Source of the DNA: Octopus sinensis
Lineage: Eukaryota
Direction of reading: 5' to 3'
DNA length: 63,625 nt
Assembly: GCF_006345805.1 (NCBI RefSeq)
Contig: NW_021832129.1
Location: 1 to 63,625, forward strand
Part shown: one piece after another, positions 1 to 63,625 of the stretch
How the letters are laid out: each line of letters opens with the position of its first letter
Numbering within the stretch: position 1 is the stretch's first letter
The notes under the pieces: generated by a model
Seen by the model: the letters and a program-made list of their open reading frames with translations, nothing else
Databases searched by the model: none
Told to the model about the DNA's origin: nothing
Position numbers and translations under genes: made by a program

Positions 1-335
1 CTTAAGATATCCACGATAGATAACCCGACGAGGTCAGTTATCCATATACCGTAGCTCCCCATAGATGTGTGAACAGTGGGCCGCTTTCCCTCTGCACTCA
101 GTAGGGACGAGCGGAAAACAAGATTTACTTCCCAGTTCATGATATTCTGATATCGAGGTCGTTGATATCGATGAGTTGCCTGCCAAAATCTAAAGCCATC
201 AGGAGAAAGGATTTCGATAGCTATGATATCGAACGGGGCGAAACTGCAGATTGCTTATTCTTGGTGCTCCCGAAGCAGTTGGTTTCTACGCTGCTGCAAT
301 CCCATTGCAATGGGTATCAATATATATATTATATA

Positions 336-391
<56 letters not shown>

Positions 392-462
392 TATATATTA
401 AATTCGGGGTGAGTACTGATATTGTAAGCACTGTATATACGTTGGTGGTGTAGGTGGTGGAG

Positions 463-630
463 TAAATTAATCAAATAAAATAAAAACATGACGCCCAGGA
501 TTCAGCGGTACGTGCGCGGCTGAAGAAGGCCACAGACATACATTATGCATTGTTATAAATCCGTCTAATAAAGGCCCGAACATACGTACCGCTGAATCCT
601 TGGCGTCATGTTTTTATTTTGATTAATTTA
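463..630. mobile_element. Palindromic (foldback/MITE-like) element next to (TA)n
   Basis: Arms 463-513 and 584-630 are near-perfect reverse complements (one substitution, one 4-nt indel). Spacer is ~70 nt. Confidence 0.7.
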
Positions 631-675
631 TATATATATATATATATATATATCTATATATATATATATATATGT

Positions 676-1708
676 TAATAAATAAAACATATGCATATAT
701 ATAAACATATATGTACGTACCTACCTCTACATGTACCTATACACCATTATATGAGTACAGGACACCAAAAAGACGTCGAATCGAACACAATGAGAAACGA
801 AAAATAGACAGCAAACCCAAGGAACTGGACATTTTTTTAAACAACAAAAAAATAGAGTACAGGACAATCACACCAAAAAAACCCCTTCTTCAGTCGCTAT
901 GGTTTCATCTACTCTACGTTTCGAAGGTGAAAGCGAGACGTATCTTCGACAAGAAAATTTCCTTCCTGCGAAAAGCAAATCAATTAAAATTTTGAGATCT
1001 TTTCGCAGAGAGGTAAAAAAATGGTAACAAAAACAGGACAGTAACGACAGTACAAATAATAAGCAGTAAAAGACAGGACAAGGAAAAACAAGATAAGAAG
1101 GGTTGTTAACGCCGAACGGAAAAAAGTATTACGAACGAGCATTTTTTGTGAACGACGAACGGAGCAAAAAGAATTGCCGTTCACACCTCGAGAAGGTTAG
1201 GCTAGAAAGACAGTAGCGGAAGTCTCGTCACGGGTCAACGACGGGAGGGGGGAGGAGGAGCAAGAGAAAGGGAGAGAAGAAGGGGAATGGTCATGAGGAA
1301 ACCATGAAGAATGAGAGAGGGGGAGAGAGAGAGAATGAAGAATGAGAGAGGGAGAGACAAGTTAAGTAGAGGAAAAGGAAATCAAAGAATGAAGGCTGAG
1401 AAAGGGATGGGACAGAAAGGTTAAGAGTGCGCATCAAAGTTAATATCAAGAACAATCTTACTTAAAAAGGGATGCGTGCGTTTCGTCATATAATATATTA
1501 ATAAATAAAACATATGCATATATATAAACATATATGTACGTACCTACCTCTACATGTACATATACACGCATATATGAGTACAGGACACCAAAAAGACGTC
1601 GAACACAATGAAAAACGAAAACATAGACACAAACGCAAGGAACTGGAAATTTTTTTAAACAACAAAAAAATAGAGTACAAGACAATTAACACAAAGAAAA
1701 AAACCCTT

Positions 1709-1753
<45 letters not shown>

Positions 1754-1926
1754 CTTGTCATTCAATGCTCGAAATGAGGAGTAGATGGACAGCCGATAAC
1801 TGATGAAGGGTCGTTCTTTATGTGACTTGTCCTGTTTTTCATTTGTTTCTCTCGTTGTTTGAGTATTCAACTCATTATTTTCGTATTTCATGTTGTTTTC
1901 AGTTTGAGACGTCCTGTACCCATATA

Positions 1927-1961
<35 letters not shown>

Positions 1962-2243
1962 ATGTATGTTTGTATGTATATATATATGTTTGTATGTATG
2001 TTTGTATATATATATATATATAACAATTTAATGAATATAACATATGCATATATACATACATATATGTACATACCTACATTTATATGTATATATACATGCA
2101 TATATGAGTACAGGACACCACAAATAAACGTAGAACACAGCGAGAAACGAAAACATAAAATCAAACAAGGAAACGGACTTTTTTTAACAACGAAAAAATA
2201 GAGTACAGGACAAACAATACAAGGAAAATTCCCCTTCATCAGC
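676..2243. repeat. Three diverged direct copies of a ~210 bp (TA)n-associated repeat (~676-895, ~1499-1710, ~2030-2243)
   Basis: Shared catatgcatatatata...gagtacaggacacca...aacaacaaaaaaatagagtac... sequence. Confidence 0.65.
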
Positions 2244-2261
2244 TGCCCCTGGTTCGACTCA

Positions 2262-2432
2262 ATGCGTTCTGAGTTCAAATTCCGCCAAGGTCGACTTTGC
2301 CTTCCATTATTACGGGGTCGATAAATTAAGTACCAGTTACGCACTGAGGTCGATGTAATCGACTTAATCTGTTCGTCTGTCCTTGTTTGTTCCCTCTATG
2401 TTCAGCCCCTTGTGGACAATAAAAAAAAAAAA
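2262..2432 (+). mobile_element. 5'-truncated SINE family 1 with Tx1-type tail and short poly(A)
   Basis: gttctgagttcaaattccgcc...taatcgacttaatc...gccccttgtggacaataaaaaaaa. Confidence 0.85.
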
Positions 2433-2439
2433 TTATTAT

Positions 2440-2840
2440 ATATGCACACACACACACACACACACACCTTGTATTGTTCGCGGCTGTGGAGTGTAAATAT
2501 GTATGCGCGTGCGTGCGTATATTTATATATGAGTACGTATGTCTACATACACTTAAGTGTGCGTGTGTATAAATAGTTGTATGCGTAGCTACGCTTCAAC
2601 TACATACATGTATGTGTCAACACACACACACAAACACACACACACACACACAAACACTCACACACACAAATACACACACAAACACTCACATACACACGCA
2701 CGCACACACACAGACACACAGACACACGCACGAATACACACACACACACACAAATACACACAAATACACACACACACACAAATACACACACAAACACTCA
2801 CACACACACGCACGCACACACACACACACAAGTACACACA

Positions 2841-2886
<46 letters not shown>

Positions 2887-3067
2887 GCATTGTTTTATTA
2901 AACGGTACAAGTGACAGGAAAACTTCATGTTCGACCGGATTAATAATATAAAAATATATAAATACTCATGTTTTGAGTTAAATTTTCCTCTTTGTATCAC
3001 CCGCACCTCCACATACACACATATACATATATACATACATGTGTGTGGTGTGTTTTTGTGTGTATGT

Positions 3068-3125
<58 letters not shown>

Positions 3126-3305
3126 TCTTCCCGTTCGTCGCGCTTCTATATTTATCCTTTTTTTTTCATTTACATCCTGACAATAGCAAAGGCTGTCTAC
3201 TGGGTTTCTTTTTATGTGAGAACAGCGTCTGATTGTCTGGGTGTATATGAGTGTGTATACATACATACATACATACATACATACATACATACATACATAC
3301 ATACA

Positions 3306-3336
<31 letters not shown>

Positions 3337-3558
3337 CTATATATGCCTGTGTGTATGTGTATGAAATTGTGTGTGTATGTGTTTGTGTGAATGGATGTTT
3401 TTACACTGCACATAGCGACATAATTTCGGTGTGGGCCAGGAGCCATTATATCGACCCTGGGAGGAAGAAAACCAAGGTCGATCACAGCTGGAATTTGAAC
3501 TCAAACTGTAAACAAACGTAACTGAATAGTCTGTAGCAATTTGTCCTGCACTTAGTAT

Positions 3559-3614
<56 letters not shown>

Positions 3615-3791
3615 ATAATAATAATAATAATAATAATAGCAATAATAATAATAATAATAATAATAATGATGATTTCATTTATTTGCCGCAAGGGTGAAGG
3701 GTGAGAGGTACAATGCAAAGACAGGCATAAAGTGTGGGGAGTTTCCATATAATAAGGAAATGATAATAATTGTAAGAAAGAAAGAAAGAAA

Positions 3792-3828
<37 letters not shown>

Positions 3829-3840
3829 GAAGACGGTATA
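2440..3840. repeat. Microsatellite cluster: (CA)n, (GT)n, (CATA)n, (CTA)n/(ATA)n, (GAAA)n
   Basis: Direct inspection. Confidence 0.95.
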
Positions 3841-3919
3841 CAAAAAAAGAAAGAACATAAGCACAGCATTCAAAGGTAAAAAAGAAAATGGTGGTGAGGA
3901 TGATAGAGATGTGGCCCTC

Positions 3920-4710
3920 CTGATACAGGAAGGCCTCTAGGGATAGTTGAGGAACCCCCACTGTCTCTGAGATTTCCCTTAAACCCCAAGAGCAAGTGTC
4001 CTTCCGATTCACAGCACTATACTTAGAGAGGGACCATCTACTCTTGCCATTTTTGCAACTTTCACCCACCTTTCAATAAATTCACTCGAGGACAGCACTT
4101 CTCTCTCCACTCTCAATTTCCTTTTCAAGTGAATTTAAATGATAATTTCTCTTATTAGCCAGAGGACATCTCTTATTAGCTGAGGAGGACATCACTAGGA
4201 CAGACAAGAATTTGTGAGAGGCTTTACATAAAGGATGGAGAGAAAGAAATATAAAAGACAACGAAATGCGATAAAAGTATAAATAGTATACAAAGTATGT
4301 GATAATATGAGTGATGCAGTCCTTATACAGGAGAAATTCCAGCTAGGGCCAATCAAGGAACCCCCACAGATCCAGGATTACCCTGACCGCCAAAGTTACA
4401 AGCCGTCTCTCTTATTCTTTTATTTACAAAAGTATAAATAGTATACAAAGTATGGGATGACATGAGTGATGCAGTCCTCCTCATACAGGAGAAACTCCAG
4501 CTTGGGCCAATCAAGGAACCCCCACAGATCCAGAATTATCCTGACCGCCAAAGTTACAAGCCATCTCTCTTACAAGCACATCCTAACAGTGGGGCCATTC
4601 ACTCTTACAATTTTTGCTAGTCACCCATCTTTTCACAAATTCACAGCAAGGTAACACTTCTCTCTTAACCTTCTCTTTTCTTTCCAAGGGGAACTTTTAA
4701 AAAAATAGAT
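3920..4710. repeat. Unclassified repeat with a ~140-160 bp near-identical direct duplication (~4274-4413 / ~4430-4570) and older diverged copies
   Basis: aaagtataaatagtatacaaagtatg...caaggaacccccacagatcc...gttacaagcc occurs twice. A diverged aggaacccccac block is at ~3950. Confidence 0.55.
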
Positions 4711-4716
4711 GAAAGC

Positions 4717-4902
4717 TTGACCGAAAAGGAAGGAGTCTTTCCTGAATCCTTTCAGACTCGTCCACCACACAACCTCTTTCGCCATAGCCACAAGACAAAG
4801 GAACACCGCCACTTAGGGTGGCCCTCACATTGGATCCGGCCAACAGCTGGATTCCTCCCACACGCGATTACACAGCTAAACTCCACCACAACTCAGCAAT
4901 AG
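4717..4902 (+). mobile_element. Possible Rex1/CR1-group LINE ORF2 C-terminal remnant
   Basis: ...PHNLF...FLPHAITQLNS resembles the HxLF...SFxPxAIxxLN C-terminal motif. Weak match. Confidence 0.3.
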
Positions 4903-5035
4903 TCGGACACTATACGAGTGCACGCTGAACGGTTTCATTGCTCTACATGCATCTCGGACAGCGTTTCTGTGCCTGTAGTGTTTATTTCGAATGGGCAGTG
5001 TTCCTCGAGTAACACTGCCAAGGTAAAATGGTCAA

Positions 5036-5210
5036 CGGCATTTCATCTATTTTCATGTTTCAAATTCAAATTTCGCCGAGGTCAACTTTGCCTCTCATCC
5101 TTTCGGAGTCGATAAATTAAGTACCAGTGAATCGACTAGTCCCCTCCCCCAAAATTTCAGGTCTTTTACCTATAGTAGAAAGGGTTTATTATTATTATTA
5201 TTATTATTAT
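5036..5210 (+). mobile_element. SINE family 1 with alternative (ccccaaaatttc...(ATT)n) tail
   Basis: Same central domain (gaggtcaactttgcc...gtcgataaattaagtaccag) as the other copies, but a different 3' end followed by (ATT)n. Confidence 0.75.
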
Positions 5211-5670
5211 TGAGTGAGAGAGCAGTGCATGCCATCAAAGTGACACTGGGGTAAAATATTCGAAGCCCAGTATACCCATCATGACTACCTATCTGATAAG
5301 GGTACACCAGGCACATGCATCACAACCATATGTGCGCGACATGGTGATCTCATATCAAGATAAACAGCGCATGACCTTGCAGGTGGGGCCCAGTTAGAAT
5401 TTTCTTCTGGTCGAGTAACCCAATCTGCTCAAACGGTCCCTGAATAAGTGTTGTTTAAGGATGTTGAACGAAGCACCCATGTCTCCAGAGGTGAATTATT
5501 CAAACCCCAAAGAATCCCTCTCAACACATGACTATGATGCTCCCCCACTACTGTTCGTGATCAGAGATGCACATATGATCAGCCACTAAGAGACATGCTC
5601 AACTGGTTAAGGTCAAACAACTGACAAGCAAATCTGTGGTATTGAGCAGAATATTTGCTGTAGCCCATCT
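5211..5670. mobile_element. ~460 bp interspersed repeat embedded in (ATT)n; inverted partial copy at ~6262-6325
   Basis: ...aaatctgtggtattgagcagaatatttgctgtagcccatct is the reverse complement of agatgggctacagcaaatattctgctcaatatcacagattt at ~6280-6320. Confidence 0.6.
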
Positions 5671-5733
5671 ATTATTATTATTATCATTATTATTATTATT
5701 ATTGTTGTTGTTGTTGTTGTTGTTATTATTATA

Positions 5734-5800
<67 letters not shown>

Positions 5801-6170
5801 GAGACTCTCGAATAGTTCTTAATTACCGGTTATTGTTTACTTGAAAGCAGGTAATAACAAATCACCAAAGGTTTCAAGTGGTTCCCTCTCCTCTAACTCA
5901 AAAAGACAATACTTTCCTTAGAATGCGAGCTGTACCCAACAATCCTGTCTTCTGGATCACCTCGAGTCTAACAGTAGCTCCAATATTCTTAATATGTTTT
6001 CCAAAGCCCTTAGAAACTGCTCCCAACGCTCCAATTACCACCTGTATCACCATTACTTTCCTCATGCCCCATAACTTCCCTATCTCGTCCCGCAATGGCT
6101 GGTATTTCTCAATCTTTTCTCTTTCCTTATATTTCCCCCTCTAATCGCCTGGTATTACAACATCTATTAT
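5801..6170 (-). mobile_element. 5'-truncated RLE-type non-LTR retrotransposon 3' end (R4/Dong-like), abutting (TAA)n
   Basis: Minus strand reads IDVVIPGD*RGKYKEREKIEKYQPLRDEIGKLWGMRKVMVIQVVIGALG...LLGTARILRKVL, a typical RLE C-terminus. (TAA)n tail at 5671-5800. Confidence 0.8.
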
Positions 6171-6390
6171 CTTTGCTTATTAATATATGCCCTGATGCAG
6201 TACCAGACAGTGACTCTCATAGCTTCTGATCTTAATTGACTGGAAGTGTTATCATGTACATTGTTTTGTCTTGGTATAAAAGATGGGCTACAGCAAATAT
6301 TCTGCTCAATATCACAGATTTGCTTATTATTATTATTATTATTTATTATTATTATTATTTTATTATTATTATTATCATTATTATTATTAT

Positions 6391-6716
6391 CGATCCCGAA
6401 AACATAACAGGTAGAGTCGACTTCTGCCGAATTTGAACACATGACGTGAAGACGGACGATATGCCACTAAACATTTTGTCCGGCGTGCCAACGATTCTGC
6501 CAGCTCAACAACAATAACAATATTGGTTTCAAACTTTGGCACAAGGCCAGCAATTACGGGGGAGGGGGTAAGTCTATTACATCGATCCCCCCCCTCACTC
6601 CAGTGATCAATTCGTACTTATTTCATCGACTCCCGAACGGATGAAAGGCAAAATCAACCTCGGTGGAATATGAACTCAAAACACAAAGACAGACGAAATG
6701 CCGCTAAGCATTCTAT
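6391..6716 (-). mobile_element. Two partial minus-strand SINE family 1 copies
   Basis: gtcgacttc...aatttgaac...acgattctgccagctc, and tttggcacaaggcc...ggatgaaaggcaaa...gacgaaatgccgctaagcatt. Confidence 0.75.
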
Positions 6717-6721
6717 TCGGC

Positions 6722-7120
6722 AAACGTTAGCACGCCGGGCGAAATGCTGAGCGGTATTTCGTCTGCCGTTACGTTCTGAGTTCAAATTCCGCCGAGGTCG
6801 ACTTTGCCTTTCATCATTTCGGGGTCGATTAAATAAGTACCATTTACGCACTGGGGTCGATATAATCGACTTAATCCGTTTGTCTGTCCTTGTTTGTCCT
6901 CTCTGTGTTTAACCCCTTGTAGGTAGTAAAGAAATAGGTATTTTGTCTGTCTTTATGTTCTGAGTTCAAATTCCGCCGAGGTCGACATTGTCTTTCATCC
7001 TTTCGGGGTCGATTAAATAAGTACCATTTACGCACTGGGGTCGATATAATCGACTTAATCCGTTTGTCTGTCCTTGTTTGTCCCTTCTGTGTTTAGCCCC
7101 TTATGGGTAGTAAAGAAATA
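6722..7120 (+). mobile_element. SINE family 1 with tandemly repeated body+tail (184 bp unit 6937-7120)
   Basis: The tail ...gtaaagaaata is directly followed by ggtattt..., which restarts the SINE internally. Confidence 0.85.
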
Positions 7121-7585
7121 GGTTCTACCGTTTCGCCGCTTTATAAGAGTTCAATATATTGACATCGATCACAATAGACACGAATCCTTCATATTTAAAT
7201 TCTCAACAACTCCTGTTTTTCTATATTCCCACGCCTGCCCCACCCCCCAACATTTGCATCCTGTACCTTTTCCTCCAGTTGGCCTCAACCACCTAATTTG
7301 ACAGTATTTCACTTCTGTATAATTATTTCGTTGAAATAAAACTTACTCCGGCTGTCAAATTTGCATTACTTCCCCTTCGATATTTTGTTTTGTTCTGCCA
7401 CCGTAAATAAATACTCCCATTCCCCACCACCACCACCACCACCACCAATCACACCCCCTAGTCATGCCCGGATGTATTTTTACGATCTGTCAAGTTTGTC
7501 ACGTAATTGCGTCGATAGCTTTTCATTTAAACCGATATCGTTATTAAAGACATGAAGCAGAATCGAGCCATTTTATTTAACCTAT

Positions 7586-7629
<44 letters not shown>

Positions 7630-7818
7630 CTCTCTTTCTCTCTCTCTCTCGTCACTATTTCATGCAAAATGCGTTACATCAGCCGGATCGATATTTTCCT
7701 GAGATGATAAATATTTGTATGAGAATAAAGTGCGCGTATTGTTCCTTATGAATTCGCGCATGTGTGTGTGTGTTTGTGTGTTTGTGTGCACGCGCTCTCG
7801 CATATTTGTGAAAAAGTA

Positions 7819-7840
7819 AGGCGGCGAGCTGGCAGAAACG
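7819..7840 (+). mobile_element. 5' fragment of host tRNA-derived SINE (family 1)
   Basis: aggcggcgagctggcagaaacg matches the uninterrupted SINE head at ~57002. It is preceded by the TSD (a)tatttgtgaaaaagta at 7802/7803-7818. Confidence 0.85.
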
Positions 7841-8027
7841 TCACCACTTCGTTTGACGTCGGTTGTGTTTTTTTCGGCTCCTGAAAATTCGGTAAAAAAG
7901 AACAAAAAGCGTTGTTGTTGTTGTGGAAATTCTGAACGGCGTTGACGCGGTTTCGCGTTTCGCTCGTTCAGCGCGTTAAACTTTTTTCTGTTTTGGCGGC
8001 CGTTTTCGGTCTGTCAGACAGAAGGAA

Positions 8028-9433
8028 ATGGACTATGAGTCCCTCTAACAGACTTGTCCACGACAGATGAGGAACTGGAACAGGCAATTGCAGTGAAGCT
8101 GATGGAGGAAAAGGCTGGAGTTTTCGAGTCTTTATCAGACTTGTCTGAGAAGGAGCTAGAAAGGCAGCAGGAAATTGGAAAAGAAGCTGAGTTATACTTA
8201 TGCCGGTGTAACCAAGAAGGCGGAAGAGAAAGGGGTCGACTTGGCCAAGCTACCAAGTTAACCAGAAACACATGAAAAAGGAAAGCGGTGAGGTGGAACT
8301 ATCACCGACACCCAGGAGAAAAATGGTATGATAAGAGGACCATTGTTTACAGGGTGTTGCAAAACGAAGGAAGAGGGTAGAAGTTGTCCATGGAATGGAT
8401 AGAGGAAGCCCTGCGAAAACTGAGGAGGAAATAAATTTTCTGACTCGAGGATCCAAGTATGGGACCGTAGTTGTGCAGTTTTTAAAAAGTGAATCTGCAG
8501 CGAGGAAGATGGCGGCGAAGGCGGTGAAGTCGGAAAAGGTAACACTGTTACCTACGTATTTAAACAGGAGGATTACACGAATAAGGGTGGAGGGAGTGCC
8601 ACCAAACGTGGAGGCAGAATGGATTGTGGGGGCGCTGTGATCAGCGGCCACGAGGACGAAGTAGATATTCTCCATGCCTCGGTAAGTCCGAGGGCTGGAG
8701 AGGCGTAACAGTGGAGCTGAACGTACAGGCAGAGACCGAGGTACTGGTGGACCTGACGGAAAGCATCAGACTGGGAGAAGTGATCAGAGAGTGTGTGGTT
8801 GAGGGCAGGGCTCCACGTTGTGTACAAGTGTGGCCTTAGGGGTCACATAAGAGCCTTCTGCCCTCCCCCAGGGAAAGAAATGGATCCCGAACCAGAGAGA
8901 GAGAAGCAGAAACCAGAGGAGAAGGAAACAGAGGAAGAGAATACACAGAAATGGAAGGAAGCTGGAAGTAAGAGGAAGAGAAGAATACGTGGAAAATAAA
9001 ATAATATGGAACTACAATCCACCCCAAAACCACCCACGCCCTCTGAGTCCCACCCTATCCATGCAGACATTGAACCCACCCGCTCCCCCCCAACAAGAAA
9101 CACAAAGAAAAAAAGAATACACACACACAAGAGATTGAAATCGATATCAGGCCGTACATTTGTACTATGACTGAACAGAAAGAAGTAAAGTCTAATGGAA
9201 GAGTATAAATGGTATGATGTTGTGAGACTAGGTATGCTGTGATTGAAAAGAAGAACATAGGTGACTTTATGGTGATGTGTGAATGCGAGAATTGGGAGGT
9301 GAAAGATATAAGAATGAGCGATGAATTCGTGGAAAATATGGATGAGTATTTCGGAGTAAGAATGGATATGGAATTTGTTCGTATTGGCAAGGAACATTCA
9401 AGTGACTATGAAAAACAAAGGACAGGTAAGTGA
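8028..9433 (+). CDS. Element A unit 1 ORF1 (frameshifted as assembled)
   Basis: ATG 8028 (MDYES...) to ...RTGK-TGA 9433. Fragments match the consensus MDYESLTDLS...KRTIVYRV...TLLPTYLNRRITRIRVEGVPP...RAPRCYKCGLRGHIRAFC...MTEQKEV...RTGK. Confidence 0.75.
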
Positions 9434-9769
9434 TGCTGACGGACTGGGCCGTTGGTATCGCTTTCATTTAATCATTTTTTCGTTTAACAATTCATGTTCA
9501 TAAAGTTTAATTATAATGTTCTATGTCCCCATGTCTTTGGTGTCCCCTTCTGTGTCGCCCCTAGTGGGTAATAAGAAATCACCACTTCTTTTTTGACGTC
9601 GGTTGTGTTTTTTTTCGGCTCCTGAAAATTCGGTAAAAAAACAAAAAGCGTTGTTGTTGTTGTGGAAATTCTGAACGGCGTTTGACGCGCGGTTTCGCGT
9701 TTCGCTCGTTCAGCGCGTTAAACTTTTTTCTGTTTTGGCGGCCGTTTTCGGTCTGTCAGACAGAAGGAA

Positions 9770-11168
9770 ATGGACTATGAGTCTCTAACAGACTTGCCAC
9801 GACAGATGAGGAACTGGAACAGGCAATTGCAGTGAAGCTGATGGAGGAAAAGGCTGGAGTTTTCGAGTCTTTATCAGACTCGTCTGAGAAGGAGCTAGAA
9901 ATGGCAGCAAGGAATTTGGAAAAGAAGCTGAGTTATACTTATGGCCGGTGTAACAAGAAGGCGGAAGAGAAAGGGGTCGACTTGGCCAAGCTACCAAGTT
10001 ACCAGAAACACATGAAAAAGGAAAGCGGTGAGGTGGAACTATCACCGACACCCAGGAGAAAAGAATGGTATGATAAGAGGACCATTGTTTACAGGGTGTT
10101 CGCAAACGAAAGGAAGAGGGTAGAAGTTGTAACCATGGATGGATAGAGGAAGCCCTGCGAAGAACTGAGGAGGAAATAAATTTTCTGACTCGAGGATCCA
10201 AGTATGGGACCGTAGTTGTGCATTTTAAAAGTGAATCTGCAGCGAGGAAGATGGCGGCGAAGGCGGTGAAGTCGGAAAAGGTAACACTGTTACCTACGTA
10301 TTTAAACAGGAGGATTACACGAATAGGTGGAGGGAGTGCACCCAAACGTGAGGCAAATGGATGTGGGCGGCTGTGATCAGCGGCCACGAGGACGAAGTAG
10401 ATATTCTCCATGCCTCGGTTAAGTCCGAGGGCTGGAGAGGCGTAACAGTGGAGCTGAACGTACAGGCAGAGACCGAGGTACTGGTGGACCTGACGGAAAG
10501 CATCAGACTGGGAGAAGTGATCATGAGAGTGTGGGTGGAGGGCAGGGCTCCACGTTGTTACAAGTGTGGCCTGAGGGGTCACATAAGAGCCTTCTGCCCT
10601 CCCCCAGGGAAAGAAATGGATCCCGAACCAGAGAGAGAGAAGCAGAAACCAGAGGAGAAGGAAACAGAGGAAGAGAATACACAAAATGGAAGGAAGCTGG
10701 AAGTAAGAGGAAGAGAAGAATACGCGGAAAAGAAAATAATATGGAACTCCAATCCACCCCAAAACCACCCACCACCGCCCTCTGAGTCCCACCCTATCCA
10801 TGCAGACATTGAACCCACCCGCTCCCCCCCACAAGAAAACAAAGAAAAAAAAGAATACACACACACAGAGATTGAAATCGATATCAGGCCGTACTTTGTA
10901 CTATGACTGAACAGAAAGAAGTTAAAAGTCTAATGGAAGAGTATAAATGGTATGATGTTGGTGAGACTAGTATGCTGTGATTGAAAAGAAGAACATAGGT
11001 GACTTTATGGTGATGTGTGAATGCGAGAATTGGGAGGTGAAAGATATAAGAATGAGCGATGAATTCGTGGAAAATATGGATGAGTATTTCGGAGTAAGAA
11101 TGGATATGGAATTTGTTCGTATTGGCAAGGACTTCAAGTGACTATGAAAAACAAAGGACAGTAAGTGA
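9770..11168 (+). CDS. Element A unit 2 ORF1 (frameshifted as assembled)
   Basis: ORF-track fragments 9832-10146 and 10361-10906 carry the N-terminal part and the CX2CX4HX4C knuckle. Confidence 0.75.
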
Positions 11169-11501
11169 TTGCTGACGGACGGGCCGTTGGTATCGCTTTC
11201 ATTTAATCATTTTTTCGTTTAACAATTCATTTTCATAAAGTTTAATTATAATGTTCTATGTCCCCATGTTTTTTAGGTGTCCCCTTCTGTGTCCCCCTAT
11301 TGGGTAAGAAAGAAATCACCACTTCGTTTGACGTCGGTGTGTTTTTTTTCGGCTCCTGAAAATTCGGTAAAAAAGAACAAAAAGCGTTGTGTTGTTTGTG
11401 GAAATTCTGAACGGCGTTGACGCGGTTTCGCGTTTCGCTCGTTCAGCGCGTTAACTTTTTTCTGTTTTGGCGGCCGTTTTCGGTCTGTCAGACAGAAGGA
11501 A

Positions 11502-12909
11502 ATGGACTATGAGTCTCTAACAGACTTGTCCACGACAGATGAGGAACTGGAACAGGCAATTGCAGTGAAGCTGGATGGGAAAAGGCTGGAGATTTCGAGT
11601 CTTTATCAGACGTCTGCGTCTGAGAAGGAGCTAGAAATGGCAGCAAGGAAATTGGAAAAGAAGCTGAGTTATACTTATGCCGGTGTAACCAAGAAGCGGA
11701 AGAGAAAGGGGTCGACTTGGCCAAGCTACCAAGTTACCAGAAACACATGAAAAAGGAAGCGGTGAGGTGGAACTATCACCGACACCCAGGAGAAAAGAAT
11801 GGTATGATAAGAGGACCATTGTTTACAGGGTGTTTGCAAACGAAAGGAAGAGGGTAGAAGTTGTATCCATGGAATGGATAGAGGAAGCCCTGCGAAGAAC
11901 TGAGGAGGAAATAAATTTTCTGACTCGAGGATCCAAGTATGGACCGTAGTTGTGCACTTTAAAATGAATCTGCAGCGAGGAAGATGGCAGCGAAGGCGGT
12001 GAAGTCGGAAAAGTAACACTGTTACCTACGTATTTAAACCAGGAGGATTACACGAATAAGGTGGAGGGAGTGCCACCAAACGTGGAGGCAGAATGGATTG
12101 TGCGGCTGTGATCAGCGGCCACGAGGACGAAGTGGATATTCTCCATGCCTCGGTTAAGTCCGAGGGCTGGAGAGGCGTAACAGTGGAGCTGAACGTACAG
12201 GCAGAGACCGAGGTACTGGTGGACCTGACGGAAAGCATCAGACTGGGAGAAGTGATCATGAGAGTGTGGGTGGAGGGCAGGGCTCCACGTTGTTACAAGT
12301 GTGGCCTGAGGGGTCACATAAGAGCCTTCTGCCCTCCCCCAGGGAAAGAAATGGATCCCGAACCAGAGAGAGAGAAGCAGAAACCAGAGGAGAAGAGAAA
12401 CAGAGGAGAGAATACACAGAAATGGAAGGAAGCTGGAAGTAAGAGGAAGAGAAGAATACGTGGAAAAGAAAATAATATGGAACTCTCCAATCCACCCCAA
12501 AACCACCCACGCCCTCTGATCCCACCCTACCATGCAGACATTGAACCCACCCGCCTCCCCCCCAACAAGAAAACACAAAGAAAAAAAAGAATACACACAC
12601 ACAAGAGATTGAAAACGATATCAGGATGTACATTTGTACTATGACTGAACAGAAAGAAGTTAAAAGTCTAATGGAAGAGTATAAATGGTATGATGTTGGT
12701 GAGACTAGGTATGCTGTGATTGAAAAGAAGAACATAGGTGAGTTTATGGGGATGTGTGAAAGGAAGAATTGGGAGGTGAAAGATATAAGAATGAGCGATG
12801 AATTCGTGGAAAACATGGATGAGTATTTCGGAGTAAGAATGGATATGGAATTTATTCGTATTGGCAAAGAACATTCAGTGACTATGAAAAACAAAGGACA
12901 GGTAAGTGA
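11502..12909 (+). CDS. Element A unit 3 ORF1 (frameshifted as assembled)
   Basis: Fragments 11502-11750, 12093-12644 and 12626-12988. Knuckle CYKCGLRGHIRAFC at 12291-12332. Confidence 0.75.
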
Positions 12910-13254
12910 TGCTGACGGACGGGGCCGTTGGTATCGCTTTCATTTAATTCATTTTTTTCGTTTAACAATTCATGTTCATAAAGTTTAATTATAAGGTTAT
13001 ATGTCCCCATGTTTCTTAGTGTCCCTTTCTGTGTCGCCCCTAGTGGGTAATAAAGAATAAGAAAAACGTCACCACTTCGTTTGACGTCGGTTCGTGTTTT
13101 TACGCTCTGTAAAATCGGTAAAAAGACAAAAGCGTGGTTGTTGTTGTGAAATTTCTGAACGGCGTTGACGCGGTTTCGCGTTTCGCTCGTTCATCAGCGC
13201 GTTAACTTTTTTCTTGTTTTTTGCGGCCGTTTTCGGTCTGTCAGACAGAAGGAA

Positions 13255-14656
13255 ATGGAGTATGAGTCTCTAACAGACTTGTCCACGACAGATGAGGAAC
13301 TGGAACAGGCAATTGCAGTGAAGCTGATGGAGGAAAAGGCTGGAGTTTTCGAGTCTTTATCAGACTTGTCCTGAGAAGGAGCTAGAAATGGCAGCAAGGA
13401 AATTGGAAAAGAAGCTGAGTTATACTTATGCCGGTGTAACCAAGAAGGCGGAAGAGAAAGGGGTCGACTTGGCCAAGCTACCAAGTTACCAGAAACACAT
13501 GAAAAAGGAAAGCGGTGAGGTGGAACTATCACCGACACCCAGGAGAAAAGAATGGTATGATAAGAGGACCATTGTTTACAGGGTGTGCGCAAACGAAAGG
13601 AAGAGGGTAGAAGTTGTATCCATGGAATGGATAGAGGAAGCCCTGCGAAGAACTGAGGAGGAAATAAATTTTCTGACTCGAGGATCCAGTACGGGACCGT
13701 AGTTTTGCACTTTAAAAGTGAATCTGCAGCGAGGAAGATGGCAGCGAAGGCGGTGAAGTCGGAAAAGGTAACACTGTTACCGACGTATTTAAACAGGAGG
13801 ATTACACGAATAAGGGTGGAGGGAGTGCCACCAAACGTGGAGGCAGAATGGATTGTGGCGGCTGTGATCAGCGCCACGAGGACGAAGTGGATATTCTCCA
13901 TGCCTCGGTTAAGTCCGAGGGCTGGAGAGGCGTAACAGTGGAGCTGAACGTACGGCAGAGACCGAGGTACTGGTGGACCTGACGGAAAGCATCAGACTGG
14001 GAGAAGTGATCATGAGAGTGTGGGTGGAGGGCAGGGCTCCACGTTGTTACAAGTGTGGCCTGAGGGGTCACATAAGAGCCTTCTGCCCTCCCCCAGGGAA
14101 AGAAATGGATCCCGAACCAGAGAGAGAGAAGCAGAAACCAGAGGAGAAGGAAACAGAGGAAGAGAATACACAGAAATGGAAGAAGCTGGAAGTAAGAGGA
14201 AAGAAGAATACGTGGAAAAGAAAATAATATGGAACTGCAAATCCACCCCAAAACCACCCACGCCCTCTGAGTCCCACCCTATCCATGCAGACATTGAACC
14301 CACCCGCTCCCCCCCAACAAGAAAACAAAAGAAAAAAAAAATACACACACACAAGAGATTGAAATCGATATCAGGCCGTACATTTGTACTATGACTGAAC
14401 AGAAAGAAGTTAAAAGTCTAATGGAAGAGTATAAATGGTATGATGTTGGTGAGACTAGGTATGCTGTGATTGAAAAGAAGAACATAGGTGACTTTATGGT
14501 GATGTGTGAATGCGAGAATTGGGAGGTGAAAGATATAAGAATGAGCGATGAATTCGTGGAAAATATGATATATTCGGAGTAAGAATGGATATGGAATTTG
14601 TTCGTATTGGCAAGGAACATTCAAGTGACTATGAAAAACAAAGGACAGGTAAGTGA
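13255..14656 (+). CDS. Element A unit 4 ORF1 (frameshifted as assembled)
   Basis: Fragments 13388-13702, 13705-13935, 13973-14227 and 14391-14582 tile the consensus protein. Confidence 0.75.
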
Positions 14657-14994
14657 TGCTGACGGACGGGGCCGTTGGTATCGCTTTCATTTAATCATTT
14701 TTTCGTTTAACAATTCATGTTCATAAAGTTTAATTATAATGTTCTATGTCCCCATGTCTCTTAGGTGTCCCCTTCTGTGTCGCCCCTAGTGGGTAATAAA
14801 GAAATCAACCACTTTCGTTTGACGTCGGTCGTGTTTTTTTTACGCTCTGTAAAATTCGGTAAAAAAGAACAAAAAGCGTGGTTGTTGTTGTGGAAATTCT
14901 GAACGGCGTTGACGCGGTTTCGCGTTTCGCTCGTTCAGCGCGTTAAACTTTTTTCTGTTTTGGCGGCCGTTTTCGGTCTGTCAGACAGAAGGAA

Positions 14995-16398
14995 ATGGAC
15001 TATGAGTCTCTAACAGACTTGTCCACGACAGATGAGGAACTGGAACAGGCAATTGCAGTGAAGCTGATGGAGGAAAAGGCTGGAGTTTTCGAGTCTTTAT
15101 CAGACTTGTCTGAGAAGGAGCTAGAAATGGCAGCAAGGAAATTGGAAAAGAAGCTGAGTTATACTTATGCCGGTGTAACCAAGAAGCGAAGAGAAAGGGG
15201 TCGACTTGGCCAAGCTACCAAGTTACCAGAAACACATGAAAAAGGAAAGCGGTGAGGTGGAACTATCACCGACACCCAGGAGAAAAGAATGTATGATAAG
15301 AGGACCATTGTTTACAGGGTGTTGCGCAAACGAAAGGAAGAGGTAGAAGTTGTATCCATGGAATGGATAGAGGAAGCCCTGCGAAGAACTGAGGAGGAAA
15401 TAAATTTTCTGACTCGAGGATCCAAGTACGGGACCGAGTTGTGCACTTTAAAAGTGAATCTGCAGCGAGGAAGATGGCAGCGAAGGCGGTGAAGTCGGAA
15501 AAGGTAACACTGTTACCCGACGTATTAAAACAGGAGAATTACACGAATAAGGGTGAGGGAGTGCCACCAAACGTGGAGGCAGAATGGATTGTGGCGGCTG
15601 TGATCAGCGGCCACGAGGACGAAGTGGATATTCTCCATGCCTCGGTTAAGTCCGAGGGCTGGAGAGGCGTAACAGTGGAGCTGAACGTACAGGCAGAGAC
15701 CGAGTACTGGTGGACCTGACGAAAGCATCAGACTGGGAGAAGTGACATGAGAGTGTGGGTGGAGGGCAGGGCTCCACGTTGTTACAAGTGTGGCCTGAGG
15801 GGTCACATAAGAGCCTTCTGCCCTCCCCCAGGGAAAGAAATGGATCCCGAACCAGAGAGAGAGAAGCAGAAACCCAGAGAAAGGAAACAGAGGAAGAGAA
15901 TACACAGAAATGGAAGGAAGCTGGAAGTAAGAGGAGAGAAGAATACGTGGAAAAGAAAATAATATGGAACTCCAATCCACCCCAAAACCACCCACGTCCC
16001 TCTGAGTCCCACCCTATCCATGCAGACATTGAACCCACCCGCCCCCTCCCCCCCAACAAGAAAACAAAAGAAAAAAAAGAATACACACCCACACACAGAT
16101 TGAATCGATATATCAGGCCGTACATTTGTACTATGACTGAACAGAAAGAAGTTAAAAGTCTAATGGAAGAGTATAAATGGTATGATGTTGGTGAGACTAG
16201 GTATGCTGTGATTGAAAGAAGAACATAGGTGACTTTATGGTGATGTTTGAATGCGAGAATTGGGAGGTGAAAGATATAAGAATGAGCGATGAATTCGTGG
16301 AAAATATGGATGAGTATTTCGGAGTAAGAATGGATATGGAATTTGTTCGTATTGGCAAGAACATTCAAGTGACTATGAAAAACAAAGGACAGAAGTGA
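14995..16398 (+). CDS. Element A unit 5 ORF1 (frameshifted as assembled)
   Basis: Fragments 14995-15255, 15441-15719 and 15747-15962 tile the consensus protein. Confidence 0.75.
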
Positions 16399-16744
16399 TG
16401 CTGACGGACGGGGCCGTTGGTATCGCTTTCATTTAATCATTTTTTCGTTTAAAACAATTCATGTTCATAAAGTTTAATTATAATGTTATATGTCCCCATG
16501 TTTCTTAGTGTCCCTTTCTGTGTCGCCCCTAGTGGGTAATAAAGAAATAAGAAACGTCACCACTTCGTTTGACGTCGGTTGTGTTTTTTTTCGGCTCCTG
16601 AAAATTCGGTAAAAAGAACAAAAAGCGTGTTTGTTGTTGTGGAAATTCTGAACGGCGTTGACGCGGTTTCGCGTTTCGCTCGTTCAGCGCGTTAAACTTT
16701 TTTTTGTTTTTGGCGGCCGTTTTCGGTCTGTCAGACAGAAGGAA

Positions 16745-18146
16745 ATGGACTATGAGTCTCTAACAGACTTTCCACGACAGATGAGGAACTGGAACAGGCA
16801 ATTGCAGTGAAGCTGATGGAGGAAAAGGCTGGAGTTTTCGAGTCTTTATCAGACTTGTCTGAGAAGGACTAGAAATGGCAGCGAGGAATTTGGAAAAGAA
16901 GCTGAGTTATACTTATGCCGGTGTAACCAAGAAGGCGGAAGAGAAAGGGGTCGACTTGGCCAAGCTACCAAGTTACCAGAAACACATGAAAAAGGAAAGC
17001 GGTGATTGGAACTATCACCGACACCCAGGAGAAAAGAATGGTATGATAGAGGACCATTGTTTACAGGGTGTGCGCAAACGAAAGGAAGAGGGTAGAAGTT
17101 GTATCCATGGAATGGATAGAGGAAGCCCTGCGAAGAACTGAGGAGGAAATAAATTTTCTGACTCGAGGATCCAAGTACGGGACCGTAGTTGTGCACTTTA
17201 AAAGTGAATCTGCAGCGAGGAAGATGGCAGCGAAGGCGGTGAAGTCGGAAAAGGTAACACTGTTACCTACGTATTTAAACAGGAGGATTACACGAATAAG
17301 GGTGGAGGAGTGCCACCAAACGTGGAGGCAGAATGGATTGTGGCGGCTGTGATCAGCGGCCACGAGGACGAAGTGGATATTCTCCATGCCTCGGTTAAGT
17401 CCGAGGGCTGGAGAGGCGTAACAGTGGAGCTGAACGTACAGGCAGAGACCGAGGTACTGGTGGACCTGACGGAAAGCATCAGACTGGGAGAAGTGATCAT
17501 GAGAGTGTGGGTGGAGGGCAGGGCTCCACGTTGTTACAAGTGTGGCCTGAGGGGTCACATAAGAGCCTTCTGCCCTCCCCCAGGGAAAAGAATGGATCCC
17601 GAACCAGAGAGAGAGAGCAGAACAGAGAAGGAGAAGGAAACAGAGGAAGAGAATACACAGAAATGGAAGGAAGCTGGAAGTAAGAGGAAGAGAAGAATAC
17701 GTGGAAAAGAAAATAATATGGAACTCCAATCCACCCCAAAACCACCCACGCCCTCTGAGTCCCACCCTATCCATGCAGACATTGAACCCACCCGCTCCCC
17801 CCCCACAACAAAAAACAAAAGAAAAAAAGAATACACACACAAGAAGATTGAAATCGATATCAGGCCGTACTTTGTACTATGACTGAACAGAAAGAAGTTA
17901 AAAGTCTAATGGAAGAGTATAAATGGTATGATGTTTGTGAGACTAGGTATGCTGTGATTGAAAAGAAGAACATAGGTGACTTATGGTGATGTGTGAATGC
18001 GAGAATTGGGAGGTGAAAGATATAAGAATGAGCGATGAATTCGTGGAAAATATGGATGAGTATTTCGGAGTAAAATGGATATGGAATTTGTTCGTATTGG
18101 CAAGGAACATTCAAGTGACTATGAAAAACAAAGGACAGGTAAGTGA
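16745..18146 (+). CDS. Element A unit 6 ORF1 (frameshifted as assembled)
   Basis: Fragments 17068-17352 and 17310-17882 include the RRM-like region and the knuckle. Confidence 0.75.
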
Positions 18147-18493
18147 TGCTGACGGACGGGGCCGTTGGTATCGCTTTCATTTAATCATTTTTTCGTTTAA
18201 CAATTCATGTTCATAAAGTTTAATTATAATGTATATGTCCCCATGTTTCTTAGTGTCCCTTTCTGTGTCGCCCCTAGTGGGTAATAAAGAAATAAGAACG
18301 TCACCACTCGTTTGACGTCGTCGTTGTGTTTTTTTTCGGCTCCTGTAAAATTCGGTAAAAAAGAACAAAAAGCGGTGTTTTGTTGTTGTGGAAATTCTGA
18401 ACGGCGTTGACGCGGTTTCGCGTTTCGCTCGTTCAGCGCGTTAAACTTTTTTCTTTTGTTTGGCGGCCGTTTTCGGTCTGTCAGACAGAAGAA

Positions 18494-19899
18494 ATGGACT
18501 ATGAGTCTCTAACAGACTTGTCCACGACAGATGAGGAACTGGAACAGGCAATTGCAGTGAAGCTGATGGAGGAAAAGGCTGGAGTTTTCGAGTCTTTATC
18601 AGACTTGTCTGAGAAGGAGCTAGAAATGGCAGCAAGGAATTTAGAAGAGAAGCTGAGTTATACCTATGCCGGTGTAACCAAGAAGGCGGAAGAGAAAGGG
18701 GTCGACTTGGCCAAGCTACCAAGTTACCAGAAACACATGAAAAAGGAAAGCGGTGAGGTGGAACTGGCCCGACACCCAGGAGAAAAGAATGGTATGATAA
18801 GAGGACCATTGTTTACAGGTGTTTTCGCAAACGAAAGGAAGAGGGTAGAAGTTGTATCCATGGAATGGATAGAGGAAGCCCTGCGAAGAACTGAGGAGGA
18901 AATAAACTTTCTGACTCGAGGATCCAAGTATGGGACCGTAGTTGTGCATTTTAAAAGTGAATCTGCAGCGAGAAGATGGCGGCGAAGGCGGTGAAGTCGG
19001 AAAAGGTAACACTGTTACCTACGTATTTAAACAGGAGGATTACACGAATAAGGGTGGAGGGAGTGCCACCAAACGTGGAGGCAGAATGGATTGTGGCGGC
19101 TGTGATCAGCGGCCACGAGGACGAAGTAGATATTCTCCATGCCTCGGTAAGTCCGAGGGCTGGAGGCGTAACAGTGGAGCTGAACGTACAGGCAGAGACC
19201 GAGGTACTGGTGGACCTGACGGAAAGCATCAGACTGGAGAAAGTGATCATGAGAGTGTGGGTGGAGGGCAGGGCTCCACGTTGTTACAAGGTGGCCTGAG
19301 GGGTCACATAAGACCTTTCTGCCCTCCTCAGGGAAAGAAATGGATCCCGAACCAGAGAGAGAGAAGCAGAAACCAGAGGAGAAGGAAACAGAGGAAGAGA
19401 ATACACAGAAATGGAAGGAAGCTGGAAGTAAGATGAAGAAAGAATACGTGGAAAAAAAGAAATAATATGGAACTGCAATCCACCCCAAAACCACCCACGC
19501 CCTCTGAGTCCCACCCTATCCATGCAGACATTGAACCCACCCGCTCCCCCCCAACAAGAAAACAAAAGAAAAAAAAGAATACACACACAAGAGATTGAAA
19601 TCGATATCAGGCGAGTACATTTGTACTATTGACTGAACTGACGAAAGAAGTTAAAAGTCTAATGGAAGAGTATAAATGGTATGATGTTGGTGAGACTAGG
19701 TATGCTGTGATTGAAAAGAAGACATAGGTGACTTTATGGTGATGTTTGAATGCGAGAATTGGGAGGTGAAAGATATAAGAATGAGCGATGAATTCGTGGA
19801 AAATATGGATGAGTATTTCGGAGTAAGAATGGATATGGAATTTGTTCGTATTGGCAAGGAACATTCAAGTGACTATGAAAAACAAGGACAGGTAAGTGA
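18494..19899 (+). CDS. Element A unit 7 ORF1 (frameshifted as assembled)
   Basis: Fragments 18407-18994, 18976-19299 and 19736-19978. Confidence 0.75.
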
Positions 19900-20237
19900 T
19901 GCTGACGGACGGGGCCGTTGGTATCGCTTTCATTTTATCATTTTTTCGTTTAAAACAATTCATTTTCATAAAGTTTAATTATAATGTTCTATGTCCCCAT
20001 GTCTGTTGGTGTCCCCTTCTGTGTCGCCCCTAGTGGGTAATAAAGAAATCACCACTTCGTTTGACGTCGGTTGTGTTTTTTTTTTGGCTCCTGAAAATTC
20101 GGTAAAAAAGAACAAAAAGCGGTTGTTGTTGTGTTGGAATTCTGAACGGCGTTGACGCGGTTTCGCGTTTCGCTCGTTCAGCGCGTTAAACTTTTTTCTG
20201 TTTTGGCGGCCGTTTTCGGTCTGTCAGACGGAAGGAA

Positions 20238-21645
20238 ATGGACTATGAGTCTCTGACAGACTTGTCCACGACAGATGAGGAACTGGAACGGGCAATTGCA
20301 GTGAAGCTGATGGAGGAAAAGGCTGGAGTTTTCGAGTCTTTATCAGACTCGCCTACGTCTGAGAAGGAGCTAGAAATGGCAGCGAGGAATTTGGAAAAGA
20401 AGCTGAGTTATACTTATGCCGGTGTAACCAAGAAGGCGGAAGAGAAAGGGGTCGACTTGGCCAAGCTACCATTTACCAGAAACACATGAAAAAGAAAGCG
20501 GTGAGGTGGAACTATCACCGACACCCAGGAGAAAAGAATGGTATGATAAGAGGACCATTGTTTACAGGGTGTGCGCAAACGAAAGGAAGAGGGTAAGAAG
20601 TTGTATCCATGGAATGGATAGAGGAAGCCCTGCGAAGAACTGAGGAGGAAATAAATTTTCTGACTCGAGATCCAAGTACGGGACCGTAGTTGTGCACTTT
20701 AAAAGTGAATCTGCAGCGAGGAAGATGGCAGCGAAGGCGGTGAAGTCGGAAAAGGTACACTGTTACCTACGTATTTAAACAGGAGGATTACACGAATAAG
20801 GGTGGAGGGAGTGCCACCAAACGTGGAGGCAGAATGGATTGTGGCGGCTGTGATCAGCGGCCACGAGGACGAAGTGGATATTCTCCATGCCTCGGTTAAG
20901 TCCGAGGGCTGGAGGGCGTAACAGTGGAGCTGAACGTACAGGCAGAGACCGAGGTACTGGTGGACCTGACGGAAAGCATCAGACTGGGAGAAGTGATCAT
21001 GAGAGTGTGTGGAGGGCAGTGCTCCACGTTGTTACAAGTGTGTGGCCTGAGGGGTCACATAAGAGCCTTCTGCCCTCCCCCAGGGAAGAAATGGATCCCG
21101 AACCAGAAGAGAGAAGCAGAAACCAGAGGAGAAGGAAACAGAGGAAGATACACAGAAATGGAAGGAAGCTGGAAGTAAGAGGAAGAGAAGAATACGTGGA
21201 AAAGAAATATATGGAACTCCAATCCACCCCAAAACCAAACCACCCACGCCCTCTGAGTCCCACCCTATCCATGCAGACATTGAACCCACCCGCTCCCCCC
21301 CAACAAGAAAACAAAGAAAAAAAAGAATACACACACACAAAGATTGAAATCGATATCAGGCCGTACATTTGTACTATGACTGAACAGAAAGAAGTTAAAA
21401 GTCTAATGGAAGAGTATAAATGGTATGATGTTGGTGAGACTAGGTATGCTGTGATTGAAAAGAAGAACATAGGTGACTTTATGGTGATGTGTGAATGCGA
21501 GAATTGGGAGGTGAAAGATATAAGAATGAGCGATGAATTCGTGGAAAATATGGATGAGTATTTCGGAGTAAGAATGGATATGGAATTTGTTCGTATTGGC
21601 AAGGAACATTCAAGTGACTATGAAAAACAAAGGACAGGTAAGTGA
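20238..21645 (+). CDS. Element A unit 8 ORF1 (frameshifted as assembled)
   Basis: Fragments 20238-20489 and 20887-21645. The latter reads through the linker into the C-terminal MTEQKEV...RTGK domain. Confidence 0.75.
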
Positions 21646-21989
21646 TGCTGACGGACGGGGCCGTTGGTATCGCTTTCATTTAATCATTTTTTCGTTTAAC
21701 AATTCATGTTCATAAAGTTTAATTATAATGTTATATGTCCCCATGTTTCTTAGTGTGTCCCTTTCTGTGTCGCCCCTAGTGGGTAATAAGAAATAAGAAA
21801 CGTCACCACTTCGTTTGACGTCGTTGTGTTTTTTTTCGGCTCCTGAAAATTCGGTAAAAAAGAACAAAAAGCGGTTTTGTTGTTGTGGAAATTCTGAACG
21901 GCGTTGACGCGGTTTCGCGTTTCGCTCGTTCAGCGCGTTAAACTTTTTTCTGTTTTGGCGGCCGTTTTCGGTCTGTCAGACAGAAGGAA

Positions 21990-23397
21990 ATGGACTATGA
22001 GTCTCTAACAGACTTGTCCCCGACAGATGAGGAACTGGAACGGCAATTGCAGTGAAGCTGATGGAGGAAAAGGCTGGAGTTTTCGAGTCTTTATCAGACT
22101 CGCCTACGTCTGAGAAGGAGCTAAGAAATGGCAGCGAGGAATTTGGAAAAGAAGCTGAGTTATACTTATGCCGGTGTAACCAAGAAGGCGGAAGAGAAAG
22201 GGGTCGACTTGGCCAAGCTACCAAGTTACCAGAAACACATGAAAAAGAAAGCGGTGAGGTGGAACTATCACCGACACCCAGGAGAAAAGAATGGTATGAT
22301 AAGAGGACCATTGTTTACAGGGTGTGCGCAAACGAAAGGAAGAGGGTAGAAGTTGTATCCATGGAATGGATAGAGGAAGCCCTGCGAAGAACTGAGGAGG
22401 AAATAAATTTTCTGACTCGAGATCCAAGTACGGGACCGTAGTTGTGCACTTTAAAAGTGAATCTGCAGCGAGGAAGATGGCAGCGAAGGCGGTGAAGTCG
22501 GAAAAGGTAACACTGTTACCTACGTATTTAAACAGGAGGATTACACGAATAAGGGTGGAGGGAGTGCCACCAAACGTGGAGCAGAATGGATTGTGGCGGC
22601 TGTGATCAGCGGCCACGAGGACGAAGTGGATATTCTCCATGCCTCGGTTAAGTCCGAGGGCTGGAGAGGCGTAACAGTGGAGCTGAACGTACAGGCAGAG
22701 ACCGAGGTACTGGTGGACCTGACGGAAAGCATCAGACTGGGAGAAGTGATCATGAGAGTGTGGGTGGAGGGCAGGGCTCCACGTTGTTACAAGTGTGGCC
22801 TGAGGGGTCACATAAGAGCCTTCTGCCCTCCCCCAGGGAAAGAAATGGATCCCGAACCAGAGAGAGAGAAGCAGAAACCAGAGGAGAAGGAACAGAGGAA
22901 GAGAATACACAGAAATGGAAGGAGCTGGAAGTAAGAGGAAGAGAAGAATACGTGGAAAAGAAAATAATATGGAACTCCAATCCACCCCAAAACCACCCCG
23001 CCCTCTGAGTCCCACCCTACCCATGCAGACATTGAACCCACACCCGCTCCCCCCCAACAAGAAAACAAAAGAAAAAAAGAATACACCACACAAGAGATTG
23101 AATCGATATCAGGCCGTACTTTTGTACTATGACTGAACAGAAAGAAGTTAAAAGTCTAATGGAAGAGTATAAATGGTATGATGTTGGTGAGACTAGTATG
23201 CTGTGATTGAAAAGAAGAACATAGGTGACTTTTATGTGATGTGTGAATGCGAGAATTGGGAGGTGAAAGATATAAGAATGAGCGATGAATTCGTGGAAAA
23301 TATGGATGAGTATTTCGGAGTAAGAATGGATATGGAATTTGTTCGTATTGGCAAGGAACATTCAAGTGACTATGAAAAACAAAGGACAGGTAAGTGA
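21990..23397 (+). CDS. Element A unit 9 ORF1 (frameshifted as assembled)
   Basis: Fragments 22128-22349, 22593-22934 and 23203-23397. Confidence 0.75.
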
Positions 23398-23741
23398 TGC
23401 TGACGGACGGGGCCGTTGGTATCGCTTTCATTTAATCATTTTTTCGTTTAACAATTCATGTTCATAAAGTTTAATTATAATGTTATATGTCCCCATGTTT
23501 CTTAGTGTCCCTTTCTGTGTCGCCCCTAGTGGGTAATAAAGAAATAAGAAACGTCACCACTTCGTTTGACGTCGGTTGTGTTTTTTTCGGCTCCTGAAAA
23601 TTCGGTAAAAAAACAAAAAAAAGCGGTGTTGTTGTTGTGGAAATTCTGAACGGCGTTGACGCGGTTTCGCGTTTCGCTCGTTCAGCGCGTTAAACTTTTT
23701 TCTGTTTTGGCGGCCGTTTTCGGTCTGTCAGACGGAAGGAA

Positions 23742-25151
23742 ATGGACTATGAGTCTCTGACAGACTTGTCCACGACAGATGAGGAACTGGAACGGGCAAT
23801 TGCAGTGAAGCTGATGGAGGAAAAGGCTGGAGTTTTCGAGTCTTTATCAGACTCGCCTACGTCTGAGAAGGAGCTAGAAATGGCAGCGAGGAATTTGGAA
23901 AAGAAGCTGAGTTATACTTATGCCGGTGTAACCAAGAAGGCGGAAGAGAAAGGGGTCGACTTGGCCAAGCTACCAAGTTACCAGAAACACATGAAAAAGG
24001 AAAGCGGTGAGGTGGAACTATCACCGACACCCAGGAGAAAAGAATGGTATGATAAGAGGACCATTGTTTACAGGGTGTGCGCAAACGAAAGGAAGAGGGT
24101 AGAAGTTGTATCCATGGAATGGATAGAGGAAGCCCTGCGAAGAACTGAGGAGGAAATAAATTTTCTGACTCGAGGATCCAAGTACGGGACCGTAGTTGTG
24201 CATTTTAAAAGTGAATCTGCAGCGAGGAAGATGGCAGCGAAGGCGGTGAAGTCGGAAAAGGTAACACTGTTACCTACGTATTTAAACAGGAGGATTACAC
24301 GAATAAGGGTGGAGGGAGTGCCACCAAACGTGGAGGCAGAATGGATTGTGGCGGCTGTGATCAGCGGCCACGAGGACGAAGTGGATATTCTCCATGCCTC
24401 GGTTAAGTCCGAGGGCTGGAGAGGCGTAACAGTGGAGCTGAACGTACAGGCAGAGACCGAGGTACTGGTGGACCTGACGGAAGCATCAGACTGGAGAAGT
24501 GATCATGAGAGTGTGGGTGGAGGGCAGGGCTCCACGTTGTTACAAGTGTGGCCTGAGGGGTCACATAGAGCCTTCTGCCCTCCCCCAGGGAAAGAAATGG
24601 ATCCCGAACCAGAGAGAGAGAAGCAGAAACCAGAGGAGAAGGAACAGAGGAAGAGAATACACAGAAATGGAAGGAAGCTGGAAGTAAGAGAAGAGAAGAA
24701 TACGTGGAAAAGAAAATAATATGGAACTGCAATCCACCCCAAAACCACCACCACACGCCCTCTGAGTCCCACCCTATCCATGCAGACATTGAACCCACCC
24801 GCTCCCCCCCAACAAGAAAACAAAAGAAAAAAAAGAATACACACACACAAGAGATTGAATCGATATCAGGCCGTACATTTGTACTATGACTGAACAGAAG
24901 AAGTTAAAAGTCTAATGGAAGAGTATAAATGGTATGATGTTGGTGAGACTAGGTATGCTGTGATTGAAAAAAGAACATAGGTGACTTTATGGTGATGTGT
25001 GAATGCGAGAATTGGAGGTGAAAGATATAAGAATGAGCGATGAATTCGTGGAAAATATGGATGAGTATTTCGGAGTAAGAATGGATATGGAATTTGTTCG
25101 TATTGGCAAGGAACATTCAAGTGACTATGAAAAACAAAGGACAGTAAGTGA
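23742..25151 (+). CDS. Element A unit 10 ORF1 (longest open stretch, about 245 codons in the consensus frame from the ATG)
   Basis: ORF 23742-24719 follows the consensus from MDYESLTDLS to ...VLVDLTE before shifting frame. Confidence 0.8.
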
Positions 25152-25494
25152 TGCTGACGGACGGGGCCGTTGGTATCGCTTTCATTTAATCATTTTTTCG
25201 TTTAACAATTCATGTTCATAAAGTTTAATTATAATGTTATATGTCCCCATGTTTCTTAGTGTCCCTTTCTGTGTCGCCCCTAGTGGGTAATAAAGAAATA
25301 AGAAACGTCACCACTTCGTTTGACGTCGGTTGTGTTTTTTTCGGCTCCTGAAAATTCGGTAAAAAAGAAAACAAAAGCGTGGTTGTTGTTGTGGAAATTC
25401 TGAACGGCGTTGACGCGGTTTCGCGTTTCGCTCGTTCAGCGCGTTAACTTTTTTCTGTTTTGGCGGCCGTTTTCGGTCTGTCAGACAGAAGGAA

Positions 25495-26895
25495 ATGGAC
25501 TATGAGTCTCTAACAGACTTGTCCACGACAGATGAGGAACTGGAACAGGCAATTGCAGTGAAGCTGATGGAGGAAAAGGCTGGAGTTTTCGAGTCTTTAT
25601 CAGACTTGTCTGAGAAGAGCTAGAAATGGCAGCAAGGAAATTGGAAAAGAAGCTGAGTTATACTTATGCCGGTGTAACCAAGAAGGCGGAAGAGAAAGGG
25701 GTCGACTTGGCCAAGCTACCAAGTTACCAGAAACACATGAAAAAGGAAAGCGGTGAGGTGGAACTATCACCGACACCCAGGAGAAAAGAATGGTATGATA
25801 AGAGGACCATTGTTTACAGGGTGTTCGCAAACGAAAGGAAGAGGGTAGAAGTTGTAACCATGGAATGGATAGAGGAAGCCCTGCGAAGAACTGAGGAGGA
25901 AATAAATTTTCTGACTCGAGGATCCAAGTACGGGACCGTAGTTGTGCATTTTAAAAGTGAATCTGCAGCGAGGAAGATGGCGGCGAAGGCGGTGAAGTCG
26001 GAAAAGGTAACACTGTTACCTACGTATTTAAACAGGAGGATTACACGAATAAGGTGGAGGGAGTGCCACCAACGTGGAGGCAGAATGGATTGTGGCGGCT
26101 GTGATCAGCGGCCACGAGGACGAAGTAGATATTCTCCATGCCTCGTTAAGTCCGAGGCTGGAGAGGCGTAACAGTGGAGCTGAACGTACAGGCAGAGACC
26201 GAGGTACTGTGGACCTGACGGAAAGCATCAGACTGGAGAAGTGATCATGAGAGTGTGGGTGGAGGCAGGGCTCCACGTTGTTACAAGTGTGGCCTGAGGG
26301 GTCACATAAGAGCCTTCTGCCCTCCCCCAGGGAAAAATGGATCCCGAACCAGAGAGAGAGAAGCAGAAACCAGAGGAAGAAGAAACAGAGGAAGAGAATA
26401 CACAGAAATGGAAGGAAGCTGGAAGTAAGAGGAAGAGAAGAATACGTGGAAAAGAAAATAATATGGAACTCCAATCCACCCCAAAACCACCCACGCCCTC
26501 TGAGTCCCACCCTATCCATGCAGACATTGAACCCCCCCGCTCCCCCCCAACAAGAAAACAAAAGAAAAAAAGAATACACACACACAAGAGATTGAAATCG
26601 ATATCAGAGGCCGTACATTTGTACTATGACTGAACAGAAAGAAGTTAAAAGTCTAATGGAAGAGTATAAATGGTATGATGTTGGTGAGACTAGGTATGCT
26701 GTGATTGAAAAGAAGAACATAGGTGACTTTATGGTGATGTGTGAATGCGAGAATTGGGAGGTGAAAGATATAAGAATGAGCGATGAATTCGTGGAAAATA
26801 TGGATGAGTATTTCGGAGTAAGAATGGATATGGAATTTGTTCGTATTGGCAAGGAACATTCAAGTGACTATGAAAAACAAAGGACAGGTAAGTGA
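25495..26895 (+). CDS. Element A unit 11 ORF1 (frameshifted as assembled)
   Basis: Fragments 25626-26171, 26337-26633 and 26626-26895. Confidence 0.75.
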
Positions 26896-27237
26896 TGCTG
26901 ACGGACGGGGCCGTTGGTATCGCTTTCATTTAATCATTTTTTCGTTTAACAATTCATGTTCATAAAGTTTAATTATAATGTTATATGTCCCCATGTTTCT
27001 TAGTGTCCCTTTCTGTGTCGCCCCTAGTGGGTAATAAAGAAATAAGAAACGTCACCACTTCGTTTGACGTCGGTGTGTTTTTTTTCGGCTCCTGAAAATT
27101 CGGTAAAAAGAACAAAAAGCGTGGTTGTTGTTGTGGAAACTCTGAACGGCGTTGACGCGGTTTCGCGTTTCGCTCGTTCAGCGCGTTAAACTTTTTTCTG
27201 TTTTGGCGGCCGTTTTCGGTCTGTCAGACAGAAGGAA

Positions 27238-28639
27238 ATGGACTATGAGTCTCTAACAGACTTGTCCCACGCAGATGAGGAACTGGAACAGGCAATTGCA
27301 GTGAAGCTGATGGAGGAAAAGGCTGGAGTTTTCGAGTCTTTATCAGACTTGTCTGAGAAGGAGCTAGAAATGGCAGCAAGGAAATTGGAAAAGAAGCTGA
27401 GTTATACTTATGCCGGTGTAACCAAGAAGGCGGAAGAGAAGGGGTCGACTTGGCCAAGCTACCAAGTTACCAGAAACACATGAAAAAGGAAAGCGGTGAG
27501 GTGGAACTATCACCGACACCCAGGAGAAAAGAATGGTATGATAAGAGGCCATTGTTTACAGGGTGTTCGCAAACGAAAGGAAGAGGGTAGAAGTTTAACC
27601 ATGGAATGGATAGAGGAAGCCCTGCGAAGAACTGAGGAGGAAATAAATTTTCTGACTCGAGGATCCAAGTATGGGACCGTAGTTGCATTTTTTTAAAAGT
27701 GAATCTGCAGCGAGGAAGATGGCGGCGAAGGCGGTGAAGTCGGAAAAGGTAACACTGTTACCTACGTATTTAACAGGAGGATTACACGAATAAGGGTGGA
27801 GGGAGTGCCACCAAACGTGGAGGCAGAATGGATTGTGGCGGCTGTGATCAGCGGCCACGAGGACGAAGTAGATATTCTCCATGCCTCGGTTAAGTCCGAG
27901 GCTGGAGAGGCGTAACAGTGGAGCTGAACGTACAGGCAGAGACCGAGGTACTGGTGGACCTGACGGAAAGCATCAGACTGGGAGAAGTGATCATGAGAGT
28001 GTGGGTGGAGGCAGGGCTCCACGTTGTTACAAGTGTGGCCTGAGGGGTCACATAAGAGCCTTCTGCCCTCCCCCAGGGAAAGAAATGGATCCCGAACCAG
28101 AGAGAGAGAAGCAGAAACCAGAGGAGAAGGAAACAGAGGAAGAGAATACACAGAATGGAAGGAAGCTGGAAGTAAGAGGAAGAAGAATACGTGGAAAAGA
28201 AAATAATATGGAACTCCAATCCACCCCAAAACCACCCACGCCCTCTGAGTCCCACCCTATCCATGCAGACATTGAACCCCCCCTCTCCCCCCACAACAAG
28301 AAAACAAAAGAAAAAAAAGAATACACACACACAAGAGATTGAAATCGATATCAGGCCGTACATTTGTACTATGACTGAACAGAAAGAAGTTAAAAGTCTA
28401 ATGGAAGAGTATAAATGGTATGATGTTGGTGAGACTAGGTATGCTGTGATTGAAAAGAAGAACATAGGTGACTTTATGGTGATGTGTGAATGCGAGAATT
28501 GGGAGGTGAAAGATATAAGAATGAGCGATGAATTCGTGGAAAATATGGATGAGTATTTCGGAGTAAGAATGGATATGGAATTTGTTCGTATTGGCAAGGA
28601 ACATTCAAGTGACTATGAAAAACAAGGACAGGTAAGTGA
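27238..28639 (+). CDS. Element A unit 12 ORF1 (frameshifted as assembled)
   Basis: Fragments 27238-27483, 27881-28342 and 28191-28709. The last reads ...KKKKNTHTQEIEIDIRPYICTMTEQ in frame. Confidence 0.75.
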
Positions 28640-28984
28640 TGCTGACGGACGGGGCCGTTGGTATCGCTTTCATTTAATCATTTTTTCGTTTAACAATTCA
28701 TGTTCATAAAGTTTAATTATAATGTTATATGTCCCCATGTTTCTTAGTGTCCCTTTCTGTGTCGCCCCTAGTGGTAATAAAGAAATAAGAAACGTCACCA
28801 CTTCTTCGTTTGACGTCGTTGTGTTTTTTTTCGGCTCCTGAAAATTCGGTAAAAAAGAACAAAAAGCGTGGTTGTTGTTGTGGAAATTCTGAACGGCGTT
28901 GACGCGGTTTCGCGTTTCGCTCGTTCAGCGCGTTAAACTTTTTTCTGTTTTGGCGGCCGTTTTCGGTCTGTCAGACAGAAGGAA

Positions 28985-30387
28985 ATGGACTATGAGTCTC
29001 TAACAGACTTGTCCACGACAGATGAGGAACTGGAACAGGCAATTGCAGTGAAGCTGATGGAGGAAAAGGCTGGAGTTTTCGAGTCTTTATCAGACTTGTC
29101 TGAGAAGGAGCTAGAAATGGCAGCAAGGAAATTGGAAAAGAAGCTGAGTTATACTTATGCCGGTGTAACCAAGAAGGCGGAAGAGAAAGGGGTCGACTTG
29201 GCCAAGCTACCAAGTTACCAGAAACACATGAAAAAGGAAAGCGGTGAGGTGGAACTATCACCGACACCCAGGAGAAAAGAATGGTATGATAAGAGGACCA
29301 TTGTTTACAGGGTGTTCGCAAACGAAAGGAAGAGGGTAGAAGTTGTAACCATGGAATGGATAGAGGAAGCCCTGCGAAGAACTGAGGAGGAAATAAATTT
29401 TCTGACTCGAGGATCCAGTATGGGACCGTAGTTGTGCATTTTAAAAGTGAATCTGCAGCGAGGAAGATGGCGGCGAAGGCGGTGAAGTCGGAAAAGGTAC
29501 ACTGTTACCTACGTATTTAACAGGAGGATTACACGAATAAGGGTGGAGGGAGTGCCACCAAACGTGGAGGCAGAATGGATTGTGGCGGCTGTGATCAGCG
29601 GCCACGAGGACGAAGTAGATATTCTCCATGCCTCGGTTAAGTCCGAGGGCTGGAGAGGCGTAACAGTGGAGCTGAACGTACAGGCAGAGACCGAGGTACT
29701 GGTGGACCTGACGGAAAGCATCAGACTGGGAGAAGTGATCATGAGAGTGTGGGTGGAGGGCAGGGCTCCACGTTGTTACAAGTGTGGCCTGAGGGGTCAC
29801 ATAAGAGCCTTCTGCCCTCCCCCAGGGAAAGAATGGATCCCGAACCAGAGAGAGAGAAGCAGAAACAGAGGAGAAGGAAACAGAGGAAGAAATACACAGA
29901 AATGGAAGGAAGCTGGAAGTAAGGAAGAGAAGAATACGTGGAAAAGAAAATAATATGGAACTCCAATCCACCCCAAAACCACCCACGCCCTCTGAGTCCC
30001 ACCCTATCCATGCAGACATTGAACCCACCCCCCCGCTCCCCCCCAACAAAAACAAAAGAAAAAAAAGAATACACACACACAAGAGATTGAAATCGATATC
30101 AGGCCGTACATTTGTACTATGACTGAACAGAAAGAAGTTAAAAGTCTAATGGAAGAGTATAAATGGTATGATGTTGGTGAGACTAGGTATGCTGTGATTG
30201 AAAAGAAGAACATAGGTGACTTTATGGTGATGTGTGAATTCGAGAATTGGGGGTGAAAGATATAAGAATGAGCGATGAATTCGTGGAAAATATGGATGAG
30301 TATTTCGGAGTAAGAATGGATATGGAATTTGTTCGTATTGGCAAGGAACATTCAAGTGACTATGAAAAACAAAGGACAGGTAAGTGA
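28985..30387 (+). CDS. Element A unit 13 ORF1 (frameshifted as assembled)
   Basis: Fragments 28985-29431 and 29543-29953. Stop at 30385-30387. Confidence 0.75.
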
Positions 30388-30838
30388 TGCTGACGGACGG
30401 GGCCGTTGGTATCGCTTTCATTTAATCATTTTTTCGTTTAACAATTCATGTTCATAAAGTTTAATTATAATGTTATATGTCCCCATGTTTCTTAGTGTCC
30501 CTTTCTGTGTCGCCCCTAGTGGGTAATAAAGAAATAAGAAACGTTAGCACGCCGTCAGGGTCGGACGTTGTTTTTTGTTCGGAAGGATGGAAAAAAAAGT
30601 GAAAAATTGTAAAAAAGACGTAACGGGATCAAATCGCGCGAGGCGTGCCGTTGCTTTTATAGAATGAACGCTCGTCGTTTTTACTTTTATAGAAGTTGTC
30701 AATTGTATGGTCCTATGTTTATAACCGTATTTTATTACTAGCTGTTGTTTTTTGGAAAAAAAAAGTTATTTTGATTGTTATTCGAAGTATATTACTTGTT
30801 GTCATTTATTAAGTCGCTAATGAGGGGGTAGGCCAATA

Positions 30839-32164
30839 ATGGCCAGCCCGAAGGCGGACAGAACGAGGACCCGAACCCCAGTCCTAAGCAGAGTCCAGTT
30901 AGCAGATGTCCAGTCCAGAAAGAATGGGTATTACCCGGTTTTTTTCTCTGATACCGACGAAGAGGAAAAAGCGTAACCAATAAGAAAAATTGTCAGGTAC
31001 GCAGAATATAGACTGCCAAGCTTGGCAAAGAAGATGTTACCTTCGCCGAAGCGGCAGGTCCCAAAGAAAAAAAATAATTTATCAAACTGGAGGAAATGAG
31101 AAGACTATATCAAGAACGGTTATGAAATAAAAATACGGCAGTCACAGGAATCTCGTGAAGGGATAGAGAAAAGAACAATATTTTATAAAACGTATAGAAA
31201 TAAAGAGAAAAAGATAGACTTCTCATCTGAAAAGGAAGTGGAACTGTGCTTAAAACCCATCTGGGAAAAAATAAAATTTATCACCAGAGGAAAGTGGAGA
31301 CTAGATTTGAAACGGAAGAAGAAGCAAGAGAACAATCGATGATTCCATTGAGAACGGAGGCGATAACTCTTCTTCCCGTCTACAGAGGAAGACACGTTTC
31401 AAAAATCACGGTAATGAATATACCACCGGAGGTCGAACCTGAACAGATAGTGGCCGCAGTCGCCGCAGGACTGGAAGAGAAACTCGAAATCAGGGACGCT
31501 ACTGTTGAGGACGCCAAAAAGTGGCAAGGACAAAAGGTAAAGATCACGATACAGGTAGAGCCGGCCGTCCTAGAGGAGATGGGAGAGGTAATTCAAATAG
31601 GCGACTGCCGGATGGCTGTAATGGTTGAGGACCGGCAGCCCAGGTGTTTTAACTGCGGCAAAAAAAGGCCATATTAAGAAATATTGTAAACCGGAAGAAG
31701 GGAAGAAAAAGGAAGAGACCCTAAAACCAACTACACAGGTAACTGTAACAACGACAACACCCATACCAGAAGAAGGGAGGGGTGGTCGCAAACAGCTACA
31801 AAGCGAAAACATAAGAACCCCTCCCCGGAGAAAACCAAAAGTGGAGGAGAGAAAAGAGAGGTTAAACAAGCAAAAAAAACCTGAAAAAGAAAATAACGTT
31901 TACGCGGCAATAAACACATCGAATAGAGAAGTGATGCGAAGAGTGGAAACTCACCACATCGAAGAAGTGAAAACAGTGATGGGACAAAGAATGTTCAATC
32001 TACTTGCTAATGACTTTCGAAAGGATCTGTGCTCATCTATGATGAGTGAAGAAGACGCTAAAAAAGACGTCGAAAAGAAGAACACCTGCACGCCGATTCC
32101 ACGGGCCCAGGAAGAAGAAGAGACGGGTTCCCCCCCTTCCGCCGGACCCAGACGAACAAGGTAA
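30839..32164 (+). CDS. Element B ORF1 (RRM-like + CCHC; frameshifted as assembled)
   Basis: KRTIFYK...FITRG...TLLPVYRGRHVSKITVMNIPPEVEPEQIVAAV...RQPRCFNCGKKGHIKKYC. 18 of 32 residues are identical to element A in the TLLP...IVAAV block. Stop TAA at 32162-32164. Confidence 0.8.
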
Positions 32165-32170
32165 GCAGAC

Positions 32171-32456
32171 ATGGCTGTTCATGTTGGCTGTATAAATGTG
32201 CACGGCCTGACATCGACACTGAAACAGGGCGTTTTCCTAAATGATGTCAGGTCGCAGTGTATATGAAGACTAAAACGAAAGTTTGAAAGACAGGCACCAT
32301 GATCTCTGGCTTCCGTCTTGGTGAACTTTTTTAAGTTTCACCTAAAAAAGGTGGAGCTAGAGAAAGGTGTCTGGATACGTGAGTTTCGAAAAAAGATGGA
32401 AGCGTGTCGCACGATTGGTGCGAGTGAAGTGGCCACATGAGCACGCTATGAGTTAG
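32171..32456 (+). pseudogene. Element B ORF2 remnant: APE endonuclease N-terminus fused to ORF2 C-terminus, RT deleted
   Basis: ATG 6 nt after the ORF1 stop gives MAVHVGCINVHGLTSTLKQGVFLNDVRSQCI (hxxxNVxGL APE start motif). It is followed, with frameshifts, by LKTGTMISGFRLVNFFKFHLKKK...FEKRWKRVARLVRV, which resembles Tx1 ORF2 C-termini (recognised from memory, not searched). Confidence 0.7.
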
Positions 32457-32698
32457 CTGCCGAGTTTCAGTGGGAAAAGCAGGGCTCGTGGGGTCGGCAA
32501 TCCTGGTGTTCCATCTTCATATGTCATTTTATGTTGTGTTGTAAAATTATATATAATCCGATTTCTTCGATTTTGTTTTCCAATTTTGTGTAAATTTTTA
32601 AAGATCATTTTTATGTAATCTCCATTCGTTTCTCATGACCCCAAATCATGATGTATTGTCCCCCTCTATGTTGGCCCCTTGTGGGTAATAAAGAAATA

Positions 32699-32913
32699 AG
32701 AAACGTTAGCACGCCGGGCGAAATGCGTAGTCGTATTTCGTCTGCCGTTATGTTCTGAGTTCAAATTTCCGAGGTCGACTTTGCCTTTCATCCTTTCGGG
32801 GTCGATAAATTAAGTACCAGTTACGCACTGGGGTCGATGTAATCAACTTAATCCGTTTGTCTGTCCTTGTTTGTCCCCTCTGTGTTTAGCACCTTGTGGG
32901 TAGTAAAGAAATA
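32699..32913 (+). mobile_element. Remainder of host SINE (family 1, Tx1-type tail)
   Basis: agaaacgttagcacgccgggcgaaatgc...gagttcaaatt (B-box-like)...gaggtcgactttgcctttcatcctttcggggtcg...tagtaaagaaata, followed by the second TSD copy at 32913/32914-32929. Confidence 0.9.
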
Positions 32914-32971
32914 TATTTGTGAAAAAGTATAATTCTTTTCGCCAATAAAGATACCCGGGATTCCATTTTAA

Positions 32972-33134
32972 CCCATTAAGCCCCACTGTCAGGACACCGA
33001 GTATTTCCATTTCTACTTGAAGTAAAGGAGTTTTTAATAATTATTGTTTTTTTTTTCATTTTAACCTATTTTCAATCATCTGTAAAAATTTATAAGTAAT
33101 ATTCAAAAATTTAAGTACCCTGGGACTTAATGGG
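32972..33134. mobile_element. piggyBac-like MITE (163 bp)
   Basis: TTAA at 32968-32971 and 33135-33138. 14 bp TIR cccattaag(c/t)ccca. Confidence 0.75.
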
Positions 33135-33610
33135 TTAAGGAGGTAGGAGGTGTAAACATTCTGTGCGAAGAAACAAACCACATATAGTTAAACTCATGTC
33201 ATTCTTTTCCCAAAGATATTACTGGTAAAAGGGAAGTGAAATTCTTTAAATATGGAATGAAAAGAGGACCACTGCCTCGGTGTTTATTCTACGACGGTCT
33301 CCGGCTGGAAGAAACAAAGTATGACATTGCCATAGTTTGTGGTATTCAATTAGGGATGGTTATATTCGAACTTCAAATACCCACCCATGGGCTTTCCTCT
33401 CTCTCTCTCTCTCAATACTTCTCTTTCTCTCCCCTTCTCCTATCCCTTCTTTTTCTTTCCTCTCCCCTGTCTTTCTTTGTACATCTCTTTTTTTCTCAGC
33501 CCCTGTTTGCCCGTTTGTCTATCTGTCTGTCTCTCCCTCTTGCTCTTTCTCTCTCAGCCTCTATGTCTATATCATTATCAATATACGTTGTTTTATTGTT
33601 TTGGGTGGGT

Positions 33611-33975
33611 CATTACGCCAATAATAATAGCAGACGCACTGGTTCAATTCCACTTCTTTATTGTTAGTCAATTGGTTAAGTTTCTAACCAACTAATCGAT
33701 CGTTTGTTTAATGCGCTGATAACTTTGGAGAGAGAGGGAAAAGAGAGAGAGAGAGAGAGGGGAAAAGGAGAGAGAGAGAGAGGGGGGGAGTTAATAAGTC
33801 ATTGAAAAGGTTGTGGACAACGACGAAAGAACTTCGACCAACAAACAACCGATTGCTTGTTTAACCAGTTCATTAAACAAACAATCGATTAGTTAGCTGA
33901 TATCGAACAATTTGACTAATAATAAAGAAGTGGTGTTGAACCTGTGCGTGTGTTATTATTATAATCGGCGTAATG
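33611..33975. mobile_element. Diverged foldback element with ~105 bp inverted arms (33611-33713, 33871-33975)
   Basis: cattacgcc...ccacttctttatt...aactaatcgat...gtttgtttaatg and its reverse complement. Confidence 0.65.
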
Positions 33976-34203
33976 GCTAACAAGATTTGTTTCAACATAC
34001 GAATTCACAGCGAGAATCTTCCAAGTCAAACACAAAATCGAAAATGTTTATCTCGCCTTCTCTCTCTCCTTTCTTCTCACTTCTTCTCTCTCGGCTTCCC
34101 TCTCACTTCTTTTCTCCCTCCTTCTCGCTCTCTTTCTCTGAATTCTATATTCCATTCATTTACCATATTAATTAATCCAGTTTCCTCCTGATGGTGTTTC
34201 AAT

Positions 34204-34350
34204 TACCGTATTTGATGGCCAATAAAACGCACTTTTTTAACCCCCAAAATGGCTTTAAAAGTCGCCCTCGTCCAATGCACTCAATGTAGGCTCAAAACGG
34301 TATATCTATTTACAAAACATGTGCTGCCATCTGTTGGTGAACAATCGCCT
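34204..34350 (+). mobile_element. Possible Tc1/mariner-type non-autonomous element end
   Basis: taccgtattt...aataaaacgcac resembles a common mariner-MITE terminus. No matching second end identified. Confidence 0.3.
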
Positions 34351-34460
34351 ACCGTATGTTTATATCGAATGGGAATGTAATAACTTGCTTGTAATTACCG
34401 GTAATAAAATAAAGTTATACAGGTAAGTGGAGGAATTAAAACAGTATTTTAGTGGTATAA

Positions 34461-34857
34461 GCGTAGGAGTGGCTGTGTGGTAAGTAGCTTGTTTACCAAC
34501 CACATGGTTCCGGGTTCAGTCCTCCTGCGTGGCACCTTGGGCAAGTGTCTTCTACTATAGCCTCGGGTCGACCAAAGCCTCGTGAGTGGATTTGGTAGAC
34601 GGAAACTGAAAGAAGCCCGTTGTATATATGTATATATATGTGTGTGTATATGATTGTGTGTCTGTGTTTGTCCCCCCAACATCGCTTGACAACCGATGCT
34701 GGTATGTTAACGTCGCCGTAACTTAGCGGTTCAGCAAAAGAGACCGATAGAAAAAGTATTAGGCTTACAAAGAATAAGTACTGGGGTCGATTTGCCCGAC
34801 TAAGGGCAGTGCTCCAGCATGGCCACAGTCAAATGACTGAAACAAGTAAAAGAGTAA
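34461..34857 (+). mobile_element. tRNA-derived SINE family 2 (CORE-like segment)
   Basis: gtggctgtgtggtaag (A-box-like), gggttcagtcc (B-box-like), ccttgggcaagtg, internal (TA/TG)n, tail gctccagcatggccacagtc...gaaacaagtaaaagag. Confidence 0.8.
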
Positions 34858-35664
34858 TTTATTTTACCAAAGTAAAGCCCAGGCTAGGGTGCGTCCAAGG
34901 CACTCGTGCGTCTTAGAGGCTATCAAATGCGGCCATTTCAGCTTTATTTCAATTTCTATCCTATCTAGACAAGTCTTGTTGCTTCACTTGACCACTCGAA
35001 CCAAGCATCCACTACTTGCCTCATCTCTCTGCCTCTTGGCATCAATTTCATTCATAGAAACGGCAAAACGTGAACCACGAATCATTTCTTTCTTTCTTTA
35101 CCATTTCGGGTCTTTATTTATATTTCTTTACTGTCTCTCAAGCCCCTTTGATTTCTAGTCTATTCGAGTGGACCCTTATAGCCATTCGGTGTCTAAAAGT
35201 CCCTATCATATTTTACGATTAAATCCTTAAATCCTTAAAAATGTTTCAGCCCGAAGGCTGCGGCCATGCTGGGGCACCACCGTTGACTTTGCTACACTAG
35301 TATGTGAATCCACCTCTGATACGTGACACTTGGTCGACAAGGGAGTTCGACGCCGCTGCCCGCTGTGTTTCCTGCCGTGAGGTAAGTTCATCTGGAATCC
35401 CTGACAAGAAGAGATCGAGTTTAGTTTTAAAGAAACCCACATAAATATTATAAGGGATTGTATTTTTAAAAAGAACGCTTAAATATTTTTGTGTATCGTA
35501 GAAGTTTAACCAGTTTATTGCACATAAATCTTCACAGCAAAATCTTTCGGGGACCCTCGACGGTTATATGGACCTTGGCTGAGAACTTAAAATACCTCAT
35601 GTTTTCACGTTAACCGTTTACCGTAGTTGCTGTTGGTGTCGTCGTCATTGTCGTCGCCAACGTC

Positions 35665-36045
35665 GCCGCCGCCGTCATCACCGGCCCCGTCATCACCACC
35701 GCCGTCATCACCGTCGCCGTCATCACCGCCGCCATCATCGCAACCGCCATCATCACCACCGCCGTCGTCATCACCATGGCCGTCATCACCGCCGCCGTCA
35801 TCACCACCGCCGTCATCACCACCGCCGTTATCACCACCGCCGTCATCACCACCGCCGACATCACCACTGCGGTCATCACCGCCGCCGTCATCACCACCGC
35901 CGTCATCACCGCCGCCGTCATCACCACCGCCGTCATCACCACCGCCGTCATCACCACCGCCGTCATCACCAACGCGGTCATCACCACCGCCGTCATCACC
36001 ACCGCCGTCATCACCACCGGCGTCATCGCAACCGCCGCCGCCGCC
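35665..36045. repeat. GC-rich 15 bp minisatellite (gccgtcatcaccacc)n
   Basis: Direct inspection. It generates the SSPPP/TTAVI repeat ORFs. Confidence 0.9.
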
Positions 36046-36938
36046 GTTGTTGTAGCAGTAGTTATTATTTACGTGATATTTTCCATTGCCTTCGATTGTC
36101 AGTGCTTTATTCTAGTTGTTGTTGTTGTTGCTGCTGCTGCTGCAGTTGCTGCGTTTGTTATTGTTTGACGTTGTCATCATCGTCAGCCTAGAACCGACGC
36201 CGACGCTGGCATTGATTTCGTCTTCATCATCACATCATCAACCATAATTATTTTCTTCCTCGTCATCACTGTCCCGACCGCCGCCGCCGCCGCAAACTTT
36301 GTCGTCAACAGCCTCCTCTACTTCCTCCTCCTCCTCCACCTATTCCCCCTTAGCCTCCTCCCCCCCAATCATCATCATCATCATCATCATCAAATCGTAC
36401 TTATTCTTATACCCATCATTATTGTGAGATTTACTATAATTCCTTTTTGTTATTATTGTTCATTTTCTTGTTATTGTTGTTGTTTTTATTATTGTTGTTT
36501 TTATTATTGTTGTTTTATTATTGTTGTTGCTATTATTATTATTATTATTATATTATTATTATTATTATATTATTATTCGCATGCAGTAATGTAGAATTGC
36601 CTTCATTATAAGGCATTTTCCTTCCTCTTTTCCCTTCTTCATCTTTTTCCTTTCATTTATCTCTTCTTTCCTTTTCGTTTTCTTTCCGTTATCCACCACC
36701 ACCCACCATCTCTTCTAACTCTTGTCATCACGGCAAATTTAAGAGGACAAAAAAGGACAAAAAAGGCGACTTTCATAAACAAACAGGAAATTAAGAGGTG
36801 TCGGGCATTCACTCGCGCGAAAGTGTCTCTCGCACGACACGTTTAGCCCGCTGGTTAGCCTCCCTCTCTGCAGCCGACATTTTTGGCATGATTCGGCCCT
36901 ATTCATACTGACAAACATCAATAATAATAATAACAATG

Positions 36939-36986
<48 letters not shown>

Positions 36987-38119
36987 CTGGTGATGATGGT
37001 GGTGATGATGATGATCCTGATAACAATAATATTGACAATGGTTCGATGGTTACGTCGCAAGGAATGTACAACGGTTAGACCTGTTATGATTCGTAATGTT
37101 GCTGTGATGATTTTAAGAAAGAGATGTAATGATGCTACTTGTTTCGATCTTACAAAGGACAATGGTGGCGTCGGCAGCGGCGGTGGTGGTGGTGGTGGTT
37201 GTGGTAATAGGTGGGGGGGGCCAGTAGTGATGGAGGGTCAAATGTTGGTTAGTAGTGGCAGGTGAGGCAGAGAAACGTGTTTTGCCGAACTGTGTGCTGC
37301 CCAATGTTTATTTATCTATTCATTTATTTATTTCTTCTGAGAAAGCCGAAAGCAAAGAACAGCGGCCGTCGTCATATTCTTGGGCAGTTCACGGCGATTA
37401 CGACACGAATGGAACTTGGAAGAGTGAGAATGGCAGAATATCGCAGAATGAAGAAAAGCAAATAAAGGAAACGTGGGAGAAGAGAAAGAGTTCTTGGAGG
37501 GGAGAGGAGAGGGTTGTGAATAAAAGATGATGAAGTCAATAGACAAATACAAGAAGTTAGATATCAACATAAACGTATATACATACGATAAAATATATAT
37601 AGATAATAATATAAAAATGTATATATAAACGACATAATTGTTTGTTAGATAAGAGGTGTGTGTGTGTGTGTGTTGGTGGACAATGGTTGTTTCATATGAT
37701 TGAGGCGGTCAATTATAGCCTGTCCTGCCTCTCTCTGACCTTTTCCACTGACCTTTAGCTTCATCACACATTATAGACCCTAATCAAGAGAATAATCACT
37801 CGAGAGACACCCCCACCATTCCACCACCATCACCAGCGCCGCCGCCGCCACGCAGGCAGACGGGGGCCAAACATGCAAGATAGACGGAACTGGTTCGGTC
37901 TTTGATCGAGACATTGTTCAAGCAGGGAGACATGATTGAACTAAATCTATTATTAATGCGATGTTTACGAAGACTTTTGGATAATCCGAAGAACGTGGAA
38001 CCACAGCAAAAGAAAAAAAAGTAATAACATTTTGCAGATCTTGGTAATGAATTTAACAGACTGGGATGTGTGTATATGTAATACATACATACACACACAC
38101 TCACACACACACACACACA

Positions 38120-38160
<41 letters not shown>

Positions 38161-38340
38161 ATATATATATATTTATACATGCACACACACACACACCCAC
38201 ATATACACGCATATACATACACGCACTTACAGAAAATATGTTTGTGTATATGTATATGTAGATATACATAAAACGGATATATATATATATATATATCTAT
38301 ATATATATATATATAAAATATATAATATATATATATATAT

Positions 38341-38380
<40 letters not shown>

Positions 38381-38438
38381 AAATATATAATAAATTTTAT
38401 AAAATCACATAATACAGAATATATGCGCCCCCCATATT

Positions 38439-38499
<61 letters not shown>

Positions 38500-40735
38500 C
38501 CCATATATACATACATCTATACATTCATACATACACGATCGCGATCTCACATAAATATATTAAAAACACGGCTTTCCTCTGGTTTAATCTTGTTATCAAA
38601 GACCATTTTTTAAAAAAATATTTTGGTATTGATCTTTTGTATATAGAGTGGAAGAATATCGTTGCTAAATCCACCACTCTATTAACACTTCAAGATCTCC
38701 CGATCTCACCACCAGAATGAAATAATACCAATAATGGAATATTGTTTGCGAGCTTCGCAGTAGGTCACAAAGGATCATGGAAAGAGCGTTGCAAACAGAT
38801 CCAATCGTCAACGCCGGATATGAATTTCTTTTACATATAAATGCTGCTAGATTTCATTGTTTACTTTACACGTGACATGTCTGTGAGTTGAATTTTGGTC
38901 CGTATTTAACTATTCGTGATTATTTATAGTTTGGTTTGTTATTTTTTTTTTATTCTGTGGAAACTATAATTTTTTGTGAAACTAGTTTTATTTCATGTAA
39001 TTGAATTTCATCTTCTGTATTATAATGTATTGAAGCTGATCCTTGTTGTGAATGATCGGTGTACCAACGAGAGATTGTGTTGTACTTGTCTCTTCTGTGT
39101 GACAGTTCCAGTCACGAAGTTTGCAACTTTTATATTTACATAGAAATTCGTGTTGACTTAGAAACGTTCTGTGGCTTGTTGGCTTGTGATTTTATAACAA
39201 CAACAGCAGCAGCAACAACAACAACAACAAAAATTGTTTCTCTATCTAATAATTGTTTCCTAATTTAAGAATAAGGACTGCAGTTTGCAGGAGATGGGGC
39301 TAAACGATTCCATCGCTCTCAGGTTTTATTTTAATGATCCCAGAGCGTTAAACGGTCATGGTAACTTCATCTGGATTAGAACTCAGGATACAGAAGAACC
39401 GGAAGAAGTACTGCTCGGCATTTTTTTCCACTCTCAACAGATTCCACTAATCCAGCTTCCTCATAGATTCCCGAACCATTTTACTGTGTGACTGGAGCCA
39501 GTGCCTGATTTCAATGTGTCTATAGCACAGTGATTTGTGACGGGTGTGTAAATGAACACGACTGCAAACCCAGTGGAGCTTGAAGTGCGTAAGAAAGGCT
39601 TCTTTGTTTGAAGAAATAGTCGTAAAAATTGTTTTGAAGAAAGTTCATAGAAGAAAATTTAAAACATGAGAAAATCATTGAATTTTGAAGATTTTTCAAA
39701 GAGAAACAAAAAAAAAAAGTTTCTATATAATCGACCATCGACTATAACTTTGACACATACACGTACACACACGCATATATACACACAACCACACGCATAC
39801 AATGTGCCGTATATATAACTAATACACAGTATAGCAAAGATGAAATACAGAGATGGTTAGATAAACACTGACATAGATAGGAATGTGTGTGTGCGTGTGT
39901 GCGTGTGTGTGCGTGCGTTTGTGCGTGTGTGTGCATCTGTGTGTCTGTCTGTCTGTCTGTGGGTGTGCGTGTGTTAATACACCATACATGTACAGTATAT
40001 ATAAATATATAAATGCATATAATATATGCCTGTGTGTGTGTGTATATATATTTATATTATTTGTAATATATGTATATATATATATATATATATGTAGTAT
40101 ATGATATACATATATTATTTGTAATATATATATATATGTATATGTATATATATATATAAATATATATATATATACATGTGTGTATTTAGTGACTATAAGT
40201 ATATATGATATAATATAGATATGTATGTATATGTATGTATGTATAAATGACAGATGTGGTGGTGTAGGGGAGAGACAATAGGCAAAGACACAAAGAAAGG
40301 GAGTGACGGGGTAGGGAGAGTGTGAGAGAAAAACAAAAAATAAAAATGTGGAGGGAGTAGAATATACCAATGAAAACGAGATGGTGCTCTGATATACAGA
40401 CATACATTCAGAAATATATATATATATATATATATACATGTTAGTGTGTGTGTGTGTGTATGAAAGGGAATTTCCTTTATTCTAAGTAACTCAGTGAGAG
40501 TACTGTATTTTATACGAAATAAACACCAAAAGAAGAAAAGAAGAAAAAATGGTGCGGATTTCTGTATTTGAGATATGAAGGAAAGATTATCTGTTCGTTA
40601 GAGATTTGATTTCCTAAAAGAAGTCTGCTACAAAAGCAGAATAAAAATATGGCAACGATAAAATAATATGTCATCTAGAATGTGTTAGAAAATTCCTTGA
40701 TAAAAGAAAAATAGGATATACATATACATATATAT

Positions 40736-40786
<51 letters not shown>

Positions 40787-40798
40787 GTGGTGGTGTAT

Positions 40799-40835
<37 letters not shown>

Positions 40836-42515
40836 ACACATACATATTTTTTCTTTCTTATATGAAAAACAGGCGGAAGTTTTCGGCGTCATTTTGTTTT
40901 TATTATTAATTTTAAGGGGGTGTGGTTGATATGTTCCCGATTTTCTGAAAAATAATGTGTAATGGTGAACATACCAGGAGAAAACTTCTACAAAAATTCC
41001 AGTTTTATAACGCAGTTTGCGACCGTGTATGTATGTATGTATGTACGTATGTATGTATGTATGTATGTGTGTATTCATGTATGCATGTATGTATGTATGC
41101 ATGCATGCATGCATGTATGTATGTATGTATGTGTGTGTGTATGTATGTATGTATGTATGTATGTATGTATGTATGCATGTATGTATGCATGCATGTATGT
41201 ATGCATGTATGTATGCATGTATGTATGTCGTTTCAAACGCAGTGTGTCTTGAATCTGACGATATTATCAAACGAATATTATAAATGGCCATCTATAGTTA
41301 TGGTTATAAAAAGTACAGTTCTTATGTAGAACATTTTCGCGATAGATTATGGAGGAGAAGAAGATGGAGAGAATCAAGAAAATATTAGTAACTCATATAT
41401 ATATATATATATATAGATATATATTATATATATATTATACATACATGATAAAATATCATTAACCCTGTATATATAAAACCCCTCTTTCTTTTACACACAG
41501 ACACTCACATACACATATCGCTCATCCAATCATATGACAAAATATCTAAGACGTCACTCAAGTATATCCAGCAAAAGCTCACAAATCTTTATTTTACCAA
41601 AGTGCTGGCACCTCTGACTATCTTAATTCTCTCTTCTGATCAGTTCCTCTGCTTCTGTCTTAGACGCTATGGTATTTCCCTTCATGAAACAGCACTGCTT
41701 CAATCTTTCAATCTCCTATACATCTGGCTTGATGTAAAAAGTCTTTTAGAAGTCTCTTGAAAATGTTCTTGCATTCTTTGTACTGCCCGCCGATCATGTA
41801 TTTTCGCTGCCATTTCATTTTAGAAAATACGTTTTGAAATTTATTCTTCATCCATTCTGGTAATGTGATCAGACTGAGAAAAATAGATATTAGGCAATGA
41901 TGGTGCGATTGAGAACTTCCATGTCTGAGACATTTTCTTGCCAACAAATGTCCAGCAAGTTACTCAAACAGTTCAGGTAACAATCTATCGAGTTTTCGAT
42001 GTGTCCCTCTACTTTTCACTGGCAATCAGCCGGACCAATGACTCGGGAGGTTCTCAACTTAGTTTAGAAGATGTGGTCCTTCATCCACAGACATTATAGC
42101 AAAGTCTAACGAAGATAATGCTGATTTTGGTAATTCTGCTCTTTATCGATGAGACGAATTCTTCAAAGAACAATGCCAAGCTATGTAAACATGTCTATGA
42201 ACTGATGATGTTCGACAGTGAATGCGATTAGCGAAATGGTAAACAATGAATAGGTTTAGTTCTCTATGGCTGGTTGAATGGTTGTGTGCTGCGGAAGGAG
42301 ACTATTGGAACAGAACAAATTCTTCGTCAAATATGTGTTATTGTCATTTAAAATGTTTGTCGTGAAAAGAAACAAGGGATTCATTAGGTTGGTCGGTTTA
42401 GGAGAGCAGGTAGTGGGTTGACGGCTACATTAAGAGATATACGTTTTAAAGATTTCTGGTTACCATTATGTATGCATGCATGTGTATGTATGTATGTATT
42501 CATATGCCCACGGGC

Positions 42516-42617
<102 letters not shown>

Positions 42618-42835
42618 TATTAATGATAATAATAATAATGATAATAACATCAGCAAAAAGTACCTAAGGGGTGAGAATCCGAGGTTGGGTTCAAAATTCT
42701 CCCAGGATACCTGATGAAGGCTGGAGAGTAAGTCAGCCGAAACGTGATAATAACAAAGACGTTGACACAAATCCGTCCAATGTAAATAATGTACAGAATT
42801 CTTCATCTCTAAAATATAGAACAGTATACCTTTTT

Positions 42836-43105
42836 GGCGCAGGAATGGCTGTGTGGTAAGAAGCTTGCTTACCAACCACATGGTTCCGGGTTCAGTCCCT
42901 CTGCATGGCACCTTGGCCAAGTGTCTTCTACTATAACCTCGACTAAAGCCTTGTGAGTGGATTTGGTAAGCGGAAACTGAAAGAAGCCCCTCGTATATTT
43001 ATATATATATATATAATTAGGAAGGTGAATGAATTATCCTGGTATGGATAATTCGGTTAACCGATACCTGGGTAGCAAATTCACGTCAGAAAACACGGTT
43101 GAAGC

Positions 43106-43136
<31 letters not shown>

Positions 43137-43392
43137 TATGTATGTATATATATATATGTATATGCGTATGTGTGTGTCTGTGTGTGTGTTTGTGTGTCTG
43201 TGTTTGTTCTCACCACCATCGCTTGACAACCGATGATGGTGTGTTTACGTCCCCGTAACATAGCGATTCGACAAAAGTAACCGATAGAATACGTAATAGG
43301 CTTACAAAGAATAAGTCCTGGGGCCGATTTGCTCGACTGAAGGCGGTGCTCCAGCATGGCCGCAGTCAATTGACTGAAACAAATAAAAGAAT
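42836..43392 (+). mobile_element. SINE family 2 with ~90 bp insertion in its internal (TA)n
   Basis: Colinear with 34461-34857. Insert at ~43018-43105. Confidence 0.8.
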
Positions 43393-43571
43393 ATATGTAT
43401 GCATGTGTATGTGTTTATGTGTATATGGGTGCATGCGTGTGTGGTTGTATACGCATGTATTACCTATGTGTGCATATTCATGTACGTGTATGTATATGTA
43501 TTAATATACATTATGCATGTGCGTATGTTAGTTCATGTATGTATATGTATGTATATATGAATGACTGTATG

Positions 43572-43611
<40 letters not shown>

Positions 43612-45260
43612 AGCATGTATATATGTATGCATGAATGTTTGAAGAATGCGTATATCTTTTGCTGAAGTATATCGACGAATTAGGAAAAAATAGTTTATGA
43701 ATGTAAACCATTGAAATACTTGTTCAACACCGACTTGCAAATACTCCCTTGTTTTTTATTTGTGGAAAGATGATAAACCAGTAATTGTCCTTCTCGACCG
43801 GTTGAAACTGTCTAAGCGAAAACACCCTTCTTCAACTGTGAAATGAAAAATTAACAAATATAAAACAAATAAATAAATTCTGTCAGTATCAGTTTTTCCT
43901 CTACATGTTTTTCTAGTATATCGATCAATGGTTCGATTCACTTCCTGTCATCCTTTACTTATATAAACCTGTCGTCTTTTGTCGATATAAACAATTAAAC
44001 ATGTGGAGAACTGATGAATAAATATCAGATAATAAATCAACGGTAATTAAGACCGCAAATAATTAAAGGCCTTTAAACACTAATATGTAATTATATTGCA
44101 GTAAATCCAAGTGGAACTGACTTCTATGTCTATACAGAATCAGTTAAAACGATCTTTAAGAGCAATATATCTAGCACGAAAGCATAAATTTTACATATGG
44201 TTCCTATATTATGATCAACAGCTGTTTCATTAAGATAAACACACTAAACCTATAATTACATTATTGTAATATATAAAATAAATTAATTGAAGTTGAATCT
44301 ATATAATTTTAATTAATTATGTATCGCAATTACCTAAGTAGATATTTGGAAGTGTTTATCGTAAGAAAACAGTTGTTGACCATAAATTAAGTATAAACTA
44401 TACGTGAAATTTTATGCTTTTCTGTTTTTATGCTATATATATATAAATAAATTATCACAATTTCTATCAAAACTGTGCTGGACTGACCTTATCGGCGCGT
44501 CGACAAAAAATTAACTTTTCATATTTACTTGTCTCTAAAGTTTACAAGTCTAAGTTTAAGAATCCCGACCTCCTACAACAAATGTTTCCATTCTTGGGAT
44601 CGATAAAAATATAGTACCAGTCATATACGGAGACTATTACCTTGCAAACAAATTTCTGACTTTGAGCTAATATTCCAAACCATTGTAATTATCTTCAGCG
44701 TCTTAACCTAGCCTTTTAGAAATAGGAGATTAATTACCCTCAAATCACACCCTACTGTCTTCAGAGAGGAGGAGGACATTTTAGATGATGTGAAAGGCGA
44801 TGGATGATCACTTCTTGAATGCGTTTTAACAGTGGTCAGCTCGATCCAGGTTGACCAGAGGCTAATCAACAACAACAACAACTGTTATTAGTTTTCACTC
44901 AGTCGTTCTTATATTCGACGCTGTGTGGTCCCATGGTGAGTGCAGCTCACGTATTCCTTTTGATTTCTGATTGCCGGTTCTTCTCTTTGATGGTCGGACA
45001 TCCCTATATTGGTGCGTGTCTCCAGTTCGCGCAGCCATTATCTGGGAGACTACAAATTGATGCAAACACTCTGGTCACGAATCGAACCCCTGGAGAGAGC
45101 TGAAGCCTGCGATCTGTTTACTATGAAATATCGGTCATGGCAATATTTCTAAAGACTTGGAGAAAAACACGATGAGCATCACAGAATCTCATTTCCACCA
45201 AAACTTTTGAAACTCACACGGTGTGTCTCTATAATAAAGCACTAAGAGCAACCTCTGCTG

Positions 45261-45359
<99 letters not shown>

Positions 45360-45380
45360 ATGATGATAATAATAATAATC

Positions 45381-45952
45381 GTTTCTACTGAAGGCACACC
45401 GCCTGAAATTTGTGGGGAGGAGACTAGTCGATTACGTCAACCCCAGTGTTTCCCTGGTACTTAATTTATCGACCCCGAAAGGATGAAATGCAAAGTCGAC
45501 ATCAGCAGAATTTGAACTCGGAATATGAAGACGGACGAAATGCTGCTAAACAATGCTGTGCACAAACACACACACACATACATACACGCACACACATACA
45601 CAAAACGCGCACACAAGCACACACACACACACATACACATACACAAAAACGCGCACACAAGCACACACACACACACACACACAAACATACACACGTATGT
45701 CTATATCGAGGAGAAACATCGATTCTTGGTTTTATGATACAGGTTTCAAATTTTGGCACAAGGCCAGCAATTTCGAAGGGATGGGGGAGGGGTCAAATCG
45801 ATTAAACCGATCTCGGTACTCAAATGGTATTTATTTTACCGACCCCGACGAAAGTCGATCCTGGCGGAATTTGAACTCAGACGGTATAGACGAACGAAAT
45901 ACCGCAAAGCGTTTAGCTCGGCACAGTGAACGATTCTGTTAGTTTGCCACCT
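45381..45952 (-). mobile_element. Two minus-strand SINE family 1 copies (~45381-45558, ~45740-45952)
   Basis: ggtacttaatttatcgaccccgaaaggatgaa...gtcgac...aatttgaactc in both. Confidence 0.75.
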
Positions 45953-46169
45953 TCTTGGGCTCTGATATTGATTTCTCAACAATGGCAACGAATTTTTGTT
46001 AGAGAACATATAGTATTACTGTTACAGCACTATCATCATCATCATCATCAGCAGCAGCAGCATCAACTACATCAACGTCGACAACGAAAACATCAATAGT
46101 AAGGATAACTTTAACAATAACAAAACGAAAACAATAGATAGCTGTAGTAATAAAACAATAGCAACAGCA

Positions 46170-46465
46170 AGAAGAAGAAGAAGAAGAAGAAGAAAAAGAA
46201 GAAGGGGAAGAAGAAGAAGAAGAAGAAGAAGAAGAAGAAGAAGAAGAAGAAGAAGAAAAAGAAGGGGAAGAAGGGAAGAAGAAGAAGAAGAAGAAGAATA
46301 AAAGAAGAAAAAGGAAGAAGAAGAAGAATAGGAAGAAGAAGGGGAAGAAGAAGAAGTAGAAGAAGAAGAAGTAGAAGAAAAAGAAGAAGAAGAAGAAGAA
46401 GAAGGAGAAGAAGAAGAAGAAGAAGAACAGCAACAGCAACAACAACAACAACAACAACAACAGCA
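46170..46465. repeat. (GAA)n purine tract followed by (CAA/CAG)n
   Basis: Direct inspection. Confidence 0.95.
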
Positions 46466-47574
46466 ACATTGGAAATAGAATATTAGAAAGAAAAGTAATA
46501 AGATTTAGTGATATTTTGTTGAGGCAAATTATAAAATGGAATTGTTAAAAGCACTAAAGATAAATCAAGTAGGTTAATTAATTAGAACAATCAGTGTTCA
46601 ATAAATATATCCGCATGGGTTAAAAAAATGGAAATTTAGGAAATGGATCTCCATCGTTTTCGACGATGAGTATTCAAGTTACTCAAGCAACACAACCAGA
46701 TCCTCATTGAATTTGTGTATAACTGACCGAGTATTCCATAGAGACGAATACTTTTAATGAAATTCTGGGGCACAATCAATGTGACACAGTGAGAGCGGCA
46801 TGGCTTGCCTATTGAATTACTGGTACAAGTTTCTTTGTAGTCTCCATCTACATAATTCCTCTGACAAGGTATACCATTAGCCAGAGATGTCTCCGACTAG
46901 TATCGAAACAGTGAACTTAAAAGTCACACGCACATGCACGCGGACAGTTTGACGAAGGCGAGCAAGCTAAAATTTCGAAGTCACTGTCAGTCTTTACCGT
47001 GTAAAATCTTTATAAATATGTAATTGCCTTTATTTGTAACTTGGCATGAGGACAAGCAATAATCTTCGGATGGAATTTATAAACATTTTATGCATCACTA
47101 CGCGCGTTTCCACAAATCCCATGTCTCTGAAGACCACAGTCCGTATTCCTGGGATGATTACAGTGTCGTACGTAGTATCCGTGAGCATCGGGTTGATCAC
47201 CTTCATGGATTCATTTCTTCAGACGATAAAACATTGATGGATGTACAACAGACGGATGTGTATCTCTTTTGATCGGTGATCAAAGGAGACATGTAAGTCG
47301 TGGAAACGCGAGTAGCGTTTATGAATTGCATCCAAGGATTATTGTTATCATTGTTATATTTATCCTGCATTATATTCTCGGCACAGCTCGATGTAACCCC
47401 AAAAACCTGGTTAACCAGTCAGCCTCATTACATTGTGGCTGACATAATGGAATAGGGGCTTTATTCGCATAATCAAAACATTTCCCGTAAACAAATTTAA
47501 AAGATATATATATAGATACATATACACACACACACACACACACACATACACACACACACACACGCACGCACACG

Positions 47575-47622
<48 letters not shown>

Positions 47623-48281
47623 GATAGATATAGATATATAGATATACATATATATAATATATATATATACATGTATATATATATATACACGTATATATGT
47701 ATATATACATATGTATGTACTAATTTGTGTGTATGTGCGCGCTCGTGTGTGTATATATATATGTGTGTGATGGGTTGGCGGGTAGATTAGGTAAGAAGGT
47801 GGTTGGGGTGTTGAGGTGGACGGGTGAAAAAGAGCTTGGGTTGGAGGTGCAGATCTATCAGCTGAAAATCTAATGTATAATAAGTTAGTGACAGTTTGAC
47901 ACGAAGATGGTGGAACCAATGAAATCTATCTTATCTTAGTTCTTTGTTGCTGTTATCAGGAATCGAAAGAATGGTGATTAATCAGTTCAAGCTAAATAAA
48001 TAATAGCAGTGTATATATATATATATATTTTTTTTTTTGCATGATTTATACGAATATTGAGATCTCCCTTTTTAGTAGAAGAAATAGCTATAACTCTTTG
48101 ACTGCTATTTCTAAATTCGGTATGTGGTAAGGCAATTCGTTGCTAAACCCTTTATTGCTTAGTATATATATATATATATATATATTCGTATAAATCATGC
48201 AAATATTTACAAATACACAAACAATTATGTAAATATTATTAAACATACATAGCTATTTAAACAAATATGTGAATACACGAA

Positions 48282-48312
<31 letters not shown>

Positions 48313-48770
48313 ATGCATTTTTATGTGAGTGATTATGTAAACATTTAAATATATGTGTACATAAACAGCCCTGCAAATATAGAAATACTTTTAAATATAT
48401 AAACAAATGTATGTATGTATATATACATATATAGATAGATAGGTAGATAGATAGATACATAAATACATACATACATACATACATACATTCTTACATATAT
48501 ACAGACACACAGACAATCAGACAGGGGATCAAACAGATAAACAGACACATATACACATACTCACACACACACACATACGCACACACACACACTCATTCAC
48601 ACACACACACACACACACACATATAGAGACTCACTCATTCAAACACACTCTCACTCATTCAAACACACACATAGAGACTCACTCATTCTCATACATACAC
48701 TCTCATTCACACACACACGCACATACTCATTCACACACACGCACACACACACACACACACACACGCACAC

Positions 48771-48818
<48 letters not shown>

Positions 48819-49228
48819 CACACACACACACACACAGGGCTAGAGATCATAGATGAATAGAGACCAACAAGAAACGAAAACGAAGCCGCGTTTTCTTTCC
48901 TTTCGCAGTAACAATAATAAATTAAGTTGGAAATATTCAACATGAGTTAAAACTGTTTTATTGAGTTCTCATTAATTATACACGCACACCCCGCCGCCCC
49001 AACCCGTATGACATGCAAATGCACACACATGCAGATGTACATGCACATGCAACCATACATATGCAAACAAACACATTCACCTACACACTTCTACAACACA
49101 CACACACACACACATTTGAAATGTGCAAACGCGCATTATATGTGTGCGTGCGTGTCCATATTTGTGTGTGTGTGTATACTCATAAAAACACACTCATGCA
49201 CGCGCACAAACACATATATATATATAAT

Positions 49229-49543
49229 GAAGGCACATGGCTCAGTGGTAAGAGTGTCGGGCTCACAATCACGAGGTAGTGAGTTCGATTTCCGGACTTT
49301 ATTTCATGTTGTTCCAGTTCACTCAGCTGTAGAACTGAGTTTCGACGTCACTGGTGCCAAGCTGTATCGGCCCTTTTACCTTTCCCTTGGATAACGATCA
49401 ATGGCGTGGAGAGGGGAGGCTGGTATGCATGGGCAACTGCTGGTCTTCCATAAATAACCTTGCCTAGACTTGTGCCTCGGGAGGTATCTTTTAGGTGCAT
49501 TCCCATGGTCATTCATGACCGAAGGGGTATTTAACACTTTACC

Positions 49544-49545
<2 letters not shown>
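49229..49545 (+). mobile_element. tRNA-derived SINE family 3
   Basis: tggctcagtgg (A box), gagttcgatttcc (B box), ctggtgccaagctgtatcggcc core, tail catgaccgaagggg. Confidence 0.75.
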
Positions 49546-49593
<48 letters not shown>

Positions 49594-50267
49594 TATCCGT
49601 AAATATTAGAGAGCCAACTTTGAATATGTTAACTCTAAGTGCTAGAAATAGACCCAACCGGTAAAAGTCGCCAACGATAATTCCACATAGAAATAGCACC
49701 ACAGTCAATGCTATGGAATTGAATTACAACTAAATAATGGATTAATGTTGTACAATTGTTTCCTCATTAACAAAGTGATTTTATATATACATATATATAT
49801 ATACAAACATATATATTTGTTGGCTATGGCTATGCTGGGGCACCACCAATGTAATCACCTTTTAATTGGCCAATTCTATGTGATTGGCTTTTGGTAAAGG
49901 AGGGAGTAAGATACTACCGTCCTCTTTTGAGTTTCCTACCTTGATATTAGCTCATCTGGGATCTTGGAGAACAAGAGGTAAAGTTGTTTCTAGTAAACCT
50001 CTACCCGCTCCACTCCATGGAGATCCCTTAGATGTTTTGGCAAGCTGTGTGCCTTTGGAACTCAAGCTATCGCAGTACATGTTCCTCACCTTAGATGAGA
50101 CAGCTGGGACTTTTGGAACAATGCAGTGACGTCCAATTCGAGGTCTGGTACAACTCAGAGTTGCAAAGTTTGGTGCTAGGCACTGTGTATGTGTGTGTGT
50201 ATATATAAGTATGTATATGTACAAATATGTATGTATAGATGTATTTATGTATACATATATATAATAT

Positions 50268-50317
<50 letters not shown>

Positions 50318-50444
50318 TAAATAAATAGATGAATGTATTTTTACCTTGTTAACAATTAACACGGAAAAATAACTAAATAGTTACCAGGGCAGCAAAATAC
50401 ATACATAATACATATGCATATATAAACACACATATATACATATA

Positions 50445-50490
50445 CAGTAGAACCTCGGTTTACGAACGCCTCTGATCACGAATAAATCAT
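50445..50490 (+). mobile_element. pogo/Tigger-like TIR fragment
   Basis: ta-cagtagaacctcggtttacgaac resembles Tigger-type termini. Confidence 0.4.
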
Positions 50491-50520
50491 GCTTATAAAT
50501 ATCTATATCTATATGTATAC

Positions 50521-50601
<81 letters not shown>

Positions 50602-50612
50602 CATCCATATAT

Positions 50613-50669
<57 letters not shown>

Positions 50670-50995
50670 GCACACACTCATTGATGGTATTCTTCGAAGA
50701 GAACCGGTGTCAGGGCAGCGTCCGCCTCAATCCCGGCAGTAGACAATCGTTGTGATATCTGTAGGCGCCCAAGTGATTCGAGTTTCGAAGTGTGCAGTAA
50801 CAGACGCTCCCATCGCTGAGAACAAAGACTTAAGACTTTGTCATCGTCGGACACCGATGGACCACCAGAAAGCTGTGTGCGTTGATGGAAATACATACAT
50901 ACATACATATATACATACATTCATACATACATACATACATACATACATACATACATACATACATACATACATACATACATACATACATACATACA

Positions 50996-51450
50996 TTGGG
51001 GCCCTGGGATATGTAACACAAAGCCTAAATATTAATTTTGAGAAATCAGGCTTCTGAAAACCAGAAAGGATAAGACTGATTCGAAGACTACATATCTTAT
51101 CTATTACTGGAACTGTAAAAATCTGTAAAACTTTCCAGAAGTTTATCATTTAAGTATATATGTGCAAAACAAAACATACAAATCTTCATACATACATACA
51201 TACATACATACACGCACACATACATACATACATACATACACATACATACATATATACATACATACATACATACATACATACATACATACATACATACATA
51301 CATACATACATACATACATACATACATACATGCATATATACATACACCGTTGTTGATGTTGAAATTCCAATGAAGGAACCTTGAATCTAGGTTAGAAACC
51401 GGCTCTTATTTTATAGGCAAGAAATTTTGATATAAAACTGAACAATGACA
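50996..51450 (+). mobile_element. 5'-truncated RLE-type LINE 3' end within (CATA)n
   Basis: IGALGYVTQSLNINFEKSGF*...LIRRLHILSITGTVKICKTFQKF. Both junctions abut (CATA)n. Confidence 0.65.
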
Positions 51451-51486
51451 TACATACATACATGCATGCACACACACACACACACA

Positions 51487-51524
<38 letters not shown>

Positions 51525-51559
51525 GTATATATATATAGTTATACATATGATTTTCAAAG

Positions 51560-51950
51560 AGATCTTTGAAAATCATAAATATATGTATGTGTTTGAAAAT
51601 CAAAAAGAGGATATCTATGGACAACTGCTTCGAAACTTCCAGCTTCTATATCCAGACTATGAATTCATATCCATACCAATAATAATTGGAGCACTTGCTT
51701 TTGTTAGTAAATGCTTAAAGGAGAATCTGGATAAACTGGGATTTTCAGAAAGAGAAATCGATCAGCTAATTCGTACATTATGAGTGTAATCTGGGAGTGG
51801 AACAGTAAAAATATGCAAGATTTTCTCAAGTTCCAAATGTGAATTAGTCTGTGTTAACTACATCCCAAAGATGGAGCGTTGTATCTTTGTTGGAAACCTG
51901 CTCCCTCTTCAGTGGAAGATTTATAATAATTAAAAGATAGAAGAGACATC
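51560..51950 (+). mobile_element. Second RLE-type LINE 3' end of a related family
   Basis: KEDIYGQLLRNFQLLYPDYEFISIPIIIGALAFVSKCLKENLDKLGF...GTVKICK. Followed by (CA)n/(CATA)n. Confidence 0.65.
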
Positions 51951-52649
51951 CACACACACACACATACATACATACATACATACATACATACATACATACA
52001 TACATACATACATACATACATACATACACACAGATACTTACATGATACACACACATACATACATACATACATACATACACACACACATACATACATACAT
52101 ACATACATACATACATACATACATACACATCCAAAAATATAGATGTATCAAATTGCCAGTTTTAAAGCAGCAGCCATAAACCTACCAAATTTCACACCAT
52201 CGGTAAAAGAAATCAAGCGGTAGAAATTAACACAATAACATGGGAACGAGTGTACGCGTGTGTGTATGCTTAAGTGTGTGTATATGTGAATATGTGTGTG
52301 TGTTGTATGTGTGTGTATGTGCATATTGGTATATTGTCATTAATTATGAGTGCTACTTAATACAGTTATAATAATTACCCTTAGGAAACTAATATTCTCA
52401 TATACACACTCATGAACGTATACACACACGCGCGTATCATATATGCAAATATATGGCTACAAGCTTATGTGACATAAATACGGATACTTGATCAAATGTG
52501 TTTTATCACTTTACTTCAAATAATGTTTAAACACAGATCCTTACCATGAATATGCTGCATAATGCATACAAACACAACATATATATATATATATATTTTT
52601 TTTTCTAGTTTCAGTTCAGAGCTGCGGTCATGCTGATGCACCGCAGTTT

Positions 52650-52660
52650 ATATATATATC

Positions 52661-52705
<45 letters not shown>

Positions 52706-52793
52706 TATATATATATTATATACATGTATATATATGTATATGTATTGTATGTATACATTACATATATATTTAAATTTCTATTTAAATGTATGC

Positions 52794-52849
<56 letters not shown>

Positions 52850-53320
52850 ATCCAAACATGAAAACACAAGAGAAAACAACAACGCGAGGACGTGGAACAA
52901 ATATAGTATTATTGGACGCTCAGGAAGGAACATGTATATATGTATATATATTGTGTGTGTGTATATAAATCTATGTATATGTAAGTATATATATATTGTG
53001 AGTGCATATATATCTATGTACATGTATGTATATATATTGTATATATATGTGTGTGTATGTGTACATTACATTTATATATTTAAATTTCCATTTAAATGTA
53101 TGTATATATCTACGCTCCCAGCTTAGTTTTTCTAATGCTCGTTGCTTAGTTTTTCTTGGAGGGCTGGCCGTGATCTAGTAATCTCAAGATTAATCAGCCG
53201 AAATTACTACGATGATCCGGTTCTTGACTGAAGACTGAGGGTTTCGAATGTCCTGTCCGTGTTATTGTATCGTCTTCTTGAGTTATACGCTCTTGTCCAT
53301 GTTGTATTTTTCTACATACC

Positions 53321-53368
<48 letters not shown>

Positions 53369-54140
53369 TGTATATACTTGATAAGCGTAAGCACCTGTAT
53401 ACGCCAGCTAGTGGCAGAGTTGAGAGGGTATATATCAAATAAAATCAAAAAGAGAACACAAAGGATGTCGTGGTACACGTGTTTCAATCTTTATAAACGA
53501 CCTGTTCTTACATCATTGTATAATAGATATAAAAGATGGTTTAAAGCTCTCTTAGCTACATGCATTGTTATTCCATAGAGTTACATCACACTATGAGAAA
53601 TATGAAAAGTCCATGTAGTATTATCCATAGCAATAGGTATATCGTATCTCCCTGAGAAAGTGTATTTGTAAAATTTCACAACCAAAAGGCGTGTAGGGTA
53701 TCATTAGATTTCGAAAATCCGTTCATATTGTATCACCAGTCAACATAGAGTCTGTGTTGGTTGTGAAATTTTTGGTTGTGAAATTTTACAAATACACACA
53801 CGCGCGTGCGCACACACACGCACCCCCCCCCCACACACACATCACTCAGCAGTTAGATCGTCGGACCAAGTCATGAGGTTGTCATTTCGATTCCCGGACC
53901 GCGCCGTGTACTGTGTTCTTGAGCAAGACACTTTATTTCACTCAGTTGTAGGAATAAGCTGCGATGTCCCTGGTGCCAAGCTGTATCGGCCTTTGCCTTT
54001 CCTTTAGATAACATCTGTGGCGTGGAGGCTGGTATGCATGGATGACTACTGGTCTTCCAAAACATCCTTGCCTAGACTGGGTCCTAGAATGTTAACTTTC
54101 GAGGTGCAGTCCCATAGTCCATCATGACCGAAGGAGGGAC

Positions 54141-54185
<45 letters not shown>

Positions 54186-54780
54186 ATATATGTAATATGT
54201 ATGGTATGTATACATTACATTATATATTTAAATTTCTATTAAATGTATGCATATATATATATATATATATTATATATAATATATATATATATATATAGTT
54301 AATCCAAACATGAAAAACAAAGAGAAAACAACCAACGCGAGGACGTGGAAAAATATAGTATTATTGGACGCTCAGGAAGGAACATGTATATATGTATATA
54401 TATTGGGTGTGTGTATATAAATCTATGTATATGTAAGTATATATATATTGTGAGTGATATATATCTATGTACATGTATGTATATATATTGTATTATATGT
54501 GTGGTGTATGTGTACATTACATTTATATATTTAAATTTCCATTTAAATGTATGTATATATCTACGCTCCAGCTTAGTTTTTCTAATGCTCGTTGCTTAGT
54601 TTTTCTGGAGGGCTGGCCGTGATCTAGTAATCTCAAGATTAATCAGCCGAAATTACTACGATGATCCGGTTCTTGACTTGAAGACAGGGTTTCGAATGTC
54701 CTGTCCGTGTTTATTGTATCGTCTTCTTGAGTTATACGCTCTTGTCCATGTTGTATTTTTTATACATACCTTAATATATA

Positions 54781-54818
<38 letters not shown>

Positions 54819-55594
54819 TAGATGTATATACTTGATAAGCGTAAGCACCTGTATACGCCAGCTAGTGGCAGAGTTGAGAGGGTATATATCAAATAAAATC
54901 AAAAAGAGAACACAAAGGATGTCAGGTGTAGTGTTTCAATCTTTATAAACGACCTGTTCTTACATCATTGTATAATAGATATAAAAGATGGTTAAAGCTC
55001 TCTTAGCTACAGCATTGTTATTCCATAGAGTTACATCACACTATGAGAAATATGAAAAGTCCATGTAGTATTATCCATAGCAATAGGTATATCGTATCTC
55101 CTGAAAAGTGTATTGGTAAAATTTCACAACCAAAAGGCGTGTGTAGGGTATCATTAGATTTCGAAAATCCGTTCATATTGTATCACCAGTCAACATAGAG
55201 TCTGTGTTGGTTGTGAAAGTTTGTTGTGAAATTTTACAAATACCACACACGCGCGTGCGCACACCACACGCACCCCACCACACACACTCACTCAGCAGTT
55301 AGATCGTCGGACCAAGTCATGAGGTTGTCATTTCGATTCCCGGACCGCGCCGTTACTGTGTTCTTGAGCAAGGACACTTTATTTCACTCAGTTGTAGGAA
55401 TAAGCTGCGCGATCTTGTCCCTGGTGCCAAGCTGTATCGGCCTTTGCCTTTCCTTTAGATAACATCTGTGGCGTGGAGGTGGTATGCATGGATGACTACT
55501 GGTCTTCATTAAACATCCTTGCCTAGCTGGGTCCTAGAATGTTAACTTCGAGGTGCAGTCCCATAGTCCATCATGACCGAAGGAGGGACCTTTT
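52650..55594. repeat. ~1.45 kb tandem duplication (copies ~52650-54143 and ~54144-55594), each containing a SINE family 3 copy
   Basis: Colinear blocks ending ...catgaccgaaggagggaccttttata at ~54145 and ~55595. Differences are mostly small indels. Confidence 0.85.
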
Positions 55595-55686
55595 ATATAT
55601 ATATATATATATATTATATAGATATATATATATACACACGATACACACGCGTTTACATTTTATATATATATATATATATATATAGA

Positions 55687-55721
<35 letters not shown>

Positions 55722-55740
55722 ATGTAACCGCGCGCGTGTA

Positions 55741-55919
55741 TCGTTGGTGATTTTCTACATTCGTCTTCCCTTCCTTTAGACTTTCCTCTTCTTCTGAAGA
55801 AGGAGCAAGCCTCGAAACGTTAAAGCCTCTTTCCTTCTTTCCTGAGCGTCTTATAATACAGTACTTGTACTACGTTCTCGCTTTTTCTTGTTTGTTCTTC
55901 TTTGTTTGGATTCACGGAT

Positions 55920-55925
<6 letters not shown>
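55741..55925 (+). mobile_element. (TA)n-flanked short element with hammerhead-like core; related reverse-oriented partial copies at ~52850-52930 and ~54297-54385
   Basis: ctgaagaaggagcaagcctcgaaacgtt. The downstream ctgagcgtc...gtttggatt matches the reverse complement of aatccaaac...ggacgctcagg. Confidence 0.5.
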
Positions 55926-55968
<43 letters not shown>

Positions 55969-56199
55969 ACGAGTGAGAGAGAGGGGAAGTGTAAGCAGTT
56001 AAATAAGTGATTACGTAGGGTGTTCTGTAAGGATTGCATAAAGGGACCTAATTTGATGCTGGATAGAGCATCATAACTGATGAAATGGATAATAGGTCAG
56101 TAAAATTTATTATTTCATAGTTTTGTAATTAACTTTATGGGGACGGAAGTAAATTGTAATAGTGTATGTTATGATAATTAAGATTAATTTAAAATGAGT

Positions 56200-56700
56200 G
56201 GAGGTGAGAAATTACTTGAAGGAATTTTAAATGCATTTTAGAATCCTTAGTTGACAGATTACTGCTATTTGTGAGGGCGTATTTCCTTTTTGAGTATAGT
56301 GTAAGTTTTTATTCATTTATTGACACGAATAGAATTCTTTTGCTGTTCATCTTAGGCTAGATCCTTTTCTAATAAGATTGCTGAAATCTCGGTTGTACAT
56401 AAACTACAAAATCTTTAAATGTCTGTATATGACGTGGTACTCTACATGGTGCTTTGTTTTGATAGTAAGCTCACTGTGTTTTCTTTGAAATATCAAATGA
56501 ATGATAATAAAGAGTCAAGACTATTGAAAAGGTTGCAAGACGCAACGAAAATTTTAGGAAAATAAAAATAATAAGTGGAAATTTTACCGGTGAGTGTGTT
56601 AAATCATAGGGCACAAAAAGAAAATGACTCTCCCCTGACACAACAGAATATGCTTCAACACACGAACTCATATAAAGAATCTTGCAAAAAATCCCAAAAC
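56200..56700 (-). mobile_element. Possible degenerate Penelope-like ORF 3' remnant
   Basis: Minus-strand fragments such as KTYTILKRKYALTNSSNLSTK weakly recall Penelope C-termini. Many stops. Confidence 0.2.
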
Positions 56701-57001
56701 GAAAGATAATAAAGAAGTTCCATTGCTTCTCTAAGAATTTGTGTATATATGATTATTACAGCACATCTGTGTATGCAACGAATGTTTCGTTTTAATAAAC
56801 TACATCACTAGCCAGGATCGTTCAATCTAAGAGGTACGCATTAGCGTTAATGCATTTGTAATTTGTATTAAGGTGAATGTTAGGGTTGTAATTAAGGTTA
56901 GTATTGCGAAATGGTCTCATATATATTATATTAATAATGAATTTGAAGATAATCGAGAGTCGCAGAATGAAATATTTTAATGATATTATTTACTAAGAAG
57001 A

Positions 57002-57672
57002 AGGCGGTGAGCTGGCAGAATCGGTATCATGCCGGGCGAAATGCGTAGCCGTATTTCGTCTGCCGTTACGTTCTGAGTTCAAATTCCACCGAGGTCGACT
57101 TTGCCTTCCATCCTTTCAGGGTCGATAAATTAAGTACCTGTTACGAACTGGGGTCGATGTAATCGACTTAATCCGTTTATCTGTCTTGTTTGTCCTCTCT
57201 GTGTTTAGCCCCTTGTGGGTAGTAAAGAAATAGGTATTTCGTCTGCCGCTACGTTCTGAGTTCAAATTCTGCGAGGTCGACTTTAACTTTCATCCTTTTG
57301 GGGTCGATAAGTTAAGTACCAGTTACGCACTGGGGTCGATATAAGCGACTTAATCCGTTTGTCTGTCCTTGTTTGTCCTCTCGGTGTTTAGCCCCTTGTG
57401 GGTAGTAAAGAAATAGGTATTTCCTCTGTCTTTACGTTATGAGTTCAAATTCCGCCGCGGTTGACTTTGCCTTTTGGGGTTGATAAATTAAGTACCAGTT
57501 ACATACTGGGGTCGATATCATCGACTTCCCCACATCCCCCAAAATTTCGGGCCTTGTGCCTAGAGTAGACAAGAATATTTTCAAAGGCCTCTGCCATTTG
57601 GGGTCGATCTAATCGACTGCCCACCCACCCCCAAATTTCGGGCCTTGTGCCTAGAGTAGACAAGAATATTTT
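57002..57672 (+). mobile_element. SINE family 1 tandem array: full head, two Tx1-tailed units (restarts at 57233 and 57416), then the alternative tail, which is itself partly duplicated
   Basis: ...gtaaagaaata|ggtatttc junctions. The last unit ends cccccaaaatttcgggccttgtgcctagagtagacaagaata. Confidence 0.85.
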
Positions 57673-57699
57673 CAAAGAGCTCGGCCATTGAGAAGAAGT

Positions 57700-58073
57700 T
57701 AAATAAAATAAAATCAGTAATAAAAGTGAATATGCCACAAACGGATTGTCCAGAAGACATGGGATATTTATTGACTTGGAAAACTATAAGCAATTACGAG
57801 AAAAATTCTGGAAAAACAATGGAATATGTAGACTTAAAAGCATATATGGCGAAAGTAAGTATTCTTTGATACCAAAATTGATGAACAGTGTATAAAAAAA
57901 AGGAGAAAAGAGTCAAATGGTCAACTCCATATTGGGGTACAAGTAGCCATTTCCTCCTCATCGAATTTATAATTCATCTCATTCATCCGTCTATGTTCTT
58001 TTTTATGTCTCAACGTTGTGTTGTCTGTCCTTGTGCTGCCCCTTCAATGTTTGGCCCCTGTGGCTAATAAAGA
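57700..58073 (+). mobile_element. 5'-truncated Tx1/L1-like LINE 3' fragment with the shared tail
   Basis: Short ORF ...IFIDLENYKQLREKFWKNNGICRL...*, then 3' UTR ending ttgtctgtccttgtgctgccccttcaatgtttggcccctgtggctaataaagaaa. Confidence 0.55.
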
Positions 58074-58770
58074 AACGCCTGTTTCTATTTAAGTGTATTG
58101 CTGTGATCTTAGTTACGTGTTTGATATAATTTCTTTAAACACACAAGCATAGCCCAGTTTGGATGAGATGAAGTTTCTGTCAAAAAAAAAAAGAAAAAGA
58201 AAAAATAATGCCGAGGTTAAGAAAATGTAGGGGAAGTATTATATATTAAGGTTATCTCTAATTATATTCTATAGAAATAAAAGTCAGCACTGATATTTGT
58301 TCCGACGTTTCGTATCCAAGACGCCAGGTGTAAACAAACAACGAGATCGAAGATGGAAAATGGGTAATGGTCATATATGACCTCTTTCGGTGGGTTTTGC
58401 CCCCTCATCAGCGCCCATGTAACCCATTAATCATGTGGTACTGAATTACAAACAAACGGTTAATATACTTTATTGTATATTATGGTTGCATAACGAAATA
58501 TCACGTGACTACAAGTCATTTGTTGGGAAAACCTTCCTAACTTCAGTATTAAGTATGTTCTGAGCGTGATCCGAATGTTTACAGATCAAAGTTTAAATGT
58601 TTGATTGGTTTCCAAAAATGAACAGAGAAAGGAATTAGGGCTAAAGGAATATCCAAGAATTTGGTACTGGTCAGGTCTGTTTCGATGAAGATAAAGAATC
58701 CAGGAATCCAAACGGTAATAGAAAAAATATATTTCTAAATCTCTGAGAGATTTATGTAGTAGCAGAACGA

Positions 58771-59161
58771 TAAAGTGATAGTATGTTGTCAACTTAATGT
58801 GACAATCCCATGAAAGGGAAGAATGCTACTGTTATTTAGCCCTAGGAAAGACAATTTCCTGTTGGACTTGACACATTTCCTATGTCCTTATGTATTCAAA
58901 GTGGAGACAAGCACCTCCACTCAGCACTAGTTTCAGTGTCATTGCTCATCATCAGTCCAGAGTAGCTTGGCTTGCAAACTGTCGATGCCTATCTACCTTT
59001 GAAAACATATATTTCAAGTGAAATGTATATGTTTGAATACATAAGGACACAGGAAATGTGTCAAGTCCAAGAGGAAACGGTGTTTCCTAAGGCTAAATAA
59101 CAGTAGCATTCTTCCTTTTTATGGGACTGTCACATTAAGTTGACAACATACTATCACTTTA
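58771..59161. mobile_element. Foldback element, 130 bp inverted arms (58771-58900, 59032-59161), TA at both ends
   Basis: taaagtgatagtatgttgtcaacttaatgtgaca...ttatgtattcaaa and its reverse complement. Confidence 0.8.
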
Positions 59162-60544
59162 ATCCAAAATGGATTCTAGAACCTTATGTGACATTAGTTA
59201 TTTAAAGTGGTGCTAATACAATCTAAACATTTTCGTTTCTTCCCTTTGGTAGTTTCTCGTCACTTTCTTTCGTTGCGATCTCTTTTAACTGGTTGAGTCA
59301 ATCACATGCAATGATTCATAATGCTTTGAACCACCCAGACAATAGCAATTTATTGAATGTACATTTGTAAACTCAGCTAGCCGCGTAAACAAAATAGTTA
59401 GAAACTCAAGCAAATATTCATTTCTGTTGTTTTCAAAACAGATAACCGACCAGACATCGAGAACAGCTAAAGAAGATGCTAGGACCACATCTGAAATCAA
59501 AATGGAAACATGTAAGTTTTCCGAATTCTGTTGTTTGTAACTTTTCAGTTGTGTAGAAATTGAAAACCATCATCTCTGTATAAACCTTTTATGTTAGGCA
59601 ATTTCTTTTTAAGAACAAATGAAGAGATCAGACCAAAACATCAACAATTTCTTGTCAATTTTTAGTAATTTACCAAACTGCATCTTGGAACTTTGCTCTC
59701 ATTTTATGCACTTATTTATTTTTCAGACATTCCAACATATTCATGTTGAATGGTGTATATGCTATGAAGACATATCCGTAAGGAGAAGCTACTTTCTCGT
59801 GACGAACACAACAGGAATCGGCATATTTGCGTTCGACTCTGCCGATATCGATCAACAAAACAATATGCAAGTCATCGGTTTCGATTATCGCTGTTTCATC
59901 GTGCATGAAATGCTTTATTATCGCTTGAAAATAACAATTCTTTTCAGAACCTATTACATTGAAGATGGGAGCTAAACTAGTAAAAAACAAAACAAAACAA
60001 ACCCTTTTAACGGCAGAAATAGATTGCACAGAAACGGCTACAGGAATCGAACACAGACAACGATCCGGTGAAATTCCATCATTCTGTAAAAGACACACGA
60101 ACAAGAGTTTGAACGTACCTATTGTTGTTATTGTTGACGGCCAATCATTGAATAACACTAACACATACACACACTCACATAGTGTTTACAATATTTATAA
60201 AAAAATGAAATAGATGTTTACATTTTGAATTAAGGCAGAAGAGTATATACTTTTCTGTGTAACAGACAGTAGACAGATAGATTGATAGACGGACAAACAT
60301 CTAATATACATATACATACATACATACATACATATTGTATATATATGTATATATATGTATATATAATATATATTATATATATATATACAATATATATATA
60401 CATATATATGCATATATCTATATACATCATACATATATATATACTATATATATATATATGCATGTATATATATATACAACATATATATATGTATATATAT
60501 ATACATGCTATATATATATGTATATATATGTCTATATATATATA

Positions 60545-60576
<32 letters not shown>

Positions 60577-61309
60577 TATATTATATATATATATATATAA
60601 TATATATAATATATATATTATATATTATATATATATATATATGCCGCCACATAGATAGATAGAGTTTAAACTGATATTTTCACAAACAATTAATTTAATT
60701 GAAAACTTCACTTTCTTAAAAACTTTTTCAAGGATACAAGGTACATCCTAATAACTAAAATCTCCGATAATCTCAGATTAAAATATTCCAATATAAACCG
60801 TTCCTTTACACTAATCCGATCCCTCTACAGCATCATCATCATACTTTCTCTCCACTCACATTGCCGTTTACACTGATTGAGCGATGATATTTGAAATAAT
60901 AATAAATATTACAATAATTAATATAATCAGCGAAAAACCTATAAATAGTACTTGGTAGGTATACCAAGAAAGTTGTTTATATTCCCTTGTTATTCTAATA
61001 ACGAAAATAAAGAATTTGAAATTTAAAATAATTTCTCTAATAATTCAGCCGTTATCGAATTTCTTCGTTTTGTTGTCCAATCGTTTTCCTTGTTTCTTAC
61101 CATTTTCCCAAAGAGTAATTTCTTTAACTATTAAAGTCTTCCTTTATCATATTCTCCTATAAATATAACAAGAAATAATACCAGGAATTATGGAACGGTG
61201 TCTTTATCTTGCCATCCATTTAACAAGAACTCGCTCAAAGTTTTTAGGGACAACGCTAAACTCAAAGCATAATTTTTTTTCAACAAAGTAGGTAAGAGTG
61301 TGTGTGTAT

Positions 61310-61367
<58 letters not shown>

Positions 61368-61582
61368 GTGTGCGTGCGTGTGCGTGTGTATGTGTGTTTG
61401 TGCATATATATATGTTTTAATTTATTGTGCATATATATATATGTTTTAATTTATATATATATATAAATTAAAATTGAATTTGGTTTTAATTTTTGTCTTA
61501 AGAGTTCGGTTAAGCGAACGAAAGCGCTAATAAAGAATTAGCCAAATTTCCGCCTGCTATTTTTCCTCAATATATATATATG

Positions 61583-61672
<90 letters not shown>

Positions 61673-61673
61673 T

Positions 61674-61813
61674 TATTTAAAGCAGCAGAAAATTCAACAA
61701 AACCTGTTACTCTGAGTTTCCCGTTGATAGAGAAAGTTGAGCAAAACTGTCCGATGAACGGCAACGGGAAACTCAGAGTAACAGGTTTTGTGAATTTTCT
61801 GCTGCTTTAAATA
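61674..61813. mobile_element. Near-perfect palindromic element next to (TA)n, arms 61674-61726 and 61762-61813
   Basis: Arms differ by a single 1-nt indel. Spacer is 35 nt. Confidence 0.8.
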
Positions 61814-61956
61814 AAGCATATTACTCTACCACTGGTATTTGAGTACTCTTTTTTCCACCTTGTTTCACATTTATGTGTTTACTCCGGTATATATATATAT
61901 ATTATAATATATATATATAATATATACATACACACATACAAACACACACCACACAC

Positions 61957-61990
<34 letters not shown>

Positions 61991-62413
61991 GTGTGTGTGT
62001 GCTTTTGTATGCGCGTGTGTAAGAGAGGGAGAGAGAATGTAGCAGACAGAGAGAAAGATAGAAAGCAAGAGGATGTGTATACTTAAAAGAGTAAAAAGCT
62101 GATGTCTGTATTTAAAGACGTATAAGGTTGTTAGTTTTTAATATAATCTTAGTGTTTTGCAGAACTATCACCATTACTGGGTGAGGTGGCAACAATCGAC
62201 AAAAATAACAAATGAAGCTCGCCAACGAAATCCCTTTACGTCATGAAACTAATACGAAAACACGGCTGGAGATTTCCTTTTCATATTCAGTTGGATAAAG
62301 AAACAAACGCTGAGAACAAGCGGATAATTTTACAAGTTGGTCTACAAAAATAATATGAATCTAATTTTGTTATACTTCCACCCAAATATTGCCAAAAATC
62401 ATTAAAATTCTCA

Positions 62414-62808
62414 GGCAGAGCTGTGTGGTTAAGACATTTGCTTTGCAATCACGTGGTTTCGGATTCGGATCCACTGCGTGCCGCCATCTTGGGCAAAGTT
62501 CTTCTGTTGCAGTCCCAGGTCGAATAATGCCTTGTGAAGGAGTCTGATAGAAGGAAACTGTGTGGAAGTCCATCATATGTGTGTATGTGTGTGTGTGTGT
62601 GTCAGTGCTTGTGACTGTTCTAATCATTGCTTGAAGCCGGTGTGAGTTTGTTTACACTCCATAACTTAAGGAATCTTCAAAGAAGGCGCGATAGAATATG
62701 TACCAATCTTAAATAGGTCCTAGGGGTCGTTTTGTCTTTCTAAACCCTCCAAGGCTGTGCTCTAGCATGGCCACAGTTCAATGATTGAAACATGTAACAG
62801 ATAAAGAC
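62414..62808 (+). mobile_element. Old, diverged SINE family 2 copy
   Basis: gctgtgtggttaag...cttgggcaaag...ggaaactg...ctagcatggccacagttcaatgattgaaac. Confidence 0.6.
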
Positions 62809-63299
62809 ACAATTTTTGTTGTTTTTGTTTAACCCTTGGTAAGCCAGGACCAAACAGTCTTATGATCAATGATATCCAAACCGTGACCATCTTTGCCCTA
62901 TGCTCTGAACAACATCATGCAATGCGTCCGTCGGTTTTAAAACAGCAATGTGCCCTTTGAGGGATATTTGGCAGTTATTTCTAGCAGGTTGAGGACAACG
63001 TTGAATTTCCTTTGTTTTCTTGTCTCTACGTCAGCGACATCAGTAGGACATAAGTGGGAAACCTCTTTGTGGTTGCTCGACCTGTTAGAAATAGCAGCCA
63101 AATCTCGAATTACGTCTGGTCCACTGAAATCAAGCAAGGCACAATGGACCGTAAGGGATTTGATATACAGGGGTGGTGGTCATGGTTGTAACGCCGTTGG
63201 TCATAGATCTGCTCGATCAAAGATGATCTGAAATTAAATAGCAGCAACAATAGCAACAACAGGAAGAAGACGAAAGGCAACAGCAGCAGCAACAACAGT

Positions 63300-63625
63300 G
63301 AAGGCGCAATGGCCCGGTGGTTAGGGCAGCGGAGTCGCGGTTTCGATTCCCAGACCGGGCGTTGTGTGTGTTTATTGAGCGAAAACACCTAAATCTCCAC
63401 GAATCTCCGGCAGGGGGTGGTGGCGACCCCTGTTGTACTCTTTCGCTCCAACTTTCTCTCACCCTTTCTTCCTGTTTCTTTGTCCCCGACTTCTTAGCAA
63501 ACCGCTGAGCCTGGATGCACATTCATCCATCCGTCGATGCTCTCGGTGTCGGGGTTGACCTGCTTTTCTTGCGCGGGTCTTACGAATAGCAAAGGACCAC
63601 GCTTCGGACTTCTCCCACTACAGAG
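63300..63625 (+). mobile_element. tRNA-headed SINE-like element running off the window end
   Basis: tggcccggtggttagg (A box), ggtttcgattccc (B box). Confidence 0.55.

What the first reader, a model, noticed from the sequence alone, without database searches (positions are those of the whole stretch)
7802..32929. A 230 bp SINE inflated to 25 kb by retroelements that target its tRNA-like head
Seen: the TSD (a)tatttgtgaaaaagta at 7802-7818 recurs at 32913-32929. Between the two copies, removing elements A (x13) and B and their duplicated target bases rebuilds one intact SINE that matches uninterrupted copies at ~6722 and ~57002. All inserts are in the same orientation and at the same position in the A-box region, so the Pol III A and B boxes are separated by ~25 kb. 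Established: Tx1-group LINEs are often sequence-specific (Tx1L in the Tx1D transposon, Keno in U2 snRNA genes, Dewa at tRNA arrays). Inference: this is a Tx1 family specialised on a very-high-copy, dispensable SINE, using it as a safe harbour and disabling it. I am not aware of this system being described, but cannot search.
Basis: partly seen in the sequence, partly recalled or inferred. Interest (0 to 1): 0.93.

Follow-up and report, generated by a model that had tools for sequence, protein, structure and literature searches.

The report
Octopus SINE repeatedly hit by LINE derivatives
One copy of a common octopus SINE has been split 25 kb apart by about ten successive insertions of defective L1/Tx1-like retroelements at one position in its head; that position is a recurrent hot spot, not the elements' only target, and the behaviour is already known for Tx1-type LINEs.

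Summary
A 17-bp duplication (7802-7818 and 32913-32929) brackets one SINE. Its first 23 bases (7819-7841) are separated from its last 213 bases (32700-32912) by 13 tandem copies of a 1.75-kb element A and one 2.15-kb element B, all on the + strand.

A encodes only an ORF1-type protein. B is an internally deleted LINE. A fuller relative of B (L006) has APE, RT and zf-RVT domains closest to human L1. A, B and the SINE share their last 45-65 bases, so the SINE is hit by its own partner LINE group.

Nine A junctions carry duplicated SINE bases and four are direct tail-to-head joins. Unit-specific changes fall from the 5' to the 3' end. This fits stepwise insertion at the regenerated 3'-most site.

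An independent SINE copy in Octopus vulgaris (L005) holds other A and B subfamilies at the same bases, so the site is a real hot spot. However, about 12 of 14 independent 3' junctions of this tail family lie outside SINE heads, and similar arrays occur at non-SINE sites. "Specialised on the SINE" is therefore not supported.

This is a new member of a known kind: Tx1-type target preference with tandems that sandwich target duplications.

The parts
7802..7818 (.). Left copy of the SINE's 17-bp target-site duplication, atatttgtgaaaaagta
   Evidence: identical to 32913-32929 and directly next to the SINE's 5' end.
7819..7841 (+). SINE head, first 23 nt (aggcggcgagctggcagaaacgt). The reused target heptamer gaaacgt is 7835-7841, and the nick is inferred at ggca|gaaacgt, give or take 2 nt
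   Evidence: aligns with the heads of intact copies.
7841..9578 (+). A unit 1 (1738 bp). It has the 'atca-type' tail variant and joins unit 2 directly, with no duplicated target bases
9579..11315 (+). A unit 2 (1737 bp), atca-type tail, direct join to unit 3
11316..13068 (+). A unit 3 (1753 bp), ending in a degenerate copy of the target (aagaaaaacg)
13069..14805 (+). A unit 4 (1737 bp), atca-type tail, direct join to unit 5
14806..16556 (+). A unit 5 (1751 bp), followed by the duplicated target aagaaacg
16557..18300 (+). A unit 6 (1744 bp), followed by the duplicated target (aagaacg)
18301..20048 (+). A unit 7 (1748 bp), atca-type tail, direct join to unit 8
20049..30537 (+). A units 8-13 (starts 20049, 21803, 23554, 25308, 27052, 28795; 1743-1754 bp each). 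Each is followed by the duplicated target aagaaacg(t). These units carry the fewest unit-specific changes. The longest ORF1 remnant is 23742-24719, in unit 10
30538..30553 (+). Copy of SINE bases gaaacgttagcacgcc. This is the upstream copy of B's 16-bp target-site duplication, and its first 7 nt are also the target copy after A unit 13
   Evidence: identical to 32700-32715.
30554..32699 (+). Element B (2146 bp), an internally deleted LINE. It has a 5' UTR and a frameshifted ORF1 (about 30839-32164, CCHC knuckle at 31645). The first 28 or so codons of ORF2 (APE N-terminus MAVHVGCINVHGL, from 32171) follow. A deletion of about 3.0 kb lies at about 32256, and the element ends in the shared 3' tail
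   Evidence: matches the L006 element at positions 202-1704 and 1703-2145.
32700..32912 (+). Rest of the SINE (213 nt), from gaaacgttagcacgcc... to ...gtgggtagtaaagaaat
32913..32929 (.). Right copy of the SINE's 17-bp target-site duplication
57002..57232 (+). Uninterrupted reference copy of the same SINE (head reads ggcagaatcgg), followed by further 183-bp body units up to 57527

Best explanation
An ordinary copy of an abundant octopus SINE inserted first and made a 17-bp duplication. Its head was then used about ten times as an integration site by two non-autonomous derivatives of one L1/Tx1-like LINE group. A is a 1.75-kb element that keeps only ORF1. B is a 2.15-kb copy that has lost most of ORF2. 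The same LINE group supplied the SINE's own 3' tail.

Each event is target-primed reverse transcription from a nick at the same bond (ggca|gaaacgt, give or take 2 nt). The second-strand break lies 7-9 bp downstream for A and 16 bp downstream for B. Every insertion therefore leaves a fresh copy of the site on its 3' side, still followed by intact SINE sequence. The next element lands there, so the array grows from 5' to 3' and B arrives last.

The four direct tail-to-head joins are best read as dimers or trimers made in a single event. The RT would jump from the 5' end of one A RNA (UCACCAC...) to the 3' end of an RNA of the ...AAAUCA tail subfamily, using 3 nt of microhomology.

The site is a hot spot, not an exclusive target.

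Shown here: the anatomy, the junctions, the domain content, the recurrence at L005 and the non-SINE copies. Inferred: the order of events, the template jumps, and recognition of sequence downstream of the nick.
For: Anatomy and junctions.

Independent recurrence: L005 has a different TSD, a different SINE tail subfamily, an A copy 85-87% identical to the consensus, and a B-type element that shares only 142 bp at the 5' end and 41 bp at the 3' end. It has the same junctions and the same 7-bp and 16-bp duplications.

Polarity:
- Unit-specific substitutions per unit, 5' to 3', are 17, 28, 27, 20, 17, 8, 17, 8, 4, 0, 2, 9, 3. Spearman rho is -0.81 (permutation p = 0.0006).
- The trend survives when only isolated substitutions are counted (rho -0.61, p = 0.027) and for private indels (rho -0.67, p = 0.012).
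- The neighbour-joining tree of the units is ladder-like and largely follows array order.
- There is no higher-order periodicity in the distance matrix.

Tail type and junction type: the four units with direct joins (1, 2, 4, 7) are exactly the four with the tail variant (C at 1685 and 1712 in all four; C at 1699 in units 1, 4 and 7) that other loci also carry. Fisher p = 0.0014.

Repeated insertion at one site happens elsewhere in this family: L003 has three copies with different 5' truncations (1234, 1422, 11), each followed by agaaatctacccacgtg.

Partner relationship: the tails of A, B, the L006 LINE and the SINE align over 45-65 nt.

LINE identity.

Precedent: Tx1 families prefer particular transposons, and tandem copies 'sandwiching a TSD' arise by sequential insertion (PMC4494074). 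R1 tandems are separated by 33 nt of duplicated rDNA (PMC5932611).
Against: - The window units form one clade against all sampled external copies. That also fits local copying. It could equally be a species or subfamily effect, because all external copies come from one Octopus vulgaris assembly.
- Shared variants are mosaic and non-contiguous, so some gene conversion or unequal exchange inside the array is likely.
- Many unit-specific 'substitutions' cluster next to indels. Unit 10 has 0 private substitutions but 7 private indels, so part of the variation may be assembly error and the age gradient is softer than the raw numbers suggest.
- Only 11 external loci could be fetched. Of roughly 14 independent 3' junctions of this tail family, 2 are in the SINE head.
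- Read support for the array could not be checked.
Confidence: 0.6

Rival explanations
1. R1-array model. Only one or two real insertions occurred at the SINE head. The unit 'element plus duplicated target' was then amplified locally by unequal sister-chromatid exchange and homogenised by gene conversion.
For: - The window units are monophyletic against external copies.
- Shared variants are mosaic.
- Arrays at L001/L010 show higher-order repeats: junction types recur every 3 units, and the 5' flank is duplicated inside L010. Unequal exchange therefore does act on A arrays.
- The R1 array is a precedent (PMC5932611).
Against: - The fall in unit-specific changes runs in one direction only. An edge effect of unequal exchange should make both ends divergent.
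- The tree is ladder-like and follows array order.
- There is no block or periodic structure in the distances.
- Two tail subfamilies are interleaved, and each is tied to its own junction type.
- B uses the same nick with a different duplication length.
Confidence: 0.2
2. Homology-guided re-insertion instead of endonuclease specificity. The endonuclease is nearly non-specific. Transcripts of a resident copy read through the weak 3' end into the flank, and that flank sequence anneals to the nicked target. This directs the new copy to the same junction, either in cis at unique sites or in trans at any of the roughly 10^5 SINE heads when the source copy itself sits in a SINE head.
For: - Ordinary insertions of this tail family have unrelated targets with 11-18 bp TSDs (L006, L011, L009 and the SINEs themselves).
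- TSD-sandwiched tandems nevertheless form at unique non-SINE sites (L003, L009, L011). A non-specific nuclease acting alone could hardly do this.
- The window units and the L003 copies each share locus-specific tail variants.
- Co-transcribed target sequence is known to strengthen specific integration of R1 and R2 (cited in PMC4494074).
Against: - No read-through transcript was observed.
- The duplication lengths (7 bp for A, 16 bp for B) are reproduced at two independent loci. This looks like a fixed geometry of two cuts.
- The L005 and window elements are different subfamilies, so trans-homing would have had to arise more than once.
Confidence: 0.25
3. This is a Tx1 lineage whose endonuclease is specialised on this SINE. 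It uses the SINE as a dispensable safe harbour and thereby inactivates it.
For: The same bond is used in two independent SINE copies by A-type and B-type elements. A possible third use, by a SINE, is at L003(-)30028. Tx1 families with transposon targets are known (PMC4494074).
Against: - About 12 of 14 independent 3' junctions of the tail family are not in SINE heads, including the only near-full-length LINE found (L006).
- Of the 14 SINE-head 5' halves found in 398 kb, only the two already known are interrupted at this site.
- Most heads read gaatcgt, not gaaacgt.
- No benefit to the LINE or harm to the SINE family can follow from rare hits on dead copies.
Confidence: 0.12
4. Assembly artefact. 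The number of units, or the junctions, were created by mis-assembly of a repeat.
For: Indel density is high and all 13 ORFs are broken, including in units with no private substitutions.
Against: - Every unit has its own variants, and there are two junction types.
- Comparable arrays exist in an independent chromosome-level assembly (GCA_951406725.2: L001, L002, L008, L010, L011) and in O. sinensis (L007).
- L005 reproduces the SINE-A-B architecture.
Confidence: 0.05

Closest known systems
Tx1-Mar LINEs and SINEU in crocodilians, which insert preferentially into the Mariner-N4_AMi transposon (Kojima 2015, PMC4494074)
   Same: An APE-type L1-superfamily LINE group and its non-autonomous partners prefer one site in another abundant transposon. 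The preference is graded (13-90% of copies there). Tandem copies 'sandwiching a TSD' are explained by sequential insertion.
   Different: Here the target is a SINE head, not a DNA transposon. The target SINE carries the invading LINE's own tail. The array is much longer (13 + 1 elements). The preference is estimated from very few loci. Clade membership is untested.
Tx1L inserted in Tx1D in Xenopus laevis (Christensen et al. 2000, as cited in PMC4494074)
   Same: A LINE sits at a fixed site inside another mobile element, and the endonuclease is taken to determine the site.
   Different: Tx1L is close to exclusive for its site. Most A and B copies sampled here lie elsewhere.
R1 tandem array of Drosophila melanogaster (Roiha et al. 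1981; McGurk and Barbash 2018, PMC5932611)
   Same: Head-to-tail LINE copies are separated by identical duplicated target bases. The array starts with repeated insertion at one site.
   Different: R1 expansion is attributed to unequal exchange. Here a one-directional age gradient and interleaved subfamilies argue for many separate insertions. The target is rDNA there and a SINE here.
HAL1 'half-L1' elements of mammals (Bao and Jurka 2010; from my own knowledge, not checked here)
   Same: A is a LINE derivative that keeps an ORF1 intact in its consensus (469 aa) and has no ORF2, so it must borrow ORF2p in trans.
   Different: A belongs to a different lineage. It has a specific non-poly(A) tail, and no copy in the window has an intact ORF.
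Dewa (tRNA gene arrays) and Keno (U2 snRNA genes), both Tx1-clade elements (Kojima and Fujiwara 2004; Keno as cited in PMC4494074, Dewa from my own knowledge)
   Same: Tx1-type elements that target small-RNA-gene-like sequences present in many copies.
   Different: Those targets are functional RNA genes. Here the target is a retroposed SINE whose head is not recognised as a tRNA by ARAGORN or Rfam.

Membership tests
L1 superfamily / Tx1 clade of non-LTR retrotransposons | ORF2 with an N-terminal APE endonuclease, an RT and a C-terminal Cys/His zinc-binding domain | tested here: met
   Met in the fuller relative L006, not in the window copies. Exo_endo_phos E = 3.5e-12, RVT_1 E = 1.6e-28 and zf-RVT E = 8.9e-11. 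The best PDB matches are human L1 ORF2p (RT 3.4e-40, endonuclease about 1e-13). No R1 or TRAS endonuclease appears at E <= 1. B in the window keeps only about 28 codons of the APE domain.
L1 superfamily / Tx1 clade of non-LTR retrotransposons | RT phylogeny places the element inside the Tx1 clade | not tested
   No reference Tx1 sequences were available in the tools. 'L1-Tx1' families are annotated in O. vulgaris (13 recently active families, PMC13282606), but A and B were not matched to them.
L1 superfamily / Tx1 clade of non-LTR retrotransposons | ORF1 protein with RRM-type domain(s) followed by a CCHC knuckle | tested here: inconclusive
   zf-CCHC scores fall below the Pfam cut-off (13.6-19.5 bits against 20.8). 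The CX2CX4HX4C motif is visible. The AlphaFold model of P0008 is of low confidence (pLDDT 52.9; 70-83 in residues 100-250). Its best fold matches are tandem-RRM proteins at E of about 1e-4 with low TM-scores.
Sequence-specific (target-specific) LINE | The large majority of copies lie at one defined target sequence | tested here: not met
   2 of about 14 independent 3' junctions of the tail family are at the SINE-head site. The others have unrelated flanks with 11-18 bp TSDs. The sample is small and was gathered through annotated protein models.
Sequence-specific (target-specific) LINE | Independent insertions share the same 3' junction to the nucleotide | tested here: met
   The window and L005 have different TSDs, different SINE subfamilies and different element subfamilies. 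A random hit on this exact bond and strand has a probability of at most about 2e-4 per event, even if all SINEs (11.6% of 2.8 Gb, PMC13282606) had this head.
tRNA-derived SINE (SINE2) | A tRNA-related head with Pol III A and B boxes | tested here: inconclusive
   ARAGORN finds no tRNA in the window or loci. Rfam gives no tRNA match even at E <= 10. Only motif-level resemblance is seen (tggcagaaacg to the A box, gagttcaaattcc to the B box).
tRNA-derived SINE (SINE2) | Short, dispersed, flanked by TSDs, with a 3' tail shared with a partner LINE | tested here: met
   TSDs of 17, 15 and 11 bp at three copies. The tail aligns with the L006 and B tail over 45-65 nt. There are 14 head 5' halves in 398 kb.
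ORF1-only 'half-LINE' (HAL1-like) | The consensus carries an intact ORF1, has no ORF2, and has a LINE-type 3' end | tested here: met
   The A consensus is 1753 bp, with a single 469-aa ORF at positions 188-1597. That ORF is homologous to the ORF1 of B, L006 and P0008. No window copy is intact.

The most novel reading that the evidence does not exclude
The LINE group has evolved true recognition of at least 16 bp in the head of the very SINE that parasitises it, either through its endonuclease or through RNA-guided priming. On this reading, SINE heads across the genome act as renewable landing pads. Each hit separates the SINE's promoter halves and regenerates the site. LINE and SINE would then be in direct molecular conflict, or the LINE would be farming its parasite as a safe harbour.
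Probability: 0.15. Interest if true: 0.7.

Novelty: new member of a known kind. Interest (0 to 1): 0.4.

Why it matters
Target preference of Tx1-type LINEs for other transposons is established, and so are tandem copies separated by duplicated target bases. This locus adds three things:
- The target is a SINE head, a target type not found in the searchable literature.
- The SINE shares its tail with the invading LINE group.
- The array is unusually long and polar.

If the polarity holds, it works as a natural footprinting experiment. New copies always use the site that keeps SINE sequence downstream, never those that keep it upstream. Recognition must therefore lie 3' of the nick.

The family's general habit of building tandems in Octopus vulgaris and O. 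sinensis (A arrays, the 3.6-kb L007 array, multimeric SINE bodies) is also a plausible source of large satellite-like repeats in octopus genomes. In addition, it explains spurious 'hypothetical protein' gene models in the O. vulgaris annotation.

Tried and rejected
- **tRNA origin of the head.** ARAGORN on the window and all loci, Rfam at gathering threshold on the whole window, and Rfam at E <= 10 on an intact copy gave no tRNA hit.
- **More loci.** Two metagenome scans, one with the tail-SINE junction and one with the A 5' end, found nothing. The other collections hold no octopus DNA.
- **Naming the SINE and the LINE family.** Literature searches did not give sequences to compare. The supplement of PMC13282606 is only a short document.
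- **Structure of ORF1p.** The accepted model is of low confidence.
- **Composite model, rejected.** SINE head + A + B + SINE body might have been retrotransposed as one unit to give both the window and L005. However, the two SINEs have different tail subfamilies, the A copies differ by about 14%, and the B-type elements share only their ends.
- **Template-switch chimera model, rejected.** One reverse transcription hopping between SINE, B and A RNAs would need more than 14 precise returns to copy 7-nt SINE pieces.
- **Microhomology priming, rejected as the explanation of the site.** The idea was pairing between the tail's AGAAA and the target's AGAAAC. The junction keeps both copies, and AGAAA is too common to define a hot spot.

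Full report
**1. The observation**

The 17-mer atatttgtgaaaaagta lies at 7802-7818 and again at 32913-32929. Immediately inside the left copy are 23 nt of a SINE head, aggcggcgagctggcagaaacgt (7819-7841). Immediately inside the right copy is the SINE's 3' end...gtgggtagtaaagaaat (to 32912).

Between them lie 13 head-to-tail units of 1737-1754 bp, called A. Their starts are 7841, 9579, 11316, 13069, 14806, 16557, 18301, 20049, 21803, 23554, 25308, 27052 and 28795. One 2146-bp element, B, follows at 30554-32699. All are on the + strand.

Joining 7819-7841 to 32707-32912 gives a 230-nt SINE that aligns end to end with intact copies. These are at window 57002, L003(-)28430, L005 20593 and L002(-)22803.

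Nine of the 13 A junctions carry a copy of the SINE bases (t)aagaaacg. The junctions after units 1, 2, 4 and 7 are direct joins...aaagaaa|tcaccac.... B has the same 3' junction as A (...aaagaaataa|gaaacgttagc). Its 5' junction is 9 bp further on, which gives a 16-bp duplication, gaaacgttagcacgcc (30538-30553 and 32700-32715).

**2. What the inserts are**

The majority consensus of the 13 A units is 1753 bp and has one intact 469-aa ORF at positions 188-1597. It has a CX2CX4HX4C knuckle and no ORF2. No window copy is intact.

B carries a homologous, frameshifted ORF1. It then has a stop, an ATG and about 28 codons of an endonuclease N-terminus (MAVHVGCINVHGL...). A deletion follows, then the 3' end.

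Protein searches hit only Octopus vulgaris and O. sinensis models, so the window comes from one of these species or a close relative.

One hit led to L006, a 5.2-kb element that contains the 3.0 kb missing from B. L006 has:
- a 394-aa ORF1;
- an ORF2 with Exo_endo_phos (E = 3.5e-12), RVT_1 (1.6e-28) and zf-RVT (8.9e-11). This ORF2 is frameshifted.

In the PDB its RT and endonuclease are closest to human L1 ORF2p (3.4e-40 and about 1e-13). R2 is far behind, and no R1 or TRAS endonuclease appears.

A low-confidence model of the intact ORF1 protein P0008 matches tandem-RRM proteins weakly.

The elements are therefore non-autonomous derivatives of an L1-superfamily LINE group. 'Tx1' is plausible, since L1-Tx1 families are annotated as recently active in O. 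vulgaris (PMC13282606). It was not tested by phylogeny.

A and B share only their last 45 or so bases with each other. The same tail is found on the SINE, and the B/L006 tail aligns with the SINE tail over about 65 nt. The SINE is thus a partner of this LINE group.

The 'tRNA-like head' and 'A box' rest on motif resemblance only.

**3. Other genomic copies**

Eleven loci totalling 335 kb were fetched through annotated proteins.

- **L005** is the key one. A SINE of a different tail subfamily, with its own TSD (atatttaacct), has its head interrupted after ...gcagaaacgt by an A copy 85-87% identical to the consensus. Next come gaaacgtcagcacgcc and a B-type element that shares only B's first 142 bp and last 41 bp. 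The SINE then resumes at gaaacgttagcacgcc. The bond, the order, and the 7-bp and 16-bp duplications are the same, yet the events are independent.
- **L006** (the fuller LINE) has an 18-bp TSD, gtgtgtttcttaaatggc, in unique sequence.
- **L004** is a single 5'-truncated copy in unique sequence.
- **L011** has two A copies inside the TSD gccttactgctttctgct.
- **L009** has two copies separated by 13 duplicated bases.
- **L003** has three A copies with different 5' ends (1234, 1422, 11), each followed by agaaatctacccacgtg.
- **L001, L002, L008 and L010** carry the same macro-structure on four chromosomes: an A array with direct joins, a divergent A', and a 5'-truncated related element. L001 and L010 also share a 5' flank, and higher-order repeats are present. 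These four loci are therefore not independent, and unequal exchange or segmental duplication acts on them.
- **L007** (O. sinensis) is a 3573-bp tandem array of a related ORF1 element at 99% identity.

A scan for the tail motif across all 398 kb gave roughly 14 independent 3' junctions. Two of them are at the SINE-head site. One further case is possible: at L003(-)30028 a SINE tail is followed directly by gaatcgtttgcacgtcggg..., an older SINE that begins at exactly that nucleotide.

Of the 14 SINE-head 5' halves found in those 398 kb, only the two known ones are interrupted at this site. Most heads read gaatcgt, whereas both interrupted ones read gaaacgt.

**4. Is the site preference real?**

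Yes, as a hot spot. SINEs make up 11.6% of the 2.8-Gb genome (PMC13282606). Even if every SINE carried this head, a random insertion would hit this bond and strand with a probability of at most about 2e-4. L005 was found without reference to SINEs, among about 8 independent loci.

It is not specialisation.

**5. How the array was built**

*Age gradient.* Unit-specific substitutions in gap-free columns run 17, 28, 27, 20, 17, 8, 17, 8, 4, 0, 2, 9, 3 from 5' to 3' (rho -0.81, permutation p = 0.0006). The tree of units is ladder-like and largely follows array order. There is no periodic structure in the distances.

*Caveat.* Many of these substitutions cluster next to indels. Private indels are numerous (5-19 per unit) and mostly not in homopolymers. 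Unit 10 has 0 private substitutions but 7 private indels. Part of the variation may therefore be assembly error. The trend survives in isolated substitutions (rho -0.61, p = 0.027) and in indels (rho -0.67, p = 0.012).

*Polarity.* A gradient in one direction, with the youngest units next to the intact 3' part of the SINE, fits addition at the 3'-most copy of the site. It argues against a pure unequal-exchange history, in which both array edges should be divergent. It also implies that what is recognised lies downstream of the nick. Only the 3'-most gaaacgt is followed by tagcacgcc..., while its upstream neighbour is an element tail, not SINE sequence.

*Direct joins.* The four units with direct joins (1, 2, 4, 7) are exactly the four that carry the tail alleles seen at other loci (C1685 and C1712 in all four, C1699 in units 1, 4 and 7...aaatca end). 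The nine units followed by duplicated target bases carry a derived tail (...aaataa). Fisher p = 0.0014. In the other arrays every direct join also follows ...atca.

My inference is that each block (1-2-3, 4-5, 7-8) is a single event. The cDNA would end in ...TGA after copying the 5' UCACCAC of the first RNA, then pair with the terminal UCA of a second RNA and continue. This gives about ten events in total: nine for A blocks and one for B. Read-through dimer transcripts, or deletion by microhomology, would give the same junction.

*Rate-based age.* Using the rate implied in PMC13282606 (JC 0.065 for about 18 My), the oldest units would be a few million years old and the youngest under one million. 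This is very rough.

**6. Rival explanations**

- *Unequal exchange after one or two insertions.* It is supported by the monophyly of window units, the mosaic variants and the higher-order repeats elsewhere. The polarity and the interleaved subfamilies argue against it.
- *RNA-homology-guided re-insertion.* Here read-through into the flank directs the new copy. This would explain why a family with otherwise unrelated targets builds TSD-sandwiched tandems at unique sites (L003, L009, L011). A source copy sitting in a SINE head could then home to other heads. The reproducible 7-bp and 16-bp duplications argue for a fixed cutting geometry instead. This rival concerns how the site is chosen. It is compatible with stepwise insertion.
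- *Specialised safe-harbour Tx1 lineage.* This does not fit the non-SINE majority.
- *Assembly artefact.* This is unlikely, given unit-specific variants and comparable arrays in two other assemblies.

**7. Comparison with what is known**

Tx1-clade elements often prefer a site in another repeat. Tx1L inserts in Tx1D. Tx1-Mar and its SINEU partners insert in Mariner-N4_AMi, with 13-90% of copies at the site and tandem copies sandwiching a TSD that are attributed to sequential insertion (PMC4494074). R1 tandems separated by 33 nt of duplicated rDNA are the classic LINE array (PMC5932611). ORF1-only LINE derivatives are known as HAL1 (my own knowledge).

Searches of the paper library found no LINE reported to prefer a SINE head, and the recent O. 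vulgaris repeat annotation does not mention it.

I therefore file this as a new member of a known kind. It has two points of added interest. The target SINE shares the invader's tail. The array's polarity points to recognition downstream of the nick.

**8. Verdict**

- Observation: confirmed.
- Interpretation: partly supported. The hot spot is real. Specialisation and a selected 'disabling' role are not supported.
- Interest: 0.4.

Noticed in passing
window 6753-7123 and 57051-57527; L003(-) 30446-30028: The SINE itself occurs as a head plus 2.0-2.6 tandem body units of 183-184 bp. The junction is always aaagaaatag|gtatttcgtctgcc. This is either a multimeric SINE family or the same tail-to-head tandem habit seen in the LINE derivatives.
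   Followed up: partly
L003 minus strand, about 30028: The tail of a dimeric SINE (...gtgggcaataaagaaataa) is followed directly by gaatcgtttgcacgtcggg.... This is an older SINE that begins at exactly the nucleotide where A and B sit in the window. No TSD is visible. It may be a third use of the same nick site, this time by a SINE.
   Followed up: partly
L001 5242-22510, L002 1-15650, L008 7075-13825, L010 1969-12100: The same macro-structure lies on four O. vulgaris chromosomes: an A array with direct joins, a copy 75% identical (A'), then a 5'-truncated ORF1-type element starting catggaggaaagc. L001 and L010 share a 5' flank, and higher-order repeats are present. It looks like a large duplicated or mobile composite.
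   Followed up: partly
L007 7845-21353 (O. sinensis CM016867.1): A tandem array of a related ORF1-encoding element, with a period of 3573 bp, at least 4 copies and about 99% identity. All copies have the identical junction ...aataataaaacagatta|tttgatgaag.
   Followed up: no
window 6722 and L010 93503: Two SINE copies start at gca(g)aaacgt, 3 nt upstream of the insertion site, and lack the first 13 or so nt of the head.
   Followed up: no
window 7819-30537 (all A units): Private indels are frequent (5-19 per 1.75-kb unit), and only 20 of 196 indel columns are in homopolymers. Unit 10 has no private substitution but 7 private indels. This suggests residual assembly error, so 'no intact ORF1 in the window' may not reflect biology.
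   Followed up: partly
O. vulgaris annotation (P0001-P0021; loci L001-L011): Fragments of the A ORF1 are built into 'hypothetical protein' models and even into a model named as a KEOPS subunit TP53RK isoform and a HAUS1-domain model. These look like annotation artefacts caused by the arrays.
   Followed up: no
window 58060-58075: Another member of the tail family (...gtggctaataaagaaa|cgcctgtttc) lies just downstream of the SINE cluster at 57-57.7 kb. The element it belongs to was not identified.
   Followed up: no
window 35669-36037: A 15-bp tandem repeat (CCGCCGTCATCACCA, 24 copies). It is unrelated to the finding.
   Followed up: no

What the first reader, a model, noticed from the sequence alone, without database searches (positions are those of the whole stretch)
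7841..30536. 13-copy head-to-tail array of an ORF1-only ('half-LINE') element
Seen: 13 full-length ~1.75 kb units, all starting at tcaccact. Each encodes only a gag/ORF1-like protein (CX2CX4HX4C knuckle CYKCGLRGHIRAFC) followed by a ~140 nt 3' UTR, with no trace of ORF2. Established analogies: mammalian HAL1 (ORF1-only L1 derivatives) and Drosophila HeT-A (Gag-only, head-to-tail arrays, RT supplied in trans). Inference: a non-autonomous Tx1 derivative that keeps its own RNA-binding protein, borrows RT/endonuclease and builds interstitial arrays at a SINE site. The combination of ORF1-only, site-specific and array-forming is unusual.
Basis: partly seen in the sequence, partly recalled or inferred. 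Interest (0 to 1): 0.9.

Follow-up and report, generated by a model that had tools for sequence, protein, structure and literature searches.

The report
Octopus ORF1-only LINE tandem array
Thirteen head-to-tail copies of a 1.75 kb octopus retrotransposon that keeps only its RNA-binding ORF1 gene sit inside one SINE copy; the same family forms arrays at other octopus loci, a fresh example of known phenomena rather than a new mechanism.

Summary
The array is real: 13 head-to-tail units of 1737-1754 bp at 7841-30535. With a neighbouring deleted LINE ("B", 30555-32697), it interrupts position 21 of a single 228-bp SINE that still has its own 17-bp target-site duplication.

The majority consensus encodes an intact 469-aa protein: coiled N-terminus, two RRM-like folds, one CCHC knuckle, then a 148-nt LINE tail. 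There is no ORF2. As assembled, every unit carries 9-18 frameshifts, which look largely like deletion-biased assembly noise.

Intact 468-472-aa copies occur in the Octopus vulgaris assembly. ORF1 evolves under purifying selection (pN/pS 0.41, p=6e-7). The protein family sits directly upstream of APE-RT-zinc-finger ORF2s in full-length octopus LINEs of L1/Tx1 type. The unit, B, the SINE and those LINEs share a ~55-nt tail.

"ORF1-only non-autonomous LINE" is therefore supported. "Tx1" is plausible but has no phylogeny behind it. "Site-specific for a SINE site" is not supported: five other loci have unrelated targets, and 8 of 9 sampled SINE heads are empty.

Arrays recur at other loci. They seem to grow by repeated insertion at a regenerated junction plus unequal exchange.

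Verdict: a new variant of known kinds (HAL1, HeT-A, tandem Tx1-mobilised SINEs), of moderate interest.

The parts
7802..7818 (+). Left target-site duplication of the host SINE (ATATTTGTGAAAAAGTA)
   Evidence: The identical 17-mer lies at 32913-32929, immediately after the SINE tail.
7820..7840 (+). First 21 nt of the host SINE (GGCGGCGAGCTGGCAGAAACG); the last 7 nt (AGAAACG) are the upstream copy of the target duplicated by the unit insertions
   Evidence: Joining 7820-7840 to 32706-32912 gives a full 228-bp SINE that aligns end to end with the copy at 57003-57233.
7841..30535 (+). Array of 13 head-to-tail ORF1-only LINE units. Units: 7841-9578, 9579-11315, 11316-13068, 13069-14805, 14806-16556, 16557-18300, 18301-20048, 20049-21802, 21803-23553, 23554-25307, 25308-27051, 27052-28794, 28795-30535
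   Evidence: Pairwise substitution divergence is 1.1-4.3%. Private substitutions per unit are 22, 31, 34, 23, 23, 17, 21, 9, 6, 0, 2, 12, 3.
23554..23741 (+). 5'UTR of unit 10, used as the example unit (consensus positions 1-187, starting TCACCACTTCGTTTGACGTCGG)
   Evidence: The same 5' region recurs, with variants, in O. vulgaris and O. sinensis copies.
23742..24473 (+). Unit 10, ORF1 codons 1-244 in frame: helical N-terminus plus two RRM-like domains
   Evidence: AlphaFold2 model pLDDT 87. Foldseek hits to tandem-RRM proteins. HMMER gave 229 cephalopod relatives.
26279..26320 (+). CCHC zinc knuckle CYKCGLRGHIRAFC (example in unit 11; readable in units 2, 3, 4, 5, 6, 9, 11, 12, 13)
   Evidence: Weak Pfam zf-CCHC match.
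26596..26895 (+). C-terminal ~90-codon segment of ORF1 (example in unit 11), ending ...EKQRTGK with the stop inside CAG|GTAAGTGA
   Evidence: Conserved in O. vulgaris gene models P0001-P0006. The fold prediction was inconclusive (pLDDT 52). pN/pS is about 1 with low pS.
25152..25299 (+). 3'UTR and LINE tail of unit 10 (approximate start), ending ...GCCCCTAGTGGGTAATAAAGAAAT
   Evidence: The last ~55 nt align with the tails of element B, the SINE, the L004 ORF1-only element and the L002 full-length LINE.
25300..25307 (+). Inter-unit AAGAAACG, a copy of the SINE target. Example of the 8 internal junctions that carry it; the junctions after units 1, 2, 4 and 7 lack it
30536..30554 (+). AAGAAACGTTAGCACGCCG: SINE-derived 19-mer between the array and element B (upstream duplication of B's target)
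   Evidence: The identical 19-mer lies at 32698-32716.
30555..32697 (+). Element B, an internally deleted LINE of a different family. It has a frameshifted ORF1 with RRM and CCHC, the first ~30 codons of ORF2 (MAVHVGCINVHGL...), the last ~45 codons of ORF2 (...LVNFFKFHLKK...), and the same tail
   Evidence: ORF2 ends match the full-length LINE in L002 (MANLRIGCLNVRGL......LINFFKFHLKRK...). B shares only the last 44 nt with the unit.
32698..32912 (+). Remainder of the host SINE (from AAGAAACGTTAGC... to ...GTGGGTAGTAAAGAAAT)
32913..32929 (+). Right target-site duplication of the host SINE

Best explanation
The repeat unit is a non-autonomous 'half-LINE' of octopuses. It descends from an L1-superfamily (Tx1-like) LINE and keeps a 5'UTR, a type-I ORF1 (two RRM-like domains plus one CCHC knuckle) and the family's ~55-nt 3' tail, but has lost ORF2 completely.

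The family is probably transcribed from its own 5' end and makes its own RNA-binding ORF1p. It is probably copied by the endonuclease/reverse transcriptase of autonomous relatives that recognise the shared tail. That trans step is inferred, not shown.

The array in the window arose inside one SINE copy. Element B inserted first at ...GGC|AGAAACG..., duplicating 19 bp. Units then inserted at the same bottom-strand nick with a 7-8-bp duplication, so the nick site was regenerated next to the tail of each new copy and used again.

The result is a head-to-tail stack whose 5' units carry many more private substitutions than its 3' units. Unequal exchange between the 1.75-kb units adds or removes copies; this is clearly seen in an O. 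vulgaris array.

The family is not restricted to this SINE site. What recurs is re-use of a site that already holds a relative.
For: Anatomy. The consensus ORF is intact at 469 aa and is followed directly by the tail; there is no APE or RT.

LINE ORF1 identity.
- HMMER found 229 relatives; every one whose source was looked up is cephalopod.
- P0009 (E=3e-21) is the ORF1 of a full-length element in L002. It is followed by ORF2 with APE, an RT containing YADD, and a C-terminal zinc finger. L004 14832-19023 has the same layout.
- The related ORF2 matches human L1 ORF2p at 3e-27 against R2 at 1e-12. Homologues carry PF03372 + PF00078 + PF13966, and one is named 'Transposon TX1'.
- The AF2 model (pLDDT 87) has two beta-alpha-beta-beta-alpha-beta domains that hit tandem-RRM structures. 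This matches type-I ORF1p, defined as RRM + CCHC and described as consistent with the Tx1 clade (PMC5203782).

Function retained.
- Intact ORF1 copies exist: L001 17505-18923, L003 1564-2982, L005 8864-10270.
- pN/pS = 0.41 (binomial p = 6e-7) between the window consensus and the 87%-identical solo copy, which has the same ORF1-only architecture.

Shared tail. It is common to the unit, B, the SINE, a second ORF1-only family and full-length LINEs.

Insertion into one SINE. The flanks rejoin into a complete SINE with its own TSD.

Repeated insertion.
- A SINE-derived AAGAAACG lies between units.
- Two 3'UTR variants are interleaved along the array.
- Divergence is star-like (R2 = 0.93), with a positional gradient of private substitutions (Spearman -0.84, p = 3e-4).
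- In L006, a 146-bp 5'-truncated copy and a full copy are each followed by the same 20-bp non-element sequence.
- A 5'-truncated unit lies inside array L003.
- Precedent: tandem Tx1-mobilised SINEU-3 copies sandwiching a TSD are attributed to sequential insertion (PMC4494074).

Unequal exchange. L001 has a 3-unit higher-order repeat, with units V2 and V5 identical and V3 and V6 0.1% apart.
Against: - No autonomous element with this unit's own 5'UTR and ORF1 was found, so the parent and the RT donor are unknown.
- Clade assignment rests on architecture and one auto-assigned name, not on a phylogeny.
- All 13 window units are frameshifted as assembled, so this particular array may be dead.
- The four TSD-less junctions coincide exactly with one 3'UTR variant (units 1, 2, 4, 7). 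Duplication of one junction, or template jumping, explains that better than independent insertions do.
- The polarity seen in the window is not seen in L001 or L003, where edge units are the most diverged.
- The C-terminal 89 codons show pN/pS of about 1.
- The two ORF1-only subfamilies are mosaics (5' part pS 0.7-0.8, 3' part 0.2-0.3). Part of the inferred constraint could therefore have acted in autonomous ancestors.
Confidence: 0.75

Rival explanations
1. Satellite-like amplification. One or two insertions produced a dimer, and the remaining copies came from unequal crossing-over or replication slippage, not from retrotransposition.
For: L001 is built from a duplicated 3-unit block with identical copies. 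In the window, the TSD-less junction is perfectly linked to one 3'UTR variant, as expected if one junction was duplicated. Adjacent units 8-10 and 11-13 form two small clades. Double insertions as seeds of TE-derived satellites are described in PMC5932611.
Against: There is no higher-order periodicity or near-identical pair in the window (minimum 1.1%). Divergence is largely star-like. 5'-truncated copies next to full copies in L003 and L006 cannot arise by exchange between full units. Two junction types and two tail variants are interleaved.
Confidence: 0.3
2. Strictly site-specific homing. The family's partner endonuclease recognises this SINE sequence, as Tx1 recognises Tx1D or R1/R2 recognise rDNA, and arrays form only at that site.
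For: Both B and the units used the same bottom-strand nick in the SINE head. Many Tx1-clade elements are target-specific, including for other transposons (PMC4494074). A relative in L002 lies in an (ATT)n microsatellite.
Against: Other copies and arrays lie in unrelated sequence (L001/L003, L005, L006). Of 9 SINE heads in about 195 kb sampled, only the host SINE is occupied, and most read AGAATCG rather than AGAAACG.
Confidence: 0.1
3. Assembly artefact. A short tandem (1-3 units) was inflated to 13 by a long-read assembler.
For: The window carries a deletion-biased indel load typical of unpolished long-read consensus. Tandem repeats are error-prone to assemble.
Against: Units differ by substitutions with a smooth positional gradient, by two junction types and by subfamily variants, which mis-assembly would not create. 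Independent arrays of 9-10 or more units exist in a different assembly (O. vulgaris GCA_951406725.2).
Confidence: 0.07
4. A tandemly duplicated host gene family derived from a domesticated LINE ORF1, comparable to L1TD1 or ZCCHC3, and not a mobile element.
For: ORF1 is under purifying selection and intact in some copies. O. vulgaris annotation places gene models on the units.
Against: Units carry a LINE tail, target-site fragments and 5' truncations. They lie inside a SINE and are scattered over at least five chromosome-scale records. All 13 copies here are disrupted as assembled. The gene models are splice chimeras across units.
Confidence: 0.03

Closest known systems
HAL1 ('half-L1') of mammals (own knowledge: Bao & Jurka 2010; mentioned in papers listed)
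   Same: An L1-superfamily derivative that keeps a coding ORF1 and the LINE ends, has lost ORF2, persists as a lineage of its own, and is presumed to use ORF2p supplied in trans.
   Different: HAL1 has a type-II (Transposase_22) ORF1p and a poly(A) tail, and is dispersed. The octopus unit has a type-I ORF1p (RRM-RRM-CCHC), a specific non-poly(A) tail shared with a SINE, and forms long head-to-tail arrays.
HeT-A and other ORF1-only telomeric retrotransposons of Drosophila (PMC13534243)
   Same: Gag/ORF1-only, dependent on the ORF2 of related families, arranged head to tail. ORF2 loss is recurrent among array-forming relatives. Here at least two unrelated ORF1-only families (the unit and L004 'H2') plus the nearly ORF1-only element B occur in the same stacks.
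   Different: The Drosophila elements are Jockey clade and sit at chromosome ends with an end-maintenance role. The octopus arrays are interstitial (7.8 kb and 31 kb of ordinary sequence on either side), of L1/Tx1 type, and have no evident host function.
Tx1-clade target-preferring LINEs and their SINEs (Tx1/Tx1D, Keno, Kibi/Koshi, Tx1-Mar with SINEU-3) (PMC4494074)
   Same: Type-I ORF1, APE-RT-zinc-finger ORF2, insertion into other transposons or microsatellites, a tail shared between LINE and SINE, and tandem copies sandwiching a TSD produced by sequential insertion.
   Different: The reported tandems are mostly dimers of SINEs at a defined target. Here a 1.75-kb protein-coding derivative reaches 13 copies, and the family does not show one defined target.
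TE-derived tandem arrays seeded by double insertion and expanded by unequal exchange (PMC5932611)
   Same: Head-to-tail TE dimers at re-used sites that grow into arrays. A higher-order repeat is seen in L001.
   Different: Those are described in Drosophila populations. Here the units keep a selected ORF and intact copies.

Membership tests
LINE type-I ORF1p (Khazina & Weichenrieder classification, as summarised in PMC5203782) | At least one RRM fold | tested here: met
   AF2 model of residues 1-244 has pLDDT 87, with two beta-alpha-beta-beta-alpha-beta domains at residues 84-240. Foldseek's specific hits are tandem-RRM proteins (IMP3 RRM12, UP1, U2AF65, La) at probability ~1, but with weak E-values (~1e-3) and low TM-scores. 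Pfam RRM models do not match.
LINE type-I ORF1p (Khazina & Weichenrieder classification, as summarised in PMC5203782) | CCHC (CX2CX4HX4C) zinc knuckle after the RRM | tested here: met
   CYKCGLRGHIRAFC is in the consensus and in 9/13 units. The Pfam zf-CCHC match is below threshold (13.6 bits).
LINE type-I ORF1p (Khazina & Weichenrieder classification, as summarised in PMC5203782) | Homologues encoded immediately upstream of an APE-RT ORF2 | tested here: met
   P0009 in L002 and the ORF at L004 14832-16223 are each followed by ORF2.
Tx1 clade of non-LTR retrotransposons | RT domain clusters with reference Tx1 elements in a phylogeny (RTclass1-type test) | not testable with these tools
   No reference Tx1/L1 RT set was available. 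Indirect support only: human L1 ORF2p is the best PDB match (3e-27, against R2 at 1e-12), and one homologue is auto-named 'Transposon TX1 uncharacterized 149 kDa protein'. O. vulgaris is reported to have 13 recently active L1-Tx1 families (PMC13282606).
Tx1 clade of non-LTR retrotransposons | ORF2 with APE, RT and a C-terminal zinc finger | tested here: met
   Met for the autonomous relatives, not for the unit itself, which has no ORF2. Homologues carry PF03372 + PF00078 + PF13966. The L002 translation shows the same.
Tx1 clade of non-LTR retrotransposons | Preference for one defined target sequence | tested here: not met
   For the unit family, six loci have at least four unrelated flanks, and 1 of 9 SINE heads is occupied. 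The sample is small. The L002 relative does sit in (ATT)n.
Half-LINE (HAL1-like non-autonomous, ORF1-retaining LINE derivative) | ORF2 absent in all copies, with ORF1 and the LINE ends retained | tested here: met
   All 13 window units and about 35 copies in L001, L003-L006 align colinearly to the 1.75-kb consensus, with the same ORF1-stop/3'UTR junction.
Half-LINE (HAL1-like non-autonomous, ORF1-retaining LINE derivative) | ORF1 maintained by selection, with intact copies present | tested here: met
   Intact 468-472 aa ORFs exist. pN/pS is 0.41, p = 6e-7. The exception is the last 89 codons, where pN/pS is about 1.
Half-LINE (HAL1-like non-autonomous, ORF1-retaining LINE derivative) | Hallmarks of retrotransposition (TSDs, 5' truncation, dispersed copies) | tested here: met
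   7-8-bp and 20-bp duplications, 5'-truncated copies, and copies on at least five chromosome-scale records.
Half-LINE (HAL1-like non-autonomous, ORF1-retaining LINE derivative) | An identifiable autonomous partner sharing the 3' end | tested here: inconclusive
   The ~55-nt tail is shared with B, the SINE and full-length LINEs of other ORF1 families. No full-length element with an intact ORF2 and exactly this tail was recovered.
HeT-A-type telomeric retrotransposon array | Located at a chromosome end | tested here: not met
   The array is flanked by 7.8 kb and 31 kb of ordinary interspersed sequence and lies inside a SINE.
TE-derived satellite | Higher-order periodicity or near-identical blocks from unequal exchange | tested here: not met
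   Not seen in the window (minimum pairwise 1.1%, no block pattern). It is met in the O. vulgaris array L001.

The most novel reading that the evidence does not exclude
Octopus L1/Tx1-type LINEs may form an interstitial counterpart of the Drosophila telomere community. In this reading the endonuclease/RT (or read-through RNA carrying the flank) re-targets the 3' junction of any resident element bearing the family tail. Sites that hold one member then become growing head-to-tail stacks of mixed members (units, B, a second half-LINE, SINEs). In that niche ORF2 is repeatedly lost while ORF1 is kept. Parasitic ORF1-only lineages would then be a predictable outcome of array-forming LINE biology across phyla, not a Drosophila peculiarity.
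Probability: 0.25. Interest if true: 0.7.

Novelty: new variant of a known kind. Interest (0 to 1): 0.5.

Why it matters
The family gives a second, independent case, in a mollusc and in the L1/Tx1 lineage, of ORF1-only retrotransposons that live in head-to-tail arrays. The well-studied case is the Jockey-clade telomeric elements of Drosophila, where ORF2 loss is said not to occur outside the telomeric niche (PMC13534243).

It also offers a tractable system for asking why a non-autonomous LINE keeps its own ORF1p. There are intact copies, a defined 55-nt tail shared with an abundant SINE, and a selected RRM-RRM-CCHC protein.

It is relevant to how TE-derived tandem arrays are seeded in a repeat-rich genome (O. 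vulgaris is reported as about 66% repeats).

On the practical side, these arrays generate spurious multi-exon gene models in the O. vulgaris annotation.

Tried and rejected
- Pfam on the consensus ORF1 gave only sub-threshold zf-CCHC and an irrelevant DUF4833.
- A sequence search of the PDB returned only retroviral knuckles at E>0.2.
- The word-indexed protein search with the full ORF1 found only six O. vulgaris gene models, all through the C-terminal segment. The same search with the RRM-knuckle segment found nothing. The exhaustive HMMER search was needed.
- Rfam at gathering thresholds found nothing in the window, not even for the tRNA-like SINE head.
- Element B was considered as the parent of the unit and rejected: only the last 44 nt align.
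- The repeated AGAAATCTACCCACGTG in L004 was first read as a 17-bp TSD. It may instead be the 5' terminus of the elements, since TCTACCCACGTG is homologous to TCACCACTTCG. That locus is therefore not used as evidence.
- The AlphaFold2 model of the C-terminal 99 residues had pLDDT 52 from a shallow alignment, so no fold search was made.
- The idea that the positional age gradient is general was tested on L001 and L003 and is not upheld.
- The window does not overlap any fetched O. sinensis or O. vulgaris locus at 99% identity or above, so its source assembly remains unidentified.

Full report
**1. What is in the sequence.**

The window is eukaryotic and rich in microsatellites. TCACCACT occurs 13 times against 2.4 expected. 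Twelve of these mark unit starts, and unit 5 starts with the variant TCAACCACT.

Cutting at these points gives 13 direct units of 1737-1754 bp between 7841 and 30535. Each is 96.3-98.6% identical to the majority consensus.

The consensus is 1753 bp:
- a 187-nt 5'UTR;
- an uninterrupted 469-codon ORF (MDYES...EKQRTGK) containing CYKCGLRGHIRAFC;
- a 148-nt 3'UTR ending GCCCCTAGTGGGTAATAAAGAAAT;
- in most units, an extra AAGAAACG.

There is no endonuclease or RT coding sequence in the unit or elsewhere in the window.

**2. State of the copies.**

No unit is intact as assembled. Each has 9-18 frame changes against the consensus ORF, the longest ATG-ORF is 325 aa, and the knuckle is readable in 9 of 13 units.

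The indels look largely artefactual:
- There are 158 deletion and 62 insertion events, of which 127 are 1-nt deletions. The count never falls below about 13 events per unit.
- Unit 10 has 13 indel events but no private substitution.
- Copies of the same family in the O. vulgaris chromosome assembly have few indels.
- Those copies include intact ORFs of 472, 472 and 468 aa (L001 17505-18923, L003 1564-2982, L005 8864-10270).

**3. Context: one SINE, split.**

Immediately left of the array lies GGCGGCGAGCTGGCAGAAACG (7820-7840). Right of the array comes AAGAAACGTTAGCACGCCG (30536-30554), then a different 2.1-kb element, B (30555-32697). The same 19-mer follows again, continuing as ...GGGCGAAATGCGTAG... 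to ...GTGGGTAGTAAAGAAAT (32698-32912).

Joining 7820-7840 to 32706-32912 gives a complete 228-bp SINE that aligns end to end with the copy at 57003-57233. This SINE is flanked by its own 17-bp duplication, ATATTTGTGAAAAAGTA (7802-7818 and 32913-32929). So 24.9 kb has been inserted after position 21 of a single SINE.

Element B carries:
- a frameshifted ORF1 with RRM-like and CCHC motifs;
- the first ~30 codons of an ORF2 (MAVHVGCINVHGL...);
- the last ~45 codons of that ORF2 (...LVNFFKFHLKK...);
- the same tail as the unit.

B is therefore an internally deleted LINE. It shares only its last 44 nt with the unit, so it is not the unit's parent.

**4. What the protein is.**

Pfam and PDB sequence searches give only sub-threshold CCHC hits. 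An exhaustive HMMER search found 229 relatives at about 30% identity. All that carry a name are from Octopus vulgaris, O. sinensis, O. bimaculoides or Argonauta.

One relative, P0009 (E=3e-21), lies in locus L002 directly upstream of an ORF2 with these features:
- an APE endonuclease (MANLRIGCLNVRGL...);
- an RT with YADD;
- a C-terminal Cys/His motif.

L004 14832-19023 has the same arrangement.

The L002 ORF2 matches human L1 ORF2p at 3e-27, against R2 proteins at about 1e-12. Its database homologues carry Exo_endo_phos + RVT_1 + zf-RVT, and one coral protein is auto-named 'Transposon TX1 uncharacterized 149 kDa protein'.

An AlphaFold2 model of residues 1-244 was built from unit 10 with a 64-sequence alignment. 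It has pLDDT 87 and shows two helices followed by two beta-alpha-beta-beta-alpha-beta domains. Foldseek's specific hits are tandem-RRM proteins, with high probability but weak E-values and low TM-scores.

The RRM(s)-plus-CCHC layout is the type-I ORF1p, described as consistent with the Tx1 clade (PMC5203782). The protein is thus a LINE ORF1p by homology and by genomic association. The Tx1 label is plausible, but it was not tested by phylogeny.

**5. ORF1-only as a lineage.**

All other copies found align colinearly to the 1.75-kb consensus with the same ORF1-stop/3'UTR junction. None has ORF2. These copies are:
- 9 units plus a 75%-identical unit in L001;
- about 10 units in L003;
- several in L004;
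- a solo 87%-identical copy in L005;
- a fragment plus a full copy in O. sinensis L006.

Between the window consensus and the L005 copy, pN/pS is 0.41 (55 synonymous against 85 non-synonymous differences, binomial p=6e-7). The signal is similar in the N-terminal, RRM-knuckle and linker parts. The last 89 codons show low pS and pN/pS of about 1, and their fold prediction was inconclusive. That segment may be constrained at the RNA level or not at all.

The 75% subfamily is a mosaic: its 5' part is far more diverged than its 3' part. This suggests recombination between family members.

A second, unrelated ORF1-only element (L004 10430-12330) has an intact 493-aa ORF1 that is 29% identical to B's ORF1, and it carries the same kind of tail. 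ORF2 loss is therefore recurrent in this group.

**6. Shared tail.**

The last ~55 nt of the unit, B, three SINE copies, the second half-LINE, the L002 full-length LINE and a fragment at window ~58.0 kb all align. RNAalifold finds a 4-bp hairpin just before AATAAA, with one compensatory pair. This is weak evidence on its own.

A tail shared between LINEs and non-autonomous elements is the usual basis of trans-mobilisation (PMC4494074). That the unit borrows the RT in this way is inferred, not shown.

**7. How the array formed.**

*Evidence for repeated insertion at one site:*
- Eight of the 12 internal junctions carry the SINE-derived AAGAAACG between tail and next head. This is as expected if the bottom-strand nick is at GGC|AGAAACG and the top-strand nick is 7-8 nt downstream (19 nt for B).
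- Two 3'UTR variants are interleaved along the array (units 1, 2, 4, 7 against the rest).
- Divergence is mostly star-like (R2 0.93).
- Private substitutions fall from 22-34 in units 1-5 to 0-12 in units 9-13 (Spearman -0.84, p=3e-4). This fits addition of new units at the 3' junction next to B.
- In L006, a 146-bp 5'-truncated copy and a full copy are each followed by the same 20-bp non-element sequence.
- L003 contains a 5'-truncated unit inside an array.
- Sequential insertion producing tandems that sandwich a TSD is documented for Tx1-mobilised SINEU-3 (PMC4494074).

*Evidence for unequal exchange:*
- L001 has a duplicated 3-unit block, with two unit pairs identical or 0.1% apart.
- In the window, the four junctions lacking the target fragment are exactly those that follow the minority 3'UTR variant. 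Duplication of one junction, or RT template jumping, explains this more simply.
- Units 8-10 and 11-13 form adjacent small clades.
- The polarity seen here is absent from L001 and L003.

I conclude that both processes act. Their shares are unresolved.

**8. Site specificity.**

Not supported for the unit family.
- The flanks differ between loci: AGAAACGTTAGC... here, ATGGAGGAAAGC... in L001/L003, TAGTACAATATGGTTTGTGC in L006, and no evident duplication in L005.
- Of nine SINE heads in about 195 kb sampled, only the host SINE is interrupted.
- What does recur is stacking next to a resident relative: B here, a 5'-truncated LINE in L001/L003, and the second half-LINE in L004.
- The SINE itself forms 2-3-copy head-to-tail arrays in the window.

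A simple reading is that the junction of family tail and duplicated target is a regenerated entry site. This is a hypothesis.

**9. Comparison and verdict.**

The element works like mammalian HAL1 (ORF1-only L1 derivative; own knowledge). In arrangement it resembles HeT-A-type ORF1-only array formers (PMC13534243). It differs in being type-I, of L1/Tx1 type, interstitial and molluscan.

Tandem sequential insertion and TE-seeded arrays are both known (PMC4494074; PMC5932611). I found no description of this family in the searchable literature. O. vulgaris L1-Tx1 families are merely counted there (PMC13282606).

It is a new variant of known kinds and of moderate interest. 'Each encodes' and 'site-specific' are overstated, and 'Tx1' and 'RT in trans' remain inferences.

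Noticed in passing
window 6753-7123 and 57051-57527: The SINE that hosts the array forms its own head-to-tail arrays (2.0 and 2.6 copies, period 183-184). Both loci have the same junction, ...GTAGTAAAGAAATAG|GTATTTCGTCTG..., in which the downstream copies start at about SINE position 50. This could be a dimeric SINE subfamily or repeated 5'-truncated insertion at the tail.
   Followed up: partly
window ~57690-58076: A short element ends in the family tail (GGCCCCTGTGGCTAATAAAGAAAC). It is preceded by an open frame ending ...DLKAYMAK with GTAAGT at the stop. It is probably a 5'-truncated ORF1-plus-tail element of yet another family, abutting the SINE array.
   Followed up: partly
window 25140-25151 (each unit), 32157-32166 (B); L002 ~11803; L004 ~16216: A 5'-splice-site-like GTAAGT (GTAAGC in B) overlaps the ORF1 stop codon in five of the six families examined (all but L004 H2). 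In the two full-length LINEs it is followed by a 40-50-nt pyrimidine-rich stretch ending in AG just before the ORF2 ATG, which looks like a mini-intron. O. vulgaris gene models use this donor to splice from one unit into the next.
   Followed up: partly
window 7841-30535: There is a deletion-biased indel floor of about 13 events per 1.75 kb, even in a unit with no private substitution. This suggests an incompletely polished long-read assembly, so ORF calls anywhere in this window should be read with that in mind.
   Followed up: partly
L004 10430-12330 (O. vulgaris OX597839.1): A second ORF1-only element of an unrelated ORF1 family: intact 493-aa ORF1, a ~290-nt 3'UTR and a family-type tail. 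It is stacked between three copies of the window's unit and a 5'-truncated LINE.
   Followed up: partly
L001 5242-20835 (O. vulgaris OX597821.1): An array of 9 units with a 3-unit (~5.19 kb) higher-order repeat. Units 2 and 5 are identical, and units 3 and 6 are 0.1% apart. It is followed by a 75%-identical ORF1-only unit whose 5' half is far more diverged than its 3' half.
   Followed up: yes
L002 9780-15345 (O. sinensis CM016872.1): A full-length (frameshifted) LINE of the same superfamily, inserted in an (ATT)n microsatellite with the repeat on both sides. This is a candidate microsatellite-targeting relative.
   Followed up: partly
proteins P0003, P0004, P0005 (O. vulgaris annotation): These gene models fuse the unit's C-terminal ORF1 segment to unrelated proteins: a long multi-domain protein, an RTE-type endonuclease fragment and a HAUS1-like protein. 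They are either exonisation of unit fragments or annotation chimeras.
   Followed up: no
window 35669-36037: A 15-bp minisatellite, CCGCCGTCATCACCA, in about 24 copies (86% matches).
   Followed up: no
window 4273-4572: A 158-bp tandem duplication (1.9 copies, 92% matches) of unknown origin.
   Followed up: no
window 6380-6760: An inverted SINE fragment on the minus strand (head at 6481-6504) abuts a plus-strand SINE that begins at ...AAACGTTAGCACGCC (6725). The breakpoint is at the same AGAA|ACG position of the SINE head that the array uses.
   Followed up: no
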